A stretch of DNA of 63,184 nucleotides from Phycisphaerales bacterium. GTDB taxonomy: Bacteria > Planctomycetota > Phycisphaerae > Phycisphaerales > SM1A02. Positions within the stretch are counted from its first letter, which is position 1; each line of letters begins with the position of its first letter. Under the pieces are notes generated by a model that saw only the letters and a list, made by a program, of their open reading frames with translations, was not told the DNA's origin and made no database searches. Where the stretch lies: positions 1 through 63,184 of the forward strand of contig JASMMN010000024.1 of NCBI GenBank assembly GCA_030748155.1. Reading direction: 5' to 3'. The position numbers and the translations under genes were made by a program. This document shows positions 1 through 63,184 of the stretch, piece by piece.

Positions 1-267
1 ACCGACAACGACACCGAAGGCGAGATCTTCGAGGTCGTGCAGCCGATGAGCGAGCCGCCGCTGAAAAAGCACCCCGAGACCGGCGAGCCGGTTGTGCGGA
101 TCCCCTGCCTGCCCAACATCGCTGGCAAGTGGTCCGACATGAAGACCAAGTCATCGTTGAGCAACAAGAATCTTGATCGCCTCGGCTTTACCAAGTACGA
201 GCGAGCGGGTGATGGTAATTACGAGAAGAAGGCCGGCGGCGGCCCGGATGTCATTTCGGCGGATTGA
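1..267 (+). CDS. Hypothetical small protein, FmdB-type zinc-ribbon-like, 5' end cut by window edge
   Basis: Open in frame from nt 1 (TDNDTEGEIFEVVQPMSEPPLKKHPETGEPVVRI...), stop TGA at 265-267. The FEVxQxMSExPL core resembles FmdB/CxxC_CxxC_SSSS regulators, but the second Cys knuckle is replaced by HPETGEP. Confidence 0.4.
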   Translation, partial: TDNDTEGEIFEVVQPMSEPPLKKHPETGEPVVRIPCLPNIAGKWSDMKTKSSLSNKNLDRLGFTKYERAGDGNYEKKAGGGPDVISAD

Positions 268-297
268 GCGCACCCGCTCGCCCCCCCTTCGCCGGGA

Positions 298-358
298 GCT
301 CCCCCGCACGCGGGGGAGCGGACCGTCATATTTCTCCTCCCCCACGCAGTGGGGGAGG
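298..358. terminator. Two tandem GC-rich stem-loops between convergent genes (candidate bidirectional terminator or REP-like pair)
   Basis: GCTCCCCCGC-AC-GCGGGGGAGC (298-319) and CCTCCCCCAC-GCA-GTGGGGGAGG (336-358). Both have 10-bp perfect stems with related cores. They lie between the stops at 267 (+) and 406 (-). No clear U-tract follows either. Confidence 0.45.
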
Positions 359-405
359 TGCCGCGCAGCGGCGGAGGGGGTCGGCGAAGCGGCAGAGGGA
401 CCCCG

Positions 406-3291
406 CTACGTCGCCATCGCCGGAACATCCTCGGCCGTGGCCGCCTTCGCACGCATCGCCCGCCGGATCTTCTCTGGCGTGATCGGGAGATCCGTGATCC
501 ACACGCCGGTCGCGTTGGCGATGGCGTGGGCGACGGCGCCGAGGACCGGCAGGGTCGAGCCTTCTCCGATTTCCTTGGCGCCGAAGGGGCCGCGGGGTTC
601 GTAGGAATCGACGATGCCGCTGAAGATGTCCGGGGCGTCCTTGATGGTCATCATCAGATAGCCGTGCAGGTTCGGGTTGAGCAGTTTGCCCTGTTCGTCG
701 AACATCACATCTTCCATGATCGTTTCGCTTGCGCCCATGATGACGGCGCCTTCGACCTGCCCATGGACGGTCTTTGGATTGATGGCACGCCCGCAGTCGT
801 GGTAATCGGTGAACGTGTCGATCTTGACCTTGCCGGTCTCAAGATCGACGGTCACTTCGCAGACCGCGCTGCCGAAGGAATACGCGGGGCTGGTCCCGAC
901 CGTCGCGCCCTTGTAGTCGCCGCCGAGCCCGTCCGGCGGCTTGTAGGAACCTGTTCCGACGAGCGGGCCGTTTTCGTTGAAGTACTTCCTCGCAACTTCT
1001 TCCCAGGCGACACACCGCGATGGGTGGTCACGCACGAACATCTTGGCGTCCCTTGCTTCGATATCGTCCTCGTTGCAGTCGAGCAGGTCCGCTGCATACG
1101 GCCGCATGGCATCAACGACAGCAGTGCCGGCCCTCGAGACGGCGTGGCCGCCCATGAGCGTGATTCGTGAGGAATAGGCGCCAAGATCAATCGGCGAGAT
1201 GTCGCTGTCGCCGCTTCGCATCCGAATACGAGAGGCGGGAATGCCCAGCGACTCGGCGCACATCTGCACAAGCACGGTGTCGCTGCCCTGGCCGATTTCG
1301 GCCGCGCCGATCATCAGTACTGCAGCCGTGCCGTCTTCGGTGATCTTCACGACGGCGTTGGCATGTGGAAAGATCGATTTCTTCTGGAAGGGTTCGCGTC
1401 CCTTCTCGTGCGAGAGTTGCACTTGCCCTCGGTAGATGCAATAGCCAGCGCCCGAGACGAAGCCGCCGCATCCGATGCCGATGCCTTTGCCGGGTGGGAG
1501 TTTGCCGTATTTCTCGGCCCAACCGGAGCGTTCCTTGACTTCCCGAAGCGTCGCGCGGTATTCGCAACTGCCGATATCCAAGTCGTTGACGGTGATCGTT
1601 TCCGGATCCATCGCGTTGCGCTCGCGAATCTCAACGGGATCGATGCCGAGTTCGTCGGCGACCATGCCGAGCAGGCATTCGAAGGCGAATCGTGGCTGCG
1701 GAACGCCGTGTCCACGCATTGCGCCGCAGGCGGGCTTATTGGTCATCACCCGGTACCCATCGTATTGGTAGGCGGGCAGGTGATAGAGCGTTGGGATCAT
1801 GCTCCCGGCGTAGTAAGCCGTTGCGACGCCGAAACTCGAATAGGCGCCGCCGTCGAGGTGAATCTCGCTCTTGAAGGCCTTGATTTTGCCGTCGCGGTCG
1901 ACGCCGAGTTTGAACCGCATGTGCTGTTTGTGGCGTCCGCGGCCGTATTGGAACATCTCTTCGCGGGTGTAGACCATCTTTACGGGCCGGCCGATCTTCT
2001 GCGAGAGCAGGGCCGAGTTGATTTCCAGTGGCGAGGTCGCGGCCTTGCCGCCGAAGCCGCCGCCGACGGTGGGTCGGATCACGCGGATGCGCCCGAGCGG
2101 AATATTCAGCACGTGCGCCATCATGTACTGCACGTAGTGGGGGACCTGTGTCGAGGTGTAAAGAACCAGAGTTCCGTCAGGGTCCCAGGTGGAGATCGAG
2201 GCGTGTGGCTCCATCGGACACTGGTAGATGTGATTGCCGGTGAACACTTCCTCGCGAATCAGATGGGACTCGGCAAAGCCGGCCTCGATGTCACCGAAGA
2301 CCTGCTCGACGTGCGTATTGATGTTTCGCTCGAAGCGATCATTGACCAGCGGCGCGCCATCTGCAATTGCCGACATCGGATCGAGGACGGCGGGCAATTC
2401 TTCGTACTCGACTTCGATGAGCGATACCGCACGTTCGGCGGTTCGCTCGTCGATGGCGGCAACCGCCGCGACCGGATCACCCACGTGCCGCACCTTCTCC
2501 TTGGCGAGAACGTCTTCGTCGTAGCGGGCGGGCGACACGCCATGCTTGGTGTCGGTGACATCCTTGCCGGTCAGCACTGCGAGCACTCCCGGAAGTGCTT
2601 CCGCTTTGGATGTGTCGATCCTCTTGATCAGACCGTGGGCGAGCGGCGAGCCAAGAAGTTTTCCGTAGGCCATGTTCGGCAGGAAGATGTCGGCGGTGTA
2701 CTGAGCGCGACCGGTGACTTTGTCGGCCGCATCGACGCGGGGGATCGACACGCCGACGGTGTCGTTGTCCGGGGACTTCTCCGGGGCATCGCCGTCGTGA
2801 TGGTCATGCTTGGCGCAGGTGCCGTCGGAGCGGTAATTGCCGCACCGCTTGACCGATCGCAGGATGCCGGAGTAACCGGTACACCTGCACATGTTGCCAG
2901 AGAGCGATTCCTTGATGTCATCGTCGCTGGGGTCGGCGTTCCGCTCGATCAGCGCGGTCGCCGCGAGTGCCATTCCCGGGGTGCAGAAGCCGCACTGAAT
3001 GCCGCCCTCCTCCACGAATGATCGTTGCAGCGGCGTCAACACTCCGTCTTCCGCGAGTCCCTCGATGGTGGTGATCCTGCGTTCACCGACGGTGCCAGCG
3101 AGTGTCAGACAGGCGTTGACCGGCTGGCCGTCGAGCAGCACCGTGCAGGCCCCGCAGTCGCCCACATCGCAGCCACGTTTGGTTCCGGTGAGATGAATCT
3201 TGTCGCGGAGCACATCGAGCAGCGTGTCGTGAGCTTCGACTACGGCGATGTGGTTCTGGCCGTTGATGTTGAAAGCACGAGCGGTGGTCAT
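406..3291 (-). CDS. Xanthine dehydrogenase/aldehyde oxidoreductase-family molybdoenzyme, fused [2Fe-2S] plus molybdopterin-binding subunit (961 aa)
   Basis: The N-terminus carries both 2Fe-2S motifs (CDVGDCGACTV; CGFCTPG...CRCTGY). MoCo-domain motifs follow (PRVDAADKVTGRAQYTAD, GGGFGGK, AKEIGEGS). ATGA start/stop overlap with the upstream FAD subunit. Confidence 0.9.
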   Translation of the reverse strand: MTTARAFNINGQNHIAVVEAHDTLLDVLRDKIHLTGTKRGCDVGDCGACTVLLDGQPVNACLTLAGTVGERRITTIEGLAEDGVLTPLQRSFVEEGGIQCGFCTPGMALAATALIERNADPSDDDIKESLSGNMCRCTGYSGILRSVKRCGNYRSDGTCAKHDHHDGDAPEKSPDNDTVGVSIPRVDAADKVTGRAQYTADIFLPNMAYGKLLGSPLAHGLIKRIDTSKAEALPGVLAVLTGKDVTDTKHGVSPARYDEDVLAKEKVRHVGDPVAAVAAIDERTAERAVSLIEVEYEELPAVLDPMSAIADGAPLVNDRFERNINTHVEQVFGDIEAGFAESHLIREEVFTGNHIYQCPMEPHASISTWDPDGTLVLYTSTQVPHYVQYMMAHVLNIPLGRIRVIRPTVGGGFGGKAATSPLEINSALLSQKIGRPVKMVYTREEMFQYGRGRHKQHMRFKLGVDRDGKIKAFKSEIHLDGGAYSSFGVATAYYAGSMIPTLYHLPAYQYDGYRVMTNKPACGAMRGHGVPQPRFAFECLLGMVADELGIDPVEIRERNAMDPETITVNDLDIGSCEYRATLREVKERSGWAEKYGKLPPGKGIGIGCGGFVSGAGYCIYRGQVQLSHEKGREPFQKKSIFPHANAVVKITEDGTAAVLMIGAAEIGQGSDTVLVQMCAESLGIPASRIRMRSGDSDISPIDLGAYSSRITLMGGHAVSRAGTAVVDAMRPYAADLLDCNEDDIEARDAKMFVRDHPSRCVAWEEVARKYFNENGPLVGTGSYKPPDGLGGDYKGATVGTSPAYSFGSAVCEVTVDLETGKVKIDTFTDYHDCGRAINPKTVHGQVEGAVIMGASETIMEDVMFDEQGKLLNPNLHGYLMMTIKDAPDIFSGIVDSYEPRGPFGAKEIGEGSTLPVLGAVAHAIANATGVWITDLPITPEKIRRAMRAKAATAEDVPAMAT

Positions 3292-4166
3292 GTTGAGTCA
3301 CCACCGATTCGTTCGGTTGCAAGGCGGAGGGCTCGGGCCGTCAAGACGCCGGTGAGTTCGCGTCTGAATTCCGCAGAGCCGCGGATGTCGCTGATCGGGT
3401 CGGCCGCCGCCACGGCAGCGTCAGCGGCGTCGGCCCAGGCAGTTTCGTTTGGCGCTCGTCCGGCGAGTATGGCTGGGATGTTCTCAAGCAGCAGGGGTGT
3501 CGGGGCGACGGCGCCGATGGCGAGGGCGGCCTCCTGCATCATGCCCGCGTCGTCGAGTCGAATGCGGGCTGCCACAGAAGCAACGGCGATGGAGTTGCCT
3601 TCCCGAAGTGCAAACCGCTCATAGCTTGCGCCCGAGCGATTCGCTGGTGGCGGCACATGGATGCTGAGCAGAATCTCGTCGTGGCGACGGACGGTCGTTC
3701 GAGGCCCCGTGAAGAACTCGCATACGGGGATCCGCCGAACACCAGTGCGCGACCAGAGGTCTACGCCTCCGCCCAGCACCATGAGAATGGGCGGCAGGTC
3801 GGCGCAGGGCACCGCGCTGGCGAGATTCCCGCCAACGGTTGCCATGTTGCGAATCGCGGGGGCGGCCATGACCTGTGTGGCATCATGTATCGCCGCCCAA
3901 GTGCCGCTGAGGGGTGTTTCGTTCAGTCGTCCCACTGGCACGAGTGAGCCGATGGTCAGACCTTCCGAATCCGCAGTCAGTTGTCGTGCCTGATCGATGT
4001 TGGTAATGGAGATCAGGTGATCGGCTTCGGTTCGAGCCGTCTTGAGATCGACCAGCAGATCCGTGCCGCCCGCGACATACTCGGCTCGAGGACCGAGTTG
4101 CTCCATCAGCGCCGCCGCCGCCTCAAGCGTGTCGGCTTCGTGGAGTTGAATGTCGGGAAGGTACAC
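3288..4166 (-). CDS. FAD-binding medium subunit of the molybdoenzyme (CoxM type, 292 aa)
   Basis: Motifs GGTDLLVDLK, AIRNMATVGGNL and C-terminal DIRGSAEFRRELTGVL. GTG start with GGAGG 9 nt upstream. Only 2 Cys, so no extra Fe-S insertion. Confidence 0.85.
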   Translation of the reverse strand: MYLPDIQLHEADTLEAAAALMEQLGPRAEYVAGGTDLLVDLKTARTEADHLISITNIDQARQLTADSEGLTIGSLVPVGRLNETPLSGTWAAIHDATQVMAAPAIRNMATVGGNLASAVPCADLPPILMVLGGGVDLWSRTGVRRIPVCEFFTGPRTTVRRHDEILLSIHVPPPANRSGASYERFALREGNSIAVASVAARIRLDDAGMMQEAALAIGAVAPTPLLLENIPAILAGRAPNETAWADAADAAVAAADPISDIRGSAEFRRELTGVLTARALRLATERIGGDST

Positions 4167-4187
4167 GGTGAAGATCCTCCGTCGTGG

Positions 4188-4841
4188 TCAGGCGGTATGT
4201 CCGCAGATTCCGGCCAGGAACTGGTTGGTGATCTGGGACGCAACGACCTTGGGCGGGGTGGGGTGACTGGGGTTCCACCAGCGGTACAGCCAGTTGAGCG
4301 TCCCGAAGAGCGACATTGTGGCGACATGCAGGTCGAGCGGGTAGTCGGGTGGGTCGAGTTCGATGACGCTTGCGATGATCTCACGGGTCAGCCCGTAATA
4401 GGCGAGCCTGATCTCGCGGGCTTGGTCGTAGGTTTCGCCCCTGAGGGAGTCGAGTTCGTGCGAGCACACTTTGAGTTCTGCCATGTGCTCGGCGAAGTAG
4501 GTCACATGAGACCGGATCATGGTGCACAGGCGGTCGCGAGGCGATTCGACGCCGACCAACCACTCCCGTAGATTCGAGAGCAGCGAACTGAACACCCGGA
4601 ATTGCATGACGAAGAGAAGTTGCTCTTTCCGCTCGAAGTAGTGGTAGAGACCCGCGAGGCTCACATCCGCAGCCTTGGCAATCGTTCGCATCGAGGCCTT
4701 TTCATAGCCGTATTGGGCGAAAACGTGGGTGGCGGCCTGGAGGATGTGGTCCCGCCTCGCCTCAAAGGTGTCCCCAGCGGCTGGAGAGACAGATTCTGCG
4801 GGTGGCGATTCGAACAGTTGATCGGCTCGTTGAGAGTCCAT
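4188..4841 (-). CDS. TetR/AcrR-family transcriptional regulator
   Basis: HTH region ILQAATHVFAQYGYEKASMRTIAKAADVSLAGLYHYF. Start placed at the ATG preceded by GGAG (MDSQRADQ...). The ORF remains open up to a TTG at 4907, so the start is uncertain. Confidence 0.85.
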   Translation of the reverse strand: MDSQRADQLFESPPAESVSPAAGDTFEARRDHILQAATHVFAQYGYEKASMRTIAKAADVSLAGLYHYFERKEQLLFVMQFRVFSSLLSNLREWLVGVESPRDRLCTMIRSHVTYFAEHMAELKVCSHELDSLRGETYDQAREIRLAYYGLTREIIASVIELDPPDYPLDLHVATMSLFGTLNWLYRWWNPSHPTPPKVVASQITNQFLAGICGHTA

Positions 4842-4932
4842 GGGGGGCTCCAGGGGGTTGTCGTCGGCGGCAGTACATATCATCCACCCTGTAACCAGTT
4901 CCGTCAAGGCCGAAATATAGCTTCTATTGGGG

Positions 4933-4962
4933 TTGACAGGGCCATTGGCGCTCCCCGATAAT
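4933..4962 (+). promoter_or_regulatory. Sigma-70-like promoter for the catabolic operon
   Basis: TTGACA (4933-4938), 18-nt spacer, GATAAT (4957-4962). It lies about 105 nt upstream of the 5068 start in the TetR/operon divergent region. Confidence 0.5.
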
Positions 4963-4994
4963 CAGGATGGTCAAGTCTTGATACTTGCGAGAGC

Positions 4995-5012
4995 CGAACG
5001 GACGTTCGAACG
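4995..5012. promoter_or_regulatory. Palindromic candidate operator (TetR site) in the operon leader
   Basis: CGAACG-GA-CGTTCG (4995-5008) overlaps the perfect 10-bp palindrome CGTTCGAACG (5003-5012). It sits between the predicted -10 and the first start codon. Confidence 0.4.
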
Positions 5013-5067
5013 AAATAACGGGTGTTTTTCTGGCCCGTTTCCACCCCCAGCCTTGGAGTACACCGAG

Positions 5068-6204
5068 ATGAGCATGTTTCCCACGAGAACCACCGAGTCA
5101 TTTGACTTCCAGGAAGTCGACTACCAGAAGGACGGCTTCGTCGCCCGGATCACCATCAACCGGCCGTTCAACTTCAATGCCTACAGCACACCAGCCCTCG
5201 AAGAATTGGCAACGGCCTTTCAGGATGCCTCGTGGGACGACGGCATTGCCGTCGTGGTCTTCACCGGAACCGGCCACAAATCTTTCTGCACGGGCGGTGA
5301 TGTGAAGGAGTACCAGTCCTGCTACACGCAGAAGCCACGCGACTATTGGAAATACATGTGTCGTTTCAAGGCCTATATCGAAGCGATCACGAACTGCGCC
5401 AAGCCCGTCATCGCCCGCCTCAATGGCATGGCGGTTGGCGGTGGCAACGAGAGCCAACTTGCTTGCGACATCGGCGTCATGGGCGAACACGCCTTCATCG
5501 CGCAGGTCGGCACGAGCGTGGGGTCGGTCGCCTGTGGCGGCTCGACGCAGTGGCTGCCCATTACGGTCGGCGACCGTACCGCGCGGGGCATTCTCTTCCT
5601 GAATCAGCGATACGCCGCCTTTACCAGCCTGTCGATGGGGCTGGTCAACAGCGTAGTGCCGACGGTCAAGGGACCCGACGGCGAATTCATCACGAAGTTC
5701 AGCGGCGACCGCACCTGTCTGGCCGACTGGAACACCGATCCCTGGGATACGCCCTTCGAGAATCGGGCTACCGCTGGCGACATCAAGAAGGCCCTCAAGG
5801 GTGAGGACGGCTACTCGATCGACTTCTCCCTCATGGATGAGGTGATCGACGACCTGTGCGACCAGATCGTCAACAAGTTCTTTGAATGCACCCGCTACAC
5901 CAAGGCGCAGGTCAACTATTGGAAGGACTCCGCGTGGCACGCCACCGTCGGCCATGCCCGCGACTGGCTCGCCACGCACTACACCAGCCTCGAGCCCTAC
6001 GAAGGCATGACTGCCTTTGTCGAGAAACGCAAGACCGACTACATCGGCATGCGGAAGCGGGCCGCCGATCCGAATGGTTCGAGCGAGTTTCTTTGGGGCC
6101 CATACGCGCAAGAGTGCGGTGAGTGCGGCGCGAAGGGCATGCCCTCGCAGTTCGAACACTGTGGCAGGTGCGGGGCGGTGTTGGCCGTCGCGATGACAAC
6201 CTGA
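5068..6204 (+). CDS. Crotonase-superfamily enzyme of the MenB/BadI/Oah clade (378 aa) with C-terminal zinc ribbon; candidate ring-opening acyl-CoA hydrolase
   Basis: Motifs RITINRPFNFNAYST, FCTGGDVKEY, NGMAVGGGNE and IAQVGTSVGSVACGGS (MenB-type GxxVGS loop). C-terminal CGEC-N11-CGRC. GGAG lies 9 nt upstream of the ATG at 5068. Confidence 0.8.
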   Translation: MSMFPTRTTESFDFQEVDYQKDGFVARITINRPFNFNAYSTPALEELATAFQDASWDDGIAVVVFTGTGHKSFCTGGDVKEYQSCYTQKPRDYWKYMCRFKAYIEAITNCAKPVIARLNGMAVGGGNESQLACDIGVMGEHAFIAQVGTSVGSVACGGSTQWLPITVGDRTARGILFLNQRYAAFTSLSMGLVNSVVPTVKGPDGEFITKFSGDRTCLADWNTDPWDTPFENRATAGDIKKALKGEDGYSIDFSLMDEVIDDLCDQIVNKFFECTRYTKAQVNYWKDSAWHATVGHARDWLATHYTSLEPYEGMTAFVEKRKTDYIGMRKRAADPNGSSEFLWGPYAQECGECGAKGMPSQFEHCGRCGAVLAVAMTT

Positions 6205-6234
6205 CGGGCTAGCGGCATCACAGGGAGACGCATC

Positions 6235-6978
6235 GTGGCACACACACCGAGACGAGCATTGGTAACGGGGGGGTCGAGCGGCATCGGCCGCGCGATTGCC
6301 CAGTCGCTCGCCCGTGACGGTTGCGATGTGGGCATCCTGTACCTCGGCGATCTCACAGATGCGGACTCCGTGAGATCGTGCATCGAATCACTCGGTCGCA
6401 AGACGTGGGTGAAGGTGGCTGATGTCTCCGACGCTCAGCAGGCCACAGCCGCGGTGGAGGATTGCGCTGGCGAACTCGGTGGGCTTGAAGTTCTCGTCAA
6501 CAACGCCGGCATCTGCCGCGATCAGGTGATTTGGAACATGACCGATGCGGAGTGGCAGGATGTCATCGACATCGATCTTACCGGCGTCTTCAACATGTCT
6601 CGGGCGGCGGCGCCCATCATGCGGGCAGCGAAGTATGGATCCATCGTCAACATCTCCAGCATCAACGGCATGCGGGGCAAGTTTGGCCAGACCAATTACG
6701 CCGCGGCAAAGGCTGGCGTCATCGGATTCACCAAGGCGCTCGCCAAGGAGTTGGCACGATCCACCGTGACCGTGAACGCCGTCGCGCCGGGGATGATCCA
6801 CACGCCCATTCTCGATGCCATGCCTCCCGAGGCAATCAAGAAGGCGACCGAGGAGATTCTTGTTGGCCGCATCGGCACACCCGAGGACATCGCCGAAGCA
6901 GTGCGCTTCCTGTGCAGCGAAGGAGCGAGATTCATCACCGGCGAAGTGCTTCGGGTAGACGGCGGGCAGTACATCTGA
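6235..6978 (+). CDS. Short-chain dehydrogenase/reductase (FabG/BadH-like hydroxy/oxo-acyl reductase)
   Basis: Motifs TGGSSGIGRAIA, NNAG and YAAAKAG (YxxxK). GTG start with GGGAG 7 nt upstream. Confidence 0.88.
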   Translation: MAHTPRRALVTGGSSGIGRAIAQSLARDGCDVGILYLGDLTDADSVRSCIESLGRKTWVKVADVSDAQQATAAVEDCAGELGGLEVLVNNAGICRDQVIWNMTDAEWQDVIDIDLTGVFNMSRAAAPIMRAAKYGSIVNISSINGMRGKFGQTNYAAAKAGVIGFTKALAKELARSTVTVNAVAPGMIHTPILDAMPPEAIKKATEEILVGRIGTPEDIAEAVRFLCSEGARFITGEVLRVDGGQYI

Positions 6979-6992
6979 AAAGGAATGATGAC

Positions 6993-7763
6993 ATGACCGA
7001 CTACCAGTACTTCACATGCGACATTTCCGGCGGCGTCGCCACGGTCACCATGAACCTTCCCCCGTTGAACGTCATGGACAACCCCATGATGTCCGAGTTC
7101 AACACACTCCTTGACACTCTGGTCGTGGACGACACCTTGTCTGCAATCGTGATTGCCGCCGAAGGCAAGGCCTTCAGCGCGGGCGTGGACGTCGCGGATC
7201 ACACGGCTGAGAAGGTTCGTGACATGATCGAGCAATTCCACGGCATCTTTCGCCGGCTCGCGTCCACCGATGCGCTCACCATTGCGGCCGTTCAGGGTGC
7301 TGCGCTCGGTGGCGGATGCGAACTCGCCTGCTTCTGTGACATCGTGCTCGCCTCGGAGCGGGCCAAGTTCGGGCAGCCTGAAGTTCATGTTGGCGTCTTC
7401 CCACCGGTCGCTGCGGTGGTGTTGCCGTCTCGCATTGGGCTCGGCAAGGCGATCGAACTCGTGTCGCTCGGCGGCACGATTTCGGCGACCGAAGCCCATC
7501 GGATCGGCCTCGTCAGTCAGTTGTACGTCGCAGACGAGTTCGACGACCAGGTTGCGGCCTACGTTGAGGACATCCGGGGCCTCTCCCGTCCCGTTGTGCG
7601 GATGGCAAAGCGGGTCACCATGGCCGGGCAGCGAGCGGACATGCTCAATCGGCTCGACGAGGCCGAAAAAATCTACCTCGATGAATTGATGCAACTCCAC
7701 GACGCTCACGAGGGCATCGCGGCATTCATGGAGAAACGAACCCCCGAGTGGAGCCACGCCTGA
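6993..7763 (+). CDS. Enoyl-CoA hydratase/isomerase family (256 aa); candidate dienoyl/enoyl-CoA hydratase (Dch/BadK-like)
   Basis: Motifs KAFSAGVDVADH, GAALGGGCELACFCD and FGQPEVHVGVFPP. ATG at 6993 with AAGGA 9 nt upstream. The longer track ORF (6531) runs through the SDR gene. Confidence 0.85.
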   Translation: MTDYQYFTCDISGGVATVTMNLPPLNVMDNPMMSEFNTLLDTLVVDDTLSAIVIAAEGKAFSAGVDVADHTAEKVRDMIEQFHGIFRRLASTDALTIAAVQGAALGGGCELACFCDIVLASERAKFGQPEVHVGVFPPVAAVVLPSRIGLGKAIELVSLGGTISATEAHRIGLVSQLYVADEFDDQVAAYVEDIRGLSRPVVRMAKRVTMAGQRADMLNRLDEAEKIYLDELMQLHDAHEGIAAFMEKRTPEWSHA

Positions 7764-7801
7764 GGGCCGGTTGGGCACATCAGAGAAAAGAGAACCGAAC
7801 G

Positions 7802-8824
7802 ATGAAAGCAGCAGTATTCCACGGCGCCGACGAAGGCGTGAGAGTCGAAGAGATCCCGGTCCCGCATGTTGGACGGGACGAGGTGCTCGTCAAGGTTGCC
7901 GCCTGCGGGGCCTGCCATACCGACCTGCACTACATCGAGCACGGCGTGCCGACCTTCAAGGATCCGCCGCTCGTGCTTGGCCACGAAGCGTCCGGTATCG
8001 TCGAGGAAGTCGGCATCGATGTCGAACATCTCACCGCGGGGCAGAGGGTGCTTATCCCCGCGGTACTCACCTGCGGCAAGTGCAGGTTTTGCCGCATGGG
8101 CAAGGAGAATATCTGTGCCGACATGAAGATGCTCGGCAACCACTTTGACGGCGCCTACGCCGAGTATGTCTGCGTACCCGCCAAGGATGTGCTTGATCTG
8201 CCCGAGTCGATTCCGCTTGCCGAGGCATCGATCATTGCCGACGCGTTATCGACGCCGTACCACGCCGTCAAGAACCGAGCACAGGTGCGGGCCGGCGATT
8301 CCGTGGCCGTCTTCGGATGTGGAGGTGTTGGCATCAACGCAGTGCAACTTGCGGCCGCGGCTGGCGCTTACGTGATTGCGGTCGATATCAGTGAGCAGAA
8401 ACTTGAGTGGGCCAAGGAACTCGGCGCGGCGCAGACCATCAACGCCCACCAGGTCGATCGGGTGAGCAAGGCAATCAAGAAGATGACTGGTGGTGGTGTC
8501 GATATCGCCATGGAGGTGATCGGTAACCCGCGGACGATCGAAGAAGCGTTCGAGAGCGTGCGAATCGGTGGTCGGATGTGCGTCGTCGGGTACACGCATG
8601 AGAAGATCAACATTGTCGCCGGGAAGATCATGTTCAAGGAGATGGAAATTGTCGGTTCGCTCGGATGTCCTCCGGGCGAGTATGTCCCGCTCATTCGCAT
8701 GGTCGAGGCCGGGAAGATCGATGTATCTCGCCTCGTGACGCACCGGTTCTCACTTGACGATATTCAGGGCGCATTCGATGTAATGAAGGACGGCTGCTCC
8801 CTGCGGTCGATCGTAATTCCGTGA
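7802..8824 (+). CDS. Zinc-dependent alcohol dehydrogenase family (340 aa); candidate 6-hydroxycyclohex-1-ene-1-carbonyl-CoA dehydrogenase (Had-like)
   Basis: Motifs CGACHTD, GHEASGIVEEVG, structural-Zn CGKCRFCRMGKENIC and FGCGGVGINAVQ. Confidence 0.85.
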   Translation: MKAAVFHGADEGVRVEEIPVPHVGRDEVLVKVAACGACHTDLHYIEHGVPTFKDPPLVLGHEASGIVEEVGIDVEHLTAGQRVLIPAVLTCGKCRFCRMGKENICADMKMLGNHFDGAYAEYVCVPAKDVLDLPESIPLAEASIIADALSTPYHAVKNRAQVRAGDSVAVFGCGGVGINAVQLAAAAGAYVIAVDISEQKLEWAKELGAAQTINAHQVDRVSKAIKKMTGGGVDIAMEVIGNPRTIEEAFESVRIGGRMCVVGYTHEKINIVAGKIMFKEMEIVGSLGCPPGEYVPLIRMVEAGKIDVSRLVTHRFSLDDIQGAFDVMKDGCSLRSIVIP

Positions 8825-10065
8825 GCGACACGACGGTGAAGCGAGTACCCATCGAGTCGCAGAAGCGCCTTCGAGGCCTGATGCGTGACTACTTCGTTGA
8901 CCTCGACGCGGCGGCCAAAGACACTGATCGCCGCGTTGCGTGGTGTACATCGGTCGGTCCTACGGAGATTTTGACCGCTTTCGGCTTCGACGTGTTCTTC
9001 CCGGAGAACCACGGCGCCCTCCTCGGCACGCGGAAAGTCAGCCACAAGTTGATCCCCCGGGCGGTGGGGGCGGGGTACTGCCCCGAGACCTGCTCTTACA
9101 TGAACAGCGATATCGGCGCATCGCTCAACGGTTGGAGTCCGCTGCAGGACATCTACGGCATAGACGGACCGCCCGCGCCCGATCTGCTCGTGTACAACAC
9201 GAACCAGTGCCGGGAAGTGCAGGACTGGTTCAAGTTCTTCTCGACACGGCACGACGCTTCAATTCTGGGGGTGCGGCCACCGCTGTATCTCGGAGAAGTC
9301 ACCGACGAGCATGTCACCTTCGTGAAGGGGCAACTTCGGGAACTCATCGGTGCGATCGAGCGTCAGTTCGAATTGAAACTCGATGAGGCGAAACTCGAAG
9401 AGTCCGTCGCGAAGTCGAGCAAGGCCTGTTCGCTTTGGCGGGAAGTACTCGAAACGGCCCGCCAGAGACCGGCCCCACTGAGTTTCTGGGACGGCTTGAT
9501 CCTGATGGCGCCGGTGATACTGATGCGTGGAAGCGATATGGCCATCGACTTCTACGAAGAAATGCTTGCTGAGATGAATCAACGGCTTGCTGGTGGCGTC
9601 GGAGCCGTGCCTGATGAGCGGTTTCGCATCTACTGGGAAGGGATGCCCGTCTGGCCCCGGATACGGGAACTTTCCGAGAAGTTCTTTGATCTTCGGGCGG
9701 TCGTGGCGGCGAGCACCTATTGCAACTCGTGGGCCTTCGCCGACTTCGAGGGCGGCGACCCGCTTGAGTGGATGGCGCGGACGAGTCTGGAGATCTTCAT
9801 CAATCGCGATGAGGTGTACAAGCAGCAGTTCCTGTCCGAGAGGTTCGACGAGTTTTCGATTGACGGCGCCATCTTCCACAACGCCCGGACATGCCCGAAC
9901 AACACCAACTCACGCTTTGGAATGGCTCAGCGGGTTCGTGAGGAGATGGGCCTGCCGGTTCTTGTCCTCGATGGAGACCTGACCGATATCCGGTTCTTTT
10001 CAACCTCGCAGTCGATGACCAATATCGAAGCCTTCATTGAGCAGTTGGAGGCACATCGCTCATGA
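8821..10065 (+). CDS. 2-hydroxyacyl-CoA dehydratase / benzoyl-CoA reductase (HgdAB/BcrBC) family protein, single copy (414 aa)
   Basis: Family-typical RRVAWCTSVGPTEILTAFGFDVFFPENHGA. Seven Cys including C42, C87, C91 and C130. GTGA overlap with the upstream stop. Confidence 0.8.
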   Translation: MSDTTVKRVPIESQKRLRGLMRDYFVDLDAAAKDTDRRVAWCTSVGPTEILTAFGFDVFFPENHGALLGTRKVSHKLIPRAVGAGYCPETCSYMNSDIGASLNGWSPLQDIYGIDGPPAPDLLVYNTNQCREVQDWFKFFSTRHDASILGVRPPLYLGEVTDEHVTFVKGQLRELIGAIERQFELKLDEAKLEESVAKSSKACSLWREVLETARQRPAPLSFWDGLILMAPVILMRGSDMAIDFYEEMLAEMNQRLAGGVGAVPDERFRIYWEGMPVWPRIRELSEKFFDLRAVVAASTYCNSWAFADFEGGDPLEWMARTSLEIFINRDEVYKQQFLSERFDEFSIDGAIFHNARTCPNNTNSRFGMAQRVREEMGLPVLVLDGDLTDIRFFSTSQSMTNIEAFIEQLEAHRS

Positions 10066-10910
10066 GTGGCGTCCTCTTTGCCGGTATCGACGCTGGATCC
10101 TCGGCCACCAAGTGTGTCATCATCGACGATAGGGGCACATTGGTCGGGAAGAGCGTCGTGTCCTCGGGGTTCAGTTACGAGGATGCGGCCAAGACGGTGC
10201 TGGGTGAGGCGTTGGCCGAAGCCGGGAGGTCGTCTGGGGACATCGAGGCATGTATCTCCACTGGGTACGGACGGGAGTGGGTTCCAGATGCCGGGCGGAA
10301 GATCACCGAGATCACCTGTCATGCCCGTGGCGCTCTTGAGTGGTATCCGCAGGTCCGCAACATCATCGACATCGGTGGTCAGGACACCAAAGTCATCCGT
10401 CTCGACACGACCGGGCAGATTTCTGACTACCGCATGAACGCCAAGTGCGCCGCAGGAACCGGAACATTTCTCGAATCCATCGCCGTGAAACTCGGCATGA
10501 CGCTTGGCGAACTCGACGAGCTCGCCGCGCAATCTGAGAAGCACGCCGTCATCAACAGTTATTGCACCGTCTTCGCCGGGACCGAGGTGCTTGAGTGCAT
10601 CAAGGCCGGCGAGGATCCCAAGGACATTGCCCGCGGATTGTTTCACTCGATCGCCTCGCGGCTCTTTGAGATGATTGTCTCCCATGACGGACCGGTGGCG
10701 GCGACGGGCGGCGTGGTGGCGCACTGCGGCTCGATGCGTGTGGCGCTCAACGAAGTGCTTGATGATGAAGTGTTGCTTCCGCCGCTTCCTCAGTTCGCGG
10801 GGGCCTTTGGTGCCGCGCTCATGGCCAACTCCGGCCACGCACACGAGCCGTTTGGCGAGCGGCCTGCGCCGCCGTGCCGGTTCTCGACCGAAGGGAGCGG
10901 CCAATGTTGA
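10062..10910 (+). CDS. BcrAD/BadFG/HgdC-family ATPase (electron-activating component, 282 aa)
   Basis: Motifs GIDAGSSATKCVII, DIGGQDTKVI, NAKCAAGTG and YCTVFAGTE (cluster-ligand Cys positions). ATGA overlap with the upstream gene. Confidence 0.88.
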   Translation: MSGVLFAGIDAGSSATKCVIIDDRGTLVGKSVVSSGFSYEDAAKTVLGEALAEAGRSSGDIEACISTGYGREWVPDAGRKITEITCHARGALEWYPQVRNIIDIGGQDTKVIRLDTTGQISDYRMNAKCAAGTGTFLESIAVKLGMTLGELDELAAQSEKHAVINSYCTVFAGTEVLECIKAGEDPKDIARGLFHSIASRLFEMIVSHDGPVAATGGVVAHCGSMRVALNEVLDDEVLLPPLPQFAGAFGAALMANSGHAHEPFGERPAPPCRFSTEGSGQC

Positions 10911-13900
10911 CCGCTGGACATCTCGGAATTCATCCGCCGGGCGCCCTCGGTGTCGGGTTATTCATGCATACGCATGCCGAGTGTCTTGTAGGCATGAGCC
11001 GGGACGGCATTACCGAGACTCTCAAGGAGGCTGGCCGCCTCAGACTTGAACACAACGGGCAGCAGCAGATCGTGTCCATCCATGGCCGCATCTTTGCGAA
11101 CTTGCTTGAGGCGGATGCAAAGAAGTTGCTCCCAGAACTCCTGCTGGTGTGCTGCAATCCGAATCAACTCGGGGCATTCACCGGCGAAGTAACGAGTTTT
11201 CTTGAGAACTCCGCCAGGCGAGGACTGCTGGATTCGCCGGAGCAGGTACGGCATCACATGCCGATTCTGCTCATCCTGCCCAACGGTGTGCTCTTCGAAT
11301 CGACATTCAGCGAATTCCAATCCCAACTCAATGAAGCCATTCTCATGGAACGGCTTCCAGGGGTCACCTCGGAAGTGCAGGCAGCTATCGAGGCTCGCCT
11401 GGTGCGGGGAATATCGCTTCAGGCAGGTGGGCGGCGCGGCAGCGGGGCGGACACGACCTATCTGCTTGAGAAGAAGGGCTCAATTGTGTTTGCTGGTGGC
11501 GGCGGCTTCGAACAAGAGCGAATCGCGGCGATCTTGCAGGCGCACGATTACCCGTTCACGCATGTACCGAACGCGCCGGCAACCCGCATTGAATTCGATA
11601 AGGCGATGATCTCGATTGTTCTCAATGTCGGTGGGCTCATTCACATGGTGAAACCAAGTGGCGAGTGCATCGATCTGCGAATGGGCGATCTCTGCCTTGA
11701 CCAGAGCAAAGACGAGTTTGTTCGGCAGATCACCAGGGGCGTATTCGACGTCGGGCAGGCCAACGGCGCCTACTCGTCTGACGCAACATGGGAAGAAGTG
11801 TGGGAAGGCCATCGCAATATCATTCTGAAGAACAAGGGACATGTGACCAGTTCGGTCAAGGATCTGTCCGTTGCGCTCAATCGCGGGCTGGAGAGCGTCA
11901 GACTGTTCACAAACGAAGAATGGATTCTCGAGCCGCTACAGCGGTACGCGGCGCTGGCGGATATGCAGGCCGAGCGATCGATGTTCAAGGATCTGGCGAA
12001 GCAAGTGCAGCAAGCAATAGCCCGAGCCATCAAGTTTCGGAGGGATAAGGGCGGAACCGGGGCAAGGAGCAGAACAATGAAACTGAGTGCGCAGCGCAAT
12101 ATCAACATCGATCTCTACGAGGACGGTGATGAGCACCTCGTGTTGGTGGGTACGTTCCACGACAGCGAGCATCTCATTCGCCTTGAAGTTGCCATCGGCG
12201 TGGCCGAACGCCAAATACTGCGAAGCGATCTGAACATGATCCGTTCACCATTCCCCGTGTGCAGCGAGGTCAAGAAAACAGCCCAACTCCTCGTAGGACT
12301 TCGAGTCGAGCGAGGAGTGCTGAACGAAATCAGTTCCCGGCTTGGTGGCCGGACAGGGTGCTCACACATCAGAGAGATCGCGGCATCGATCATGCAGTTC
12401 GTCGCGACCTATCTCGTGCGGATCCGCGCCGGCGTGCGGCCCTTCGATGAAGAGTTCCTCCGCGAGCCGGCGGAAGACCGGTTTCGCCTGACACGAGAGT
12501 TGTTGCAGGACAGTTGTCTTGCGTACTCGCAACTTACCGTCCATGGACTCGATGAGAAGGTCGGCATTCGACGACTCGGCGAAGAGCATGGATCGCCCAT
12601 CGAACTTGGGGAGCATGAAGTTTCCATAGGCGCGCTTATCCGGGACAGGATGTCTCGGTGGGGCGACCGCGTATGTACGAAGTACCGCATACTCGACGAT
12701 GAGCATGAACTTACCTGGAGCGAACTGGGAGACCGTGTTGCCCGGGTGGGTCGCCATTTGATCGAACGCGACATTCACCCCGGCGATCGCATTGGCATCG
12801 TGTCCGAAAACCGGGTCGAAATGCTGATTCTGGAACTGGCCATTCAGTCGATCGGTGCCGTCACTGTTCCTGTGTTTGCCGGATATCCGGCCCCACTGGT
12901 CGGATATGTCATTCGCCACGCGAAGCCGCGAATGCTGGTCGTATCGAACATGAAGCAACTCGACAAGATTGATCGCAACCAACATGACTTCATTGAATCC
13001 TGTTTCTGCATGGATGCCTCCGACGCCACACGCGCTTGGGGCGCGGTGGACTTCGATTCCTTACTCGCCGATGGCGGCGCGCCGCTGCTCGAATACGAGA
13101 GCCGAGTCAATGCGGTTGGTGCCGACGATCGTTGTCTCGTGATGTACACATCCGGCACGACCGGTCCGCCCAAGGGCGTATGTCTGAGCCACCGAAACCT
13201 CATTTCTCAGCAGAAGGCGATCTCGCTTATCTGGGACATCAATCAGGAAGACGTGATGTTGAGTTTCCTGCCGTGGCACCACAGTTTCGGTGGGCTGTTT
13301 GAGCGATTCATGGCCCTCTACAACGGGTGCATCCTCGGACTCGACGACTCTCGTGGCCGTGACATGGACCGGTTGCTCGACAATTGGCGGCGGTATCGAC
13401 CGACGATCTTCTTCAGCGTTCCACGGGTACATCAATCACTGCTCAACCGCTGCCGGGAATGCGAAACTTGCGAACAGAGTGTGTTTCATGATCGCCTGCG
13501 ACTCGTTTTCACCGCCGGTGCGCCGCTGCCGGCCGGAGTCGAGCAGGCATACCGTGACTACGACATTCAGGTGTTCGAAGGCTTTGGACTGACCGAGACA
13601 TCGCCTTGCGTCACCGTCACAAGTCCTGATCGCAAGTGGCGAAGCGGATACGTGGGATTTCCGATTCCCGGCGTCACGATCCGCATCGACAGCGATCAGG
13701 AGATCCTGGTGCAGGGTCCCAATGTAATGGCCGGATACCTTGACGACGAGGACGCTACGAGCCGGGTGATTGATGATCACGGCTGGTTCCACACCGGCGA
13801 TCTTGGTGAATTCACTCGCGATGGACTTCGCATTCTGGGCCGCAAGGACGGTGCGTTCAAGTTGACAACCGGCGAGAAAGTGCATCCGCAACGGGTTGAG

Positions 13901-14317
13901 AACACGCTGGTCAACGAATCACCGTTCATCGGCACCGCGGTGGTCATCGGAAGTGGGAAGGACTTTGTGTCAACGCTCGTCTTCCCCGACTTCGTGCGGC
14001 TTCAAGCGTGGGCGGATGAGCAGGGCATTCATGCGCCGGTCTTGACGGACGACCCCACCATCCGTGAACTCTTCGCGACCGAAGTCGCCCGGATCAACCC
14101 GCGGATCGAGGTCAAGTATCAACGCGTCAGGCGCGTGATTCTGGCGGGGCGAGACCCCTCCCTGGAACGTGGAGAACTCACCCCGTCCGCCAAGATCGTC
14201 CGGCAGCGGGTCTTCGATTCATTCAAGCATGAGATCGAAGAACTCTTCAAATCGGTTCCTTCCGACCTTGTCATCGAGATACAAGAACAACCATTGGCAG
14301 GAGAATTGGCGCGATGA
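10904..14317 (+). CDS. Tri-domain fusion: PanE/ApbA-like oxidoreductase, DUF2889-like middle domain, and AMP-forming acyl-CoA synthetase (FAA1/FadD type)
   Basis: N-terminal LGIHPPGALGVGL, LLLVCCNPNQL, ILLILPNGV and FDKAMISIVLN are ketopantoate-reductase-like. The middle region has GRTGCSHIREI. The C-terminus has YTSGTTGPPKGV, GFGLTETS, WFHTGDLG and LTPSAKIVRQ. ATG at 10904 follows GGGAG and overlaps the upstream stop (ATGTTGA). Confidence 0.8.
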   Translation: MLTAGHLGIHPPGALGVGLFMHTHAECLVGMSRDGITETLKEAGRLRLEHNGQQQIVSIHGRIFANLLEADAKKLLPELLLVCCNPNQLGAFTGEVTSFLENSARRGLLDSPEQVRHHMPILLILPNGVLFESTFSEFQSQLNEAILMERLPGVTSEVQAAIEARLVRGISLQAGGRRGSGADTTYLLEKKGSIVFAGGGGFEQERIAAILQAHDYPFTHVPNAPATRIEFDKAMISIVLNVGGLIHMVKPSGECIDLRMGDLCLDQSKDEFVRQITRGVFDVGQANGAYSSDATWEEVWEGHRNIILKNKGHVTSSVKDLSVALNRGLESVRLFTNEEWILEPLQRYAALADMQAERSMFKDLAKQVQQAIARAIKFRRDKGGTGARSRTMKLSAQRNINIDLYEDGDEHLVLVGTFHDSEHLIRLEVAIGVAERQILRSDLNMIRSPFPVCSEVKKTAQLLVGLRVERGVLNEISSRLGGRTGCSHIREIAASIMQFVATYLVRIRAGVRPFDEEFLREPAEDRFRLTRELLQDSCLAYSQLTVHGLDEKVGIRRLGEEHGSPIELGEHEVSIGALIRDRMSRWGDRVCTKYRILDDEHELTWSELGDRVARVGRHLIERDIHPGDRIGIVSENRVEMLILELAIQSIGAVTVPVFAGYPAPLVGYVIRHAKPRMLVVSNMKQLDKIDRNQHDFIESCFCMDASDATRAWGAVDFDSLLADGGAPLLEYESRVNAVGADDRCLVMYTSGTTGPPKGVCLSHRNLISQQKAISLIWDINQEDVMLSFLPWHHSFGGLFERFMALYNGCILGLDDSRGRDMDRLLDNWRRYRPTIFFSVPRVHQSLLNRCRECETCEQSVFHDRLRLVFTAGAPLPAGVEQAYRDYDIQVFEGFGLTETSPCVTVTSPDRKWRSGYVGFPIPGVTIRIDSDQEILVQGPNVMAGYLDDEDATSRVIDDHGWFHTGDLGEFTRDGLRILGRKDGAFKLTTGEKVHPQRVENTLVNESPFIGTAVVIGSGKDFVSTLVFPDFVRLQAWADEQGIHAPVLTDDPTIRELFATEVARINPRIEVKYQRVRRVILAGRDPSLERGELTPSAKIVRQRVFDSFKHEIEELFKSVPSDLVIEIQEQPLAGELAR

Positions 14318-15564
14318 GCGACCAGAGTGCAACATCATTCGTGATTTCAGGTGCCGCCCGGACACCCGTGGGCGTCAAGTGTGGCACGCTCAGCAACTTC
14401 TCTCCCGAGGATCTCGCGGTCGCGGCGGCGAACGAATCTATCAAGCGGGCAGGAATAGAGCGTGATTGCATTGATGCCACCTACGGCGGCAACGTCTATC
14501 AATTCACCTCGCCGGGGGGGCAGGACATCTACTTCCCCCGCAATGTCGCACTTCGGTGCGAGTTACCGATCGATACACCATCGCTGCTCGTACAGCGAAT
14601 CTGTGGTTCAGGTTTCCAGACGGTCGTCAGCGCCATGCATCAGATTGCCATGCCGTCGTCAATGGACGACACAAGAGTTGCGCTGTGCTTTGGTGCCGAG
14701 ACCATGTCCAGGGCTCCGCGGCTGAGCAGGGCGCCCCGCCTCTCCGGAGCGGATTTCTGGGAGTTCGGATCCAACGGTACGCTCGAGGACACGATTCTCG
14801 CCGGTCTCAACCATGACCTCTTCAATACCAGCATGATGGTGACAGCCGATGAATACGGCCACAGCGTCGGTGTGACGCGCGAAGAGTGCGACGCCTTCGC
14901 CGAAGAGTCGCACCGCCGGGCGAGAGAAGCCAACCGAGTGAGTCACCTCAACGGCGGCGATGCCCTCCGGGGCATGTTTGCCTTCGAGGCGGACAACCTC
15001 GCGGGCGAGCCGGTCTACCTCGCCCACGATGAGTGTGTGCGTGACACAACTCTTGACGAACTGTCCAGGCTTCCAGGGTTTACACCCAACGACCTTGTTT
15101 CGCCGGGCAACGCCAGCGAGATCAGCGATGCCGCCGCTTCGCTCGTGGTAGCGGATCGGTCGCGAGCCGAGAAACTTGGGATTTCGACTCGTTTTGAAAT
15201 CGTCGGCTATGGCATCGCGGGCGTCGAGCCGCGGTTGATGGGTCGCGGGCCAGTACCCGCCATTCACCGTGCGCTTGAGCGAACGGGCCTGTCGATAGAT
15301 GACATCGGCCTGTGGGAAGTCAACGAGGCTTTCGCCGCCCAAGCAGTTGGTGTGCAGAAGGAACTCGGACTCGACAGCGAGAGACTCAACGTGAACGGCG
15401 GCGCGGTTGCTATCGGGCATCCCCTTGCGGCGACCGGGGCGAGACTACTTGTGGACCTCATGTACGAAATGGAACGACGAGGAGAGCCGCTCGGATGCGC
15501 CTCTGCCTGCATCGGTGGCGGCCAAGGCATCGCCGTCATCATCAGAGACACCCAACGGGATTGA
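14314..15564 (+). CDS. Acetyl-CoA C-acyltransferase (thiolase)
   Basis: Motifs RICGSGFQ (active-site Cys), [20 protein letters not shown] and [13 protein letters not shown] overlap with the upstream gene. Confidence 0.9.
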
Positions 15565-15588
15565 GTCCCAATTACACGGAAGCAAGCC

Positions 15589-18066
15589 ATGAAACAAGCA
15601 TTCCACTACGGCAACAAGACGATTGACCCCGCTGTCAAACGGGTCAATGCCATCAAACGCGTGGCGGTGATTGGCGCAGGAACCATGGGCCAGGGCATTG
15701 TCATCGATCTGCTGCTCAAGACCGAGGCCGAGGTCGTAGTGCTCGACATCAACGACGCCTCGCTTGGGCGAGCCAAGAAGACAATCTCCGGACGTTGGAA
15801 GGGCGATGTCCAGGGCTTCCGGTTGCGAGCCGAAGATGTCGAGTCTATGGAAGCGAGGACCATCTACACAACCGACTATGCGGAACTGGCCGGATGCAAC
15901 ATCATCTGGGAGGCTGTCACCGAGTCGGTTGATGTAAAGTCGAAGATCTTTGCGATTATCGAAGAGACTGTCGCGCCGGAAGCCGTCGACGCGATCTTCT
16001 CGAACACGTCCTCGCATACCACCGAGGAACTCGCGGTACTGTTCACATCCGAGGTGTTTCGTAGCAAACTGCTGACCGTTCACGGGTACTTCCCCTTTGA
16101 GGCGAACCGGCTCATCGATGTCATGAAGGGGAAGTACGCCTCTCGCGAAACCTTCGACTTTGGTGTTGTCTTTGCCGATCAGATTCTCGAGAAAACCGTG
16201 ATCGCGATGCCGCGTGATCACCACGGCTACATCACCGACCCCATCTTTCAAGGCATGGGCGCCATCGTGTCGTGGGACGTGCAGAGTGGTGACGACATCG
16301 TGATTCGCGGCGGTGTCTGGAATCTCTTCACGGCCAACCCCTTCACCGTGCTCGATCAGACCGGTCACATGCCATACACCGAATCGTCAAGGCATCTCGG
16401 CGCGGCGCTCCCGGCACATGATCGTCTGCGGTGCCTCTACAGCCGGGACGGCAAGGCCATTCCGGACTGGATTGCTGAATTGGAGTCACGTGGCTGCGGT
16501 GGCGTGAATTCCAAGGAGGGCAGTGGCTTCTTTCGGTGGAGCGAGGGCAAGCGATCAAAGCCCGCGCAGGTCTTCGACCCCAAGAGCGGCGACTATGTTG
16601 ATATCTGCGGAATCTCCCGCGATGAATACTGGTCGTGGTACGAGGCTGCCGAGCGAGATCGCCGGGCCGGAAAAATCAAGAGCGCCGATTCGATCGTCCA
16701 TGTGGCCAACGCCGACGATCTCGGCGGACGGTGCTTCCGTCGGTACGTGCTTCCCATCGCGCTCTACATGCTCGACCTTGTGCAGGATGGCTACGCCACG
16801 CCCGGGCAGATCAATATCTGCACGCGGGCAGGGCTTCGTTTCAAGGTAGGCATTATCGAGATGATCGATGCATTGATTGCGGAGTTCACCATCGATGGGC
16901 TGTTGCAACTGGTCCGCAGGGCCGCCGACGAGAATGCCGACGACCCATATGCCACCGAATTACTTGATACCGATGGGAAGATCGGGCCACGCACTGGCAA
17001 GCCATGCCTGCTGCATGAAATGAAGAAGCGGGGAATCGACCGGCTTCTCGGGTACGGAACGGCCTATTGCACGCCTGTTGCCGAACTTGACCTCAAGAGC
17101 GGCACCTACGTGGCCTGCTATCCGGACCTGAAGTTCGTGGGGCCCAACCCGAAGGATCGCGTCGCAAGCATCATCTTCAACTCACCGATGCGAGGCAATG
17201 TCTTCAACCGGGCGGCGGTCGATCAACTTGGCCACGCCTACCGCCGTGCGCTCGACTTGCACCGTGAGGGCAAGTGTGGGGCGGTCGTGTTTACCGCTGC
17301 GGGTACCGGCATGCGAATGCTCGGAGCCGACGCCCGTGAGTTCAATCGCGGCTGGTTTGAGCGGGACCGCGGGTACGCCCCGCTAACCGAAATCGAAGCG
17401 GCCGCCTCCAGCAAAAATGCCGTTGGGCTCTTCCGGCTCATCCAGACCAGCCCGCTCGCCACCATTGCCGTGTTCGGGGAGAAGTGGGGCGGCGGAGCCG
17501 AGTTCACCTACTTCTCGGATTTGCGTTTCGATGTTCGCCAATACGGATTTGTGTACGACACGCTTGAGCGAGTGTCCAAGTGGCAGCAGAAGAACACCTA
17601 CAACCAACCCGAGCTCGACTACGCCATACTTCCCGGCTTCGGCGGGGCGGGCGAGTTGAAACGACTTGGAATGGGCGACTCGATCATCTTCGAACTCTTT
17701 GACTGCGGCATGACCGCAGACCGCGCCTATCAGGTCGGGCTCACAAACGGCATCTTTGATGAGGAGGTCGATGCGCTTCGCCGTGGGTATGAGTCAGCCC
17801 GCCAGATGGCGAAGGACGCGCCCTACTCGCGAGCACTCTTCAAGAAGGAGTTGCAGCGAGGTATTGACGACGAGGCCCTCGCCCGCGAGACCGGCGAGAC
17901 CTTCAATCCCGAGAAGAATCCATTCATCCGTTCTGGCCTCGTGAAGTTGCTTGACCGCGGCGCGAGGCCACCGAAGATGGATTACTCATGTATCGGCACC
18001 GAGTTGCCGGGTTGGACCTATCCCGAGGACAGCACGCAGTGCACCTGCGGGGAGTCATGCTCATGA
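15589..18066 (+). CDS. Bifunctional 3-hydroxyacyl-CoA dehydrogenase (N-terminal) / enoyl-CoA hydratase (C-terminal), 825 aa
   Basis: N-terminal [13 protein letters not shown] Rossmann motif. C-terminal crotonase fold ([35 protein letters not shown]). Cys-rich tail. Confidence 0.85.
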
Positions 18067-19223
18067 CCGTTTTCAACGAATGGGGAGGCGAACCCCTCGA
18101 CGAGATCATGTACCACTGCCGGGAACTCGTAGAGGACACGACGTTCCCCACCATCAAGCGGTGGCGTGAGCAGGGCGGAAAGACGCTCGGACACTTTCAA
18201 GTGTATTTCCCAGAGGAACTCGCACATGCGGCGGGCATGATGCCCGTCAAGATGTGCGGGACGATGCTCGAGCCGAACAACGCCGATTCTCATTTCGGAT
18301 CCTACCTCTGCTCGATCATCAAGACCTCGCTCGAAGCAGCCCTGTCAGGCGGCATTGAACTCGACATTTTCGTGTCGCACCCAATCTGTGACGCGGCCCG
18401 GAATCTCGCTGCAATCTTCGGTCGGAACTTCGACTATCCGTGTCAGATTCTCTACCTGCCGCAGAATCCAAACTCGGTGGCCTCGGCGGACTGGCTTTCT
18501 CAGGAATACGGTCGCATGCGTCGGTTGATCGAAGAAATCGTGGGCCACGAGGTGAGCGACGAGGCGATCTCTGTGTCAATCGAGGTGTTCAACGAGAACC
18601 GCCGGTTGATGCGGGAACTCTACGAGATCAAACGCGAGGCGCCTTGGCTTGTGACCGCCGACGAGGCATACGCCCTTGTCGCCATCGGCGGCGTGATTCC
18701 CCGAGAGGAGCACAACGATCTGCTTTCGTCTGTGCTTCCGATGCTTCGGGAGCGGGAGACGCGGCGAGAGGATCGTATTCGCGTGGTTTTTGAGGGCGCC
18801 TTCTGCGAGCAGCCGCCGCTCGACCTTGTACGGATGCTTGGTCGCACCTGCTATGTCGTCGATGACGACTTCTTGATCGGCATGCGGTATCTCCTCGAAG
18901 ATGTGCCGGTGACGGACAACCCACTGTTGTCCCTGTCAGAGGCGTACATCGAACAATCCAGTTACAGCCCGGTACAGCATGACAACCGCAAGCCCAAGGA
19001 GGACATGCTCCTGCAACGGATCAAGGAGTCGCGGGCAGACGCCGCCATCGTGGCGGCTGCCAAGATGTGCGAGCCGGGGCTTGAGGAGCAAGTCGCCTAT
19101 ATCCACATGCTCGATGACGAGAAAATCCCGTACTTCGTCAGTGAATTCGAAGAGAACATGAGTTCGTTCGATCAACTTGAACTCCAGATTGAGACATTCC
19201 TGGAGAACATCCTCTTTGCCTGA
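18063..19223 (+). CDS. Benzoyl-CoA reductase subunit C-like (BcrC/BadD/BzdN family, 386 aa)
   Basis: FPTIKRWREQGGKTLGHFQVYFPEELAHAAGMMPVKMCG and SHFGSYLCSIIKTSLE match the BcrC-type N-terminus. ATGA overlap with the upstream stop, with GGGGAG upstream. Confidence 0.8.
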   Translation: MTVFNEWGGEPLDEIMYHCRELVEDTTFPTIKRWREQGGKTLGHFQVYFPEELAHAAGMMPVKMCGTMLEPNNADSHFGSYLCSIIKTSLEAALSGGIELDIFVSHPICDAARNLAAIFGRNFDYPCQILYLPQNPNSVASADWLSQEYGRMRRLIEEIVGHEVSDEAISVSIEVFNENRRLMRELYEIKREAPWLVTADEAYALVAIGGVIPREEHNDLLSSVLPMLRERETRREDRIRVVFEGAFCEQPPLDLVRMLGRTCYVVDDDFLIGMRYLLEDVPVTDNPLLSLSEAYIEQSSYSPVQHDNRKPKEDMLLQRIKESRADAAIVAAAKMCEPGLEEQVAYIHMLDDEKIPYFVSEFEENMSSFDQLELQIETFLENILFA

Positions 19224-19242
19224 TGGCGGGAGCACCAATCAG

Positions 19243-20553
19243 ATGACTACCGAAACACCAAGCACATGCGACATTGTTGGACGCGGAAACCGTGACGGCG
19301 CGCAGTTGTTCCGAGACTGGTTCACAGAACTCGGCGAGACGGCGGAGAAAGGTGAACAGTCCGCCTATGTGTTCGTGATGGGCAGCATGAATGAAATCCT
19401 CAAGACCTTCGACTTGCCCGTCGTATTCCCCGAGATCAACTCGTTGCAGACGGCCGTTCGCCGTGTTGCAGGCGACTTTCTGAGTGAGGCCGAGGACTAC
19501 GGCTACTCCCCCGACATCTGCGGATACGTCAAAGCCGACGTGAGTGTGCAACTCCGTGGCGGTGAGCATCCCATGGGCCGTATTCCCAAGCCGAGCATCG
19601 CCGTACTGACCAACGCCTGCAACACCTACGTGAAGTGGGCCGAGATATGGGAGCGGATGCACGGGTGTCCGATGTTCACACTCGATGTACCTGGAACTCG
19701 ACAGGCGGGAACGCAGTCTTGGCCAGGCGATCAGGATTTCGAAAACGACAGGCGATACGTCCAGAAGCAGATATCGGAACTCATCACGCTGTGCGAACAG
19801 GTCACCGGCAAGAAGTTCGACATCGACAAGTTCCGGGAGATTCTCCGTCACGCCAACACCATGAGCGTCGGTTGGAGGCGGGTCATCGAGGCCAATAAGG
19901 CCCGGCCCGCACCCTTCAACGCGTTGACGGACGGCACGATCTTCCTTGGCGTGGCCAACGGCTTCCGTGGAACCAGGGAGGGTGCCGATTACTTCAACGA
20001 TCTGGTCGAGGAGATGGAGTACAAGGCCACCAACGGCATCGGCGCGCTTGCCGAGGAGATTTACCGGCTCGTCTTCATCGGCGTGCCGTGCTATCCGATC
20101 TTCCGGAGATTCAACGAACTCTTCAGTGAGTGGGGTGGTTCGTTCATCAACTCCACGTATCTGTGGTTCGCATCGGGCGGCACGAATCTCGGCTTTGAGT
20201 ACGACTTGGCGAAACCGCTTGAGAGCATGGCGGAGGGTACGCTCATCAATGTGCGCGACGCGATGGACAGCATGTTTCATCAGGATCGGATGCTCGTGGA
20301 CATGGTGGACGACTATGCGGTCGATGGCGTCGTCTACCACCCAATCAAGAGTTGCCGTACGGTCTCGACGGGCCTTGCGGACAGCCGGGGGTATTTTGCC
20401 GCGAAGAAGGACATCCCGAGCCTCTTTGTCGAGTCGGACATGATGGATTCGCGGGTGATTTCCGAAGCACAGATGAAGAACAGAGTCGACGCTTTCTTTG
20501 AGGGCCTGGCGTCGCGCAAACAGAAGGCCGCGATTGCGGGCAAGGAGAACTGA
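19243..20553 (+). CDS. Benzoyl-CoA reductase subunit B-like (BcrB/BadE/BzdO family, 436 aa)
   Basis: LPVVFPEINSLQTAV and EDYGYSPDICGYVKADV are typical of BcrB/BadE. ATG at 19243, 20 nt after the upstream stop. Confidence 0.8.
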   Translation: MTTETPSTCDIVGRGNRDGAQLFRDWFTELGETAEKGEQSAYVFVMGSMNEILKTFDLPVVFPEINSLQTAVRRVAGDFLSEAEDYGYSPDICGYVKADVSVQLRGGEHPMGRIPKPSIAVLTNACNTYVKWAEIWERMHGCPMFTLDVPGTRQAGTQSWPGDQDFENDRRYVQKQISELITLCEQVTGKKFDIDKFREILRHANTMSVGWRRVIEANKARPAPFNALTDGTIFLGVANGFRGTREGADYFNDLVEEMEYKATNGIGALAEEIYRLVFIGVPCYPIFRRFNELFSEWGGSFINSTYLWFASGGTNLGFEYDLAKPLESMAEGTLINVRDAMDSMFHQDRMLVDMVDDYAVDGVVYHPIKSCRTVSTGLADSRGYFAAKKDIPSLFVESDMMDSRVISEAQMKNRVDAFFEGLASRKQKAAIAGKEN

Positions 20554-20556
20554 TTC

Positions 20557-21375
20557 ATGGCCTACGCAGCAGGAGTGGATGTTGGATCGACGCAGACCAA
20601 GGCGGCCATTGTCGATGAAGATCGCAAGATTGTTGCTACGGCGCTGATCGATACCGGATCAAATGTGGTGGCCGCAGCCGAGAACGTCTTCGAAAAGGCG
20701 CTCAAGGAATCCGACATCGCCAACGAGGAGGTCGAGTATGTGATCGGCACGGGCTATGGACGGTATCGCGTGACGTTCGGCAACGATCAGGTGACGGAGA
20801 TCAGTTGTCACGGGCGCGGAGCGGTACACATGTTTCCCAATACCAGAACCGTCGTTGACATGGGCGGTCAAGACACCAAGGCCATCAGAATCGGTGAGAC
20901 GGGTGAGATCGAAGACTTCTGCATGAATGACAAGTGCGCCGCCGGCACCGGCCGATTTCTCGGCGCAGCCGCGGCGGCCTTGGATCTGACGCTTGACGAT
21001 CTTGGTCCTACCGCCCTTCGATATACGAAGCCTGTCAAGATCAGTACGACCTGCACGGTCTTTGCCGAGTCCGAAGTGTTGTCGTGGCTTGGCAAGGGCA
21101 AGAAGGTCGAGGACATCCTCTGGGGTGTGCATGAATCCATCGCCACGCGATCGGCGGGTCTCATGCGTCGAGTCGGTATTCAGGACGAGATCACTTTCAC
21201 CGGCGGCGTGACCCGAAACATCGCCATGGTCAAGGCACTCGAAGAGCGGCTCGGCAAGAAACTGAATATCAGCGACGATTCACATTACATGGGGGCGCTC
21301 GGGGCGGCGCTCTTCGCCATGGATCGCATCATTGCATCTCGGCAACCCCACGCCAGTGCGGAGGCAGCACAATGA
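20557..21375 (+). CDS. Benzoyl-CoA reductase ATPase subunit (BcrA/D, BadF/G, BzdP/Q family, 272 aa)
   Basis: Motifs [33 protein letters not shown] and CTVFAESE. Confidence 0.85.
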
Positions 21376-22193
21376 GTATCACCATTGGAATCGACGTCGG
21401 TTCAACCTATACCAAGGCGATCGCCGTTGACGATCAGGGTTCTATCCTTTCCACTGACGTCCGCCACACCGGTTTCAAACTCGACAAGGTGTCAACCGAT
21501 GCCTGGCAGGCGTGCATCGAGAAGGCCGGGCTTGCACAGGATGACATCGACTACACCGTTTCCACCGGAATCGGACGGCATCGCTGTGTGGTCAAGGACA
21601 TCCATGTGACCGACTTGACAGCGAGCGCTCGTGGCGCAATCCGATTGTTCCCGGGCACCCGTACCGTTCTGGATGTAGGCGGCCAGACCATGAAGGCGAT
21701 TCGGATCGAGGAGGACGGCAAGGTGAAGTCCTTTCGACTCAACGACAAGTGCGCGGCCGGTACCGGGGCCTTCCTTGAGAAAACTGCCCGCTACATGGGA
21801 TATGGAACAAAGGAGATCGGCCCGCTGCTGAGTACCGCCAAGGATCCGGCGGAGATCTCAGGCGTGTGCGCAGTCTTCGCTGAGTCCGAGGTCATCAACC
21901 AGTTGTCACTTGGTACGCCTCCTGCGGACATCATGCAGGGCGCTATCGAGTCGCTGGTTGTTCGGTGCGTACAACTCATGAAGCGGGTGAAGGCCGAACC
22001 CGAATTCACGCTCATTGGTGGCATCATGCACTTCAGCACCGTTCCTGGAGAAGTGACGCGGCAACTCGACCATGAGGTCAATGTTCCGGAAGGCGAGATG
22101 TGCATGTTCACCACATCGCTCGGTGCCGCAATCCTCGGGCACCGCCGCCTCGCGAAACTCGCTGAAGAGGAAATGGCCGTTCCGGCTGGCTGA
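21372..22193 (+). CDS. Benzoyl-CoA reductase ATPase subunit, second copy (273 aa)
   Basis: Motifs [33 protein letters not shown] and [12 protein letters not shown] overlap with the upstream ATPase gene. Confidence 0.85.
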
Positions 22194-22465
22194 TGCGGGT
22201 TGACTTGACCATCGGCGGATGCGGCGAGGGCGGTGGAGACTCCTTTTCCATCAACGACGACCCCGCGCTGGTCGCTGACGGATGGGAACGCCGCCAACTG
22301 GTCGATCCCAACCGCGCCAAGGAAGCGACTGAGTTGTACGAATCACTCGGCTTCGAAGTGTTCGCCAAGACACTCGAAGACTCCGATTTCGGTGACGACT
22401 GCAAGACCTGCGCGGTGGCGGGGTGTCAAGGCTTTGTGATTATCTACACACGAAGAACTCGCTGA
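22193..22465 (+). CDS. Hypothetical 90-aa four-Cys protein translationally coupled to the reductase genes
   Basis: TGATG stop/start overlap at 22191-22195. Cys in GGCGEGG and DDCKTCAVAGCQG. I recognise no family. Confidence 0.5.
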   Translation: MRVDLTIGGCGEGGGDSFSINDDPALVADGWERRQLVDPNRAKEATELYESLGFEVFAKTLEDSDFGDDCKTCAVAGCQGFVIIYTRRTR

Positions 22466-22574
22466 GCGTTGCTCGTCTCCTCTTCTTCATGGAGAGGCAG
22501 GAAGGCATGCAATCAAGCGCGTCCAGATTTCTCTCTCCCCCCCGGGAGGAAAATGTCAGCGAAGCCGCGAACAA

Positions 22575-23756
22575 CTAGAACGCCGCGTGCCCGGTGAGTT
22601 CTCGACCGACGACCAGCTCGTGGACTGTCTCGGTTCCCTCGTAGGTAATCTCGCTCTCGAGGTTGAGCATGTGGCGAATCGGGCAAAACTCAACGCTGAT
22701 GCCGCTGGCACCGAGCATGTCCCGGGCGTCGCGGGCGATGTCGATGGCGAGCCGGGTGTTGTTCCACTTGGCCATCGAAACTTGGCTGTGGTGCACCGTG
22801 CCGGCATCCTTCATGCGGCCAAGCTGCAGAGCGAGCAGTTGCCCGGTCGTGATGCGACGGGCCATGTCCGCGAGCCGAAGCTGAATGGTCTGTGTGTGTG
22901 AGAGCGGACGGCCGAAGAGCTCTCGAACCTTGGTGTACTCCAAGACCTCCTTGAAGCAGGCTTGCGCGGCGCCGAGCACGCCCCACGCAATCCCGTATCG
23001 TGCCTGAGTGAGGCAACTCAATGGGCCACGAAGCCCGTGAATTTCTGGGAACATGTTCGCATTTGGCACGCGGACATCGTCGAAGAAGAGTTCACTGGTA
23101 ATGGACGCCCGTAGCGAGAACTTGTGTTCGATGTCTCGAGTGCGGTAGCCCGCCATGTCCTTCTCGACAAGGAAGCCGCGAATTCCTTCATCGGTTGCCG
23201 CCCAGACGACCGCGACATCGGCGATCGTTCCGTTGGTGATCCACATCTTGGACCCATTGAGAATCCAATCGTCTCCATCGCGTGTGGCGGTCGTCGTCAT
23301 GGCACCCGGGTCCGAGCCGCCGTTCGATTCGGTCAACCCGAAACAGCCAATGGCTTCACCCCGCGCCATCGCTGGCAACCACCGCTGCTTCTGTTCTTCG
23401 GTGCCGTAGGTGAAGATCGGATACATGCACAGGCTGCCCTGCACTGAGACGAAACTGCGAATGCCAGCATCACCACGCTCGAGTTCCTGATTGACCAGTC
23501 CATAGCAGACATGGCTCAACCCGCCACAGTCGTACCCGTCGATATTGCATCCGAGCAATCCCATTTCGGCAATCTCGGGGACGAGTTCTTTCGGGAAGCG
23601 ACCTTCTTCGAAGGCATCGGCCACCACGGGGATCACGCGATCATCAACAAAGCGAGCGACCGCGTCCTGAATGGCCTGTTCGTCTTCGTCGAGCAGGTGG
23701 TGAACGCAGAAGAAGTCCATGGCGCTGGGCGAGACGGCGGTTGCTGCGGTGGTCAT
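22575..23756 (-). CDS. gcdH: Glutaryl-CoA dehydrogenase
   Basis: Acyl-CoA dehydrogenase fold with GCDH-typical strings: YGLVNQELERGDAGIRSFVSVQGSL, GEAIGCFGLTESNGGSDPG, KMWITNG and C-terminal ELTGHAAF. Confidence 0.85.
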   Translation of the reverse strand: MTTAATAVSPSAMDFFCVHHLLDEDEQAIQDAVARFVDDRVIPVVADAFEEGRFPKELVPEIAEMGLLGCNIDGYDCGGLSHVCYGLVNQELERGDAGIRSFVSVQGSLCMYPIFTYGTEEQKQRWLPAMARGEAIGCFGLTESNGGSDPGAMTTTATRDGDDWILNGSKMWITNGTIADVAVVWAATDEGIRGFLVEKDMAGYRTRDIEHKFSLRASITSELFFDDVRVPNANMFPEIHGLRGPLSCLTQARYGIAWGVLGAAQACFKEVLEYTKVRELFGRPLSHTQTIQLRLADMARRITTGQLLALQLGRMKDAGTVHHSQVSMAKWNNTRLAIDIARDARDMLGASGISVEFCPIRHMLNLESEITYEGTETVHELVVGRELTGHAAF

Positions 23757-23872
23757 CGGGGGAATGCCTTGTGTGCGGAGTCTTCACGAATCAGGATATG
23801 CGTGTCATAATACAGTTCTCTGCTGCGGCGGTACGCTGTGTCAGCCCCGGTACTTGCAGGAGTGTTTCGAAG

Positions 23873-24811
23873 GTGAATGGTCAGTTTGCGCAAGTCTTGT
23901 CAAGAGCCGTCGCCATGCGGTCCGAAGGTGGCCCCATGCGAGCCTGTCTCGTGGTGGGGGCCCGCGGATCGACTCCCCAGCAAGCGGGTGCAATGATGCT
24001 CGTCGATCACTCAGGAACCACTTTCGGAACCATCGGCGGGGGCTGCGTCGAGGCCGAGTTGACCCGCCGGGCCATGGCAATGCTGCTCTCAGGCACGACT
24101 GGGGTCCACGACTTCACCCTTGACCACGACTATGGATGGGATGACGGATTGATCTGCGGGGGAACGCTCTTCGTTGCCATCGGCACCCTGCCAGAGACCG
24201 ATGAACTCAGCTCCATCGAACAGGCGGTTTGTGGTCGAGTGGATACCCGGCTTCCCGTCTTCGTGCGGATTGATAACGACCCGGCTCGCTACGACTTGCA
24301 CATCCCCCCGCAGCCTCGGCTGTTGATTGCAGGTGGCGGCCACATTGGGCAGGCGGTGGCGCGGCATGGTCTGCGGCTTGACTTCGAGACGACACTCTTT
24401 GATGATCGCGCCGACCTGCTCGAGAGTTTCGCGCCAGAAGGATGCCATCAGGCACCGGGTGAGATGGCGGAGATGCTCGCTACTGCGGACATCGACGCCG
24501 AGACGTTCTGCGTGATTGTCACACGAGGCCATCGGCACGACGCGCAGGCCCTGGCCGCCGTCATCGATCGCGGCGCCCGTTACGTCGGCATGATCGGCAG
24601 CAAGCGGAAGGTGCTGCTCGTTCGGCGGGAATTGCTGGATCGTGGTGTGAGCGAAGACGCCCTCGACGCAGTCAACGCCCCGATTGGCTTGGACATCGGT
24701 TCGGTGAGTGGCGAAGAAATCGCTCTCTCGATTGCAGCCGAACTCGTGCAGGTCCGCGAGCAGCGGGGGCGAGTCAGCGTGGATGGACCCCATCTGGATG
24801 TTTCTCGGTGA
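23873..24811 (+). CDS. XdhC/CoxI-family molybdoenzyme maturation protein
   Basis: ACLVVGARGSTPQQAGAMMLVDHSGTTFGTIGGGCVEAEL plus Rossmann-like LLIAGGGHIGQAV. GTG at 23873 with AGGAG 10 nt upstream. The start is uncertain because the ORF is open from 23741. Confidence 0.8.
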   Translation: MNGQFAQVLSRAVAMRSEGGPMRACLVVGARGSTPQQAGAMMLVDHSGTTFGTIGGGCVEAELTRRAMAMLLSGTTGVHDFTLDHDYGWDDGLICGGTLFVAIGTLPETDELSSIEQAVCGRVDTRLPVFVRIDNDPARYDLHIPPQPRLLIAGGGHIGQAVARHGLRLDFETTLFDDRADLLESFAPEGCHQAPGEMAEMLATADIDAETFCVIVTRGHRHDAQALAAVIDRGARYVGMIGSKRKVLLVRRELLDRGVSEDALDAVNAPIGLDIGSVSGEEIALSIAAELVQVREQRGRVSVDGPHLDVSR

Positions 24812-25440
24812 GTTCGCCTCGCCCAATCGGTCTTCTTCTGGCCGCCGGTCGAAGCAAACGTCTGGGCACACAGACCAAACAGTTGCTTCCGTGGCCCCCC
24901 GGTAGTGAGCGGACCATGATCGAAGCATCGTACGATCTGCTCGCGCCATTCTGCGCGGCGATGTTCGTCGTGCTTGATCACGACGCCGACGCCATCACCG
25001 CGGCGCTCGCTCCGCGGGTGTTTTCCATGGTGCACGGCGACGCCGATGCACCCATGTTCGATTCGATTCGACGTGGACTTCGGGCGATCGCAGCGGAGCA
25101 TACTGATTCTGTAGTGCTGCTTCATCCAGCCGATCTTCCCGCTGTGCAGCAGAATACGGTGCAACGCATGCTCGATGAGTCCAGCACAACCCCACATCAT
25201 GCTCTCGTGCCGCAGTGCGGTGATCGCGGTGGTCACCCCGTACTCATTCCCCCCGGGATGTGCGAGGAGATCCTCGGCCATGACGGCCGTGATGGACTTC
25301 GCGGTTACTGGAATTTGCACAGCGATCAACTTCGCCGAATCGAGGTCGATGACCCCGCCACAACCATGGATGTAGACACCATGGCGCTGTATAAGGCTTT
25401 GGGAGAGCGATGCCGGCCTCGGGGAAGAAATGACAGTTGA
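24808..25440 (+). CDS. MobA/MocA-like nucleotidyltransferase (molybdenum cofactor nucleotidylylation)
   Basis: N-terminal GLLLAAGRSKRLG motif. GTGA overlap with the XdhC-like gene. Confidence 0.75.
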   Translation: MSSPRPIGLLLAAGRSKRLGTQTKQLLPWPPGSERTMIEASYDLLAPFCAAMFVVLDHDADAITAALAPRVFSMVHGDADAPMFDSIRRGLRAIAAEHTDSVVLLHPADLPAVQQNTVQRMLDESSTTPHHALVPQCGDRGGHPVLIPPGMCEEILGHDGRDGLRGYWNLHSDQLRRIEVDDPATTMDVDTMALYKALGERCRPRGRNDS

Positions 25441-25675
25441 CCGGCCCCCTCCACCGAGAGGGTGCAGCGGAGAGCACTCCCTGTGGGTGCACGCATGGCT
25501 CGCCTTCCTTCGGATCCAGGACAGCGTCTCTTCGTTGTCCTGATGCAGAGGCGGTCATGGAGTCTCTGGGGGTCTCCAACAGCGGACCACGCATGCGTCG
25601 TGTCCAACTCACTGCAGGCAGGCACAATCGCTTGCCACTTGCACTGATGCTCGATCTCTTGGAGAACAATGCACC

Positions 25676-25783
25676 ATGACAGGACACCACAATGCCCCCG
25701 CCGCCGTCTTCGCCCCCTGGCTGCTCCGCATGCCCATGCTCCTCATCAGCGTTCTGTATTTCTTCGCATGGCGTGCGAAGTGA
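25676..25783 (+). CDS. Possible 35-aa single-TM peptide (MTGHHNAPAAVFAPWLLRMPMLLISVLYFFAWRAK)
   Basis: ATG at 25676 with GGAGA about 10 nt upstream, TGA at 25781. It overlaps, in another frame, the implausible Pro/Ser/Cys-rich N-terminal extension of track ORF 25692. Too short for the ORF track. Confidence 0.25.
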   Translation: MTGHHNAPAAVFAPWLLRMPMLLISVLYFFAWRAK

Positions 25784-25805
25784 TCCTCCTGCAGGAGATT
25801 TCCCG

Positions 25806-26621
25806 GTGGTTGTCCCGGGGGAGCGTTTGCCATACGGTGCGGTAGTGAAACGGCTATTTGACATCGTGGTGTCGGCGGTCGCGATGCTGCTGCTATCGCC
25901 GCTGTTTGTGCTGCTCAGCCTCCTGATCTTCTTGACCATGGGCCTGCCGATCCTGTTTGTTCAGGAGCGTCCCGGCCGCAGTGGCCGGGTCTTTCGGCTC
26001 ATGAAGTTCCGCACGATGCGGCTGGGAAGTGCATCAACAGTCGATCCTGAGACGGATTCGGGGCGGCTTACTCCACTTGGCAGCATCATGCGACTTGCGA
26101 GCCTCGATGAACTCCCCGAGTTGTGGAATGTGCTGCGTGGCGACATGAGTTTGGTCGGGCCGCGACCGCTCTTGGTCGAGTACTTGCCGCTCTACTCGAA
26201 GGAGCAGGTTCGCCGCCATGAGGTCCGCCCCGGTATTACTGGTTGGGCGCAGATCAATGGCCGCAACGCCAGGTTGCTGCACGACGCCGTCACGAGCGGC
26301 GGTAGTTTTCGATCGCCGTGGCCCAGCGAGCGGATCGATCATGCGTGGTATCGCTATCACTGCTTCGCCGAGAACCGCGAGGAACGCGATCGCATTCTCG
26401 AGCAGATGCATGAGGCGGGTGTGCCATGCTTTCAGGGACCGTGTCCAGAGATCTACCGCGAACAGGCGTTTGCCGATGCCGGCTTTGTCCCGGCGGATCG
26501 TCTGCCGGTTGCGAGGCACCTCGGAGAGACGAGTTTGCAGTTCCTGACGTACCACACGATCGACGAGGCCAGTATGCATCAGGCGGCTAATCGCGTGGCG
26601 GAAGTGCTGGAACGCGTGTGA
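25806..26621 (+). CDS. Bacterial sugar transferase (phosphoglycosyl transferase core) fused to a DegT/DnrJ/EryC1-aminotransferase C-terminal remnant
   Basis: KRLFDIVVS...FVQERPG..FRLMKFRTM..DELPELWNVLRGDMSLVGPRP..GITGWAQINGRNA switches abruptly to an aminotransferase-tail-like sequence (HAWYRYHCF..ILEQMHEAGVPC..LPVARHLGETSLQFL). GTG at 25806 with AGGAG 8 nt upstream. Confidence 0.7.
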   Translation: MVVPGERLPYGAVVKRLFDIVVSAVAMLLLSPLFVLLSLLIFLTMGLPILFVQERPGRSGRVFRLMKFRTMRLGSASTVDPETDSGRLTPLGSIMRLASLDELPELWNVLRGDMSLVGPRPLLVEYLPLYSKEQVRRHEVRPGITGWAQINGRNARLLHDAVTSGGSFRSPWPSERIDHAWYRYHCFAENREERDRILEQMHEAGVPCFQGPCPEIYREQAFADAGFVPADRLPVARHLGETSLQFLTYHTIDEASMHQAANRVAEVLERV

Positions 26622-27775
26622 GCGAGCCAAGCGATCCACCTCGTTTGCTGCGGCTGACCTGTCCGCCGACTCTGGGTCCCTATGTGGAGGAGGAAGTGCG
26701 GTCGCTTGGGTTCGACCCCGAATCGACTGATCGCACGGGCGTGGAAATCCGCGGCACCATGGCGGATGCCATGATGCTGAACCTGCGACTGCGAACCGCG
26801 CTGCATGTGTTGCAGCGATTTGCGGATGTTCGAGCTCGCGATGCCGAGGCGATGTACGAGGGTGCGGTTCGTCTTCCGTGGGAGCGAGTAATCGCATCCG
26901 ACGGATATGTCTCAGTCACTTCCACAGTGAGCAACGACACAATCACCAACTCGATGTTTCCGAATGTCAGGCTCAAAGACGCGATTGTCGATCGCATCAA
27001 CAGCGTCGCGGGACGCCGTCCTGATTCGGGACCCAGAAGCGATCGCGCGGTTGTGCACATGTACTGGAACGACGATCGCTGCCGCATCTACCTCGATACA
27101 TCGGGGCGAAAGTTGAGCGATCGCGGGTATCGCCGTATTCCAACGAGAGCCCCCATGCGGGAATCGCTTGCCGCGGCCGTCCTCATGGAAACGGGGTATG
27201 ACGCCTCGCAACCTCTTGTCATTCCGATGTGCGGAAGTGGCACGATCGCCATCGAGGCTGCTCTCATCGCGACGGGCCGCGTGCCGGGTCTTCTGCGTGG
27301 CAACTTTGGATTCATGCACCTGTTGACTTTCGACGAAACGGCTTGGGGGCAGGCTCGCCTTGCCGCAAAGAAGTTGCGGCATGCCCGCCCGTGTCCACCC
27401 ATCATCGCGACCGACATTGATCAGGAAGCGGTGGAGGCGTCGCGGCGAAACGCCATCACGGCGGGTGTGGAACACTTGATTGACTTTCGGGTCTGTGACT
27501 TTGCCGACACGCCGCTGCCAGATCAGCCGGGAATTATTCTTCTGCATGGCGAGTACGGCCAGCGGCTGGGTGGTGACGAGCTTGCTGGAACCTATCGGCG
27601 GATGGGTGATTTCTTCAAACAATCGTGTCCGGGGTGGGGCGGTTTCGTCTTCACCAGCCGCGATTGGGCCACCTCCGTGGGCCTGCGAGCTTCCCGCCGC
27701 GTCCCTTTCATGAATGCGGACATTGACTGCAGGCTGCTCCGCTACGAACTCTATGAGGGCAAGGGTGTATCCTGA
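26618..27775 (+). CDS. THUMP-domain class I SAM-dependent RNA methyltransferase (RlmL/YpsC, COG0116 type)
   Basis: RGYRRIPTRAPMRESLAAAVL and motif I PMCGSGTIAIEAAL. The expected NPPYGxRLG reads HGEYGQRLG. GTG overlaps the upstream stop. Confidence 0.75.
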   Translation: MSEPSDPPRLLRLTCPPTLGPYVEEEVRSLGFDPESTDRTGVEIRGTMADAMMLNLRLRTALHVLQRFADVRARDAEAMYEGAVRLPWERVIASDGYVSVTSTVSNDTITNSMFPNVRLKDAIVDRINSVAGRRPDSGPRSDRAVVHMYWNDDRCRIYLDTSGRKLSDRGYRRIPTRAPMRESLAAAVLMETGYDASQPLVIPMCGSGTIAIEAALIATGRVPGLLRGNFGFMHLLTFDETAWGQARLAAKKLRHARPCPPIIATDIDQEAVEASRRNAITAGVEHLIDFRVCDFADTPLPDQPGIILLHGEYGQRLGGDELAGTYRRMGDFFKQSCPGWGGFVFTSRDWATSVGLRASRRVPFMNADIDCRLLRYELYEGKGVS

Positions 27776-27779
27776 TGTC

Positions 27780-28136
27780 GTGGAATTCAGTACCCACGAG
27801 ATTGACAAGGACATCATGGTGCTCGTTGCTGATGGTGGGTTGAACCGGTCGAATCGGGACGAGTTCGTTGGTCAACTGGAGTCTCTCATCGACGGAGGCA
27901 TTCGCCGGATCATCGTCGACTGTTCGCAACTGGACTACATATCCAGTTACGGCATTGGCATCCTGATTTTGTTGCACAAGAAGATGGGTGAGAAGGGCGG
28001 GGATGTGAAAATCGCCTCACTGAAAGGCATCGTCGCGCAGGCGCTGCAGTTGACCGGCCTTGGCAGTTGGTTTGACATTCATCAGGATGTCAATTGTGCA
28101 CGGCTGGCCTTTCGGAACGAAGAACCAACGCCGTAG
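27780..28136 (+). CDS. STAS-domain protein (anti-sigma-factor antagonist type)
   Basis: RRIIVDCSQLDYISSYGIGILILL and KIASLKGIVAQALQLTGL. The start is uncertain: GTG at 27780 is chosen, ATG at 27753 is the alternative. Confidence 0.7.
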   Translation: MEFSTHEIDKDIMVLVADGGLNRSNRDEFVGQLESLIDGGIRRIIVDCSQLDYISSYGIGILILLHKKMGEKGGDVKIASLKGIVAQALQLTGLGSWFDIHQDVNCARLAFRNEEPTP

Positions 28137-28145
28137 GAAGGCCTC

Positions 28146-28188
28146 AAAAAATGCCGCACGGGGCTCAGGCGAACCTGGCCCCATGCGG
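28146..28188 (-). terminator. Intrinsic terminator of the ECF sigma gene
   Basis: On the minus strand, CCGCA-T-GGGGC-CAGG-ttcg-CCTG-A-GCCCC-G-TGCGG is followed by CATTTTTT. It lies 29 nt after the sigma-factor stop. Confidence 0.6.
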
Positions 28189-28216
28189 GCGGGTGGATGG
28201 CGAGTTGGCTGAATCC

Positions 28217-28732
28217 TCAGGCGGAGTGCTTGTACTCCGCGGCGGCGGCTTGGAGTTTCTTGATGCCTCGGTACTTCCAGTTATTGACCGTGGACACCGG
28301 GACGCCAAGCGAGCGAGAGACTTCTTCGTAGCTCAGACCTTCGCAGACGACCATGCGAACCGCATCGGCTTCGTGGGACGGGAGTGAAGCGAGTGCTGCA
28401 TCCACGTCGTAGTCGGGCGATGTTGGCTCGGGCCGCTGCTGGTTGCGAAGGTCGCGAACCGCATCGTCGCGAGCGGAATCGATGTACCCGTTCTGCCGCT
28501 GGTTCTTGTGGTACTGCCGCTTGATGAGGTTGTCAGCGATCTTGATGAGATAACTGCACGAGATCGTCATTTCATCGAGCCGGCGAACTTCCAGGAGTCG
28601 GGTGAAGACTTCCTGAGCGATGTCCTCGGCCGCGGCTGGGGCGAGTGAACGCCGAGCGAAGCAGAAGACGCGCTTGTAGTAGGCGTCGAAGAGTTCGAGA
28701 ACCAGGTTGGCACGTGTCGGGGTAACGGACAC
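28217..28732 (-). CDS. ECF-type sigma-70 family RNA polymerase sigma factor (171 aa)
   Basis: Region 2 is AEDIAQEVFTRLL. Region 4 is EADAVRMVVCEGLSYEEVSRSLGVPVSTVNNWKYRGIKKL. GTG at 28732 with AAGGAGAG 6 nt upstream. Confidence 0.85.
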   Translation of the reverse strand: MSVTPTRANLVLELFDAYYKRVFCFARRSLAPAAAEDIAQEVFTRLLEVRRLDEMTISCSYLIKIADNLIKRQYHKNQRQNGYIDSARDDAVRDLRNQQRPEPTSPDYDVDAALASLPSHEADAVRMVVCEGLSYEEVSRSLGVPVSTVNNWKYRGIKKLQAAAAEYKHSA

Positions 28733-29118
28733 AGCAGTCTCTCCTTGTCTAAGCGGCTTGCGACGTTCTTGGTCACAAAGTCCACGGCTCTGACAAGACC
28801 CGAAACGCCCAGCGTCTCGGGGGCCCACGAGCACGGTCGTGGGCCGGCACTTCGGCAAGGAAGTGCCTTCAGGGTCCAGATTGTCAAGGGCTCACTGATG
28901 TTCCCCGGAGTTGAGCCCGTCGGACCGGCCTCCGCCAGTCCTTCAATCGGTCCGCATGTTTCATGTGGGCGGTTGCAACATCTTGCTGCTTCACGCCCAC
29001 CATGCGGTTACATACCCCTCTACGCACTGTCTACGCATTCGTGAACTGACAAGTGCGGACAATTTTGGCTTCTTTCGTTATCGCTACACTGTGGAGCCAA
29101 TGAGGAGGGTTATCACCC

Positions 29119-29376
29119 ATGCGGCATCCTGACGCCCCGAAAAGGAAGAAGAAGCTCACGGCTGGTCATACGGTGCGACTGTTCTGTCTCTACTTGGTGA
29201 CCTTTGGCACAATCCTCGCCTTTGTGGGACTGATCGGCGGCGACAGCCTCCCGGGCTCGGGTTGGTTCATTTGGGCACTTCTGGCCGTTGCATTCATCCT
29301 GGCGATCATTGCCACGATCTCCCATGTTCGCAGCGGTGGAAAAACGCCGGTGGACGAACTCGCGGACAAGTGGTGA
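29119..29376 (+). CDS. Small membrane protein, two predicted TM helices (85 aa)
   Basis: GGAGG lies 9 nt upstream of the ATG. A basic N-terminus (KRKKK) is followed by two hydrophobic spans (LFCLYLVTFGTILAFVGLIGG; WFIWALLAVAFILAIIATI). Confidence 0.55.
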   Translation: MRHPDAPKRKKKLTAGHTVRLFCLYLVTFGTILAFVGLIGGDSLPGSGWFIWALLAVAFILAIIATISHVRSGGKTPVDELADKW

Positions 29377-29380
29377 TTGC

Positions 29381-30532
29381 GTGGGGCATCGAGTAGTTGT
29401 ACTGGGCGGGGGGATGGTGGGATCGGTCATTGCCGAGGACCTCGCCGCCGACGCATCGATAGATGTGACGGTGGCTGACATCGGGGAGGCGGCACTGGCT
29501 CGCGTCGCTGAGCGGTCCAATGGTGAAATCACTATTCGCCGGGCCGATTGCTCCGACCTATCGGTTGTCAGCGAACTGGCGTCGGAGGCGGATCTCGTCA
29601 TGGGCGCGCTTCCAAGTTGGCTGGGTTTGGCCGCCCTCGGCGCAGTCATCGAGGCCGGCAAGCCCTGTTGCGACATTTCATTCATGGCCGAGGATGCGAG
29701 GCAATGGCACGAGGCCGCGGTGAAGAGAGGCGTTGTGTGCATCGTCGACTGCGGCGTTGCCCCTGGGATGAGTAACCTCTTGGCGGCCTGCGCAGTTGGG
29801 ACGCTGGATCGTTGCGACAGCATTGACATCGTCGTCGGTGGTCTACCGAAGGTCCGGCGGTGGCCATTTGAATACAAGGCCCCATTCAGCCCACGCGATG
29901 TGATAGAGGAGTACATACGACCGGCGCGGTTGGTGGTTGACGGGCGTTTGGTTGTGCGGCCGGCACTCAGCGAGACTGAAGCGGTCGACATGCCGGGGGT
30001 TGGGACGCTCGAGGCATTCAATACCGACGGCCTGCGGAGTCTCTGCGACACGTTGGCCGTCCCCAACATGCGAGAGCGGACGATGCGGTATCCAGGGCAC
30101 GCGGAACTGATGCGAGTCTTCCGGGAGACGGGTTTGTTCAGTGAAGAAAGTCTCACGGTGGGCGATGCCACTATCAGGCCGATTGATCTCACATCCAAAC
30201 TCCTGCTCGGTCACTGGGCCTATGAACCGGGCGAGGAGGATCTCACTGTCATGCGGGTGCAGGCGGAAGGTCTGTTGGGCGACGATCTTGTTTGTCTGCA
30301 GTGGGATCTCTACGACGAATACGATCCGCAGAAGGATCAGACAAGCATGGGCCGCACGACGGCCTTCCCTGCAACTTCCTTTGCGAGGCAGATCCTGCAG
30401 GGTCATCGCAAGGTTCCGGGTGTTCATCCTCCCGAGGCATTCGGTGGCGATCCGGCGATTGTCAACAGGGTGCTGGATGACTTGGCGAAGCGCGGCGTCC
30501 ACTTCCATCGTTCCTGTGAGCCCATCCGGTGA
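29381..30532 (+). CDS. Saccharopine dehydrogenase-like NAD(P)-binding oxidoreductase
   Basis: N-terminal RVVVLGGGMVGSVIAEDL Rossmann motif. GTG at 29381, 5 nt after the upstream stop. The longer track ORF overlaps the membrane-protein gene. Confidence 0.7.
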   Translation: MGHRVVVLGGGMVGSVIAEDLAADASIDVTVADIGEAALARVAERSNGEITIRRADCSDLSVVSELASEADLVMGALPSWLGLAALGAVIEAGKPCCDISFMAEDARQWHEAAVKRGVVCIVDCGVAPGMSNLLAACAVGTLDRCDSIDIVVGGLPKVRRWPFEYKAPFSPRDVIEEYIRPARLVVDGRLVVRPALSETEAVDMPGVGTLEAFNTDGLRSLCDTLAVPNMRERTMRYPGHAELMRVFRETGLFSEESLTVGDATIRPIDLTSKLLLGHWAYEPGEEDLTVMRVQAEGLLGDDLVCLQWDLYDEYDPQKDQTSMGRTTAFPATSFARQILQGHRKVPGVHPPEAFGGDPAIVNRVLDDLAKRGVHFHRSCEPIR

Positions 30533-31596
30533 CCGTTCGCATCGGCATGATTGGCGGCGGCATGATCGCCCGCGTACATGCCAAGGCGATTGCGGAGACC
30601 GGTGGCCGTATCGTCGCCGTCTTCGATGCAGTGCAAACCAAGGCACAATCCTTTGCTGAAGAAGTCGGGTGCGAGATAGAGGGCAGCCTGGAAGGACTTC
30701 TCCGCCGCGATGATGTAGATGCCGTTGTCATTGCGGTGCCGAATGATGAGCACGCGCCGACCGCAATCGCTTCCATTGAACACGGCAAGCATGTCTTGCT
30801 TGAAAAGCCCATGGCTACAAGTCTGGACGCATGCGACGCCGTGCTTGCGGCACGAGACAATTCGGATCGGATCCTGCAACTCGGATTTGTTTGCAGGTAT
30901 GCGCCAGCCTCAGTTGCGGCGCGGCGGTTGATCGCGGATGGGGCGATTGGCTCGATCCACCATGTTCGTGCAACACTGCTGCGGCAGCGAGGCATCCCTG
31001 GTCTTGGCGGGTGGTTTACTCAGAAAACAAGGTCCGGCGGGGGTTGCCTGATTGACATCGGCGTGCACCTGATCGACCTTGTGCAGTTTCTCACTGAACC
31101 CGGTAGGGCCAAGCGTGCAAGCGGACATTGCTCAAGCCTCTTCGGCGGTGACTCGTATGTCTACGACGACATGTGGTCCGAACCACATCCCGGCGGTGTG
31201 TTCGATGTCGAGGACTCCATCCGCGCGACGGTGCATTTCGCATCCGGCCTTCGGCTTGATCTCGATGTTGCGTGGGCGACGCACCTTCCGGAAGGGGTCG
31301 TCTCGGATGGCATCGTTCTGCAGGGCGATCTTGGCGCGATGTCACTTGACATCTGGGGTGATGAACTTCTCTTGGGATGGGCCGAAGAGGGCCGCCCGGA
31401 GCGCCGTGTCGAATCGATTGATGTGTCCGATGCGTGGGATGACGCCTTTGTTGGCGAACATCGCGCATTTGCAGAGGCCATTGACACTCGACAACAACCC
31501 GTTGCCGGGGGCGAAGCGGGCCGCAGTGTGCAGGCAATCGTCGAGGCAATCTATGAATCCGACCGACGCAAAAAGGAGGTGGCGATCGTCAATTGA
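30529..31596 (+). CDS. Gfo/Idh/MocA-family oxidoreductase; 3' end defined by the palindrome axis
   Basis: IGMIGGGMIARVHAKAI and VLLEKPMATSL. GTGA overlap with the upstream gene. The last codon and the TGA (31594-31596) are completed by mirrored bases. Confidence 0.8.
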   Translation: MTVRIGMIGGGMIARVHAKAIAETGGRIVAVFDAVQTKAQSFAEEVGCEIEGSLEGLLRRDDVDAVVIAVPNDEHAPTAIASIEHGKHVLLEKPMATSLDACDAVLAARDNSDRILQLGFVCRYAPASVAARRLIADGAIGSIHHVRATLLRQRGIPGLGGWFTQKTRSGGGCLIDIGVHLIDLVQFLTEPGRAKRASGHCSSLFGGDSYVYDDMWSEPHPGGVFDVEDSIRATVHFASGLRLDLDVAWATHLPEGVVSDGIVLQGDLGAMSLDIWGDELLLGWAEEGRPERRVESIDVSDAWDDAFVGEHRAFAEAIDTRQQPVAGGEAGRSVQAIVEAIYESDRRKKEVAIVN

Positions 31597-32656
31597 CGAT
31601 CGCCACCTCCTTTTTGCGTCGGTCGGATTCATAGATTGCCTCGACGATTGCCTGCACACTGCGGCCCGCTTCGCCCCCGGCAACGGGTTGTTGTCGAGTG
31701 TCAATGGCCTCTGCAAATGCGCGATGTTCGCCAACAAAGGCGTCATCCCACGCATCGGACACATCAATCGATTCGACACGGCGCTCCGGGCGGCCCTCTT
31801 CGGCCCATCCCAAGAGAAGTTCATCACCCCAGATGTCAAGTGACATCGCGCCAAGATCGCCCTGCAGAACGATGCCATCCGAGACGACCCCTTCCGGAAG
31901 GTGCGTCGCCCACGCAACATCGAGATCAAGCCGAAGGCCGGATGCGAAATGCACCGTCGCGCGGATGGAGTCCTCGACATCGAACACACCGCCGGGATGT
32001 GGTTCGGACCACATGTCGTCGTAGACATACGAGTCACCGCCGAAGAGGCTTGAGCAATGTCCGCTTGCACGCTTGGCCCTACCGGGTTCAGTGAGAAACT
32101 GCACAAGGTCGATCAGGTGCACGCCGATGTCAATCAGGCAACCCCCGCCGGACCTTGTTTTCTGAGTAAACCACCCGCCAAGACCAGGGATGCCTCGCTG
32201 CCGCAGCAGTGTTGCACGAACATGGTGGATCGAGCCAATCGCCCCATCCGCGATCAACCGCCGCGCCGCAACTGAGGCTGGCGCATACCTGCAAACAAAT
32301 CCGAGTTGCAGGATCCGATCCGAATTGTCTCGTGCCGCAAGCACGGCGTCGCATGCGTCCAGACTTGTAGCCATGGGCTTTTCAAGCAAGACATGCTTGC
32401 CGTGTTCAATGGAAGCGATTGCGGTCGGCGCGTGCTCATCATTCGGCACCGCAATGACAACGGCATCTACATCATCGCGGCGGAGAAGTCCTTCCAGGCT
32501 GCCCTCTATCTCGCACCCGACTTCTTCAGCAAAGGATTGTGCCTTGGTTTGCACTGCATCGAAGACGGCGACGATACGGCCACCGGTCTCCGCAATCGCC
32601 TTGGCATGTACGCGGGCGATCATGCCGCCGCCAATCATGCCGATGCGAACGGTCAC
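31589..32656 (-). CDS. Gfo/Idh/MocA-family oxidoreductase (mirror copy)
   Basis: Exact mirror of 30529..31596 with identical translation in the ORF track. The two copies overlap tail-to-tail by 8 nt. Confidence 0.8.
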   Translation of the reverse strand: MTVRIGMIGGGMIARVHAKAIAETGGRIVAVFDAVQTKAQSFAEEVGCEIEGSLEGLLRRDDVDAVVIAVPNDEHAPTAIASIEHGKHVLLEKPMATSLDACDAVLAARDNSDRILQLGFVCRYAPASVAARRLIADGAIGSIHHVRATLLRQRGIPGLGGWFTQKTRSGGGCLIDIGVHLIDLVQFLTEPGRAKRASGHCSSLFGGDSYVYDDMWSEPHPGGVFDVEDSIRATVHFASGLRLDLDVAWATHLPEGVVSDGIVLQGDLGAMSLDIWGDELLLGWAEEGRPERRVESIDVSDAWDDAFVGEHRAFAEAIDTRQQPVAGGEAGRSVQAIVEAIYESDRRKKEVAIVN

Positions 32657-33804
32657 CGGATGGGCTCACAGGAACGATGGAAGTGGACGCCGCGCTTCGC
32701 CAAGTCATCCAGCACCCTGTTGACAATCGCCGGATCGCCACCGAATGCCTCGGGAGGATGAACACCCGGAACCTTGCGATGACCCTGCAGGATCTGCCTC
32801 GCAAAGGAAGTTGCAGGGAAGGCCGTCGTGCGGCCCATGCTTGTCTGATCCTTCTGCGGATCGTATTCGTCGTAGAGATCCCACTGCAGACAAACAAGAT
32901 CGTCGCCCAACAGACCTTCCGCCTGCACCCGCATGACAGTGAGATCCTCCTCGCCCGGTTCATAGGCCCAGTGACCGAGCAGGAGTTTGGATGTGAGATC
33001 AATCGGCCTGATAGTGGCATCGCCCACCGTGAGACTTTCTTCACTGAACAAACCCGTCTCCCGGAAGACTCGCATCAGTTCCGCGTGCCCTGGATACCGC
33101 ATCGTCCGCTCTCGCATGTTGGGGACGGCCAACGTGTCGCAGAGACTCCGCAGGCCGTCGGTATTGAATGCCTCGAGCGTCCCAACCCCCGGCATGTCGA
33201 CCGCTTCAGTCTCGCTGAGTGCCGGCCGCACAACCAAACGCCCGTCAACCACCAACCGCGCCGGTCGTATGTACTCCTCTATCACATCGCGTGGGCTGAA
33301 TGGGGCCTTGTATTCAAATGGCCACCGCCGGACCTTCGGTAGACCACCGACGACGATGTCAATGCTGTCGCAACGATCCAGCGTCCCAACTGCGCAGGCC
33401 GCCAAGAGGTTACTCATCCCAGGGGCAACGCCGCAGTCGACGATGCACACAACGCCTCTCTTCACCGCGGCCTCGTGCCATTGCCTCGCATCCTCGGCCA
33501 TGAATGAAATGTCGCAACAGGGCTTGCCGGCCTCGATGACTGCGCCGAGGGCGGCCAAACCCAGCCAACTTGGAAGCGCGCCCATGACGAGATCCGCCTC
33601 CGACGCCAGTTCGCTGACAACCGATAGGTCGGAGCAATCGGCCCGGCGAATAGTGATTTCACCATTGGACCGCTCAGCGACGCGAGCCAGTGCCGCCTCC
33701 CCGATGTCAGCCACCGTCACATCTATCGATGCGTCGGCGGCGAGGTCCTCGGCAATGACCGATCCCACCATCCCCCCGCCCAGTACAACTACTCGATGCC
33801 CCAC
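32653..33804 (-). CDS. Saccharopine dehydrogenase-like oxidoreductase (mirror copy)
   Basis: Exact mirror of 29381..30532. Confidence 0.7.
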   Translation of the reverse strand: MGHRVVVLGGGMVGSVIAEDLAADASIDVTVADIGEAALARVAERSNGEITIRRADCSDLSVVSELASEADLVMGALPSWLGLAALGAVIEAGKPCCDISFMAEDARQWHEAAVKRGVVCIVDCGVAPGMSNLLAACAVGTLDRCDSIDIVVGGLPKVRRWPFEYKAPFSPRDVIEEYIRPARLVVDGRLVVRPALSETEAVDMPGVGTLEAFNTDGLRSLCDTLAVPNMRERTMRYPGHAELMRVFRETGLFSEESLTVGDATIRPIDLTSKLLLGHWAYEPGEEDLTVMRVQAEGLLGDDLVCLQWDLYDEYDPQKDQTSMGRTTAFPATSFARQILQGHRKVPGVHPPEAFGGDPAIVNRVLDDLAKRGVHFHRSCEPIR

Positions 33805-33808
33805 GCAA

Positions 33809-34066
33809 TCACCACTTGTCCGCGAGTTCGTCCACCGGCGTTTTTCCACCGCTGCGAACATGGGAGATCGTGGCAATGATCGCCAGGATGAATGCAACGG
33901 CCAGAAGTGCCCAAATGAACCAACCCGAGCCCGGGAGGCTGTCGCCGCCGATCAGTCCCACAAAGGCGAGGATTGTGCCAAAGGTCACCAAGTAGAGACA
34001 GAACAGTCGCACCGTATGACCAGCCGTGAGCTTCTTCTTCCTTTTCGGGGCGTCAGGATGCCGCAT
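33809..34066 (-). CDS. Small two-TM membrane protein (mirror copy)
   Basis: Exact mirror of 29119..29376. Confidence 0.55.
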   Translation of the reverse strand: MRHPDAPKRKKKLTAGHTVRLFCLYLVTFGTILAFVGLIGGDSLPGSGWFIWALLAVAFILAIIATISHVRSGGKTPVDELADKW

Positions 34067-34452
34067 GGGTGATAACCCTCCTCATTGGCTCCACAGTGTA
34101 GCGATAACGAAAGAAGCCAAAATTGTCCGCACTTGTCAGTTCACGAATGCGTAGACAGTGCGTAGAGGGGTATGTAACCGCATGGTGGGCGTGAAGCAGC
34201 AAGATGTTGCAACCGCCCACATGAAACATGCGGACCGATTGAAGGACTGGCGGAGGCCGGTCCGACGGGCTCAACTCCGGGGAACATCAGTGAGCCCTTG
34301 ACAATCTGGACCCTGAAGGCACTTCCTTGCCGAAGTGCCGGCCCACGACCGTGCTCGTGGGCCCCCGAGACGCTGGGCGTTTCGGGTCTTGTCAGAGCCG
34401 TGGACTTTGTGACCAAGAACGTCGCAAGCCGCTTAGACAAGGAGAGACTGCT

Positions 34453-34968
34453 GTGTCCGTTACCCCGACACGTGCCAACCTGGTTCTCGAACTCTTCGAC
34501 GCCTACTACAAGCGCGTCTTCTGCTTCGCTCGGCGTTCACTCGCCCCAGCCGCGGCCGAGGACATCGCTCAGGAAGTCTTCACCCGACTCCTGGAAGTTC
34601 GCCGGCTCGATGAAATGACGATCTCGTGCAGTTATCTCATCAAGATCGCTGACAACCTCATCAAGCGGCAGTACCACAAGAACCAGCGGCAGAACGGGTA
34701 CATCGATTCCGCTCGCGACGATGCGGTTCGCGACCTTCGCAACCAGCAGCGGCCCGAGCCAACATCGCCCGACTACGACGTGGATGCAGCACTCGCTTCA
34801 CTCCCGTCCCACGAAGCCGATGCGGTTCGCATGGTCGTCTGCGAAGGTCTGAGCTACGAAGAAGTCTCTCGCTCGCTTGGCGTCCCGGTGTCCACGGTCA
34901 ATAACTGGAAGTACCGAGGCATCAAGAAACTCCAAGCCGCCGCCGCGGAGTACAAGCACTCCGCCTGA
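34453..34968 (+). CDS. ECF-type sigma factor (mirror copy)
   Basis: Exact mirror of 28217..28732. AAGGAGAG-N6-GTG can be read directly on the + strand at 34439-34455. Confidence 0.85.
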   Translation: MSVTPTRANLVLELFDAYYKRVFCFARRSLAPAAAEDIAQEVFTRLLEVRRLDEMTISCSYLIKIADNLIKRQYHKNQRQNGYIDSARDDAVRDLRNQQRPEPTSPDYDVDAALASLPSHEADAVRMVVCEGLSYEEVSRSLGVPVSTVNNWKYRGIKKLQAAAAEYKHSA

Positions 34969-34996
34969 GGATTCAGCCAACTCGCCATCCACCCGC

Positions 34997-35039
34997 CCGC
35001 ATGGGGCCAGGTTCGCCTGAGCCCCGTGCGGCATTTTTT
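34997..35039 (+). terminator. Intrinsic terminator of the ECF sigma gene (mirror copy)
   Basis: CCGCATGGGGCCAGGTTCGCCTGAGCCCCGTGCGG followed by CATTTTTT, read directly on the + strand. Confidence 0.6.
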
Positions 35040-35048
35040 GAGGCCTTC

Positions 35049-35405
35049 CTACGGCGTTGGTTCTTCGTTCCGAAAGGCCAGCCGTGCACAATTGACATCC
35101 TGATGAATGTCAAACCAACTGCCAAGGCCGGTCAACTGCAGCGCCTGCGCGACGATGCCTTTCAGTGAGGCGATTTTCACATCCCCGCCCTTCTCACCCA
35201 TCTTCTTGTGCAACAAAATCAGGATGCCAATGCCGTAACTGGATATGTAGTCCAGTTGCGAACAGTCGACGATGATCCGGCGAATGCCTCCGTCGATGAG
35301 AGACTCCAGTTGACCAACGAACTCGTCCCGATTCGACCGGTTCAACCCACCATCAGCAACGAGCACCATGATGTCCTTGTCAATCTCGTGGGTACTGAAT
35401 TCCAC
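35049..35405 (-). CDS. STAS-domain protein (mirror copy)
   Basis: Exact mirror of 27780..28136. Confidence 0.7.
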   Translation of the reverse strand: MEFSTHEIDKDIMVLVADGGLNRSNRDEFVGQLESLIDGGIRRIIVDCSQLDYISSYGIGILILLHKKMGEKGGDVKIASLKGIVAQALQLTGLGSWFDIHQDVNCARLAFRNEEPTP

Positions 35406-35409
35406 GACA

Positions 35410-36567
35410 TCAGGATACACCCTTGCCCTCATAGAGTTCGTAGCGGAGCAGCCTGCAGTCAATGTCCGCATTCATGAAAGGGACGCGGCGGGAAGCTCGC
35501 AGGCCCACGGAGGTGGCCCAATCGCGGCTGGTGAAGACGAAACCGCCCCACCCCGGACACGATTGTTTGAAGAAATCACCCATCCGCCGATAGGTTCCAG
35601 CAAGCTCGTCACCACCCAGCCGCTGGCCGTACTCGCCATGCAGAAGAATAATTCCCGGCTGATCTGGCAGCGGCGTGTCGGCAAAGTCACAGACCCGAAA
35701 GTCAATCAAGTGTTCCACACCCGCCGTGATGGCGTTTCGCCGCGACGCCTCCACCGCTTCCTGATCAATGTCGGTCGCGATGATGGGTGGACACGGGCGG
35801 GCATGCCGCAACTTCTTTGCGGCAAGGCGAGCCTGCCCCCAAGCCGTTTCGTCGAAAGTCAACAGGTGCATGAATCCAAAGTTGCCACGCAGAAGACCCG
35901 GCACGCGGCCCGTCGCGATGAGAGCAGCCTCGATGGCGATCGTGCCACTTCCGCACATCGGAATGACAAGAGGTTGCGAGGCGTCATACCCCGTTTCCAT
36001 GAGGACGGCCGCGGCAAGCGATTCCCGCATGGGGGCTCTCGTTGGAATACGGCGATACCCGCGATCGCTCAACTTTCGCCCCGATGTATCGAGGTAGATG
36101 CGGCAGCGATCGTCGTTCCAGTACATGTGCACAACCGCGCGATCGCTTCTGGGTCCCGAATCAGGACGGCGTCCCGCGACGCTGTTGATGCGATCGACAA
36201 TCGCGTCTTTGAGCCTGACATTCGGAAACATCGAGTTGGTGATTGTGTCGTTGCTCACTGTGGAAGTGACTGAGACATATCCGTCGGATGCGATTACTCG
36301 CTCCCACGGAAGACGAACCGCACCCTCGTACATCGCCTCGGCATCGCGAGCTCGAACATCCGCAAATCGCTGCAACACATGCAGCGCGGTTCGCAGTCGC
36401 AGGTTCAGCATCATGGCATCCGCCATGGTGCCGCGGATTTCCACGCCCGTGCGATCAGTCGATTCGGGGTCGAACCCAAGCGACCGCACTTCCTCCTCCA
36501 CATAGGGACCCAGAGTCGGCGGACAGGTCAGCCGCAGCAAACGAGGTGGATCGCTTGGCTCGCTCAC
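35410..36567 (-). CDS. THUMP-domain RNA methyltransferase (mirror copy)
   Basis: Exact mirror of 26618..27775. Confidence 0.75.
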   Translation of the reverse strand: MSEPSDPPRLLRLTCPPTLGPYVEEEVRSLGFDPESTDRTGVEIRGTMADAMMLNLRLRTALHVLQRFADVRARDAEAMYEGAVRLPWERVIASDGYVSVTSTVSNDTITNSMFPNVRLKDAIVDRINSVAGRRPDSGPRSDRAVVHMYWNDDRCRIYLDTSGRKLSDRGYRRIPTRAPMRESLAAAVLMETGYDASQPLVIPMCGSGTIAIEAALIATGRVPGLLRGNFGFMHLLTFDETAWGQARLAAKKLRHARPCPPIIATDIDQEAVEASRRNAITAGVEHLIDFRVCDFADTPLPDQPGIILLHGEYGQRLGGDELAGTYRRMGDFFKQSCPGWGGFVFTSRDWATSVGLRASRRVPFMNADIDCRLLRYELYEGKGVS

Positions 36568-37379
36568 ACGCGTTCCAGCACTTCCGCCACGCGATTAGCC
36601 GCCTGATGCATACTGGCCTCGTCGATCGTGTGGTACGTCAGGAACTGCAAACTCGTCTCTCCGAGGTGCCTCGCAACCGGCAGACGATCCGCCGGGACAA
36701 AGCCGGCATCGGCAAACGCCTGTTCGCGGTAGATCTCTGGACACGGTCCCTGAAAGCATGGCACACCCGCCTCATGCATCTGCTCGAGAATGCGATCGCG
36801 TTCCTCGCGGTTCTCGGCGAAGCAGTGATAGCGATACCACGCATGATCGATCCGCTCGCTGGGCCACGGCGATCGAAAACTACCGCCGCTCGTGACGGCG
36901 TCGTGCAGCAACCTGGCGTTGCGGCCATTGATCTGCGCCCAACCAGTAATACCGGGGCGGACCTCATGGCGGCGAACCTGCTCCTTCGAGTAGAGCGGCA
37001 AGTACTCGACCAAGAGCGGTCGCGGCCCGACCAAACTCATGTCGCCACGCAGCACATTCCACAACTCGGGGAGTTCATCGAGGCTCGCAAGTCGCATGAT
37101 GCTGCCAAGTGGAGTAAGCCGCCCCGAATCCGTCTCAGGATCGACTGTTGATGCACTTCCCAGCCGCATCGTGCGGAACTTCATGAGCCGAAAGACCCGG
37201 CCACTGCGGCCGGGACGCTCCTGAACAAACAGGATCGGCAGGCCCATGGTCAAGAAGATCAGGAGGCTGAGCAGCACAAACAGCGGCGATAGCAGCAGCA
37301 TCGCGACCGCCGACACCACGATGTCAAATAGCCGTTTCACTACCGCACCGTATGGCAAACGCTCCCCCGGGACAACCAC
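36564..37379 (-). CDS. Sugar transferase / aminotransferase-remnant chimera (mirror copy)
   Basis: Exact mirror of 25806..26621. Confidence 0.7.
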   Translation of the reverse strand: MVVPGERLPYGAVVKRLFDIVVSAVAMLLLSPLFVLLSLLIFLTMGLPILFVQERPGRSGRVFRLMKFRTMRLGSASTVDPETDSGRLTPLGSIMRLASLDELPELWNVLRGDMSLVGPRPLLVEYLPLYSKEQVRRHEVRPGITGWAQINGRNARLLHDAVTSGGSFRSPWPSERIDHAWYRYHCFAENREERDRILEQMHEAGVPCFQGPCPEIYREQAFADAGFVPADRLPVARHLGETSLQFLTYHTIDEASMHQAANRVAEVLERV

Positions 37380-37401
37380 CGGGAAATCTCCTGCAGGAGG
37401 A

Positions 37402-37509
37402 TCACTTCGCACGCCATGCGAAGAAATACAGAACGCTGATGAGGAGCATGGGCATGCGGAGCAGCCAGGGGGCGAAGACGGCGGCGGGGGCATTGTGGTG
37501 TCCTGTCAT
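37402..37509 (-). CDS. Possible 35-aa single-TM peptide (mirror copy)
   Basis: Exact mirror of 25676..25783. Confidence 0.25.
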   Translation of the reverse strand: MTGHHNAPAAVFAPWLLRMPMLLISVLYFFAWRAK

Positions 37510-37744
37510 GGTGCATTGTTCTCCAAGAGATCGAGCATCAGTGCAAGTGGCAAGCGATTGTGCCTGCCTGCAGTGAGTTGGACACGACGCATGCGTGGTC
37601 CGCTGTTGGAGACCCCCAGAGACTCCATGACCGCCTCTGCATCAGGACAACGAAGAGACGCTGTCCTGGATCCGAAGGAAGGCGAGCCATGCGTGCACCC
37701 ACAGGGAGTGCTCTCCGCTGCACCCTCTCGGTGGAGGGGGCCGG

Positions 37745-38377
37745 TCAACTGTCATTTCTTCCCCGAGGCCGGCATCGCTCTCCCAAAGCCTTATACAGCG
37801 CCATGGTGTCTACATCCATGGTTGTGGCGGGGTCATCGACCTCGATTCGGCGAAGTTGATCGCTGTGCAAATTCCAGTAACCGCGAAGTCCATCACGGCC
37901 GTCATGGCCGAGGATCTCCTCGCACATCCCGGGGGGAATGAGTACGGGGTGACCACCGCGATCACCGCACTGCGGCACGAGAGCATGATGTGGGGTTGTG
38001 CTGGACTCATCGAGCATGCGTTGCACCGTATTCTGCTGCACAGCGGGAAGATCGGCTGGATGAAGCAGCACTACAGAATCAGTATGCTCCGCTGCGATCG
38101 CCCGAAGTCCACGTCGAATCGAATCGAACATGGGTGCATCGGCGTCGCCGTGCACCATGGAAAACACCCGCGGAGCGAGCGCCGCGGTGATGGCGTCGGC
38201 GTCGTGATCAAGCACGACGAACATCGCCGCGCAGAATGGCGCGAGCAGATCGTACGATGCTTCGATCATGGTCCGCTCACTACCGGGGGGCCACGGAAGC
38301 AACTGTTTGGTCTGTGTGCCCAGACGTTTGCTTCGACCGGCGGCCAGAAGAAGACCGATTGGGCGAGGCGAACTCAC
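37745..38377 (-). CDS. MobA/MocA-like nucleotidyltransferase (mirror copy)
   Basis: Exact mirror of 24808..25440. Confidence 0.75.
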   Translation of the reverse strand: MSSPRPIGLLLAAGRSKRLGTQTKQLLPWPPGSERTMIEASYDLLAPFCAAMFVVLDHDADAITAALAPRVFSMVHGDADAPMFDSIRRGLRAIAAEHTDSVVLLHPADLPAVQQNTVQRMLDESSTTPHHALVPQCGDRGGHPVLIPPGMCEEILGHDGRDGLRGYWNLHSDQLRRIEVDDPATTMDVDTMALYKALGERCRPRGRNDS

Positions 38378-39312
38378 CGAGAAACATCCAGATGGGGTCC
38401 ATCCACGCTGACTCGCCCCCGCTGCTCGCGGACCTGCACGAGTTCGGCTGCAATCGAGAGAGCGATTTCTTCGCCACTCACCGAACCGATGTCCAAGCCA
38501 ATCGGGGCGTTGACTGCGTCGAGGGCGTCTTCGCTCACACCACGATCCAGCAATTCCCGCCGAACGAGCAGCACCTTCCGCTTGCTGCCGATCATGCCGA
38601 CGTAACGGGCGCCGCGATCGATGACGGCGGCCAGGGCCTGCGCGTCGTGCCGATGGCCTCGTGTGACAATCACGCAGAACGTCTCGGCGTCGATGTCCGC
38701 AGTAGCGAGCATCTCCGCCATCTCACCCGGTGCCTGATGGCATCCTTCTGGCGCGAAACTCTCGAGCAGGTCGGCGCGATCATCAAAGAGTGTCGTCTCG
38801 AAGTCAAGCCGCAGACCATGCCGCGCCACCGCCTGCCCAATGTGGCCGCCACCTGCAATCAACAGCCGAGGCTGCGGGGGGATGTGCAAGTCGTAGCGAG
38901 CCGGGTCGTTATCAATCCGCACGAAGACGGGAAGCCGGGTATCCACTCGACCACAAACCGCCTGTTCGATGGAGCTGAGTTCATCGGTCTCTGGCAGGGT
39001 GCCGATGGCAACGAAGAGCGTTCCCCCGCAGATCAATCCGTCATCCCATCCATAGTCGTGGTCAAGGGTGAAGTCGTGGACCCCAGTCGTGCCTGAGAGC
39101 AGCATTGCCATGGCCCGGCGGGTCAACTCGGCCTCGACGCAGCCCCCGCCGATGGTTCCGAAAGTGGTTCCTGAGTGATCGACGAGCATCATTGCACCCG
39201 CTTGCTGGGGAGTCGATCCGCGGGCCCCCACCACGAGACAGGCTCGCATGGGGCCACCTTCGGACCGCATGGCGACGGCTCTTGACAAGACTTGCGCAAA
39301 CTGACCATTCAC
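38374..39312 (-). CDS. XdhC/CoxI-family maturation protein (mirror copy)
   Basis: Exact mirror of 23873..24811. Confidence 0.8.
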   Translation of the reverse strand: MNGQFAQVLSRAVAMRSEGGPMRACLVVGARGSTPQQAGAMMLVDHSGTTFGTIGGGCVEAELTRRAMAMLLSGTTGVHDFTLDHDYGWDDGLICGGTLFVAIGTLPETDELSSIEQAVCGRVDTRLPVFVRIDNDPARYDLHIPPQPRLLIAGGGHIGQAVARHGLRLDFETTLFDDRADLLESFAPEGCHQAPGEMAEMLATADIDAETFCVIVTRGHRHDAQALAAVIDRGARYVGMIGSKRKVLLVRRELLDRGVSEDALDAVNAPIGLDIGSVSGEEIALSIAAELVQVREQRGRVSVDGPHLDVSR

Positions 39313-39428
39313 CTTCGAAACACTCCTGCAAGTACCGGGGCTGACACAGCGTACCGCCGCAGCAGAGAACTGTATTATGACACGCATATCCTGATTCGTG
39401 AAGACTCCGCACACAAGGCATTCCCCCG

Positions 39429-40610
39429 ATGACCACCGCAGCAACCGCCGTCTCGCCCAGCGCCATGGACTTCTTCTGCGTTCACCACCTGCTCGACGAA
39501 GACGAACAGGCCATTCAGGACGCGGTCGCTCGCTTTGTTGATGATCGCGTGATCCCCGTGGTGGCCGATGCCTTCGAAGAAGGTCGCTTCCCGAAAGAAC
39601 TCGTCCCCGAGATTGCCGAAATGGGATTGCTCGGATGCAATATCGACGGGTACGACTGTGGCGGGTTGAGCCATGTCTGCTATGGACTGGTCAATCAGGA
39701 ACTCGAGCGTGGTGATGCTGGCATTCGCAGTTTCGTCTCAGTGCAGGGCAGCCTGTGCATGTATCCGATCTTCACCTACGGCACCGAAGAACAGAAGCAG
39801 CGGTGGTTGCCAGCGATGGCGCGGGGTGAAGCCATTGGCTGTTTCGGGTTGACCGAATCGAACGGCGGCTCGGACCCGGGTGCCATGACGACGACCGCCA
39901 CACGCGATGGAGACGATTGGATTCTCAATGGGTCCAAGATGTGGATCACCAACGGAACGATCGCCGATGTCGCGGTCGTCTGGGCGGCAACCGATGAAGG
40001 AATTCGCGGCTTCCTTGTCGAGAAGGACATGGCGGGCTACCGCACTCGAGACATCGAACACAAGTTCTCGCTACGGGCGTCCATTACCAGTGAACTCTTC
40101 TTCGACGATGTCCGCGTGCCAAATGCGAACATGTTCCCAGAAATTCACGGGCTTCGTGGCCCATTGAGTTGCCTCACTCAGGCACGATACGGGATTGCGT
40201 GGGGCGTGCTCGGCGCCGCGCAAGCCTGCTTCAAGGAGGTCTTGGAGTACACCAAGGTTCGAGAGCTCTTCGGCCGTCCGCTCTCACACACACAGACCAT
40301 TCAGCTTCGGCTCGCGGACATGGCCCGTCGCATCACGACCGGGCAACTGCTCGCTCTGCAGCTTGGCCGCATGAAGGATGCCGGCACGGTGCACCACAGC
40401 CAAGTTTCGATGGCCAAGTGGAACAACACCCGGCTCGCCATCGACATCGCCCGCGACGCCCGGGACATGCTCGGTGCCAGCGGCATCAGCGTTGAGTTTT
40501 GCCCGATTCGCCACATGCTCAACCTCGAGAGCGAGATTACCTACGAGGGAACCGAGACAGTCCACGAGCTGGTCGTCGGTCGAGAACTCACCGGGCACGC
40601 GGCGTTCTAG
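39429..40610 (+). CDS. gcdH: Glutaryl-CoA dehydrogenase (mirror copy)
   Basis: Exact mirror of 22575..23756. Confidence 0.85.
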   Translation: MTTAATAVSPSAMDFFCVHHLLDEDEQAIQDAVARFVDDRVIPVVADAFEEGRFPKELVPEIAEMGLLGCNIDGYDCGGLSHVCYGLVNQELERGDAGIRSFVSVQGSLCMYPIFTYGTEEQKQRWLPAMARGEAIGCFGLTESNGGSDPGAMTTTATRDGDDWILNGSKMWITNGTIADVAVVWAATDEGIRGFLVEKDMAGYRTRDIEHKFSLRASITSELFFDDVRVPNANMFPEIHGLRGPLSCLTQARYGIAWGVLGAAQACFKEVLEYTKVRELFGRPLSHTQTIQLRLADMARRITTGQLLALQLGRMKDAGTVHHSQVSMAKWNNTRLAIDIARDARDMLGASGISVEFCPIRHMLNLESEITYEGTETVHELVVGRELTGHAAF

Positions 40611-40719
40611 TTGTTCGCGGCTTCGCTGACATTTTCCTCCCGGGGGGGAGAGAGAAATCTGGACGCGCTTGATTGCATGCCTTCCTGCCTCTCCATGAAG
40701 AAGAGGAGACGAGCAACGC

Positions 40720-40992
40720 TCAGCGAGTTCTTCGTGTGTAGATAATCACAAAGCCTTGACACCCCGCCACCGCGCAGGTCTTGCAGTCGTCACCGAAATC
40801 GGAGTCTTCGAGTGTCTTGGCGAACACTTCGAAGCCGAGTGATTCGTACAACTCAGTCGCTTCCTTGGCGCGGTTGGGATCGACCAGTTGGCGGCGTTCC
40901 CATCCGTCAGCGACCAGCGCGGGGTCGTCGTTGATGGAAAAGGAGTCTCCACCGCCCTCGCCGCATCCGCCGATGGTCAAGTCAACCCGCAT
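40720..40992 (-). CDS. Hypothetical 90-aa four-Cys protein (mirror copy)
   Basis: Exact mirror of 22193..22465. Confidence 0.5.
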   Translation of the reverse strand: MRVDLTIGGCGEGGGDSFSINDDPALVADGWERRQLVDPNRAKEATELYESLGFEVFAKTLEDSDFGDDCKTCAVAGCQGFVIIYTRRTR

Positions 40993-41813
40993 CAGCCAGC
41001 CGGAACGGCCATTTCCTCTTCAGCGAGTTTCGCGAGGCGGCGGTGCCCGAGGATTGCGGCACCGAGCGATGTGGTGAACATGCACATCTCGCCTTCCGGA
41101 ACATTGACCTCATGGTCGAGTTGCCGCGTCACTTCTCCAGGAACGGTGCTGAAGTGCATGATGCCACCAATGAGCGTGAATTCGGGTTCGGCCTTCACCC
41201 GCTTCATGAGTTGTACGCACCGAACAACCAGCGACTCGATAGCGCCCTGCATGATGTCCGCAGGAGGCGTACCAAGTGACAACTGGTTGATGACCTCGGA
41301 CTCAGCGAAGACTGCGCACACGCCTGAGATCTCCGCCGGATCCTTGGCGGTACTCAGCAGCGGGCCGATCTCCTTTGTTCCATATCCCATGTAGCGGGCA
41401 GTTTTCTCAAGGAAGGCCCCGGTACCGGCCGCGCACTTGTCGTTGAGTCGAAAGGACTTCACCTTGCCGTCCTCCTCGATCCGAATCGCCTTCATGGTCT
41501 GGCCGCCTACATCCAGAACGGTACGGGTGCCCGGGAACAATCGGATTGCGCCACGAGCGCTCGCTGTCAAGTCGGTCACATGGATGTCCTTGACCACACA
41601 GCGATGCCGTCCGATTCCGGTGGAAACGGTGTAGTCGATGTCATCCTGTGCAAGCCCGGCCTTCTCGATGCACGCCTGCCAGGCATCGGTTGACACCTTG
41701 TCGAGTTTGAAACCGGTGTGGCGGACGTCAGTGGAAAGGATAGAACCCTGATCGTCAACGGCGATCGCCTTGGTATAGGTTGAACCGACGTCGATTCCAA
41801 TGGTGATACTCAT
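40992..41813 (-). CDS. Benzoyl-CoA reductase-type ATPase subunit, 273 aa (mirror copy)
   Basis: Exact mirror of 21372..22193. Confidence 0.85.
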
Positions 41814-42628
41814 TGTGCTGCCTCCGCACTGGCGTGGGGTTGCCGAGATGCAATGATGCGATCCATGGCGAAGAGCGCCGCCCCGAGCGCCCCCATGTAA
41901 TGTGAATCGTCGCTGATATTCAGTTTCTTGCCGAGCCGCTCTTCGAGTGCCTTGACCATGGCGATGTTTCGGGTCACGCCGCCGGTGAAAGTGATCTCGT
42001 CCTGAATACCGACTCGACGCATGAGACCCGCCGATCGCGTGGCGATGGATTCATGCACACCCCAGAGGATGTCCTCGACCTTCTTGCCCTTGCCAAGCCA
42101 CGACAACACTTCGGACTCGGCAAAGACCGTGCAGGTCGTACTGATCTTGACAGGCTTCGTATATCGAAGGGCGGTAGGACCAAGATCGTCAAGCGTCAGA
42201 TCCAAGGCCGCCGCGGCTGCGCCGAGAAATCGGCCGGTGCCGGCGGCGCACTTGTCATTCATGCAGAAGTCTTCGATCTCACCCGTCTCACCGATTCTGA
42301 TGGCCTTGGTGTCTTGACCGCCCATGTCAACGACGGTTCTGGTATTGGGAAACATGTGTACCGCTCCGCGCCCGTGACAACTGATCTCCGTCACCTGATC
42401 GTTGCCGAACGTCACGCGATACCGTCCATAGCCCGTGCCGATCACATACTCGACCTCCTCGTTGGCGATGTCGGATTCCTTGAGCGCCTTTTCGAAGACG
42501 TTCTCGGCTGCGGCCACCACATTTGATCCGGTATCGATCAGCGCCGTAGCAACAATCTTGCGATCTTCATCGACAATGGCCGCCTTGGTCTGCGTCGATC
42601 CAACATCCACTCCTGCTGCGTAGGCCAT
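41810..42628 (-). CDS. Benzoyl-CoA reductase-type ATPase subunit, 272 aa (mirror copy)
   Basis: Exact mirror of 20557..21375. Confidence 0.85.
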
Positions 42629-42631
42629 GAA

Positions 42632-43942
42632 TCAGTTCTCCTTGCCCGCAATCGCGGCCTTCTGTTTGCGCGACGCCAGGCCCTCAAAGAAAGCGTCGAC
42701 TCTGTTCTTCATCTGTGCTTCGGAAATCACCCGCGAATCCATCATGTCCGACTCGACAAAGAGGCTCGGGATGTCCTTCTTCGCGGCAAAATACCCCCGG
42801 CTGTCCGCAAGGCCCGTCGAGACCGTACGGCAACTCTTGATTGGGTGGTAGACGACGCCATCGACCGCATAGTCGTCCACCATGTCCACGAGCATCCGAT
42901 CCTGATGAAACATGCTGTCCATCGCGTCGCGCACATTGATGAGCGTACCCTCCGCCATGCTCTCAAGCGGTTTCGCCAAGTCGTACTCAAAGCCGAGATT
43001 CGTGCCGCCCGATGCGAACCACAGATACGTGGAGTTGATGAACGAACCACCCCACTCACTGAAGAGTTCGTTGAATCTCCGGAAGATCGGATAGCACGGC
43101 ACGCCGATGAAGACGAGCCGGTAAATCTCCTCGGCAAGCGCGCCGATGCCGTTGGTGGCCTTGTACTCCATCTCCTCGACCAGATCGTTGAAGTAATCGG
43201 CACCCTCCCTGGTTCCACGGAAGCCGTTGGCCACGCCAAGGAAGATCGTGCCGTCCGTCAACGCGTTGAAGGGTGCGGGCCGGGCCTTATTGGCCTCGAT
43301 GACCCGCCTCCAACCGACGCTCATGGTGTTGGCGTGACGGAGAATCTCCCGGAACTTGTCGATGTCGAACTTCTTGCCGGTGACCTGTTCGCACAGCGTG
43401 ATGAGTTCCGATATCTGCTTCTGGACGTATCGCCTGTCGTTTTCGAAATCCTGATCGCCTGGCCAAGACTGCGTTCCCGCCTGTCGAGTTCCAGGTACAT
43501 CGAGTGTGAACATCGGACACCCGTGCATCCGCTCCCATATCTCGGCCCACTTCACGTAGGTGTTGCAGGCGTTGGTCAGTACGGCGATGCTCGGCTTGGG
43601 AATACGGCCCATGGGATGCTCACCGCCACGGAGTTGCACACTCACGTCGGCTTTGACGTATCCGCAGATGTCGGGGGAGTAGCCGTAGTCCTCGGCCTCA
43701 CTCAGAAAGTCGCCTGCAACACGGCGAACGGCCGTCTGCAACGAGTTGATCTCGGGGAATACGACGGGCAAGTCGAAGGTCTTGAGGATTTCATTCATGC
43801 TGCCCATCACGAACACATAGGCGGACTGTTCACCTTTCTCCGCCGTCTCGCCGAGTTCTGTGAACCAGTCTCGGAACAACTGCGCGCCGTCACGGTTTCC
43901 GCGTCCAACAATGTCGCATGTGCTTGGTGTTTCGGTAGTCAT
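42632..43942 (-). CDS. BcrB/BadE/BzdO-like subunit (mirror copy)
   Basis: Exact mirror of 19243..20553. Confidence 0.8.
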   Translation of the reverse strand: MTTETPSTCDIVGRGNRDGAQLFRDWFTELGETAEKGEQSAYVFVMGSMNEILKTFDLPVVFPEINSLQTAVRRVAGDFLSEAEDYGYSPDICGYVKADVSVQLRGGEHPMGRIPKPSIAVLTNACNTYVKWAEIWERMHGCPMFTLDVPGTRQAGTQSWPGDQDFENDRRYVQKQISELITLCEQVTGKKFDIDKFREILRHANTMSVGWRRVIEANKARPAPFNALTDGTIFLGVANGFRGTREGADYFNDLVEEMEYKATNGIGALAEEIYRLVFIGVPCYPIFRRFNELFSEWGGSFINSTYLWFASGGTNLGFEYDLAKPLESMAEGTLINVRDAMDSMFHQDRMLVDMVDDYAVDGVVYHPIKSCRTVSTGLADSRGYFAAKKDIPSLFVESDMMDSRVISEAQMKNRVDAFFEGLASRKQKAAIAGKEN

Positions 43943-43961
43943 CTGATTGGTGCTCCCGCCA

Positions 43962-45122
43962 TCAGGCAAAGAGGATGTTCTCCAGGAATGTCTCAATCTG
44001 GAGTTCAAGTTGATCGAACGAACTCATGTTCTCTTCGAATTCACTGACGAAGTACGGGATTTTCTCGTCATCGAGCATGTGGATATAGGCGACTTGCTCC
44101 TCAAGCCCCGGCTCGCACATCTTGGCAGCCGCCACGATGGCGGCGTCTGCCCGCGACTCCTTGATCCGTTGCAGGAGCATGTCCTCCTTGGGCTTGCGGT
44201 TGTCATGCTGTACCGGGCTGTAACTGGATTGTTCGATGTACGCCTCTGACAGGGACAACAGTGGGTTGTCCGTCACCGGCACATCTTCGAGGAGATACCG
44301 CATGCCGATCAAGAAGTCGTCATCGACGACATAGCAGGTGCGACCAAGCATCCGTACAAGGTCGAGCGGCGGCTGCTCGCAGAAGGCGCCCTCAAAAACC
44401 ACGCGAATACGATCCTCTCGCCGCGTCTCCCGCTCCCGAAGCATCGGAAGCACAGACGAAAGCAGATCGTTGTGCTCCTCTCGGGGAATCACGCCGCCGA
44501 TGGCGACAAGGGCGTATGCCTCGTCGGCGGTCACAAGCCAAGGCGCCTCGCGTTTGATCTCGTAGAGTTCCCGCATCAACCGGCGGTTCTCGTTGAACAC
44601 CTCGATTGACACAGAGATCGCCTCGTCGCTCACCTCGTGGCCCACGATTTCTTCGATCAACCGACGCATGCGACCGTATTCCTGAGAAAGCCAGTCCGCC
44701 GAGGCCACCGAGTTTGGATTCTGCGGCAGGTAGAGAATCTGACACGGATAGTCGAAGTTCCGACCGAAGATTGCAGCGAGATTCCGGGCCGCGTCACAGA
44801 TTGGGTGCGACACGAAAATGTCGAGTTCAATGCCGCCTGACAGGGCTGCTTCGAGCGAGGTCTTGATGATCGAGCAGAGGTAGGATCCGAAATGAGAATC
44901 GGCGTTGTTCGGCTCGAGCATCGTCCCGCACATCTTGACGGGCATCATGCCCGCCGCATGTGCGAGTTCCTCTGGGAAATACACTTGAAAGTGTCCGAGC
45001 GTCTTTCCGCCCTGCTCACGCCACCGCTTGATGGTGGGGAACGTCGTGTCCTCTACGAGTTCCCGGCAGTGGTACATGATCTCGTCGAGGGGTTCGCCTC
45101 CCCATTCGTTGAAAACGGTCAT
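43962..45122 (-). CDS. BcrC/BadD/BzdN-like subunit (mirror copy)
   Basis: Exact mirror of 18063..19223. Confidence 0.8.
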   Translation of the reverse strand: MTVFNEWGGEPLDEIMYHCRELVEDTTFPTIKRWREQGGKTLGHFQVYFPEELAHAAGMMPVKMCGTMLEPNNADSHFGSYLCSIIKTSLEAALSGGIELDIFVSHPICDAARNLAAIFGRNFDYPCQILYLPQNPNSVASADWLSQEYGRMRRLIEEIVGHEVSDEAISVSIEVFNENRRLMRELYEIKREAPWLVTADEAYALVAIGGVIPREEHNDLLSSVLPMLRERETRREDRIRVVFEGAFCEQPPLDLVRMLGRTCYVVDDDFLIGMRYLLEDVPVTDNPLLSLSEAYIEQSSYSPVQHDNRKPKEDMLLQRIKESRADAAIVAAAKMCEPGLEEQVAYIHMLDDEKIPYFVSEFEENMSSFDQLELQIETFLENILFA

Positions 45123-47596
45123 GAGCATGACTCCCCGCAGGTGCACTGCGTGCTGTCCTCGGGATAGGTCCAACCCGGCAACTCGGTGCCGATACATGAG
45201 TAATCCATCTTCGGTGGCCTCGCGCCGCGGTCAAGCAACTTCACGAGGCCAGAACGGATGAATGGATTCTTCTCGGGATTGAAGGTCTCGCCGGTCTCGC
45301 GGGCGAGGGCCTCGTCGTCAATACCTCGCTGCAACTCCTTCTTGAAGAGTGCTCGCGAGTAGGGCGCGTCCTTCGCCATCTGGCGGGCTGACTCATACCC
45401 ACGGCGAAGCGCATCGACCTCCTCATCAAAGATGCCGTTTGTGAGCCCGACCTGATAGGCGCGGTCTGCGGTCATGCCGCAGTCAAAGAGTTCGAAGATG
45501 ATCGAGTCGCCCATTCCAAGTCGTTTCAACTCGCCCGCCCCGCCGAAGCCGGGAAGTATGGCGTAGTCGAGCTCGGGTTGGTTGTAGGTGTTCTTCTGCT
45601 GCCACTTGGACACTCGCTCAAGCGTGTCGTACACAAATCCGTATTGGCGAACATCGAAACGCAAATCCGAGAAGTAGGTGAACTCGGCTCCGCCGCCCCA
45701 CTTCTCCCCGAACACGGCAATGGTGGCGAGCGGGCTGGTCTGGATGAGCCGGAAGAGCCCAACGGCATTTTTGCTGGAGGCGGCCGCTTCGATTTCGGTT
45801 AGCGGGGCGTACCCGCGGTCCCGCTCAAACCAGCCGCGATTGAACTCACGGGCGTCGGCTCCGAGCATTCGCATGCCGGTACCCGCAGCGGTAAACACGA
45901 CCGCCCCACACTTGCCCTCACGGTGCAAGTCGAGCGCACGGCGGTAGGCGTGGCCAAGTTGATCGACCGCCGCCCGGTTGAAGACATTGCCTCGCATCGG
46001 TGAGTTGAAGATGATGCTTGCGACGCGATCCTTCGGGTTGGGCCCCACGAACTTCAGGTCCGGATAGCAGGCCACGTAGGTGCCGCTCTTGAGGTCAAGT
46101 TCGGCAACAGGCGTGCAATAGGCCGTTCCGTACCCGAGAAGCCGGTCGATTCCCCGCTTCTTCATTTCATGCAGCAGGCATGGCTTGCCAGTGCGTGGCC
46201 CGATCTTCCCATCGGTATCAAGTAATTCGGTGGCATATGGGTCGTCGGCATTCTCGTCGGCGGCCCTGCGGACCAGTTGCAACAGCCCATCGATGGTGAA
46301 CTCCGCAATCAATGCATCGATCATCTCGATAATGCCTACCTTGAAACGAAGCCCTGCCCGCGTGCAGATATTGATCTGCCCGGGCGTGGCGTAGCCATCC
46401 TGCACAAGGTCGAGCATGTAGAGCGCGATGGGAAGCACGTACCGACGGAAGCACCGTCCGCCGAGATCGTCGGCGTTGGCCACATGGACGATCGAATCGG
46501 CGCTCTTGATTTTTCCGGCCCGGCGATCTCGCTCGGCAGCCTCGTACCACGACCAGTATTCATCGCGGGAGATTCCGCAGATATCAACATAGTCGCCGCT
46601 CTTGGGGTCGAAGACCTGCGCGGGCTTTGATCGCTTGCCCTCGCTCCACCGAAAGAAGCCACTGCCCTCCTTGGAATTCACGCCACCGCAGCCACGTGAC
46701 TCCAATTCAGCAATCCAGTCCGGAATGGCCTTGCCGTCCCGGCTGTAGAGGCACCGCAGACGATCATGTGCCGGGAGCGCCGCGCCGAGATGCCTTGACG
46801 ATTCGGTGTATGGCATGTGACCGGTCTGATCGAGCACGGTGAAGGGGTTGGCCGTGAAGAGATTCCAGACACCGCCGCGAATCACGATGTCGTCACCACT
46901 CTGCACGTCCCACGACACGATGGCGCCCATGCCTTGAAAGATGGGGTCGGTGATGTAGCCGTGGTGATCACGCGGCATCGCGATCACGGTTTTCTCGAGA
47001 ATCTGATCGGCAAAGACAACACCAAAGTCGAAGGTTTCGCGAGAGGCGTACTTCCCCTTCATGACATCGATGAGCCGGTTCGCCTCAAAGGGGAAGTACC
47101 CGTGAACGGTCAGCAGTTTGCTACGAAACACCTCGGATGTGAACAGTACCGCGAGTTCCTCGGTGGTATGCGAGGACGTGTTCGAGAAGATCGCGTCGAC
47201 GGCTTCCGGCGCGACAGTCTCTTCGATAATCGCAAAGATCTTCGACTTTACATCAACCGACTCGGTGACAGCCTCCCAGATGATGTTGCATCCGGCCAGT
47301 TCCGCATAGTCGGTTGTGTAGATGGTCCTCGCTTCCATAGACTCGACATCTTCGGCTCGCAACCGGAAGCCCTGGACATCGCCCTTCCAACGTCCGGAGA
47401 TTGTCTTCTTGGCTCGCCCAAGCGAGGCGTCGTTGATGTCGAGCACTACGACCTCGGCCTCGGTCTTGAGCAGCAGATCGATGACAATGCCCTGGCCCAT
47501 GGTTCCTGCGCCAATCACCGCCACGCGTTTGATGGCATTGACCCGTTTGACAGCGGGGTCAATCGTCTTGTTGCCGTAGTGGAATGCTTGTTTCAT
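45119..47596 (-). CDS. 3-hydroxyacyl-CoA dehydrogenase / enoyl-CoA hydratase fusion (mirror copy)
   Basis: Exact mirror of 15589..18066. Confidence 0.85.
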
Positions 47597-47620
47597 GGCT
47601 TGCTTCCGTGTAATTGGGAC

Positions 47621-48871
47621 TCAATCCCGTTGGGTGTCTCTGATGATGACGGCGATGCCTTGGCCGCCACCGATGCAGGCAGAGGCGCATCCGAGCGGCT
47701 CTCCTCGTCGTTCCATTTCGTACATGAGGTCCACAAGTAGTCTCGCCCCGGTCGCCGCAAGGGGATGCCCGATAGCAACCGCGCCGCCGTTCACGTTGAG
47801 TCTCTCGCTGTCGAGTCCGAGTTCCTTCTGCACACCAACTGCTTGGGCGGCGAAAGCCTCGTTGACTTCCCACAGGCCGATGTCATCTATCGACAGGCCC
47901 GTTCGCTCAAGCGCACGGTGAATGGCGGGTACTGGCCCGCGACCCATCAACCGCGGCTCGACGCCCGCGATGCCATAGCCGACGATTTCAAAACGAGTCG
48001 AAATCCCAAGTTTCTCGGCTCGCGACCGATCCGCTACCACGAGCGAAGCGGCGGCATCGCTGATCTCGCTGGCGTTGCCCGGCGAAACAAGGTCGTTGGG
48101 TGTAAACCCTGGAAGCCTGGACAGTTCGTCAAGAGTTGTGTCACGCACACACTCATCGTGGGCGAGGTAGACCGGCTCGCCCGCGAGGTTGTCCGCCTCG
48201 AAGGCAAACATGCCCCGGAGGGCATCGCCGCCGTTGAGGTGACTCACTCGGTTGGCTTCTCTCGCCCGGCGGTGCGACTCTTCGGCGAAGGCGTCGCACT
48301 CTTCGCGCGTCACACCGACGCTGTGGCCGTATTCATCGGCTGTCACCATCATGCTGGTATTGAAGAGGTCATGGTTGAGACCGGCGAGAATCGTGTCCTC
48401 GAGCGTACCGTTGGATCCGAACTCCCAGAAATCCGCTCCGGAGAGGCGGGGCGCCCTGCTCAGCCGCGGAGCCCTGGACATGGTCTCGGCACCAAAGCAC
48501 AGCGCAACTCTTGTGTCGTCCATTGACGACGGCATGGCAATCTGATGCATGGCGCTGACGACCGTCTGGAAACCTGAACCACAGATTCGCTGTACGAGCA
48601 GCGATGGTGTATCGATCGGTAACTCGCACCGAAGTGCGACATTGCGGGGGAAGTAGATGTCCTGCCCCCCCGGCGAGGTGAATTGATAGACGTTGCCGCC
48701 GTAGGTGGCATCAATGCAATCACGCTCTATTCCTGCCCGCTTGATAGATTCGTTCGCCGCCGCGACCGCGAGATCCTCGGGAGAGAAGTTGCTGAGCGTG
48801 CCACACTTGACGCCCACGGGTGTCCGGGCGGCACCTGAAATCACGAATGATGTTGCACTCTGGTCGCTCAT
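47621..48871 (-). CDS. Thiolase (mirror copy)
   Basis: Exact mirror of 14314..15564. Confidence 0.9.
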
Positions 48872-51800
48872 CGCGCCAATTCTCCTGCCAATGGTTGTTC
48901 TTGTATCTCGATGACAAGGTCGGAAGGAACCGATTTGAAGAGTTCTTCGATCTCATGCTTGAATGAATCGAAGACCCGCTGCCGGACGATCTTGGCGGAC
49001 GGGGTGAGTTCTCCACGTTCCAGGGAGGGGTCTCGCCCCGCCAGAATCACGCGCCTGACGCGTTGATACTTGACCTCGATCCGCGGGTTGATCCGGGCGA
49101 CTTCGGTCGCGAAGAGTTCACGGATGGTGGGGTCGTCCGTCAAGACCGGCGCATGAATGCCCTGCTCATCCGCCCACGCTTGAAGCCGCACGAAGTCGGG
49201 GAAGACGAGCGTTGACACAAAGTCCTTCCCACTTCCGATGACCACCGCGGTGCCGATGAACGGTGATTCGTTGACCAGCGTGTTCTCAACCCGTTGCGGA
49301 TGCACTTTCTCGCCGGTTGTCAACTTGAACGCACCGTCCTTGCGGCCCAGAATGCGAAGTCCATCGCGAGTGAATTCACCAAGATCGCCGGTGTGGAACC
49401 AGCCGTGATCATCAATCACCCGGCTCGTAGCGTCCTCGTCGTCAAGGTATCCGGCCATTACATTGGGACCCTGCACCAGGATCTCCTGATCGCTGTCGAT
49501 GCGGATCGTGACGCCGGGAATCGGAAATCCCACGTATCCGCTTCGCCACTTGCGATCAGGACTTGTGACGGTGACGCAAGGCGATGTCTCGGTCAGTCCA
49601 AAGCCTTCGAACACCTGAATGTCGTAGTCACGGTATGCCTGCTCGACTCCGGCCGGCAGCGGCGCACCGGCGGTGAAAACGAGTCGCAGGCGATCATGAA
49701 ACACACTCTGTTCGCAAGTTTCGCATTCCCGGCAGCGGTTGAGCAGTGATTGATGTACCCGTGGAACGCTGAAGAAGATCGTCGGTCGATACCGCCGCCA
49801 ATTGTCGAGCAACCGGTCCATGTCACGGCCACGAGAGTCGTCGAGTCCGAGGATGCACCCGTTGTAGAGGGCCATGAATCGCTCAAACAGCCCACCGAAA
49901 CTGTGGTGCCACGGCAGGAAACTCAACATCACGTCTTCCTGATTGATGTCCCAGATAAGCGAGATCGCCTTCTGCTGAGAAATGAGGTTTCGGTGGCTCA
50001 GACATACGCCCTTGGGCGGACCGGTCGTGCCGGATGTGTACATCACGAGACAACGATCGTCGGCACCAACCGCATTGACTCGGCTCTCGTATTCGAGCAG
50101 CGGCGCGCCGCCATCGGCGAGTAAGGAATCGAAGTCCACCGCGCCCCAAGCGCGTGTGGCGTCGGAGGCATCCATGCAGAAACAGGATTCAATGAAGTCA
50201 TGTTGGTTGCGATCAATCTTGTCGAGTTGCTTCATGTTCGATACGACCAGCATTCGCGGCTTCGCGTGGCGAATGACATATCCGACCAGTGGGGCCGGAT
50301 ATCCGGCAAACACAGGAACAGTGACGGCACCGATCGACTGAATGGCCAGTTCCAGAATCAGCATTTCGACCCGGTTTTCGGACACGATGCCAATGCGATC
50401 GCCGGGGTGAATGTCGCGTTCGATCAAATGGCGACCCACCCGGGCAACACGGTCTCCCAGTTCGCTCCAGGTAAGTTCATGCTCATCGTCGAGTATGCGG
50501 TACTTCGTACATACGCGGTCGCCCCACCGAGACATCCTGTCCCGGATAAGCGCGCCTATGGAAACTTCATGCTCCCCAAGTTCGATGGGCGATCCATGCT
50601 CTTCGCCGAGTCGTCGAATGCCGACCTTCTCATCGAGTCCATGGACGGTAAGTTGCGAGTACGCAAGACAACTGTCCTGCAACAACTCTCGTGTCAGGCG
50701 AAACCGGTCTTCCGCCGGCTCGCGGAGGAACTCTTCATCGAAGGGCCGCACGCCGGCGCGGATCCGCACGAGATAGGTCGCGACGAACTGCATGATCGAT
50801 GCCGCGATCTCTCTGATGTGTGAGCACCCTGTCCGGCCACCAAGCCGGGAACTGATTTCGTTCAGCACTCCTCGCTCGACTCGAAGTCCTACGAGGAGTT
50901 GGGCTGTTTTCTTGACCTCGCTGCACACGGGGAATGGTGAACGGATCATGTTCAGATCGCTTCGCAGTATTTGGCGTTCGGCCACGCCGATGGCAACTTC
51001 AAGGCGAATGAGATGCTCGCTGTCGTGGAACGTACCCACCAACACGAGGTGCTCATCACCGTCCTCGTAGAGATCGATGTTGATATTGCGCTGCGCACTC
51101 AGTTTCATTGTTCTGCTCCTTGCCCCGGTTCCGCCCTTATCCCTCCGAAACTTGATGGCTCGGGCTATTGCTTGCTGCACTTGCTTCGCCAGATCCTTGA
51201 ACATCGATCGCTCGGCCTGCATATCCGCCAGCGCCGCGTACCGCTGTAGCGGCTCGAGAATCCATTCTTCGTTTGTGAACAGTCTGACGCTCTCCAGCCC
51301 GCGATTGAGCGCAACGGACAGATCCTTGACCGAACTGGTCACATGTCCCTTGTTCTTCAGAATGATATTGCGATGGCCTTCCCACACTTCTTCCCATGTT
51401 GCGTCAGACGAGTAGGCGCCGTTGGCCTGCCCGACGTCGAATACGCCCCTGGTGATCTGCCGAACAAACTCGTCTTTGCTCTGGTCAAGGCAGAGATCGC
51501 CCATTCGCAGATCGATGCACTCGCCACTTGGTTTCACCATGTGAATGAGCCCACCGACATTGAGAACAATCGAGATCATCGCCTTATCGAATTCAATGCG
51601 GGTTGCCGGCGCGTTCGGTACATGCGTGAACGGGTAATCGTGCGCCTGCAAGATCGCCGCGATTCGCTCTTGTTCGAAGCCGCCGCCACCAGCAAACACA
51701 ATTGAGCCCTTCTTCTCAAGCAGATAGGTCGTGTCCGCCCCGCTGCCGCGCCGCCCACCTGCCTGAAGCGATATTCCCCGCACCAGGCGAGCCTCGATAG

Positions 51801-52281
51801 CTGCCTGCACTTCCGAGGTGACCCCTGGAAGCCGTTCCATGAGAATGGCTTCATTGAGTTGGGATTGGAATTCGCTGAATGTCGATTCGAAGAGCACACC
51901 GTTGGGCAGGATGAGCAGAATCGGCATGTGATGCCGTACCTGCTCCGGCGAATCCAGCAGTCCTCGCCTGGCGGAGTTCTCAAGAAAACTCGTTACTTCG
52001 CCGGTGAATGCCCCGAGTTGATTCGGATTGCAGCACACCAGCAGGAGTTCTGGGAGCAACTTCTTTGCATCCGCCTCAAGCAAGTTCGCAAAGATGCGGC
52101 CATGGATGGACACGATCTGCTGCTGCCCGTTGTGTTCAAGTCTGAGGCGGCCAGCCTCCTTGAGAGTCTCGGTAATGCCGTCCCGGCTCATGCCTACAAG
52201 ACACTCGGCATGCGTATGCATGAATAACCCGACACCGAGGGCGCCCGGCGGATGAATTCCGAGATGTCCAGCGGTCAACAT
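48868..52281 (-). CDS. PanE-like / DUF2889-like / acyl-CoA synthetase tri-domain fusion (mirror copy)
   Basis: Exact mirror of 10904..14317. Confidence 0.8.
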   Translation of the reverse strand: MLTAGHLGIHPPGALGVGLFMHTHAECLVGMSRDGITETLKEAGRLRLEHNGQQQIVSIHGRIFANLLEADAKKLLPELLLVCCNPNQLGAFTGEVTSFLENSARRGLLDSPEQVRHHMPILLILPNGVLFESTFSEFQSQLNEAILMERLPGVTSEVQAAIEARLVRGISLQAGGRRGSGADTTYLLEKKGSIVFAGGGGFEQERIAAILQAHDYPFTHVPNAPATRIEFDKAMISIVLNVGGLIHMVKPSGECIDLRMGDLCLDQSKDEFVRQITRGVFDVGQANGAYSSDATWEEVWEGHRNIILKNKGHVTSSVKDLSVALNRGLESVRLFTNEEWILEPLQRYAALADMQAERSMFKDLAKQVQQAIARAIKFRRDKGGTGARSRTMKLSAQRNINIDLYEDGDEHLVLVGTFHDSEHLIRLEVAIGVAERQILRSDLNMIRSPFPVCSEVKKTAQLLVGLRVERGVLNEISSRLGGRTGCSHIREIAASIMQFVATYLVRIRAGVRPFDEEFLREPAEDRFRLTRELLQDSCLAYSQLTVHGLDEKVGIRRLGEEHGSPIELGEHEVSIGALIRDRMSRWGDRVCTKYRILDDEHELTWSELGDRVARVGRHLIERDIHPGDRIGIVSENRVEMLILELAIQSIGAVTVPVFAGYPAPLVGYVIRHAKPRMLVVSNMKQLDKIDRNQHDFIESCFCMDASDATRAWGAVDFDSLLADGGAPLLEYESRVNAVGADDRCLVMYTSGTTGPPKGVCLSHRNLISQQKAISLIWDINQEDVMLSFLPWHHSFGGLFERFMALYNGCILGLDDSRGRDMDRLLDNWRRYRPTIFFSVPRVHQSLLNRCRECETCEQSVFHDRLRLVFTAGAPLPAGVEQAYRDYDIQVFEGFGLTETSPCVTVTSPDRKWRSGYVGFPIPGVTIRIDSDQEILVQGPNVMAGYLDDEDATSRVIDDHGWFHTGDLGEFTRDGLRILGRKDGAFKLTTGEKVHPQRVENTLVNESPFIGTAVVIGSGKDFVSTLVFPDFVRLQAWADEQGIHAPVLTDDPTIRELFATEVARINPRIEVKYQRVRRVILAGRDPSLERGELTPSAKIVRQRVFDSFKHEIEELFKSVPSDLVIEIQEQPLAGELAR

Positions 52282-53123
52282 TGGCCGCTCCCTTCGGTCG
52301 AGAACCGGCACGGCGGCGCAGGCCGCTCGCCAAACGGCTCGTGTGCGTGGCCGGAGTTGGCCATGAGCGCGGCACCAAAGGCCCCCGCGAACTGAGGAAG
52401 CGGCGGAAGCAACACTTCATCATCAAGCACTTCGTTGAGCGCCACACGCATCGAGCCGCAGTGCGCCACCACGCCGCCCGTCGCCGCCACCGGTCCGTCA
52501 TGGGAGACAATCATCTCAAAGAGCCGCGAGGCGATCGAGTGAAACAATCCGCGGGCAATGTCCTTGGGATCCTCGCCGGCCTTGATGCACTCAAGCACCT
52601 CGGTCCCGGCGAAGACGGTGCAATAACTGTTGATGACGGCGTGCTTCTCAGATTGCGCGGCGAGCTCGTCGAGTTCGCCAAGCGTCATGCCGAGTTTCAC
52701 GGCGATGGATTCGAGAAATGTTCCGGTTCCTGCGGCGCACTTGGCGTTCATGCGGTAGTCAGAAATCTGCCCGGTCGTGTCGAGACGGATGACTTTGGTG
52801 TCCTGACCACCGATGTCGATGATGTTGCGGACCTGCGGATACCACTCAAGAGCGCCACGGGCATGACAGGTGATCTCGGTGATCTTCCGCCCGGCATCTG
52901 GAACCCACTCCCGTCCGTACCCAGTGGAGATACATGCCTCGATGTCCCCAGACGACCTCCCGGCTTCGGCCAACGCCTCACCCAGCACCGTCTTGGCCGC
53001 ATCCTCGTAACTGAACCCCGAGGACACGACGCTCTTCCCGACCAATGTGCCCCTATCGTCGATGATGACACACTTGGTGGCCGAGGATCCAGCGTCGATA
53101 CCGGCAAAGAGGACGCCACTCAT
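52275..53123 (-). CDS. BcrAD/HgdC-family ATPase, 282 aa (mirror copy)
   Basis: Exact mirror of 10062..10910. Confidence 0.88.
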   Translation of the reverse strand: MSGVLFAGIDAGSSATKCVIIDDRGTLVGKSVVSSGFSYEDAAKTVLGEALAEAGRSSGDIEACISTGYGREWVPDAGRKITEITCHARGALEWYPQVRNIIDIGGQDTKVIRLDTTGQISDYRMNAKCAAGTGTFLESIAVKLGMTLGELDELAAQSEKHAVINSYCTVFAGTEVLECIKAGEDPKDIARGLFHSIASRLFEMIVSHDGPVAATGGVVAHCGSMRVALNEVLDDEVLLPPLPQFAGAFGAALMANSGHAHEPFGERPAPPCRFSTEGSGQC

Positions 53124-54364
53124 GAGCGATGTGCCTCCAACTGCTCAATGAAGGCTTCGATATTGGTCATCGACTGCGAGGTTGAAAAGAACCGGATATC
53201 GGTCAGGTCTCCATCGAGGACAAGAACCGGCAGGCCCATCTCCTCACGAACCCGCTGAGCCATTCCAAAGCGTGAGTTGGTGTTGTTCGGGCATGTCCGG
53301 GCGTTGTGGAAGATGGCGCCGTCAATCGAAAACTCGTCGAACCTCTCGGACAGGAACTGCTGCTTGTACACCTCATCGCGATTGATGAAGATCTCCAGAC
53401 TCGTCCGCGCCATCCACTCAAGCGGGTCGCCGCCCTCGAAGTCGGCGAAGGCCCACGAGTTGCAATAGGTGCTCGCCGCCACGACCGCCCGAAGATCAAA
53501 GAACTTCTCGGAAAGTTCCCGTATCCGGGGCCAGACGGGCATCCCTTCCCAGTAGATGCGAAACCGCTCATCAGGCACGGCTCCGACGCCACCAGCAAGC
53601 CGTTGATTCATCTCAGCAAGCATTTCTTCGTAGAAGTCGATGGCCATATCGCTTCCACGCATCAGTATCACCGGCGCCATCAGGATCAAGCCGTCCCAGA
53701 AACTCAGTGGGGCCGGTCTCTGGCGGGCCGTTTCGAGTACTTCCCGCCAAAGCGAACAGGCCTTGCTCGACTTCGCGACGGACTCTTCGAGTTTCGCCTC
53801 ATCGAGTTTCAATTCGAACTGACGCTCGATCGCACCGATGAGTTCCCGAAGTTGCCCCTTCACGAAGGTGACATGCTCGTCGGTGACTTCTCCGAGATAC
53901 AGCGGTGGCCGCACCCCCAGAATTGAAGCGTCGTGCCGTGTCGAGAAGAACTTGAACCAGTCCTGCACTTCCCGGCACTGGTTCGTGTTGTACACGAGCA
54001 GATCGGGCGCGGGCGGTCCGTCTATGCCGTAGATGTCCTGCAGCGGACTCCAACCGTTGAGCGATGCGCCGATATCGCTGTTCATGTAAGAGCAGGTCTC
54101 GGGGCAGTACCCCGCCCCCACCGCCCGGGGGATCAACTTGTGGCTGACTTTCCGCGTGCCGAGGAGGGCGCCGTGGTTCTCCGGGAAGAACACGTCGAAG
54201 CCGAAAGCGGTCAAAATCTCCGTAGGACCGACCGATGTACACCACGCAACGCGGCGATCAGTGTCTTTGGCCGCCGCGTCGAGGTCAACGAAGTAGTCAC
54301 GCATCAGGCCTCGAAGGCGCTTCTGCGACTCGATGGGTACTCGCTTCACCGTCGTGTCGCTCAC
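53120..54364 (-). CDS. HgdAB/BcrBC-family protein, 414 aa (mirror copy)
   Basis: Exact mirror of 8821..10065. Confidence 0.8.
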   Translation of the reverse strand: MSDTTVKRVPIESQKRLRGLMRDYFVDLDAAAKDTDRRVAWCTSVGPTEILTAFGFDVFFPENHGALLGTRKVSHKLIPRAVGAGYCPETCSYMNSDIGASLNGWSPLQDIYGIDGPPAPDLLVYNTNQCREVQDWFKFFSTRHDASILGVRPPLYLGEVTDEHVTFVKGQLRELIGAIERQFELKLDEAKLEESVAKSSKACSLWREVLETARQRPAPLSFWDGLILMAPVILMRGSDMAIDFYEEMLAEMNQRLAGGVGAVPDERFRIYWEGMPVWPRIRELSEKFFDLRAVVAASTYCNSWAFADFEGGDPLEWMARTSLEIFINRDEVYKQQFLSERFDEFSIDGAIFHNARTCPNNTNSRFGMAQRVREEMGLPVLVLDGDLTDIRFFSTSQSMTNIEAFIEQLEAHRS

Positions 54365-55383
54365 GGAATTACGATCGACCGCAGGGAGCAGCCGTCCTTC
54401 ATTACATCGAATGCGCCCTGAATATCGTCAAGTGAGAACCGGTGCGTCACGAGGCGAGATACATCGATCTTCCCGGCCTCGACCATGCGAATGAGCGGGA
54501 CATACTCGCCCGGAGGACATCCGAGCGAACCGACAATTTCCATCTCCTTGAACATGATCTTCCCGGCGACAATGTTGATCTTCTCATGCGTGTACCCGAC
54601 GACGCACATCCGACCACCGATTCGCACGCTCTCGAACGCTTCTTCGATCGTCCGCGGGTTACCGATCACCTCCATGGCGATATCGACACCACCACCAGTC
54701 ATCTTCTTGATTGCCTTGCTCACCCGATCGACCTGGTGGGCGTTGATGGTCTGCGCCGCGCCGAGTTCCTTGGCCCACTCAAGTTTCTGCTCACTGATAT
54801 CGACCGCAATCACGTAAGCGCCAGCCGCGGCCGCAAGTTGCACTGCGTTGATGCCAACACCTCCACATCCGAAGACGGCCACGGAATCGCCGGCCCGCAC
54901 CTGTGCTCGGTTCTTGACGGCGTGGTACGGCGTCGATAACGCGTCGGCAATGATCGATGCCTCGGCAAGCGGAATCGACTCGGGCAGATCAAGCACATCC
55001 TTGGCGGGTACGCAGACATACTCGGCGTAGGCGCCGTCAAAGTGGTTGCCGAGCATCTTCATGTCGGCACAGATATTCTCCTTGCCCATGCGGCAAAACC
55101 TGCACTTGCCGCAGGTGAGTACCGCGGGGATAAGCACCCTCTGCCCCGCGGTGAGATGTTCGACATCGATGCCGACTTCCTCGACGATACCGGACGCTTC
55201 GTGGCCAAGCACGAGCGGCGGATCCTTGAAGGTCGGCACGCCGTGCTCGATGTAGTGCAGGTCGGTATGGCAGGCCCCGCAGGCGGCAACCTTGACGAGC
55301 ACCTCGTCCCGTCCAACATGCGGGACCGGGATCTCTTCGACTCTCACGCCTTCGTCGGCGCCGTGGAATACTGCTGCTTTCAT
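54361..55383 (-). CDS. Zinc-dependent alcohol dehydrogenase family, Had-like (mirror copy)
   Basis: Exact mirror of 7802..8824. Confidence 0.85.
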   Translation of the reverse strand: MKAAVFHGADEGVRVEEIPVPHVGRDEVLVKVAACGACHTDLHYIEHGVPTFKDPPLVLGHEASGIVEEVGIDVEHLTAGQRVLIPAVLTCGKCRFCRMGKENICADMKMLGNHFDGAYAEYVCVPAKDVLDLPESIPLAEASIIADALSTPYHAVKNRAQVRAGDSVAVFGCGGVGINAVQLAAAAGAYVIAVDISEQKLEWAKELGAAQTINAHQVDRVSKAIKKMTGGGVDIAMEVIGNPRTIEEAFESVRIGGRMCVVGYTHEKINIVAGKIMFKEMEIVGSLGCPPGEYVPLIRMVEAGKIDVSRLVTHRFSLDDIQGAFDVMKDGCSLRSIVIP

Positions 55384-55421
55384 CGTTCGGTTCTCTTTTC
55401 TCTGATGTGCCCAACCGGCCC

Positions 55422-56192
55422 TCAGGCGTGGCTCCACTCGGGGGTTCGTTTCTCCATGAATGCCGCGATGCCCTCGTGAGCGTCGTGGAGTTGCATCAAT
55501 TCATCGAGGTAGATTTTTTCGGCCTCGTCGAGCCGATTGAGCATGTCCGCTCGCTGCCCGGCCATGGTGACCCGCTTTGCCATCCGCACAACGGGACGGG
55601 AGAGGCCCCGGATGTCCTCAACGTAGGCCGCAACCTGGTCGTCGAACTCGTCTGCGACGTACAACTGACTGACGAGGCCGATCCGATGGGCTTCGGTCGC
55701 CGAAATCGTGCCGCCGAGCGACACGAGTTCGATCGCCTTGCCGAGCCCAATGCGAGACGGCAACACCACCGCAGCGACCGGTGGGAAGACGCCAACATGA
55801 ACTTCAGGCTGCCCGAACTTGGCCCGCTCCGAGGCGAGCACGATGTCACAGAAGCAGGCGAGTTCGCATCCGCCACCGAGCGCAGCACCCTGAACGGCCG
55901 CAATGGTGAGCGCATCGGTGGACGCGAGCCGGCGAAAGATGCCGTGGAATTGCTCGATCATGTCACGAACCTTCTCAGCCGTGTGATCCGCGACGTCCAC
56001 GCCCGCGCTGAAGGCCTTGCCTTCGGCGGCAATCACGATTGCAGACAAGGTGTCGTCCACGACCAGAGTGTCAAGGAGTGTGTTGAACTCGGACATCATG
56101 GGGTTGTCCATGACGTTCAACGGGGGAAGGTTCATGGTGACCGTGGCGACGCCGCCGGAAATGTCGCATGTGAAGTACTGGTAGTCGGTCAT
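55422..56192 (-). CDS. Enoyl-CoA hydratase family, 256 aa (mirror copy)
   Basis: Exact mirror of 6993..7763. Confidence 0.85.
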   Translation of the reverse strand: MTDYQYFTCDISGGVATVTMNLPPLNVMDNPMMSEFNTLLDTLVVDDTLSAIVIAAEGKAFSAGVDVADHTAEKVRDMIEQFHGIFRRLASTDALTIAAVQGAALGGGCELACFCDIVLASERAKFGQPEVHVGVFPPVAAVVLPSRIGLGKAIELVSLGGTISATEAHRIGLVSQLYVADEFDDQVAAYVEDIRGLSRPVVRMAKRVTMAGQRADMLNRLDEAEKIYLDELMQLHDAHEGIAAFMEKRTPEWSHA

Positions 56193-56206
56193 GTCATCAT
56201 TCCTTT

Positions 56207-56950
56207 TCAGATGTACTGCCCGCCGTCTACCCGAAGCACTTCGCCGGTGATGAATCTCGCTCCTTCGCTGCACAGGAAGCGCACTGCTTCGGCGATGTCC
56301 TCGGGTGTGCCGATGCGGCCAACAAGAATCTCCTCGGTCGCCTTCTTGATTGCCTCGGGAGGCATGGCATCGAGAATGGGCGTGTGGATCATCCCCGGCG
56401 CGACGGCGTTCACGGTCACGGTGGATCGTGCCAACTCCTTGGCGAGCGCCTTGGTGAATCCGATGACGCCAGCCTTTGCCGCGGCGTAATTGGTCTGGCC
56501 AAACTTGCCCCGCATGCCGTTGATGCTGGAGATGTTGACGATGGATCCATACTTCGCTGCCCGCATGATGGGCGCCGCCGCCCGAGACATGTTGAAGACG
56601 CCGGTAAGATCGATGTCGATGACATCCTGCCACTCCGCATCGGTCATGTTCCAAATCACCTGATCGCGGCAGATGCCGGCGTTGTTGACGAGAACTTCAA
56701 GCCCACCGAGTTCGCCAGCGCAATCCTCCACCGCGGCTGTGGCCTGCTGAGCGTCGGAGACATCAGCCACCTTCACCCACGTCTTGCGACCGAGTGATTC
56801 GATGCACGATCTCACGGAGTCCGCATCTGTGAGATCGCCGAGGTACAGGATGCCCACATCGCAACCGTCACGGGCGAGCGACTGGGCAATCGCGCGGCCG
56901 ATGCCGCTCGACCCCCCCGTTACCAATGCTCGTCTCGGTGTGTGTGCCAC
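56207..56950 (-). CDS. Short-chain dehydrogenase/reductase (mirror copy)
   Basis: Exact mirror of 6235..6978. Confidence 0.88.
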   Translation of the reverse strand: MAHTPRRALVTGGSSGIGRAIAQSLARDGCDVGILYLGDLTDADSVRSCIESLGRKTWVKVADVSDAQQATAAVEDCAGELGGLEVLVNNAGICRDQVIWNMTDAEWQDVIDIDLTGVFNMSRAAAPIMRAAKYGSIVNISSINGMRGKFGQTNYAAAKAGVIGFTKALAKELARSTVTVNAVAPGMIHTPILDAMPPEAIKKATEEILVGRIGTPEDIAEAVRFLCSEGARFITGEVLRVDGGQYI

Positions 56951-56980
56951 GATGCGTCTCCCTGTGATGCCGCTAGCCCG

Positions 56981-58117
56981 TCAGGTTGTCATCGCGACGG
57001 CCAACACCGCCCCGCACCTGCCACAGTGTTCGAACTGCGAGGGCATGCCCTTCGCGCCGCACTCACCGCACTCTTGCGCGTATGGGCCCCAAAGAAACTC
57101 GCTCGAACCATTCGGATCGGCGGCCCGCTTCCGCATGCCGATGTAGTCGGTCTTGCGTTTCTCGACAAAGGCAGTCATGCCTTCGTAGGGCTCGAGGCTG
57201 GTGTAGTGCGTGGCGAGCCAGTCGCGGGCATGGCCGACGGTGGCGTGCCACGCGGAGTCCTTCCAATAGTTGACCTGCGCCTTGGTGTAGCGGGTGCATT
57301 CAAAGAACTTGTTGACGATCTGGTCGCACAGGTCGTCGATCACCTCATCCATGAGGGAGAAGTCGATCGAGTAGCCGTCCTCACCCTTGAGGGCCTTCTT
57401 GATGTCGCCAGCGGTAGCCCGATTCTCGAAGGGCGTATCCCAGGGATCGGTGTTCCAGTCGGCCAGACAGGTGCGGTCGCCGCTGAACTTCGTGATGAAT
57501 TCGCCGTCGGGTCCCTTGACCGTCGGCACTACGCTGTTGACCAGCCCCATCGACAGGCTGGTAAAGGCGGCGTATCGCTGATTCAGGAAGAGAATGCCCC
57601 GCGCGGTACGGTCGCCGACCGTAATGGGCAGCCACTGCGTCGAGCCGCCACAGGCGACCGACCCCACGCTCGTGCCGACCTGCGCGATGAAGGCGTGTTC
57701 GCCCATGACGCCGATGTCGCAAGCAAGTTGGCTCTCGTTGCCACCGCCAACCGCCATGCCATTGAGGCGGGCGATGACGGGCTTGGCGCAGTTCGTGATC
57801 GCTTCGATATAGGCCTTGAAACGACACATGTATTTCCAATAGTCGCGTGGCTTCTGCGTGTAGCAGGACTGGTACTCCTTCACATCACCGCCCGTGCAGA
57901 AAGATTTGTGGCCGGTTCCGGTGAAGACCACGACGGCAATGCCGTCGTCCCACGAGGCATCCTGAAAGGCCGTTGCCAATTCTTCGAGGGCTGGTGTGCT
58001 GTAGGCATTGAAGTTGAACGGCCGGTTGATGGTGATCCGGGCGACGAAGCCGTCCTTCTGGTAGTCGACTTCCTGGAAGTCAAATGACTCGGTGGTTCTC
58101 GTGGGAAACATGCTCAT
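56981..58117 (-). CDS. MenB/BadI/Oah-clade crotonase with zinc ribbon (mirror copy)
   Basis: Exact mirror of 5068..6204. Confidence 0.8.
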   Translation of the reverse strand: MSMFPTRTTESFDFQEVDYQKDGFVARITINRPFNFNAYSTPALEELATAFQDASWDDGIAVVVFTGTGHKSFCTGGDVKEYQSCYTQKPRDYWKYMCRFKAYIEAITNCAKPVIARLNGMAVGGGNESQLACDIGVMGEHAFIAQVGTSVGSVACGGSTQWLPITVGDRTARGILFLNQRYAAFTSLSMGLVNSVVPTVKGPDGEFITKFSGDRTCLADWNTDPWDTPFENRATAGDIKKALKGEDGYSIDFSLMDEVIDDLCDQIVNKFFECTRYTKAQVNYWKDSAWHATVGHARDWLATHYTSLEPYEGMTAFVEKRKTDYIGMRKRAADPNGSSEFLWGPYAQECGECGAKGMPSQFEHCGRCGAVLAVAMTT

Positions 58118-58172
58118 CTCGGTGTACTCCAAGGCTGGGGGTGGAAACGGGCCAGAAAAACACCCGTTATTT

Positions 58173-58190
58173 CGTTCGAACGTCCGTTCG
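58173..58190. promoter_or_regulatory. Palindromic candidate TetR operator (mirror copy)
   Basis: Exact mirror of 4995..5012. Confidence 0.4.
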
Positions 58191-58222
58191 GCTCTCGCAA
58201 GTATCAAGACTTGACCATCCTG

Positions 58223-58252
58223 ATTATCGGGGAGCGCCAATGGCCCTGTCAA
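58223..58252 (-). promoter_or_regulatory. Sigma-70-like operon promoter (mirror copy)
   Basis: Exact mirror of 4933..4962. Confidence 0.5.
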
Positions 58253-58343
58253 CCCCAATAGAAGCTATATTTCGGCCTTGACGGAACTGGTTACAGGGTG
58301 GATGATATGTACTGCCGCCGACGACAACCCCCTGGAGCCCCCC

Positions 58344-58997
58344 ATGGACTCTCAACGAGCCGATCAACTGTTCGAATCGCCACCCGCAGAATCTGTCTCT
58401 CCAGCCGCTGGGGACACCTTTGAGGCGAGGCGGGACCACATCCTCCAGGCCGCCACCCACGTTTTCGCCCAATACGGCTATGAAAAGGCCTCGATGCGAA
58501 CGATTGCCAAGGCTGCGGATGTGAGCCTCGCGGGTCTCTACCACTACTTCGAGCGGAAAGAGCAACTTCTCTTCGTCATGCAATTCCGGGTGTTCAGTTC
58601 GCTGCTCTCGAATCTACGGGAGTGGTTGGTCGGCGTCGAATCGCCTCGCGACCGCCTGTGCACCATGATCCGGTCTCATGTGACCTACTTCGCCGAGCAC
58701 ATGGCAGAACTCAAAGTGTGCTCGCACGAACTCGACTCCCTCAGGGGCGAAACCTACGACCAAGCCCGCGAGATCAGGCTCGCCTATTACGGGCTGACCC
58801 GTGAGATCATCGCAAGCGTCATCGAACTCGACCCACCCGACTACCCGCTCGACCTGCATGTCGCCACAATGTCGCTCTTCGGGACGCTCAACTGGCTGTA
58901 CCGCTGGTGGAACCCCAGTCACCCCACCCCGCCCAAGGTCGTTGCGTCCCAGATCACCAACCAGTTCCTGGCCGGAATCTGCGGACATACCGCCTGA
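58344..58997 (+). CDS. TetR/AcrR-family regulator (mirror copy)
   Basis: Exact mirror of 4188..4841. GGAG-N6-ATG can be read directly on the + strand at 58334-58346. Confidence 0.85.
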   Translation: MDSQRADQLFESPPAESVSPAAGDTFEARRDHILQAATHVFAQYGYEKASMRTIAKAADVSLAGLYHYFERKEQLLFVMQFRVFSSLLSNLREWLVGVESPRDRLCTMIRSHVTYFAEHMAELKVCSHELDSLRGETYDQAREIRLAYYGLTREIIASVIELDPPDYPLDLHVATMSLFGTLNWLYRWWNPSHPTPPKVVASQITNQFLAGICGHTA

Positions 58998-59018
58998 CCA
59001 CGACGGAGGATCTTCACC

Positions 59019-59897
59019 GTGTACCTTCCCGACATTCAACTCCACGAAGCCGACACGCTTGAGGCGGCGGCGGCGCTGATGGAGCAACTCGGTCCTCGAG
59101 CCGAGTATGTCGCGGGCGGCACGGATCTGCTGGTCGATCTCAAGACGGCTCGAACCGAAGCCGATCACCTGATCTCCATTACCAACATCGATCAGGCACG
59201 ACAACTGACTGCGGATTCGGAAGGTCTGACCATCGGCTCACTCGTGCCAGTGGGACGACTGAACGAAACACCCCTCAGCGGCACTTGGGCGGCGATACAT
59301 GATGCCACACAGGTCATGGCCGCCCCCGCGATTCGCAACATGGCAACCGTTGGCGGGAATCTCGCCAGCGCGGTGCCCTGCGCCGACCTGCCGCCCATTC
59401 TCATGGTGCTGGGCGGAGGCGTAGACCTCTGGTCGCGCACTGGTGTTCGGCGGATCCCCGTATGCGAGTTCTTCACGGGGCCTCGAACGACCGTCCGTCG
59501 CCACGACGAGATTCTGCTCAGCATCCATGTGCCGCCACCAGCGAATCGCTCGGGCGCAAGCTATGAGCGGTTTGCACTTCGGGAAGGCAACTCCATCGCC
59601 GTTGCTTCTGTGGCAGCCCGCATTCGACTCGACGACGCGGGCATGATGCAGGAGGCCGCCCTCGCCATCGGCGCCGTCGCCCCGACACCCCTGCTGCTTG
59701 AGAACATCCCAGCCATACTCGCCGGACGAGCGCCAAACGAAACTGCCTGGGCCGACGCCGCTGACGCTGCCGTGGCGGCGGCCGACCCGATCAGCGACAT
59801 CCGCGGCTCTGCGGAATTCAGACGCGAACTCACCGGCGTCTTGACGGCCCGAGCCCTCCGCCTTGCAACCGAACGAATCGGTGGTGACTCAACATGA
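59019..59897 (+). CDS. FAD-binding subunit of the XDH-family molybdoenzyme (mirror copy)
   Basis: Exact mirror of 3288..4166. Confidence 0.85.
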   Translation: MYLPDIQLHEADTLEAAAALMEQLGPRAEYVAGGTDLLVDLKTARTEADHLISITNIDQARQLTADSEGLTIGSLVPVGRLNETPLSGTWAAIHDATQVMAAPAIRNMATVGGNLASAVPCADLPPILMVLGGGVDLWSRTGVRRIPVCEFFTGPRTTVRRHDEILLSIHVPPPANRSGASYERFALREGNSIAVASVAARIRLDDAGMMQEAALAIGAVAPTPLLLENIPAILAGRAPNETAWADAADAAVAAADPISDIRGSAEFRRELTGVLTARALRLATERIGGDST

Positions 59898-62779
59898 CCA
59901 CCGCTCGTGCTTTCAACATCAACGGCCAGAACCACATCGCCGTAGTCGAAGCTCACGACACGCTGCTCGATGTGCTCCGCGACAAGATTCATCTCACCGG
60001 AACCAAACGTGGCTGCGATGTGGGCGACTGCGGGGCCTGCACGGTGCTGCTCGACGGCCAGCCGGTCAACGCCTGTCTGACACTCGCTGGCACCGTCGGT
60101 GAACGCAGGATCACCACCATCGAGGGACTCGCGGAAGACGGAGTGTTGACGCCGCTGCAACGATCATTCGTGGAGGAGGGCGGCATTCAGTGCGGCTTCT
60201 GCACCCCGGGAATGGCACTCGCGGCGACCGCGCTGATCGAGCGGAACGCCGACCCCAGCGACGATGACATCAAGGAATCGCTCTCTGGCAACATGTGCAG
60301 GTGTACCGGTTACTCCGGCATCCTGCGATCGGTCAAGCGGTGCGGCAATTACCGCTCCGACGGCACCTGCGCCAAGCATGACCATCACGACGGCGATGCC
60401 CCGGAGAAGTCCCCGGACAACGACACCGTCGGCGTGTCGATCCCCCGCGTCGATGCGGCCGACAAAGTCACCGGTCGCGCTCAGTACACCGCCGACATCT
60501 TCCTGCCGAACATGGCCTACGGAAAACTTCTTGGCTCGCCGCTCGCCCACGGTCTGATCAAGAGGATCGACACATCCAAAGCGGAAGCACTTCCGGGAGT
60601 GCTCGCAGTGCTGACCGGCAAGGATGTCACCGACACCAAGCATGGCGTGTCGCCCGCCCGCTACGACGAAGACGTTCTCGCCAAGGAGAAGGTGCGGCAC
60701 GTGGGTGATCCGGTCGCGGCGGTTGCCGCCATCGACGAGCGAACCGCCGAACGTGCGGTATCGCTCATCGAAGTCGAGTACGAAGAATTGCCCGCCGTCC
60801 TCGATCCGATGTCGGCAATTGCAGATGGCGCGCCGCTGGTCAATGATCGCTTCGAGCGAAACATCAATACGCACGTCGAGCAGGTCTTCGGTGACATCGA
60901 GGCCGGCTTTGCCGAGTCCCATCTGATTCGCGAGGAAGTGTTCACCGGCAATCACATCTACCAGTGTCCGATGGAGCCACACGCCTCGATCTCCACCTGG
61001 GACCCTGACGGAACTCTGGTTCTTTACACCTCGACACAGGTCCCCCACTACGTGCAGTACATGATGGCGCACGTGCTGAATATTCCGCTCGGGCGCATCC
61101 GCGTGATCCGACCCACCGTCGGCGGCGGCTTCGGCGGCAAGGCCGCGACCTCGCCACTGGAAATCAACTCGGCCCTGCTCTCGCAGAAGATCGGCCGGCC
61201 CGTAAAGATGGTCTACACCCGCGAAGAGATGTTCCAATACGGCCGCGGACGCCACAAACAGCACATGCGGTTCAAACTCGGCGTCGACCGCGACGGCAAA
61301 ATCAAGGCCTTCAAGAGCGAGATTCACCTCGACGGCGGCGCCTATTCGAGTTTCGGCGTCGCAACGGCTTACTACGCCGGGAGCATGATCCCAACGCTCT
61401 ATCACCTGCCCGCCTACCAATACGATGGGTACCGGGTGATGACCAATAAGCCCGCCTGCGGCGCAATGCGTGGACACGGCGTTCCGCAGCCACGATTCGC
61501 CTTCGAATGCCTGCTCGGCATGGTCGCCGACGAACTCGGCATCGATCCCGTTGAGATTCGCGAGCGCAACGCGATGGATCCGGAAACGATCACCGTCAAC
61601 GACTTGGATATCGGCAGTTGCGAATACCGCGCGACGCTTCGGGAAGTCAAGGAACGCTCCGGTTGGGCCGAGAAATACGGCAAACTCCCACCCGGCAAAG
61701 GCATCGGCATCGGATGCGGCGGCTTCGTCTCGGGCGCTGGCTATTGCATCTACCGAGGGCAAGTGCAACTCTCGCACGAGAAGGGACGCGAACCCTTCCA
61801 GAAGAAATCGATCTTTCCACATGCCAACGCCGTCGTGAAGATCACCGAAGACGGCACGGCTGCAGTACTGATGATCGGCGCGGCCGAAATCGGCCAGGGC
61901 AGCGACACCGTGCTTGTGCAGATGTGCGCCGAGTCGCTGGGCATTCCCGCCTCTCGTATTCGGATGCGAAGCGGCGACAGCGACATCTCGCCGATTGATC
62001 TTGGCGCCTATTCCTCACGAATCACGCTCATGGGCGGCCACGCCGTCTCGAGGGCCGGCACTGCTGTCGTTGATGCCATGCGGCCGTATGCAGCGGACCT
62101 GCTCGACTGCAACGAGGACGATATCGAAGCAAGGGACGCCAAGATGTTCGTGCGTGACCACCCATCGCGGTGTGTCGCCTGGGAAGAAGTTGCGAGGAAG
62201 TACTTCAACGAAAACGGCCCGCTCGTCGGAACAGGTTCCTACAAGCCGCCGGACGGGCTCGGCGGCGACTACAAGGGCGCGACGGTCGGGACCAGCCCCG
62301 CGTATTCCTTCGGCAGCGCGGTCTGCGAAGTGACCGTCGATCTTGAGACCGGCAAGGTCAAGATCGACACGTTCACCGATTACCACGACTGCGGGCGTGC
62401 CATCAATCCAAAGACCGTCCATGGGCAGGTCGAAGGCGCCGTCATCATGGGCGCAAGCGAAACGATCATGGAAGATGTGATGTTCGACGAACAGGGCAAA
62501 CTGCTCAACCCGAACCTGCACGGCTATCTGATGATGACCATCAAGGACGCCCCGGACATCTTCAGCGGCATCGTCGATTCCTACGAACCCCGCGGCCCCT
62601 TCGGCGCCAAGGAAATCGGAGAAGGCTCGACCCTGCCGGTCCTCGGCGCCGTCGCCCACGCCATCGCCAACGCGACCGGCGTGTGGATCACGGATCTCCC
62701 GATCACGCCAGAGAAGATCCGGCGGGCGATGCGTGCGAAGGCGGCCACGGCCGAGGATGTTCCGGCGATGGCGACGTAG
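59894..62779 (+). CDS. Fused [2Fe-2S]/molybdopterin subunit of the XDH-family molybdoenzyme (mirror copy)
   Basis: Exact mirror of 406..3291. Confidence 0.9.
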   Translation: MTTARAFNINGQNHIAVVEAHDTLLDVLRDKIHLTGTKRGCDVGDCGACTVLLDGQPVNACLTLAGTVGERRITTIEGLAEDGVLTPLQRSFVEEGGIQCGFCTPGMALAATALIERNADPSDDDIKESLSGNMCRCTGYSGILRSVKRCGNYRSDGTCAKHDHHDGDAPEKSPDNDTVGVSIPRVDAADKVTGRAQYTADIFLPNMAYGKLLGSPLAHGLIKRIDTSKAEALPGVLAVLTGKDVTDTKHGVSPARYDEDVLAKEKVRHVGDPVAAVAAIDERTAERAVSLIEVEYEELPAVLDPMSAIADGAPLVNDRFERNINTHVEQVFGDIEAGFAESHLIREEVFTGNHIYQCPMEPHASISTWDPDGTLVLYTSTQVPHYVQYMMAHVLNIPLGRIRVIRPTVGGGFGGKAATSPLEINSALLSQKIGRPVKMVYTREEMFQYGRGRHKQHMRFKLGVDRDGKIKAFKSEIHLDGGAYSSFGVATAYYAGSMIPTLYHLPAYQYDGYRVMTNKPACGAMRGHGVPQPRFAFECLLGMVADELGIDPVEIRERNAMDPETITVNDLDIGSCEYRATLREVKERSGWAEKYGKLPPGKGIGIGCGGFVSGAGYCIYRGQVQLSHEKGREPFQKKSIFPHANAVVKITEDGTAAVLMIGAAEIGQGSDTVLVQMCAESLGIPASRIRMRSGDSDISPIDLGAYSSRITLMGGHAVSRAGTAVVDAMRPYAADLLDCNEDDIEARDAKMFVRDHPSRCVAWEEVARKYFNENGPLVGTGSYKPPDGLGGDYKGATVGTSPAYSFGSAVCEVTVDLETGKVKIDTFTDYHDCGRAINPKTVHGQVEGAVIMGASETIMEDVMFDEQGKLLNPNLHGYLMMTIKDAPDIFSGIVDSYEPRGPFGAKEIGEGSTLPVLGAVAHAIANATGVWITDLPITPEKIRRAMRAKAATAEDVPAMAT

Positions 62780-62826
62780 CGGGGTCCCTCTGCCGCTTCG
62801 CCGACCCCCTCCGCCGCTGCGCGGCA

Positions 62827-62887
62827 CCTCCCCCACTGCGTGGGGGAGGAGAAATATGACGGTCCGCTCCCCCGCGTGCGGGGGAGC
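62827..62887. terminator. Two tandem GC-rich stem-loops (mirror copy)
   Basis: Exact mirror of 298..358. Confidence 0.45.
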
Positions 62888-62917
62888 TCCCGGCGAAGGG
62901 GGGGCGAGCGGGTGCGC

Positions 62918-63184
62918 TCAATCCGCCGAAATGACATCCGGGCCGCCGCCGGCCTTCTTCTCGTAATTACCATCACCCGCTCGCTCGTACTTGGTAAAGC
63001 CGAGGCGATCAAGATTCTTGTTGCTCAACGATGACTTGGTCTTCATGTCGGACCACTTGCCAGCGATGTTGGGCAGGCAGGGGATCCGCACAACCGGCTC
63101 GCCGGTCTCGGGGTGCTTTTTCAGCGGCGGCTCGCTCATCGGCTGCACGACCTCGAAGATCTCGCCTTCGGTGTCGTTGTCGGT
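62918..63184 (-). CDS. FmdB-like small protein, truncated by window edge (mirror copy)
   Basis: Exact mirror of 1..267. Confidence 0.4.
   Translation of the reverse strand, partial: TDNDTEGEIFEVVQPMSEPPLKKHPETGEPVVRIPCLPNIAGKWSDMKTKSSLSNKNLDRLGFTKYERAGDGNYEKKAGGGPDVISAD

Follow-up and report, generated by a model that had tools for sequence, protein, structure and literature searches.

A bacterial contig that equals its own reverse complement raises a simple question: is the palindrome a structure of the genome, or was it made somewhere on the way to the assembly? The window, by which we mean the whole stretch of 63,184 nt analyzed here, is such a contig. We conclude that its palindrome is very probably an assembly or library fold-back artefact at a natural 30-base terminator hairpin, and not genome structure. 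The real information in the window is almost certainly 31.6 kb of single-copy bacterial chromosome, the other half being phantom.

Geometry of the palindrome

Comparison of the whole window with its own reverse complement gives identity at 63,184/63,184 positions, with 0 mismatches and no indels, and the base composition is symmetric, with 12,650 each of A and T and 18,942 each of G and C. The axis falls between positions 31592 and 31593, with ...GCGATCGTCAA on its left and TTGACGATCGC... on its right; there is no spacer, and neither a spacer nor an adapter remnant was found at the axis in the window sequence. A preliminary description of this DNA had claimed a perfect zero-spacer palindrome over the entire window and proposed this alignment as the check, and the claim holds at every position. 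The mirrored ORF coordinates quoted there are an arithmetic consequence of the relation 63185-x. That such a palindrome arose by chance (about 4^-31592) is out of the question.

1 to 31592, plus strand: arm A, almost certainly the sole independent information, chromosomal DNA (Pfam scans, single-copy contigs)
31593 to 63184, minus strand: arm B, almost certainly a phantom reverse complement of arm A (0 mismatches, unitig simulation)

Both ends of the window are the same arbitrary genomic point, and a second (outer) junction is absent.

Independent contigs across the axis

Is the locus arranged in this way in other assemblies? On independent contigs from JGI, Logan and NCBI (L001, L002 and L006-L013) the arm occurs once, with 99.4-99.97% identity. 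One of these, L002 (Isosphaeraceae MAG contig CAZJKE010000016.1), matches window positions 26418-31607 at 99.6% identity, and then continues for 10 kb that are foreign to the window; when we searched the window for this native downstream DNA (L002 positions 5191-15176), no part of it was found. Across the axis, L002 is matched collinearly by L003, a second Isosphaeraceae MAG contig from a separate study, and by the metagenome contig L014 (PVBE010112066.1). These three independent assemblies read through the axis in single copy, 5-10 kb onward, into unrelated conserved housekeeping genes that keep a common order. Next to the axis, the real genome has a convergent AhpC/TSA-thioredoxin-TPR gene; this AhpC/TSA-TPR gene, a CAAX protease and a 2-oxoacid dehydrogenase operon make up the downstream neighbourhood that the window lacks. 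Contig L001 (Logan SRR25584963) differs from the window by 2 SNPs over 5 kb; it has the native ...CCACCAC and stops 2 nt beyond the 30-nt palindrome described below. All independent contigs found that reach the axis have the native single-copy arrangement (L001 for the first 2 nt only).

At the other end, JGI contig Ga0373647_0000519 has the same genes and extends beyond the outer end of the window; judged from sequence, that outer end is not a molecule end. The arm itself is a mosaic of strain paths, which is typical for short-read metagenome graphs.

The preliminary description had favoured a fold-back chimera, with only 31.6 kb of independent information and doubled gene counts, and had suggested asking whether related genomes or MAGs hold the locus once. 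They do, and the three contigs that cross the axis into other DNA strongly support its reading.

The same contigs bear on a biological alternative raised in that description, a linear replicon with a covalently closed hairpin telomere. Phage N15 and Borrelia have such ends, and reading around one of them would give a zero-spacer palindrome like that of the window. But native DNA continues collinearly past the axis in L002, L003 and L014, for 5-10 kb of conserved housekeeping genes in the same order, and the axis itself carries a terminator hairpin between convergent genes. Nor was a protelomerase or ResT found among the ORFs scanned on the arm (about 27 genes), all of which are metabolic or regulatory. 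The read-through contigs refute a telomere, and together with the lack of a protelomerase on the arm they lead us to reject it; we give it next to no probability.

A native palindrome at the axis

What is special about the position at which the window turns back? The axis is the exact centre of a short palindrome that is present in the native sequence.

31578 to 31607, no strand: native 30-nt perfect zero-spacer palindrome, GGTGGCGATCGTCAA followed directly by TTGACGATCGCCACC, the probable fold-back start site
31608 to 31610, plus strand: first departure of the window from native sequence (comparison with L001, L002, L003 and L014)

No other zero-spacer palindrome in the native reconstruction (41.6 kb) has arms of more than 7 nt; in a control of 100 shuffles the maximum arm was 11. 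A terminator scan matched it as a hairpin with a 13-bp stem and an AATT loop, the T-run TCCTTTTTGC being on the minus strand, and its RNA fold has -46 kcal/mol (z = -4.7). Thus in the real genome the 30-nt palindrome is an intrinsic-terminator-like hairpin separating two convergent genes. It is intact in L001 and L002, and L003 and L014 have an imperfect form. An exact-match scan for it in JGI metagenome contigs and IMG/VR viral contigs gave no match, so the window record and its fold-back junction are absent from both collections.

Because the innermost 30 nt are palindromic natively too, the non-native right arm begins at 31608, or no later than 31610. At 31608 the window has T, like L003 and L014, and L001 and L002 have A; at 31610 the window has C, and the two contigs read there, L002 and L003, have G. 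From 31608 on, arm B replaces the true downstream sequence.

The uniqueness of this palindrome also matters for the sequencing artefacts that the preliminary description had listed, a missed SMRTbell adapter and a nanopore template-to-complement read-through that survived assembly. Long reads that fold back in this way occur on both platforms and can at times be near-perfectly palindromic (PMC12870357). Their junctions, however, form at effectively random fragment ends, and here the axis falls on the one such native palindrome in 41.6 kb. Moreover, a long read makes its errors independently in each of its two passes, whereas not one mismatch separates the arms over 31.6 kb; adapter remnant and spacer are absent, and the strain-path mosaic of the arm is that of a short-read metagenome graph. 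We reject both forms of long-read origin on the position of the axis and the identity of the arms, and regard them as very improbable.

Genes of the arm

Pfam scans describe arm A as ordinary bacterial chromosomal DNA with about 27 genes; tRNA and Rfam scans found no tRNA gene and no Rfam family on it. The families named by Pfam include the following.

1 to 31592: XDH-family Mo enzyme resembling 4-hydroxybenzoyl-CoA reductase; XdhC; MobA
1 to 31592: TetR regulator, STAS protein, ECF sigma factor
1 to 31592: enoyl-CoA hydratases, SDR, ADH, thiolase, 3-hydroxyacyl-CoA dehydrogenase, acyl-CoA dehydrogenase
1 to 31592: HGD-D dehydratase/reductase subunits, two sets, with BcrAD-type ATPases
1 to 31592: DUF2889-AMP-ligase fusion, sugar transferase, RlmL-like methyltransferase
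1 to 31592: saccharopine dehydrogenase; GFO/IDH/MocA oxidoreductase

The gene at the axis and its mirror copy show what the fold-back does to annotation.

30529 to 31596, plus strand: GFO/IDH/MocA-family oxidoreductase gene, 355 aa, complete (Pfam, L001, L002)
31589 to 32656, minus strand: mirror copy of the same gene, an example of the duplicated phantom genes (arm symmetry)

The Pfam C-terminal domain of this product is matched up to position 217/218. An identical 355-aa product is called on the Logan contig L001, and L002 encodes it at 100% identity. Since the native palindrome, in its left arm and centre, contains the last five codons and the TGA, the gene is not truncated by the fold-back; truncation at the axis is rejected, gene and stop codon both being native.

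Exact-protein look-ups with the longest-ORF starts of the saccharopine dehydrogenase and the XDH large subunit gave no match. For the saccharopine dehydrogenase this comes from the choice of start codon, the Logan product having 402 aa and not 414 aa.

Rebuilding the window from single-copy sequence

In de Bruijn graphs, k-mers with a self-complementary (k-1)-suffix create inverted loops and palindromic unitigs (Rahman & Medvedev 2022, PMC9528984). SPAdes and MEGAHIT emit palindromic unitigs unsplit (PMC9528984), and 81 whole-contig palindromes of M. bovis have been judged assembly errors (PMC9455707).

We performed a unitig walk on a plain de Bruijn graph, using the canonical k-mers of the single-copy native positions 1-31607. 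When the native continuation is left out, the walk rebuilds all 63,184 nt of the window exactly at k = 21, 29 and 31. Arm A alone yields arm B! At k = 33 or 55 the window is not rebuilt. With full coverage, the walk stops inside the palindrome or at its right edge, at 31597 (k = 21), 31605 (k = 29) and 31607 (k = 31), and the last of these stops is an A/T branch at 31608.

From this we infer how an assembler may have produced the window. At k <=31, the (k-1)-mer that closes the palindrome on the right would recur, reverse-complemented, at its left edge, and because it is present at both edges the graph can leave it in two ways, forward into the genuine sequence (A at 31608) or back along the opposite strand of the path already walked (T at 31608). 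Were the genuine branch absent or clipped, the inverted loop would be the sole exit; a local gap in coverage could do this, for example, as could a strain branch of low coverage or the carry-over of low-k contigs into later rounds of k. The assembler would then retrace the same nodes to the same dead end, and the outcome would be a contig of exactly 2x the arm length, with zero mismatches and zero spacer.

Four features of such an in silico artefact are found here: a self-reverse-complementary contig, a native palindromic word at the axis, a single-copy arm, and regeneration by the walk. Like the inverted-loop contigs already reported (PMC9528984, PMC9455707), the window has neither spacer nor mismatches, its axis falls on a native self-reverse-complementary (k-1)-mer, its two ends are one genomic point, single-copy sequence suffices to reproduce it, and its gene annotation is duplicated. 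It differs in being a large example, 2 x 31.6 kb. We consider an origin inside a de Bruijn-graph assembler the likeliest route, with about two-thirds of the probability, by steps of the kind just proposed, and this route is the known artefact of the inverted loop or palindromic unitig. The fold-back chimera of the preliminary description is strongly supported, but the routes that it listed omitted the likeliest one.

The palindrome that nucleates the loop has just 30 nt, so that either k <=31 is needed, or low-k carry-over together with loss of the native branch. Most current pipelines end at k well above 31, where any read resolves a 30-nt palindrome, and the in silico route thus requires an extra condition. 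This could be a coverage gap or clipped native branch, or the carry-over of low-k contigs. A further option would be a 34-nt palindrome, if the source strain has T at 31608 like L003.

A possible fold-back in the library

Alternatively, the fold-back may have happened in the tube. A single-stranded 3′ end could snap back on the palindrome during MDA or end repair and prime synthesis; real fold-back molecules would then enter the library, and the assembler would follow the chimeric reads. An MDA-type or hairpin-primed chimera of this kind is plausible as a second route, if on the unlikely side, and we count its probability inside that of the fold-back artefact. The junction divides a strong native hairpin in the middle, the expected site for snap-back priming, and chimeric reads generated by library preparation are documented both for inverted repeats and for palindromes (PMC10908179). 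This route would also account for a junction that survives a large final k, where the in silico walk fails. On the other hand, such reads are normally a small minority, pruned where the native path is covered, and the unitig walk rebuilds the contig without any chimeric reads. The window resembles these chimeras in a junction centred on a native hairpin-forming palindrome; they are known as low-frequency reads (PMC10908179), whereas its junction is a full contig.

A real inverted duplication?

Finally, the palindrome could be a real inverted duplication, which the preliminary description had named as a very recent event; it would have formed in vivo in a sub-population of the bacteria. After a break near the terminator palindrome and resection, a strand would fold on the 30-bp palindrome and be extended. 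The centre of the window is exactly that of a short native palindrome, and a short-read assembler would collapse the arms of a real duplication into an identical contig. There are precedents: E. coli lacking SbcCD and RecA forms palindrome-centred inverted chromosome duplications (Darmon et al. 2010, PMC3315005), which have the same large inverted geometry around a short pre-existing palindrome, and palindrome-centred duplications are reported for mammalian cells as well (Tanaka 2002).

The E. coli cases, however, were seen only where both SbcCD and RecA are lost, and at a 246-bp palindrome (PMC3315005), whereas the locus of the window is unrearranged in all the independent assemblies: L002, L003, L014, and L001 for its first 2 nt, are native and single-copy. 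No outer junction is seen, both contig ends being one arbitrary point, and a perfect palindrome of 63 kb without a spacer should be very unstable. The artefact, by contrast, requires native sequence alone. We judge a real duplication improbable, given that the contigs reaching the axis show the native arrangement.

Implications

Were the duplication real, a sub-population of an Isosphaeraceae-like planctomycete would carry 63 kb or more of inverted duplication with no spacer, produced in vivo when a strand snapped back at a terminator hairpin of 30 bp. Such cells would have to tolerate giant perfect palindromes, for instance through weak SbcCD-type processing.

As a fold-back artefact, which is how we read the window, the case has a value that is practical and not biological. 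The contig should be halved prior to gene counting, binning, and completeness or contamination estimates, and also before any call of copy number or of an 'inverted terminal repeat'; otherwise each gene is counted twice. The signature of the artefact can be checked: a self-reverse-complementary contig whose axis falls on a short native palindrome that independent assemblies cross. On this reading, a terminator hairpin of the ordinary kind, with 30 bp, suffices to trigger it.

Symmetry of the contig

When the window is compared with its own reverse complement over its full length, 63,184 of 63,184 positions are identical, with no mismatch, indel or spacer. The axis falls between 31592 and 31593 (...GGTGGCGATCGTCAA|TTGACGATCGCCACC...). 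The preliminary description of the whole window as a perfect zero-spacer palindrome is thus borne out, and so are the twin ORFs that it noted at mirrored coordinates, which follow arithmetically from self-complementarity. A palindrome of this kind cannot have a chance origin. The observation is true of a feature that is without biological reality; we are highly confident that the palindrome is an artefact, whether it arose during assembly or by snap-back in vitro.

Gene content of one arm

Pfam scans of long ORFs gave the following gene identities in arm A (1–31592), of which the other arm is the exact reverse complement.

Predicted genes in arm A
406–4166, minus strand: XDH-family molybdenum enzyme and FAD subunit
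Arm A: TetR regulator
Arm A: enoyl-CoA hydratases, SDR, zinc ADH
Arm A: HGD-D subunits with BcrAD/BadFG-type ATPases, two sets
Arm A: DUF2889–AMP-ligase fusion, 1,137–1,147 aa
Arm A: thiolase, 3-hydroxyacyl-CoA dehydrogenase, acyl-CoA dehydrogenase
Arm A: XdhC, MobA, sugar transferase, RlmL-like methyltransferase
Arm A: STAS protein, ECF sigma factor, saccharopine dehydrogenase
30529–31596, plus strand: GFO/IDH/MocA oxidoreductase, adjoining the axis

Judged by family, the predicted genes show an ordinary chromosomal set. These scans reported no phage, plasmid, transposase or telomere-resolvase genes in the arm, and tRNA and Rfam scans found neither tRNA genes nor Rfam families there. The GFO/IDH/MocA gene is complete, with its Pfam C-terminal domain matched up to position 217/218 and its TGA stop (31594–31596) at the axis.

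Region 406–25440 forms a large cluster predicted from gene families to act in anaerobic aromatic or alicyclic acyl-CoA metabolism. Among its members are three genes each for HGD-D subunits and BcrAD/BadFG ATPases, the DUF2889–AMP-ligase fusion, and a Mo enzyme similar to 4-hydroxybenzoyl-CoA reductase, accompanied by the maturation genes for XdhC and MobA.

Independent contigs across the axis

With the axis gene as query, a GTDB scan gave two MAG contigs that come from different SRA studies and are both labelled uncultured Isosphaeraceae. One of them, L002 (CAZJKE010000016.1, 39,265 nt), matches window 26418–31607 at 99.6% identity and continues beyond 31607 for 10 kb more without similarity to the window. 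The other, L003 (CAZJIB010000019.1), has about 91% identity and stays collinear with L002 through the axis, over a stretch of >10 kb, and L014 (PVBE010112066.1), a metagenome contig from another project, spans the axis and then runs 5.4 kb into the same genes. These native genes are a convergent AhpC/TSA–thioredoxin–TPR gene, a CAAX protease, 2-oxoacid dehydrogenase E1alpha/E1beta/E2 and an ABC-2 permease. A hairpin telomere of a linear replicon, one of the alternatives raised earlier, is refuted, as these three contigs read through the axis and the arm has no resolvase gene.

The native genome already contains a perfect 30-nt zero-spacer palindrome at 31578–31607 (L002 5161–5190), between the 3′ ends of two convergent genes. 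No other zero-spacer palindrome in a 41.6-kb native reconstruction has arms >7 nt; the longest palindrome arm in 100 shuffles was 11 nt. The lineage of L003 and L014 keeps it in imperfect form. Because the axis is the centre of the region's sole long native palindrome, the fold-back begins exactly at the single spot there that allows a strand, or a path in a graph, to reverse onto itself. The Logan contig L001 (SRR25584963), with 2 SNPs in 5 kb relative to the window, reads ...CCACCAC, as in the native sequence, and breaks off 2 nt past the palindrome. At position 31608 the window has T where L001 and L002 have A, and at 31610 it differs from L002 and L003.

A terminator scan predicts an intrinsic-terminator-like site here for the minus-strand gene (13-bp stem, AATT loop, then TCCTTTTTGC), and the predicted RNA fold has −46 kcal/mol for 96 nt (z = −4.7). 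The palindrome would be a terminator-like hairpin for the convergent AhpC/TSA–TPR gene, while its left arm and centre also code the last five codons and stop of the plus-strand GFO/IDH/MocA gene, whose Lys-Lys codons (AAAAAG) encode the terminator T-run.

Could the duplication be real? Inverted duplications centred on a palindrome have precedent in vivo, but that precedent required a 246-bp palindrome and the loss of SbcCD and RecA (PMC3315005). The locus is unrearranged in every independent assembly found. We consider an in vivo origin very improbable.

How the contig may have formed

We made canonical k-mer sets from single-copy native sequence and followed a plain unitig walk. Given native 1–31607 only (no k-mers past the palindrome), the walk at k = 21, 29 and 31 turns at the palindrome and goes back over the reverse strand as far as the same dead end, so that its sequence is the whole window, 63,184 nt, without a difference; at k = 33 and 55 it stops at 31607. 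Given full native coverage, it halts at 31597, 31605 and 31607 for k = 21, 29 and 31 (within the palindrome or at its right edge; for k = 31, at an A/T branch at 31608), and follows the native path at k = 33 and 55. The end of L001, a Logan (k = 31) contig, at the palindrome fits the simulated k = 31 halt. If the source strain had T at 31608, like L003, the palindrome in its genome would lengthen to 34 nt, and walks with k as high as 35 could turn back in the same way.

An assembly origin, the most probable route, would require loss or clipping of the native branch in the graph together with a low k, either used outright or carried over, with the path then turning at the palindrome and running back along the reverse strand. 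The simulated behaviour is that of the inverted-loop palindromic unitigs analysed by Rahman and Medvedev, who showed them to be emitted unsplit by SPAdes and MEGAHIT (PMC9528984). Palindromes that span a whole contig have also been described as errors of assembly, with gene counts inflated as a result (PMC9455707).

A hairpin-primed chimera made in vitro, by MDA or end repair, would produce an identical junction, and palindromic sequences are documented sites of such chimeras (PMC10908179); we regard this form of the artefact as possible, if rather unlikely. Long-read fold-back, by a missed adapter or nanopore read-through, had also been proposed and is disfavoured: it places junctions at arbitrary fragment ends and leaves arms with independent errors (PMC12870357), whereas the window has identical arms and turns on the unique native palindrome.

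Outer ends and mosaic structure

The JGI contig Ga0373647_0000519 (36,021 nt) has window 2800–25474 at essentially 100% identity and extends well past window position 1, so both window ends are the same arbitrary contig break and not molecule ends. The two differ by 6 mismatches over 4314–25474, with none seen from ~3100 to 16204. From 390 to ~2800, within the XDH-family large-subunit gene, identity is only about 90%, and before 390 the window is unrelated to the JGI contig, which has ETF and Fe-S oxidoreductase genes there. The divergence of 1–2800 may stem from a strain that has recombined or from a chimeric path between strains in the assembly.

At 26255–26271 the window is without 1.67 kb present in L003, which takes in the end of the sugar-transferase gene, a gene for a PglD-like acetyltransferase and the greater part of a DegT aminotransferase gene. 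A microhomology of roughly 12 nt (GCCGCAACGCCA) marks the joint, by which ORF 25692–26621 becomes a Bac_transf–DegT fusion. The JGI contig L008 ends exactly at 26271, and among the contigs found no independent near-identical one spans 26271–26418. The joint would be a deletion particular to the strain or else another chimeric join. Within 1.1 kb lie the ends of five independent contigs (L011 at 25474, L010 at 25489, L008 at 26271, L002 at 26418, L001 at 26590), a pattern that suggests variation between strains on which assemblies break.

Use of the contig

Half of the contig is to be discarded, and the true continuation past the axis taken from contigs such as L002; the contig is of use only as a clean diagnostic case. 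Apart from the window, no near-identical sequence joins the acyl-CoA catabolic cluster to the Isosphaeraceae-labelled part. The cluster's host appears to be a planctomycete (Isosphaeraceae) lineage, an assignment that depends on the putative joint at ~26265. If that assignment holds, the pathway would have an unusual host in the Isosphaeraceae.

Follow-up and report, generated by a model that had tools for sequence, protein, structure and literature searches.

The region described here is best read as a set of catabolic genes under TetR control in an uncultured Phycisphaerae bacterium from an oxygen-minimum zone; with a probability of roughly 0.7, this island serves the anaerobic breakdown of an aromatic carboxylic acid via benzoyl-CoA or a close analogue, as judged from the sequence relationships of its products. 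The original prediction had placed here an operon for anaerobic aromatic or alicyclic acyl-CoA degradation with ATP-dependent dearomatisation by Bcr-like proteins; its aromatic reading, with a class I aryl-CoA reductase that uses ATP at the centre, is upheld by the match of G10-G13 to MbdN/O/Q/P; every gene family that had been named was likewise confirmed by Pfam. The island extends from 406 to 25440, beyond the limits first given, and the view that everything lies within one operon did not hold, since a molybdenum (Mo) enzyme, an XdhC-family gene and a MocA-like gene lie outside the operon, which they flank and with which they are conserved (Table 1).

The window, that is the whole 63,184-nucleotide stretch of DNA analysed, reads identically on both strands (0 mismatches), with its axis between 31592 and 31593. 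Only half of it is therefore unique, and the operon is mirrored at 40720-58117 on the minus strand; this mirrored second copy is almost certainly an assembly foldback artefact.

Table 1. Coordinates of the island's features in the window
Feature	Position	Strand	Basis
Mo hydroxylase large subunit, fused N-terminal 2x[2Fe-2S] domain, 961 aa	406..3291	-	Pfam Fer2, Fer2_2, Ald_Xan_dh_C, MoCoBD_1/2
FAD subunit of Mo enzyme, CoxM/XdhB-like, 292 aa	3288..4166	-	Pfam FAD_binding_5 + CO_deh_flav_C
TetR-family regulator, first gene of divergent TetR-FAD-Mo transcription unit	4188..4907	-	Pfam TetR_N + TetR_C_24
Promoter-like site TTGACA-18-GATAAT for the 14-gene operon	4933..4962	+	11/12 consensus positions matched
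Palindrome CGAACGgaCGTTCG, predicted TetR operator	4995..5008	none	Recurrence in TetR-G1 intergenic regions
G1, Oah/BamA-like ring-cleaving crotonase, 378 aa, C-terminal CxxC...CxxC zinc-ribbon tail	5068..6204	+	NCBIfam
G2, FabG/PhaB-type SDR, 247 aa	6235..6978	+	Pfam adh_short_C2
G3, enoyl-CoA hydratase, 256 aa, candidate dienoyl-CoA hydratase (Dch-like)	6993..7763	+	NCBIfam + synteny
G4, Zn-dependent alcohol dehydrogenase, Had-like (6-hydroxycyclohex-1-ene-1-carbonyl-CoA dehydrogenase)	7802..8824	+	NCBIfam
G5, lone HGD-D protein resembling alpha (substrate-binding) subunit of 2-hydroxyacyl-CoA dehydratases	8821..10065	+	NCBIfam + PDB
G6, stand-alone activase ATPase, HgdC/HadI type	10062..10910	+	Pfam BcrAD_BadFG; TIGR00241
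G7, three-part protein, 1137 aa: KPR-like fold + DUF2889 + acyl-CoA synthetase	10904..14317	+	Pfam, structure model
G8, thiolase, 416 aa	14314..15564	+	Pfam Thiolase_N + Thiolase_C; TIGR01930 325 bits, cut-off 240
G9, 825-aa fusion: N-terminal 3-hydroxyacyl-CoA dehydrogenase + C-terminal divergent crotonase	15589..18066	+	Pfam
G10, aryl-CoA reductase subunit, MbdN/BcrC-like	18063..19223	+	PDB + NCBIfam matches
G11, catalytic aryl-CoA reductase subunit, MbdO/BcrB-like	19243..20553	+	PDB match
G12, reductase ATPase subunit, MbdQ-like	20557..21375	+	PDB 9gai_D (MbdQ) 409 bits
G13, reductase ATPase subunit, MbdP-like	21372..22193	+	PDB 9gai_C (MbdP) 278 bits
G14, 90-aa protein, uncharacterised family (GW..R...Y...CxxC...YTR)	22193..22465	+	Family alignment
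Glutaryl-CoA dehydrogenase (GcdH), canonical decarboxylating type, convergent with operon	22575..23756	-	PDB matches
XdhC-family maturation factor for Mo enzyme	23741..24811	+	Pfam XdhC_CoxI + XdhC_C; NF045664 213 bits
MobA/MocA-like nucleotidyl transferase, for molybdopterin cytosine dinucleotide cofactor	24808..25440	+	Pfam NTP_transf_3
Mirror-image duplicate of whole island	37745..62779	-	Window = own reverse complement

Operon layout and control

Fourteen plus-strand open reading frames lie within 5068-22465, and the claim that they are joined by overlaps or gaps under 40 nt was verified at all junctions. Overlaps occur as GTGA at 8821, ATGA at 10062, ATGTTGA at 10904, ATGA at 14314, 18063 and 21372, and TGATG at 22191, four of these start/stop overlaps coupling G4 through to G8, and the remaining gaps measure 30, 14, 38, 24, 19 and 3 nt. 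The long starts of G5 (GTG, 8821) and G7 (ATG, 10904) were accepted because the N-termini of their homologues are conserved, with a KRVPIE motif in the 413-414-aa homologues of G5 and invariant M1, L2, G5, G8, H10, P11 and P12 among those of G7. The predicted flanks, a divergent TetR gene and a convergent gcdH, are both real.

A single operon had been seen as unusual; however, the Azoarcus sp. CIB mbdO-orf9 operon, in which a TetR regulator governs upper and lower pathway together (PMC4424350), and the N47 thn operon, which likewise combines the two (PMC12016498), precede it with a similar layout.

The TTGACA-18-GATAAT site preceding the first gene is the sole strong sigma-70-like plus-strand promoter upstream of or inside the operon, a scan of the plus strand inside the operon for promoter-like sites having found none. 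The position of the TetR gene is unchanged in related loci, and of the 52 related loci, 38 have CGAACGnnCGTTCG between TetR and G1, with 39 matches within such intergenic regions versus 1 in all other locus DNA (a ~3000-fold enrichment). TetR would bind this conserved site just downstream of the promoter and would be released by an aryl-CoA.

The reductase and the proposed enzymes of ring opening

The two HGD-D subunits and two ATPases encoded by G10-G13 are those of an ATP-dependent aryl-CoA reductase of class I and belong to the 3-methylbenzoyl-CoA-reductase (MBR) type, being closely related to the solved enzyme MbdN/O/Q/P (278-549 bits). Against PDB, G10 matches MbdN (9g87_B) with 542 bits over residues 4-385, versus 135 for HadC and 101 for BzdN, and G11 matches MbdO (9g87_A) with 549 bits, versus 113 for HadB. 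Grouping of the BcrC- and BcrB-like proteins with dehydratases of amino-acid fermentation is thus rejected (542/549 versus 113-135 bits), and dehydratase subunits and activators score far below MbdN/O/Q/P against all four proteins. G11 retains the catalytic Glu and three Cys, has Tyr at the position of BzdO His131, and has homologues of 73-93% identity in Planctomycetota, Anaerolineae, Gemmatimonadota, Acidimicrobiia and Zixibacteria.

For the three proteins that had been assigned to modified beta-oxidation as hydratase, dehydrogenase and hydrolase, the NCBIfam models Dch, Had and Oah rank first or close to it. Oah (TIGR03200) is top for G1 at 208 bits (cut-off 464; BadI 151, MenB 143-150), TIGR03201 is top for G4 at 256.5 (cut-off 338.7), and Dch (TIGR03189) gives 158.9 bits for G3 (cut-off 292.5), a generic ECH model being comparable at 169.6. 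With G10 at 245 bits to TIGR02263 (cut-off 421), none of the window's proteins reaches a Bcr, Dch, Had or Oah equivalog cut-off, which argues for paralogous clades rather than strict orthologues; the profile searches that had been proposed thus bear out the families of G1, G3 and G4 but not equivalog status. In other phyla the G3-type gene is syntenic with the reductase, and genes of the G1, G3 and G4 types are found around this kind of reductase in Anaerolineae and Acidimicrobiia, the G1-type gene adjoining it in Anaerolineae. The zinc-ribbon motif of G1 is found in 54 of 55 orthologues, and G4 shows 72-94% identity across related loci.

The SDR G2, thought to suit a BadH-type route, is FabG/PhaB-like (TIGR01830 282 bits; acetoacetyl-CoA reductase model 269), and BadH is not among its best 25 NCBIfam families; it is presumed to act as a 3-hydroxyacyl-CoA dehydrogenase, e.g. 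on 3-hydroxypimelyl-CoA. In G9 the domains (3HCDH_N 25-209, 3HCDH 385-471 and ECH_1 523-765, the last at just 35 bits) stand in the reverse order of those in FadB. Glutaryl-CoA dehydrogenase as the final step is well founded, the best PDB matches of GcdH being such enzymes (445 bits to 3swo, then 434 and 380) versus 189 for the non-decarboxylating Desulfococcus enzyme 3mpi.

In the proposed pathway, the CoA thioester would be made by the synthetase domain of G7, a para-hydroxyl group would be taken off by the Mo enzyme, and the ring would be converted to a dienoyl-CoA by G10-G13 with ATP spent and an electron donor encoded elsewhere. Hydration by G3, oxidation by G4 and ring opening by G1 would yield 3-hydroxypimelyl-CoA, which G2 or G9 together with G8 would convert to glutaryl-CoA; GcdH would form crotonyl-CoA, and G9 and G8 would complete the route to acetyl-CoA. 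As had been noted, the window holds neither a benzoate-CoA-ligase-type enzyme, its sole CoA ligase being the FadD/long-chain-type domain of G7, nor a 2x[4Fe-4S] ferredoxin, the classical CxxCxxCxxxC motif occurring in no real ORF; no 2-oxoglutarate:ferredoxin oxidoreductase or transporter was found in it either.

Molybdenum enzyme and extra components

The Mo large subunit resembles the alpha and gamma subunits of 4-hydroxybenzoyl-CoA reductase, scoring 902.5 bits to TIGR03194 (HcrA; cut-off 994.6, next family 583) and 574 to HcrA 1rm6_A in PDB (next 342), and it lies beside the operon in related loci at 66-94% identity. The gene for the FAD subunit overlaps it by 4 nt. The product's top PDB matches are CO-dehydrogenase medium chains (124 bits) and HcrB reaches just 52, with 106 bits to TIGR03195 (cut-off 404). 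It lacks the [4Fe-4S] insertion that defines HcrB, residue 121 pairing with HcrB residue 160, and because of this missing loop the reaction direction and electron donor of the Mo enzyme are uncertain. The true start of the XdhC-family gene probably lies downstream of 23741, and the MobA/MocA-like protein scores 98.7 bits to TIGR03310 (MocA), under the cut-off of 186.

The G5/G6 pair and the G7 fusion are, like G14, conserved extras to the pathway. G5 is nearest HadB (NCBIfam 192 bits versus BcrB 139 and BzdO 88; PDB 156 versus MbdO 110), retains the Glu and the three Cys holding the substrate-side [4Fe-4S], and carries Val in the place of BzdO His131, HadB having Ala there (PMC11971306); its best 120 source-named homologues are all Planctomycetota, Phycisphaerae or Phycisphaerales. 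G6 scores above the cut-off of the activase model TIGR00241 (220.5 versus 125.4 bits) and carries KCAAGTG and CTVFA motifs.

In G7, Pfam identifies DUF2889 (422-498) and the acyl-CoA synthetase (581-1117), preceded at ~60-385 by a ketopantoate-reductase (KPR)/D-mandelate-dehydrogenase-like fold. The N-terminal model (pTM 0.72) gave a Foldseek PDB top 40 made up entirely of KPR or D-mandelate dehydrogenase (E 6e-8 to 6e-5, target-normalised TM 0.45-0.65), while a sequence profile of this part found no KPR in PDB and Pfam ApbA_C reached E = 0.16 at best; the modelled relationship would thus be one of fold level only. Full-length homologues number >200, the source-named ones almost all Planctomycetota/Phycisphaerae.

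It is conceivable, though rather unlikely, that the translationally coupled G5, G6 and KPR-like domain of G7 form an entry route from a 2-oxoacid via an (R)-2-hydroxyacid and 2-hydroxyacyl-CoA to an enoyl-CoA. Phenylpyruvate or 4-hydroxyphenylpyruvate, for example, would pass through an aryl-lactyl-CoA to cinnamoyl- or coumaroyl-CoA, which G9 and G8 would beta-oxidise to benzoyl-CoA or 4-hydroxybenzoyl-CoA. The HadB-like character of G5 with its Val, the activase match of G6, the N-terminal fold of G7 and the G4-G8 overlaps speak for such a route; against it stand the absence of a beta partner beside G5, a KPR likeness confined to the fold, and the poor modelling of the first 60 residues of G7, the expected site of the dinucleotide-binding loop. 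Moreover, the loci whose reductase is Bzd-type or missing, 14 in all, keep G7 throughout but lack G5 and G6, and G7 therefore does not need them.

G14, which has no match in Pfam or NCBIfam, accompanies Mbd-type reductase cassettes only: it occurs in 16 loci, namely 13 of the 14 Mbd-like Planctomycetota loci (the exception, L039, ends shortly after the reductase genes) and 3 from other phyla, and is absent from all Bcr-like and Bzd-type loci. Its family comprises 460 representative clusters with invariant G30, W31, R34, Y49, C70, C73 and R87. The earlier description as a 4-Cys protein fits G14 itself, whereas the family as a whole keeps a single CxxC pair invariant.

Conservation and the ring substrate

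In the gene-neighbourhood comparison that had been proposed, the whole island, including the divergent Mo enzyme and maturation genes that the original prediction had missed, recurs in ~70 Phycisphaerae/Planctomycetota species genomes, with a backbone of Mo-FAD-TetR followed by G1-G4, (G5 G6) and G7-G9. The carriers of the operon are uncultured marine and groundwater Phycisphaerae (Planctomycetota).

The slot after G9 is filled by an Mbd-like (n=14), a Bcr-like (n=25) or a Bzd-type (n=9) cassette, and the Bzd-type subunits of locus L033 pass equivalog cut-offs (BzdN 476 versus 454, BzdO 693 versus 449, BzdQ 444 versus 380). Because Mbd-like, Bcr-like and true Bzd-type reductases interchange here, the central intermediate would be benzoyl-CoA or a close analogue. 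The original suggestion that the real substrate may not be benzoate needs changing: on these sequence grounds, benzoyl-CoA itself is the most likely ring substrate, or else a near analogue of it, and the unusual feature of the pathway is the acid that enters it, not its core.

Architecture and regulation of the island

The 63184-bp window was found to equal its own reverse complement with 0 mismatches, and such a 31.6-kb perfect palindrome without spacer is almost certainly an assembly foldback, so that just 31592 bp of the window are unique; the last gene of the unique half, encoding a GFO/IDH/MocA oxidoreductase, crosses into the palindrome axis. The fourteen plus-strand open reading frames of the original prediction, numbered here in order as G1 to G14, were recovered within this half together with every start/stop overlap it had listed, the other intergenic gaps in the operon measuring 3-38 nt. 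All the families it had named were confirmed with Pfam, and the long start codons are supported by conserved N-terminal residues of homologues. Upstream of G1 lies a single strong sigma-70-like promoter (TTGACA-18-GATAAT); a scan of the plus strand inside the operon found no promoter-like sites, and an Rfam search of the unique half found no family. The TetR gene that precedes the operon is co-oriented with two molybdenum hydroxylase genes, 21 nt from the nearest, which had been overlooked at first, and genes for XdhC and MocA-like proteins come after gcdH, the convergent gene for glutaryl-CoA dehydrogenase. Since both groups adjoin the operon in this way, the island extends from 406 to 25440. 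The genes past it, up to the palindrome axis, look unrelated to the island pathway.

With regard to regulation, the promoter is closely followed by a palindrome, CGAACGgaCGTTCG. In 38 of 52 related loci, the intergenic region between the TetR gene and G1 contains the pattern CGAACGnnCGTTCG, with 39 hits inside this region and a single one outside it, in all other locus DNA; this distribution makes CGAACGnnCGTTCG a strong prediction for, and likely to be, the operator of the TetR protein. Among the 60 PDB matches listed for that protein, which are generic members of the TetR family, none is named MbdR.

Positions of features in the window and in related loci (labelled L, from other genomes)
Feature	Location	Strand	Remark
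Unique DNA	1-31592		
Palindrome axis	between 31592 and 31593		
Pathway island	406-25440		
FAD subunit gene of the Mo enzyme	3288-4166	-	292 aa
Sigma-70-like promoter	4933-4962		upstream of G1
Palindrome	4995-5008		CGAACGgaCGTTCG
Operon G1-G14	5068-22465	+	
Mirrored copy of the operon	40720-58117	-	
C-terminal tail of G1	6070-6204		zinc-ribbon-like
Overlap GTGA	8821		
Overlap ATGA	10062		
Overlap ATGTTGA	10904		
Overlap ATGA	14314, 18063 and 21372		
Overlap TGATG	22191		
G14	22193-22465	+	small CxxC protein
Genes beyond the island	25692-31596		sugar transferase, RlmL-like methyltransferase, ECF-type sigma factor (-), saccharopine dehydrogenase-like, GFO/IDH/MocA oxidoreductase
GFO/IDH/MocA oxidoreductase gene	30529-31596		last in the unique half
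Ferredoxin and oxidoreductase genes	L001 (CP070744.1):17710-21820		type D locus
Hemerythrin-domain protein	L002:21501-22064		Planctomycetota, Bcr-like cassette
Hemerythrin-domain protein	L006:13568-14101		Anaerolineae
G14 family member	L006:13202-13510		
G14 family member	L007:12940-13188		
G14 family member	L008:12952-13230		
HGD-D paralogue with activase	L072:878-2344		488 aa
OYE/FadH-like flavoenzyme	L072:13530-15515		661 aa

Ring reduction and the downstream pathway

It is in Proteobacteria that anaerobic aromatic degradation with ATP-dependent ring reduction has been elucidated. Comparison gives good support to a core benzoyl-CoA-type pathway in the island, to which we assign a probability of roughly 85%. 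In this pathway, CoA activation would be followed by para-dehydroxylation by an HcrA-like enzyme and by ATP-driven ring reduction, after which hydration, oxidation and hydrolytic ring opening would lead into beta-oxidation to glutaryl-CoA, to be converted to crotonyl-CoA by GcdH.

The reductase step is assigned to the adjacent genes G10 to G13, in which Pfam recognizes two HGD-D proteins and two different ATPases (HGD-D and BcrAD_BadFG, twice each). The best PDB chains are MbdN for G10 (542 bits), MbdO for G11 (549 bits), MbdQ for G12 (409 bits) and MbdP for G13 (278 bits), all belonging to 3-methylbenzoyl-CoA reductase (Mbd or MBR), as against 113-135 bits for the dehydratase subunits HadB/HadC and about 101 bits for BzdN/BzdO of the Bzd-type benzoyl-CoA reductase in the comparison of G10 and G11. 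As the Mbd scores far exceed those of HadB/HadC, G10-G13 are, on sequence grounds, predicted to form a class I ATP-dependent aryl-CoA reductase. In BzdO, the substrate-facing [4Fe-4S] cluster is held by E65, C95, C128 and C380 (PMC11971306), and the corresponding Glu and three Cys columns are invariant in our alignment A3, which takes in G11 and true BzdO. The NCBIfam equivalog cut-offs for the Bcr-type benzoyl-CoA reductase were all missed (BcrC 245 vs 421, BcrB 217 vs 487, BcrA 218 vs 578 and BcrD 146 vs 313), and no separate Mbd-type model was present among the NCBIfam hits. Relatives of G11 with 73-93% identity are very common in metagenomes, including those of Planctomycetota, Anaerolineae, Gemmatimonadota, Acidimicrobiia and Zixibacteria. 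The original prediction had seen neither a 2x[4Fe-4S] ferredoxin nor a benzoate-type CoA ligase, and both absences held: no CxxCxxCxxxC motif occurs in any real open reading frame of the unique half, and the sole ligase is of the FadD type. The electron donor for the reductase thus appears not to be encoded here.

Regarding the subsequent steps, the families originally proposed stood only in part when set against TIGRFAM profiles, in that Had and Oah are indeed the top models for G4 (TIGR03201, 256 vs a cut-off of 339) and G1 (TIGR03200, 208 vs 464), but all cut-offs were missed; G3 scored 159 on Dch (TIGR03189, cut-off 292), about level with a generic hydratase model. The comparison of gene neighbourhoods in related genomes that had been called for supports these assignments, as genes of the Oah, Had and Dch types are linked to ring reductases across lineages: they adjoin an Mbd-like reductase in one Anaerolineae and one Acidimicrobiia genome, and orthologues are also found beside true BzdNOPQ in Phycisphaerae. 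G1 carries in addition a zinc-ribbon-like C-terminal tail (CxxC-x11-13-CxxC), which is shared by 54 of 55 orthologues, one of them from Anaerolineae, and lies beyond the region aligned to the Oah model (residues 24-333). G8 encodes a thiolase, G9 a fusion in which a dehydrogenase domain precedes a weak crotonase domain, and gcdH a canonical decarboxylating glutaryl-CoA dehydrogenase. The Thauera aromatica/Aromatoleum pathway (BcrCBAD or BzdNOPQ, Dch, Had, Oah and GcdH) shares its reaction logic and enzyme families with the island, and BzdNOPQ occupies the reductase slot of sister loci; it differs in that the window proteins miss every NCBIfam equivalog cut-off of this pathway and in the conserved zinc ribbon of the Oah-like G1.

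The molybdenum enzyme beside the TetR gene resembles HcrABC (1rm6), the 4-hydroxybenzoyl-CoA reductase, in its 2x[2Fe-2S], FAD and Mo-cofactor modules, in a large subunit closest to HcrA (1rm6_A, 574 bits, the next PDB match reaching 342; TIGR03194, 902.5 bits vs a cut-off of 994.6) and in the XdhC and MocA-like genes nearby. In contrast to HcrABC, the 2x[2Fe-2S] domain of the island enzyme is fused to the large subunit (gamma to alpha), and the FAD subunit is CO-dehydrogenase CoxM-like, with CoxM/CutM as its best PDB matches, whereas HcrB could be aligned only from query residues 121-284 to HcrB 160-312 (52 bits; TIGR03195, 106 vs 404). The [4Fe-4S] insertion typical of HcrB was sought in this subunit by alignment and is absent; hence, the enzyme may use another electron donor than 4-hydroxybenzoyl-CoA reductase or may run in another direction.

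A conserved backbone with exchangeable reductases

A scan of one genome per species identified 80 related loci, the genomic context being drawn from homologues of G7 and G11, since an exact-sequence look-up with G10 matched no contig. Almost all of them belong to metagenome-assembled Phycisphaerae/Planctomycetota of anoxic sites such as oxygen-minimum zones and groundwater, and the closest relative, Phycisphaerales ETNP7_MAG_7, shares 82-94% protein identity with the window (79% for the FAD subunit). In a tblastn matrix, the loci display a fixed backbone, with the Mo, FAD and TetR genes on one strand and G1, G2, G3, G4, (G5, G6), G7, G8 and G9 on the other, where G5 and G6, encoding a HadB-like protein and an activase, are the variable pair. 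Judged from these comparisons, a complete and regulated pathway island is conserved in about 70 species-level Phycisphaerae/Planctomycetota genomes.

The slot after G9 is occupied in different ways. Fourteen loci (type A) hold an Mbd-like cassette, 65-93% identical to that of the window, 25 (type B) a cassette of a Bcr-like clade, about 38% identical, and nine (type C) a true Bzd-type cassette, exemplified by L033, which passes the equivalog cut-offs for BzdN (476 vs 454), BzdO (693 vs 449) and BzdQ (444 vs 380); five loci (type D) have no reductase, and none is present at the loci of the complete genomes CP070744.1 and CP070827.1. At the former, the type D locus L001 from Phycisphaerales, the G9 orthologue is followed by a small ferredoxin and a three-gene 2-oxoacid:ferredoxin oxidoreductase (POR/KGOR-type), as well as by a family III CoA-transferase and a Na+/dicarboxylate-type symporter. 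This exchange shows that the three reductase types, all class I but with unrelated cassettes, are functionally interchangeable, and their interchange within a single backbone points to benzoyl-CoA or a near analogue as the central intermediate.

The loci also differ in accessory genes. An extra thiolase gene lies between G2 and G3 in 13 of the 14 loci with a Bzd-type cassette or none, and a hemerythrin-domain protein, which may serve in oxygen sensing or in protection of the oxygen-labile reductase, is encoded after the cassette in two loci, L002 and L006. In the outlier Planctomycetota locus L072, an OYE/FadH-like flavoenzyme (Oxidored_FMN and Pyr_redox_2) is encoded directly after G7, an HGD-D paralogue with activase lies downstream of the Mo enzyme genes, and no G1 or G4 orthologue was detected.

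The small protein G14 has no Pfam or NCBIfam family match. Sixteen loci, of which three belong to other phyla, have it after their Mbd-like cassette, and none of the Bcr-like or Bzd-type loci examined contains it; the type A locus L039, which has no G14, ends close after the reductase genes. Across at least four phyla, members of the family come directly after the genes of Mbd-type reductases, and its 460 representative clusters share invariant GW, R, Y, CxxC and R positions. A reading of G14 as a 4-Cys iron-sulfur protein was rejected, just one CxxC pair being conserved across the family.

The genes G5 to G7, competing explanations and significance

G5 is a lone HGD-D protein whose best family and best PDB match are both HadB (192 bits vs an equivalog cut-off of 750), while its partner G6 passes the activase model TIGR00241 (220.5 bits vs 125.4). 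The best 120 source-named homologues of G5 all come from Planctomycetota, Phycisphaerae or Phycisphaerales. No second HGD-D (beta) subunit is encoded beside G5, where the overlaps from G4 to G7 leave no room for a gene, and the same is true of relatives. G10 was considered as the missing beta subunit, but G5 shows no covariation with the type of cassette, which makes such a pairing unlikely: once the closest relatives of the window are set aside, G5 proteins are 66-77% identical to that of the window whether the cassette is Mbd-like or Bcr-like, although these two kinds of cassette share only about 38% identity.

G7 is a three-part protein of 1137 aa, with DUF2889 at residues 422-498 and a FadD-type acyl-CoA synthetase at 581-1117. 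As the ligase domain dominated the Foldseek matches of the full-length model, residues 1-395 were remodelled separately (pTM 0.72, with a pLDDT below 50 for the first 60 residues), and the top 40 matches in the PDB were then all ketopantoate reductase (KPR) or D-mandelate dehydrogenase, at target-normalised TM scores of 0.45-0.65. No KPR was retrieved in a sequence-profile search of the PDB, and the Pfam family ApbA_C appeared only at E = 0.16, so that the predicted relationship to KPR stands at the fold level only; by eye, G7 motifs such as EFDKA...LNVGG, TSSVKD and NEEW may resemble KPR active-site motifs. A literature search on DUF2889 returned no function. Full-length homologues of G7 are numerous, and the source-named ones come nearly all from Planctomycetota or Phycisphaerae.

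Because G5-G7, which lie among genes linked by four successive start/stop overlaps (G4 to G8), together encode a HadB-like subunit, an activase and two further domains, one 2-oxoacid-reductase-like and the other CoA-activating, we tentatively regard them as steps of an (R)-2-hydroxyacyl-CoA dehydratase route, a possible rather than a probable assignment. Aryl-pyruvates or aryl-lactates would thereby be converted to cinnamoyl- or coumaroyl-CoA, from which G9 and G8 would yield benzoyl-CoA or 4-hydroxybenzoyl-CoA by chain shortening. The clostridial systems HadBC with HadI, HgdAB with HgdC and FldBC with FldI, together with their 2-oxoacid reductases, offer the closest parallel, given that G5 is alpha-like and retains the Glu and the three Cys residues, that the activase G6 stands alone and that G7, directly adjacent, supplies a fold like that of 2-oxoacid reductases as well as a domain for CoA activation. 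However, the island has one HGD-D subunit and no beta subunit, activates with an AMP-forming ligase instead of a CoA-transferase, carries its reductase-like domain as a KPR fold fused to that ligase, and belongs to a context of respiratory aromatic degradation and not of fermentation. The missing beta subunit and the fold-level nature of the KPR evidence weigh against such an entry route, as does the retention of G7 in all type C and D loci, where G5 and G6 are absent. The fuller version, in which Phycisphaerae use the KPR-like/DUF2889/AMP-forming ligase fusion and a single-subunit, ATP-activated HadB-like radical dehydratase to convert Phe/Tyr-derived 2-oxo or 2-hydroxy acids to cinnamoyl- or coumaroyl-CoA, is doubtful; from there, the route, an entry into the benzoyl-CoA pathway not described before, would continue with beta-oxidation, para-dehydroxylation by the HcrA-like enzyme without FeS loop and ring reduction.

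The chief rival to this entry route, which we consider unlikely, is that G5 and G6 form another ATP-driven radical enzyme besides the reductase, one directed at the ring or a substituent of it, for instance in hydroxyl removal or in the reduction of an alternative aryl-CoA, and functionally tied to reductases of the Bcr and Mbd types. The pair is present in 12/12 Mbd-like and 23/23 Bcr-like loci that cover the interval and absent from 9/9 Bzd-type and 5/5 reductase-less loci, a plain count (35/35 vs 0/14) in which kinship is ignored, and G5 keeps the Glu/3-Cys [4Fe-4S] site common to the catalytic subunits of reductases and dehydratases (alignment A3). On the other hand, this association could stem from one lineage event, no reductase B subunit is as close to G5 as HadB is, and the similar conservation of G5 with both cassette types argues against its physical pairing with G10. 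At the position of BzdO His131, where HadB has Ala (PMC11971306), G5 has Val and thus does not share the His/Tyr of the reductases, Tyr being found in G11 and in the Bcr-like B subunit.

It is quite improbable that the island represents an mbd-type pathway for methyl- or halo-benzoates, as in Azoarcus sp. CIB and Thauera chlorobenzoica, with the extra genes as incidental passengers. All four reductase subunits are closest to MbdNOQP (278-549 bits; MBR, PDB 9g87/9gai), and the mbd cluster of Azoarcus/Aromatoleum sp. CIB likewise combines a four-subunit ATP-dependent reductase with hydratase, dehydrogenase, hydrolase and lower-pathway genes, its mbdO-orf9 operon joining upper and lower pathway under a TetR-family regulator, MbdR, encoded beside it (PMC4424350). 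However, in sister genomes, where the backbone is otherwise identical, this slot holds a Bcr-like or true Bzd-type reductase, so that the backbone is not tied to an MBR-specific substrate, and passengers would not be conserved at 56-90% identity in dozens of species, as the extra genes are. The window also encodes no MbdA-type ligase, ABC transporter, MbdM ferredoxin or 2-oxoglutarate:ferredoxin oxidoreductase (KGOR), and the island adds the HadB-like/activase pair, the KPR-DUF2889-ligase fusion, the HcrA-like Mo enzyme and the small CxxC protein, its host being a member of the Planctomycetota and that of mbd one of the Betaproteobacteria.

The degradation of alicyclic acids such as cyclohexanecarboxylate via BadH, BadI and BadK, with no aromatic ring involved, is highly improbable: G1 does score 151 bits on BadI, and an SDR (G2) and several crotonases are encoded, but Oah gives G1 the higher score, the island encodes a complete and conserved ATP-dependent ring reductase, GcdH is the sole acyl-CoA dehydrogenase in the window, leaving no cyclohexanecarboxyl-CoA dehydrogenase, and G2, originally thought to suit a BadH-type route, looks like FabG/PhaB, with BadH outside its best 25 families. 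Finally, the scenario raised by the original prediction against itself, namely that all three HGD-D proteins are dehydratases of amino-acid fermentation and the crotonases generic beta-oxidation enzymes, has next to no likelihood, since, despite the HGD-D domain in all three proteins and the equal scores of G3 on the generic hydratase model and Dch, it is already contradicted for G10-G13 by Mbd scores far above those of HadB/HadC (about 540 bits for G10 and G11), by two heterologous ATPase subunits matching MbdQ and MbdP and by bona fide BzdNOPQ replacing the cassette in sister loci, and possible for G5 alone.

The arrangement of all genes in one operon, at first considered unusual, is not new, as it is preceded by mbdO-orf9 (PMC4424350) and by the naphthalene thn operon of N47, a further precedent for large single operons (PMC12016498). 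The latter resembles the island as a large cluster with a class I-type aryl-CoA reductase and many beta-oxidation-like enzymes, but serves a bicyclic substrate with other enzymes and has no Mo enzyme, HadB-like pair or fused ligase. Novelty lies in the host group and in the exchange of reductase cassettes, as well as in an HcrA-like enzyme devoid of the FeS loop, a HadB-like enzyme of one subunit, a ligase made of three parts and a small protein associated with MBR; in full-text literature searches, only passing mentions linked Phycisphaerae to benzoyl-CoA metabolism.

These findings extend the host range of such a pathway island to Phycisphaerae/Planctomycetota of oxygen-minimum zones, groundwater and sediments, and the swapped slot constitutes a natural experiment on reductase types within a fixed backbone. 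They also provide targets for biochemistry, including a dehydratase-like radical enzyme apparently working without a beta subunit, the three-part ligase, a relative of 4-hydroxybenzoyl-CoA reductase without its hallmark FeS loop and a CxxC protein exclusive to MBR-type reductases in several phyla. If the entry route via G5-G7 is true, it would establish a new link from amino-acid or phenylpropanoid carbon to the benzoyl-CoA hub, and planctomycetes would contribute significantly to the anaerobic degradation of carbon from aromatic amino acids or phenylpropanoids in oxygen-minimum zones.

Follow-up and report, generated by a model that had tools for sequence, protein, structure and literature searches.

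The stretch of DNA analyzed here (the window, 63,184 nucleotides from a Phycisphaerales bacterium) carries a gene that we consider likely to be read from two starts, formed by fusion of a PanE-fold gene with a DUF2889-ligase gene, and whose long and short isoforms would differ in role. The 1137-amino acid, 127-kDa open reading frame (10904-14317, plus strand; ATG at 10904, stop at 14315-14317) joins a PanE-like domain to DUF2889 and an acyl-CoA synthetase; a second in-frame ATG, preceded by its own Shine-Dalgarno (SD) sequence, lies between the first two domains. Conservation of this internal SD and ATG points to strong purifying selection, and in these marine Phycisphaerae the fusion gene is probably translated into a long protein and a short one.

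Architecture and ancestry of the fusion gene

The tri-domain reading frame reported in an earlier note on this DNA was confirmed. An SD-like AAGGGAG (10891-10897, plus strand) precedes the ATG at 10904 by 6 nt, and this ATG overlaps the 3' terminus of the activase gene before it (stop at 10908-10910), so that the two form a translationally coupled pair; an in-frame GTG farther upstream, at 10874, would give 1147 amino acids. At the orthologues' own starts, the duplex with the anti-SD sequence averaged -7.2 kcal/mol. By Pfam, residues 422-498 are DUF2889 and residues 581-1117 make up an intact AMP-forming acyl-CoA synthetase. Identity among orthologues was ~0.6 in each of the three domains, versus 0.17-0.19 in the linker that separates the first two.

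The window and its reverse complement were identical (0 mismatches). This perfect palindrome is an assembly artefact, in which the unique sequence amounts to 31.6 kb, and the artefactual second arm holds a mirror copy of the fusion ORF (48868-52281, minus strand). Such a window, together with the frameshifts or truncations present in a few database homologues (P0012, P0025, and P0004), might suggest that the fusion is itself an assembly or sequencing artefact joining separate ORFs, for example through an indel as the earlier note had allowed, but we regard the chance of this as negligible. The 80 related loci, taken from 107 matching stretches in species-representative genomes, are independent assemblies of different species, and the fusion was collinear in one uninterrupted frame in 80/80; this collinearity and the lengths of the orthologous ORFs that reached a stop codon (69, or 70 including the window's own; 1125-1179 amino acids) had already refuted the assembly-artefact reading. 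Several seawater runs also contained 98-99% of the gene's 31-mers. The comparison thus indicates that the fusion of the three domains is genuine and ancient.

The first junction marks two formerly separate genes, because a free-standing homologue of the N-terminal domain, P0032 (394 amino acids), covers residues 4-388 and stops within the linker, and P0163, a free-standing DUF2889 protein, has its Met1 in register with Met392 of the fusion. Among the homologues, none split at the ATG at 12077 was found. The DUF2889 domain, previously proposed for residues ~392-520, occupies residues ~392-540 (12077-12523, plus strand), and its assignment to PF11136 was borne out, the domain scoring 50.1 bits within the whole protein (E 4e-13) and 55.8 bits as an excised segment (cut-off, 25). 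The excised segment was 27% identical to P0163 (E 1e-21), and His423, Cys453, Cys486-Ser-His488, and Cys538 were invariant in this domain. Its predicted fold, a mediocre model with a pLDDT of 64, matched nothing in the PDB.

The internal Shine-Dalgarno sequence and predicted start codon

The disordered linker (residues 382-391; 12047-12076, plus strand), in which residues 385-391 had pLDDT <50, carries the internal SD AAGGAG (12064-12069, plus strand), followed after a 7-nt spacer by the in-frame ATG of Met392 (12077-12079, plus strand), the predicted start of a 746-amino acid (84 kDa) DUF2889-ligase isoform. Both the arrangement and its location at the boundary of the PanE-like and DUF2889-like domains were as originally described. 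Among 81 sequences, Met392 was encoded by ATG in 81/81, nucleotide -11 was G in 81/81, and nucleotides -12 and -10 were purines in 81/81. Codon -4 was AGG in 42, AGA in 1, GGA in 31, and GGG in 7, and never CGN, GGC, or GGT; that is, Arg was AGR in 43/43 and Gly was GGR in 38/38, compared with elsewhere in the same genes, where AGR makes up 6.1% of Arg codons and GGR 34% of Gly codons. The duplex with the anti-SD sequence was -7.1 kcal/mol at the internal site, on a par with the genes' own starts, versus -2.6 kcal/mol at 1965 other in-frame ATGs, and a strong SD was found at column 392 only among 11 conserved Met columns. At the level of sequence, the pairing of an SD-like motif with this ATG is far beyond chance. 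Since the motif is conserved in 81/81 with codon-level constraint while the linker is only 17-19% identical in amino acids, we take the SD to be under selection, which strengthens the suggestion of an internal product.

Other features of the site resemble those of initiation regions. Spacing between the SD and the invariant ATG was 7-9 nt in the orthologues, with an A-rich spacer, and Lys at position +2, the codon after the internal ATG, was encoded by AAA in 44/52 (24% elsewhere). Folding energy over 50 nt was weaker than average for the gene in 96% of sequences, and GC content around the site was 55% versus 62%. The fusion gene was also searched for an internal sigma-70-like promoter, and none was found.

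In the earlier note, the site was considered the retained start of a formerly separate gene and a relic. The first part agrees with the junction seen in P0032 and P0163; a decaying relic does not agree with strong purifying selection in 81/81. A non-functional remnant of the fusion, kept by chance or phylogenetic inertia in a gene that makes only the 127-kDa protein, would be consistent with the finding that none of the RNA runs searched holds the sequence, and with SD-like strings that also precede columns 897-898, 361, and 203, where conserved residues force them. At the internal site, however, the G at -11, the purines at -12 and -10, and the exclusive use of AGR and GGR codons at -4 are maintained within a poorly conserved linker, use of AAA as the second codon and the weakness of local structure each point independently to initiation, and the orthologues differ by ~40% in protein sequence, so that inertia would be unable to hold synonymous sites. 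We therefore consider a non-functional site improbable. A role for the SD-like element in elongation, either as a domain-boundary pause that aids folding of the N-terminal domain or in ribosome traffic, with Met392 being structural, might be suggested by the position of the element exactly at the domain boundary and in a disordered linker. This seems very improbable, because the spacing, together with an A-rich spacer, AAA as the second codon, and reduced mRNA structure, is that of an initiation region, and the internal ATG coincides with Met1 of the free-standing homologue P0163. In addition, later ribosome-profiling studies have cast doubt on SD-induced pausing in vivo.

Our preferred explanation remains one gene with two starts. 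Two adjacent genes, encoding a PanE-fold oxidoreductase and a DUF2889-acyl-CoA synthetase, would have fused in an ancestor of these Phycisphaerae by loss of the stop codon between them, leaving the SD and ATG of the downstream gene inside the disordered inter-domain linker, where they would still be used. Initiation at 10904, coupled to the upstream activase gene, would give the 127-kDa PanE-like/DUF2889/ligase protein, and initiation at 12077 on the same operon mRNA would give the 84-kDa DUF2889/ligase protein.

Two in-frame isoforms are made by internal translation initiation in several bacterial genes, including those for ClpB, IF2, CheA, and SpaO/YscQ. Like these genes, the fusion has, at a domain boundary, an in-frame ATG preceded by an SD of its own, from which the shared mRNA would yield an isoform truncated at the N terminus. 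Unlike in the ClpB-type cases, its internal start is predicted from comparison, of unusual depth (81 species), and free-standing homologues of the two flanking parts allow the site to be traced back to a junction between fused genes. Many internal starts in bacteria have been mapped by retapamulin ribosome profiling (bioRxiv 10.1101/520783).

Fold and possible roles of the PanE-like domain

The N-terminal domain (residues 1-381; 10904-12046, plus strand) belongs to a family without a Pfam model. No Pfam match to residues 1-381 was above threshold, the sole match being ApbA_C (E 0.09; 13.6 bits versus a cut-off of 22.7), and ketopantoate reductases were not found for this domain by sequence searches of the PDB with either a single sequence or a profile. 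Taken by itself, the failure in Pfam would count against the earlier assignment of residues ~1-375 as PanE-like, but it is overruled by structure and profile evidence. The AlphaFold (AF2) model of the domain had a pLDDT of 88 and a pTM of 0.85, and its top 47 Foldseek matches in the PDB were all ketopantoate reductases or D-mandelate dehydrogenases (E 3e-13 to about 8e-9), the leading ones having E 3e-13 to 1e-9 and TM-scores, relative to the target, of 0.63-0.79. After profile broadening, hhalign also aligned the domain with E. coli PanE (E 6e-6, probability 68%; comparing profiles built from 57 family sequences and 2 PanE sequences). The domain thus has the two-lobed fold of PanE/ApbA and D-mandelate dehydrogenases (1ks9, 2ofp, 5hws, 5ayv, 3wfj, and 8wl3), with a Rossmann lobe and an all-helical (6PGDH-like) C-terminal lobe. 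It differs from PanE/ApbA in being ~80 residues longer and only 13-16% identical in sequence, in its PxGxxG rather than GxGxxG loop, and in being fused to DUF2889 and a CoA ligase, with free-standing relatives that adjoin genes for ACT (ligand-sensing) domains. Members of the family are also fused to NDP-forming CoA-ligase domains (P0092, P0099, and P0105).

In the hhalign alignment (68% probability), Asn127, Lys233, Asn241, Ser316, and Glu339 correspond to PanE Asn98, Lys176, Asn184, Ser244, and Glu256. The first four are invariant in the family, as is Glu338, one position off Glu339. The dinucleotide-binding loop was correctly noted before to be degenerate: HPPGALG replaces GxGxxG and is conserved in homologues, with Pro11 aligned to PanE Gly7 and with Gly13 and Gly16 kept; the first Gly is Pro throughout the family. 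PanE Lys72 and Asn180 are replaced by Asn85 and Ser237, and with the Pro loop these changes raise the possibility that cofactor binding or chemistry may differ.

The Asn/Lys/Asn/Ser/Glu catalytic set of ketopantoate reductases appears to be kept, and the domain is most likely an NAD(P)H-dependent 2-oxo-acid/2-hydroxy-acid oxidoreductase, which would act on the acid just before its activation by the ligase. The long isoform would then couple reduction to activation, and the short isoform would activate acids that need no reduction; this division of labor, like the enzymatic role itself, is an inference. The family-wide Pro in the loop, the presence among the structural matches of an archaeal ketopantoate reductase crystallized with CoA (5ayv), the fusion of the family to two unrelated kinds of CoA ligase, and the proximity of free-standing homologues to ACT-domain genes are also compatible with a ligand-binding or regulatory module, sensing for example CoA or an adenine nucleotide, that tunes the ligase and is missing from an unregulated short isoform. 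Retention of the whole catalytic set, as mapped by hhalign, would be unexpected for a pure binding module, and we view this reading as credible, though unlikely.

The ligase domain and its gene neighborhood

The AMP-forming acyl-CoA synthetase (12644-14254, plus strand) consists of an AMP-binding region at residues 581-946 and AMP-binding_C_3 at 986-1117, with Pfam scores of 263 bits for AMP-binding PF00501 (E 4e-78) and 42.6 bits for PF23562. Core motifs A3, A5, A7, A8, and A10 (TSGTTGPPKG, FGLTE, TGD, GRKD, and PSAK) were all present, in agreement with the earlier description of an FAA1/FadD-type ligase with an intact core, and the domain is predicted to be a catalytically competent adenylate-forming CoA ligase. 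It was nearest to malonyl-, feruloyl-, and oxalyl-CoA synthetases and FadD-type enzymes, with modest scores. Full-length domains and core motifs are shared with FAA1/FadD-type ANL acyl-CoA synthetases (FadD11-like PRK12582; MatB, PDB 4fuq), from which the fusion differs by carrying two additional domains in an N-terminal extension of 575 residues, and by scoring below the cut-off of every NCBIfam equivalog model listed (best, FadD11, 245 versus 950 bits). Benzoate-CoA ligase was absent from the ligase's best 25 of 106 families.

Upstream of the fusion are an HGD-D family gene, whose protein best matched the 2-hydroxyisocaproyl-CoA dehydratase alpha subunit, and an acyl-CoA dehydratase activase gene (the pair at 8821-10910, plus strand), the latter directly upstream of the fusion in 41/67 loci. 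Downstream are genes for a thiolase and a fused 3-hydroxyacyl-CoA dehydrogenase/enoyl-CoA hydratase (14314-18066, plus strand), with the thiolase gene directly following the fusion in 51/59 loci. The conserved cluster also contains genes for a Mo enzyme resembling 4-hydroxybenzoyl-CoA reductase, for a BcrCBAD set resembling class-I benzoyl-CoA reductase, for ring-processing enzymes similar to Dch, Had, and Oah, and for beta-oxidation. As previously stated, the fusion is the only CoA ligase in the operon, no other AMP-binding gene being present in the unique 31.6 kb. The conserved cluster is most likely one for benzoyl-CoA-type degradation. Since the fusion is its only CoA ligase, the ligase most likely makes the CoA thioester that enters the pathway, and it would presumably select the pathway substrate. 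Because no equivalog cut-off was reached and benzoate-CoA ligase was not among the best matches, the presumed substrate could instead be a ring-cleavage dicarboxylate, activated in a pimA-like manner beside the thiolase and fused dehydrogenase/hydratase.

The neighbor set is similar to that of the anaerobic benzoyl-CoA clusters of Thauera and Rhodopseudomonas (bcrCBAD, dch/had/oah, hcrCAB, and the pim operon), which share with the fusion locus the trio of ligase, thiolase, and fused dehydrogenase/hydratase. The fusion cluster differs in its host, Phycisphaerae, in having a tri-domain ligase of a type other than benzoate-CoA ligase, and in the extra dehydratase-like HGD-D gene and activase before the fusion in about two-thirds of loci. 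Best matches of the neighbors were to 4-hydroxybenzoyl-CoA reductase alpha and gamma, BcrC, BcrB, Had, and Oah, and the second-best match of EchB was Dch; all of these matches were below equivalog cut-offs.

The fused reading frame

The fusion ORF runs from an ATG at 10904 to a stop codon at 14315-14317 on the plus strand and encodes 1137 aa. Pfam placed DUF2889 at residues 422-498 (E 4e-13), AMP-binding at residues 581-946 (E 4e-78) and AMP-binding_C_3 at residues 986-1117, and scans against NCBIfam returned FadD and long-chain ligase matches only, all sub-threshold. The core motifs of the ligase are complete (TSGTTGPPKG, FGLTE, TGD, GRKD and the C-terminal PSAK lysine), and of the ligases with a solved structure, malonyl-, feruloyl- and oxalyl-CoA synthetases come closest, with modest scores. 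Public databases name the fusion proteins just 'AMP-binding protein' or 'DUF2889 domain-containing protein'. We found no literature on this tri-domain architecture, and the literature naming DUF2889 is unrelated to it. The domain combination is new.

The earlier note named two circumstances bearing on this architecture, a sequencing error that falsely joins two ORFs and homologues split at the ATG at 12077. One genome per GTDB species was scanned for relatives, yielding 107 stretches that encode one, and 80 loci were fetched. The whole 1137-aa protein aligned as one tblastn segment in one frame in 80 of 80 loci, unless the contig ended first, and a sequencing error is therefore rejected as the origin of the fusion. 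Orthologues were 1125-1179 aa long in the 69 loci where the ORF reaches a stop. All three domains were conserved alike, with ~0.6 identity to the window, whereas the 10-residue linker (382-391) between the N-terminal domain and DUF2889 had an identity of just 0.17-0.19 among orthologues. A word-indexed search with residues 1-570 matched 26 proteins, carrying the same domains where of sufficient length, and all from Phycisphaerae or Planctomycetota MAGs except one, possibly mis-binned, that carries the label Bipolaricaulota. Among the 80 loci and these 26 matches, we found no orthologue that is split at the junction. Four database proteins, P0004 (707 aa), P0012 (692 aa), P0025 and P0026, are cut short or end in a frameshifted tail within the DUF2889 or ligase part; these look like single-contig assembly or sequencing errors, not natural split forms.

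The window reads the same as its reverse complement, without a single mismatch across 1-63184 (centre 31592/31593), so that it consists of 2 x 31,592 bases and each gene is listed twice, mirror-imaged. Logan contigs from seawater metagenomes end at the window centre (31578-31597), and the palindrome therefore arose when the assembly folded back at a short natural inverted repeat (...GGTGGCGATCGTCAATTGACGATCGCCACC...). The fusion lies well within one arm, and the finding is thus unaffected. Five long ORFs, at 1363-3021 on the plus strand and at 25244-25939, 26034-26897, 26912-27817 and 29113-30198 on the minus strand, run opposite to genuine genes and match nothing in Pfam; they are spurious ORFs of the kind typical of 60% GC DNA.

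The PanE-like and DUF2889 domains

Residues 1-391 gave no match above threshold in the Pfam and NCBIfam scans, and the sole Pfam match of the N-terminal domain was to ApbA_C, with 13.6 bits against a cut-off of 22.7. Neither phmmer nor hmmsearch with a 13-sequence profile found a ketopantoate reductase among PDB sequences, returning chance matches only, and the same narrow profile, when aligned by hhalign to PanE from E. coli alone, yielded no signal (probability 0.6%). With the family alignment as input, AlphaFold2 produced a confident model (pLDDT 88, pTM 0.85), and its 47 top Foldseek matches in the PDB were all PanE/ApbA ketopantoate reductases or D-mandelate dehydrogenases (E 3e-13 to ~8e-9, target TM-scores 0.61-0.79, identity 9-16%). 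When the N-domain profile was broadened to 57 sequences, 44 of them added from cluster-representative matches, and compared with a PanE profile of two sequences (E. coli and P. aeruginosa), hhalign aligned 283 columns with E 6e-6 and a probability of 68%. Under this mapping, Gly9 and Gly12 of E. coli PanE are kept in the window protein as Gly13 and Gly16, and Gly7 is changed in the family (Pro11 in the window protein). Lys72 and Asn180 are changed as well (Asn85 and Ser237), and Asn98, Lys176, Asn184 and Ser244 correspond to Asn127, Lys233, Asn241 and Ser316, all invariant in the family; Glu256 maps to Glu339, whose neighbour Glu338 is invariant. The N-terminal domain is a very divergent PanE-fold domain in which the glycine loop is altered and the catalytic set appears largely intact, and the PanE-like reading, made earlier from motifs, was thus right.

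When 1.84 billion cluster representatives were searched exhaustively by HMM, 134 N-domain matches were obtained, among them free-standing proteins of ~390 aa (E 1e-63 to 1e-46). Pfam found no domain in the N-domain relatives that were scanned from this set, and these ~134 representatives define a new PanE-fold family that Pfam does not model. Three very large N-domain-bearing proteins (P0069, P0080 and P0073) were excluded for their incoherent domain mixes, and are probably eukaryotic or mis-called genes. Three others of ~1060 aa (P0092, P0099 and P0105) combine an N-terminal PanE-like domain with C-terminal Succ_CoA_lig/Ligase_CoA, the NDP-forming acyl-CoA synthetase type. Fusion of this domain family to a CoA ligase has thus happened more than once and involves two unrelated ligase classes, pointing to a functional link between the oxidoreductase-like domain and carboxylate activation. 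From these repeated fusions and the apparently retained catalytic residues, we infer that the N-terminal domain would act as an NAD(P)H-dependent 2-oxo/2-hydroxy-acid oxidoreductase working beside the ligase. The P0092 gene (8001-11201 of locus L085) is preceded by a gene for a 929-aa carboxyltransferase. An ACT-domain gene directly precedes the free-standing forms P0032, P0033 and P0037, and what looks like a conserved two-gene module, a ~135-aa double-ACT gene followed by a PanE-like homologue of ~395 aa with no Pfam match, occurs at 522-2117 of L082, 967-2579 of L083 and 362-1969 of L084.

Membership of residues 422-498 in DUF2889 is secure. His423, Cys453, Cys486-Ser-His488 and Cys538 are invariant across orthologues, and the Cys / Cys-x-His / Cys pattern recurs in P0163, a distant free-standing DUF2889 protein of 156 aa, which suggests a metal site. 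The AlphaFold2 model of the domain, a four-stranded sheet with helices, was mediocre (pLDDT 64), and Foldseek returned no significant PDB match for it (best E 0.13). When the DUF2889 profile was used for another word-indexed protein search, only 7 proteins were obtained. At 1395-1865 of locus L086, a free-standing 156-aa DUF2889 gene with the cysteine and histidine pattern of the fusion's domain is flanked by SDR and hemerythrin genes. The fusion provides DUF2889 with its first firm functional neighbourhood.

A probable internal start at the fusion junction

An AAGGAG at 12064-12069, a 7-nt spacer and an in-frame ATG at 12077-12079 (codon 392) lie at the junction between the PanE-like domain and DUF2889. 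On one flank, the free-standing PanE-like protein P0032 (394 aa) covers residues 4-388 and ends there, and on the other, Met1 of P0163 is in register with Met392 of the fusion. Since the ends of free-standing relatives coincide with the junction on both flanks, it bears the signature of two neighbouring genes, apparently merged by loss of a stop codon.

The earlier note took the internal ribosome binding site (RBS) for a relic, and this was not borne out, because the start signals are maintained at the codon level and are not decaying. In a comparison set of 81 sequences, codon 392 was ATG in every one, nucleotide -11 was always G, and nucleotides -12 and -10 were always purines. The residue at -4 to the internal ATG was Arg or Gly only. 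Arg was encoded by AGG in 42 sequences, AGA in 1 and CGN in 0, although AGR makes up 6.1% of Arg codons elsewhere in the same genes, and Gly was encoded by GGA in 31, GGG in 7 and GGC or GGT in 0, compared to 34% GGR elsewhere. The probabilities of these biases are near 1e-52 (Arg) and 1e-18 (Gly) if the sequences are independent, and shared ancestry weakens both. Against shared ancestry as the explanation of the bias, the proteins are ~40% different and the surrounding linker is nearly randomised. A neutral relic RBS is rejected.

Other features of the site agree with those of a start. The mean anti-SD duplex at the internal ATG was -7.1 kcal/mol, close to that at the genes' own starts (-7.2), in contrast to -2.6 at 1965 other in-frame ATGs, and of 11 conserved Met columns, column 392 was the only one with a strong SD. 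Where the codon after the internal ATG encodes Lys, it was AAA in 44 of 52 cases, compared to 24% elsewhere. In 96% of sequences, the 50-nt stretch around this ATG folded less stably than is average for the gene, and the GC content of the stretch was lower (55% vs 62%). The DUF2889/ligase boundary has no conserved Met with an SD, and a further internal start there was rejected. No sigma-70-like promoter or terminator-like site was found inside the fusion gene, and none of the RNA runs searched contains the fusion sequence.

The combination of these features identifies codon 392 as a putative working translation initiation region. Most likely, therefore, one mRNA would be translated into two products, the full-length protein (127 kDa) and a shorter one comprising DUF2889 and the ligase (84 kDa). 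In-frame translation initiation within a gene has been known before; the novelty lies in how deep the comparative evidence runs for an internal start that is maintained at a junction traceable to a gene fusion. The locus offers an unusually clean natural gene fusion, in which the downstream RBS persists within the new ORF under selection, and this selection, visible at the codon level in 81 species, gives a testable two-isoform prediction for an uncultured lineage.

Gene cluster and candidate roles of the ligase

The order of genes around the fusion is conserved across loci (L004-L080), and forms a benzoyl-CoA-type cluster of Phycisphaerae that occupies 406-4907 on the minus strand and 4927-22193 on the plus strand of the window. 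The hosts are marine Phycisphaerae of seawater metagenomes, belonging to the widespread planctomycetes, and no link between Phycisphaerae and benzoyl-CoA reductase was found in the parts of the literature available to us. On the minus strand, the gene for a Mo-hydroxylase is accompanied by those for its FAD subunit and for a TetR regulator. Upstream of the fusion, the plus strand carries, in this order, EchA, SDR, a thiolase in some loci, EchB, Zn-ADH and, again in some loci, an HGD-D protein with an activase (8821-10910); downstream of it come a thiolase, a 3HCDH-ECH fusion, two HGD-D genes and BcrAD-type ATPases, of which there are one or two per locus and two in the window (20557-22193). 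The best NCBIfam match of the Mo-hydroxylase was 4-hydroxybenzoyl-CoA reductase, with the alpha and gamma subunits joined in one 961-aa protein (902 bits vs a cut-off of 995); EchA matched Oah best, Zn-ADH matched Had, and the downstream HGD-D pair matched BcrC and BcrB. EchB matched a generic enoyl-CoA hydratase, with Dch (cyclohexa-1,5-dienecarbonyl-CoA hydratase) second, the upstream HGD-D protein matched 2-hydroxyisocaproyl-CoA dehydratase alpha, and its partner, directly upstream of the fusion, matched acyl-CoA dehydratase activase. All of these matches except that of the activase fell below equivalog cut-offs, and the true ring substrate of the cluster may therefore differ from benzoate.

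The remainder of the unique arm contains a glutaryl-CoA-dehydrogenase-like ACAD, XdhC, MobA and unrelated genes. No other AMP-binding gene is present in its 31,592 bases, confirming the earlier proposal that the fusion is the sole CoA ligase of the cluster. We infer from this setting that the ligase domain would supply the CoA ester that enters the benzoyl-CoA-type pathway. The ligase substrate, once identified, would indicate which aromatic or alicyclic acids Phycisphaerae consume without oxygen.

The neighbouring dehydratase-like gene and its activase invite a scheme leading from a 2-oxo acid through a 2-hydroxy acid and a 2-hydroxyacyl-CoA to an enoyl-CoA. In the full form of this scheme, which we regard as improbable, the long isoform would channel aromatic 2-oxo acids that stem from Phe or Tyr through two consecutive entry steps. 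Reduction of an arylpyruvate-type acid by the PanE-like domain would give the (R)-2-hydroxy acid, from which the ligase domain would form the CoA ester; the adjacent HGD-D protein, with its activase, would then remove water to yield the enoyl-CoA, and from this beta-oxidation would deliver (4-hydroxy)benzoyl-CoA to the Mo reductase and benzoyl-CoA reductase. The short isoform would work on aromatic acids supplied as such, with DUF2889 gating the ligase as a Cys3His metal site. If true, this would be a new ligase-dependent route into 2-hydroxyacyl-CoA dehydratase chemistry, and a previously unrecognised anaerobic degradation of aromatic amino acids in marine Phycisphaerae. However, the HGD-D/activase pair occurs in approximately two-thirds of loci, and the third that lack it keep the full fusion, which argues against the scheme. 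The upstream position also holds a single HGD-D subunit, whereas known dehydratases have two different ones, and this subunit resembles homodimeric double-cubane reductases too. Alternatively, the ligase might activate a ring-cleavage dicarboxylate, by analogy with pimA beside pimB and pimF.

Many loci without the HGD-D/activase pair carry an extra thiolase-like gene between SDR and EchB. XdhC-like and MobA-like genes follow the cluster at 23741-25440 on the plus strand, and probably encode Mo-cofactor maturation factors for the 4-hydroxybenzoyl-CoA-reductase-like enzyme.
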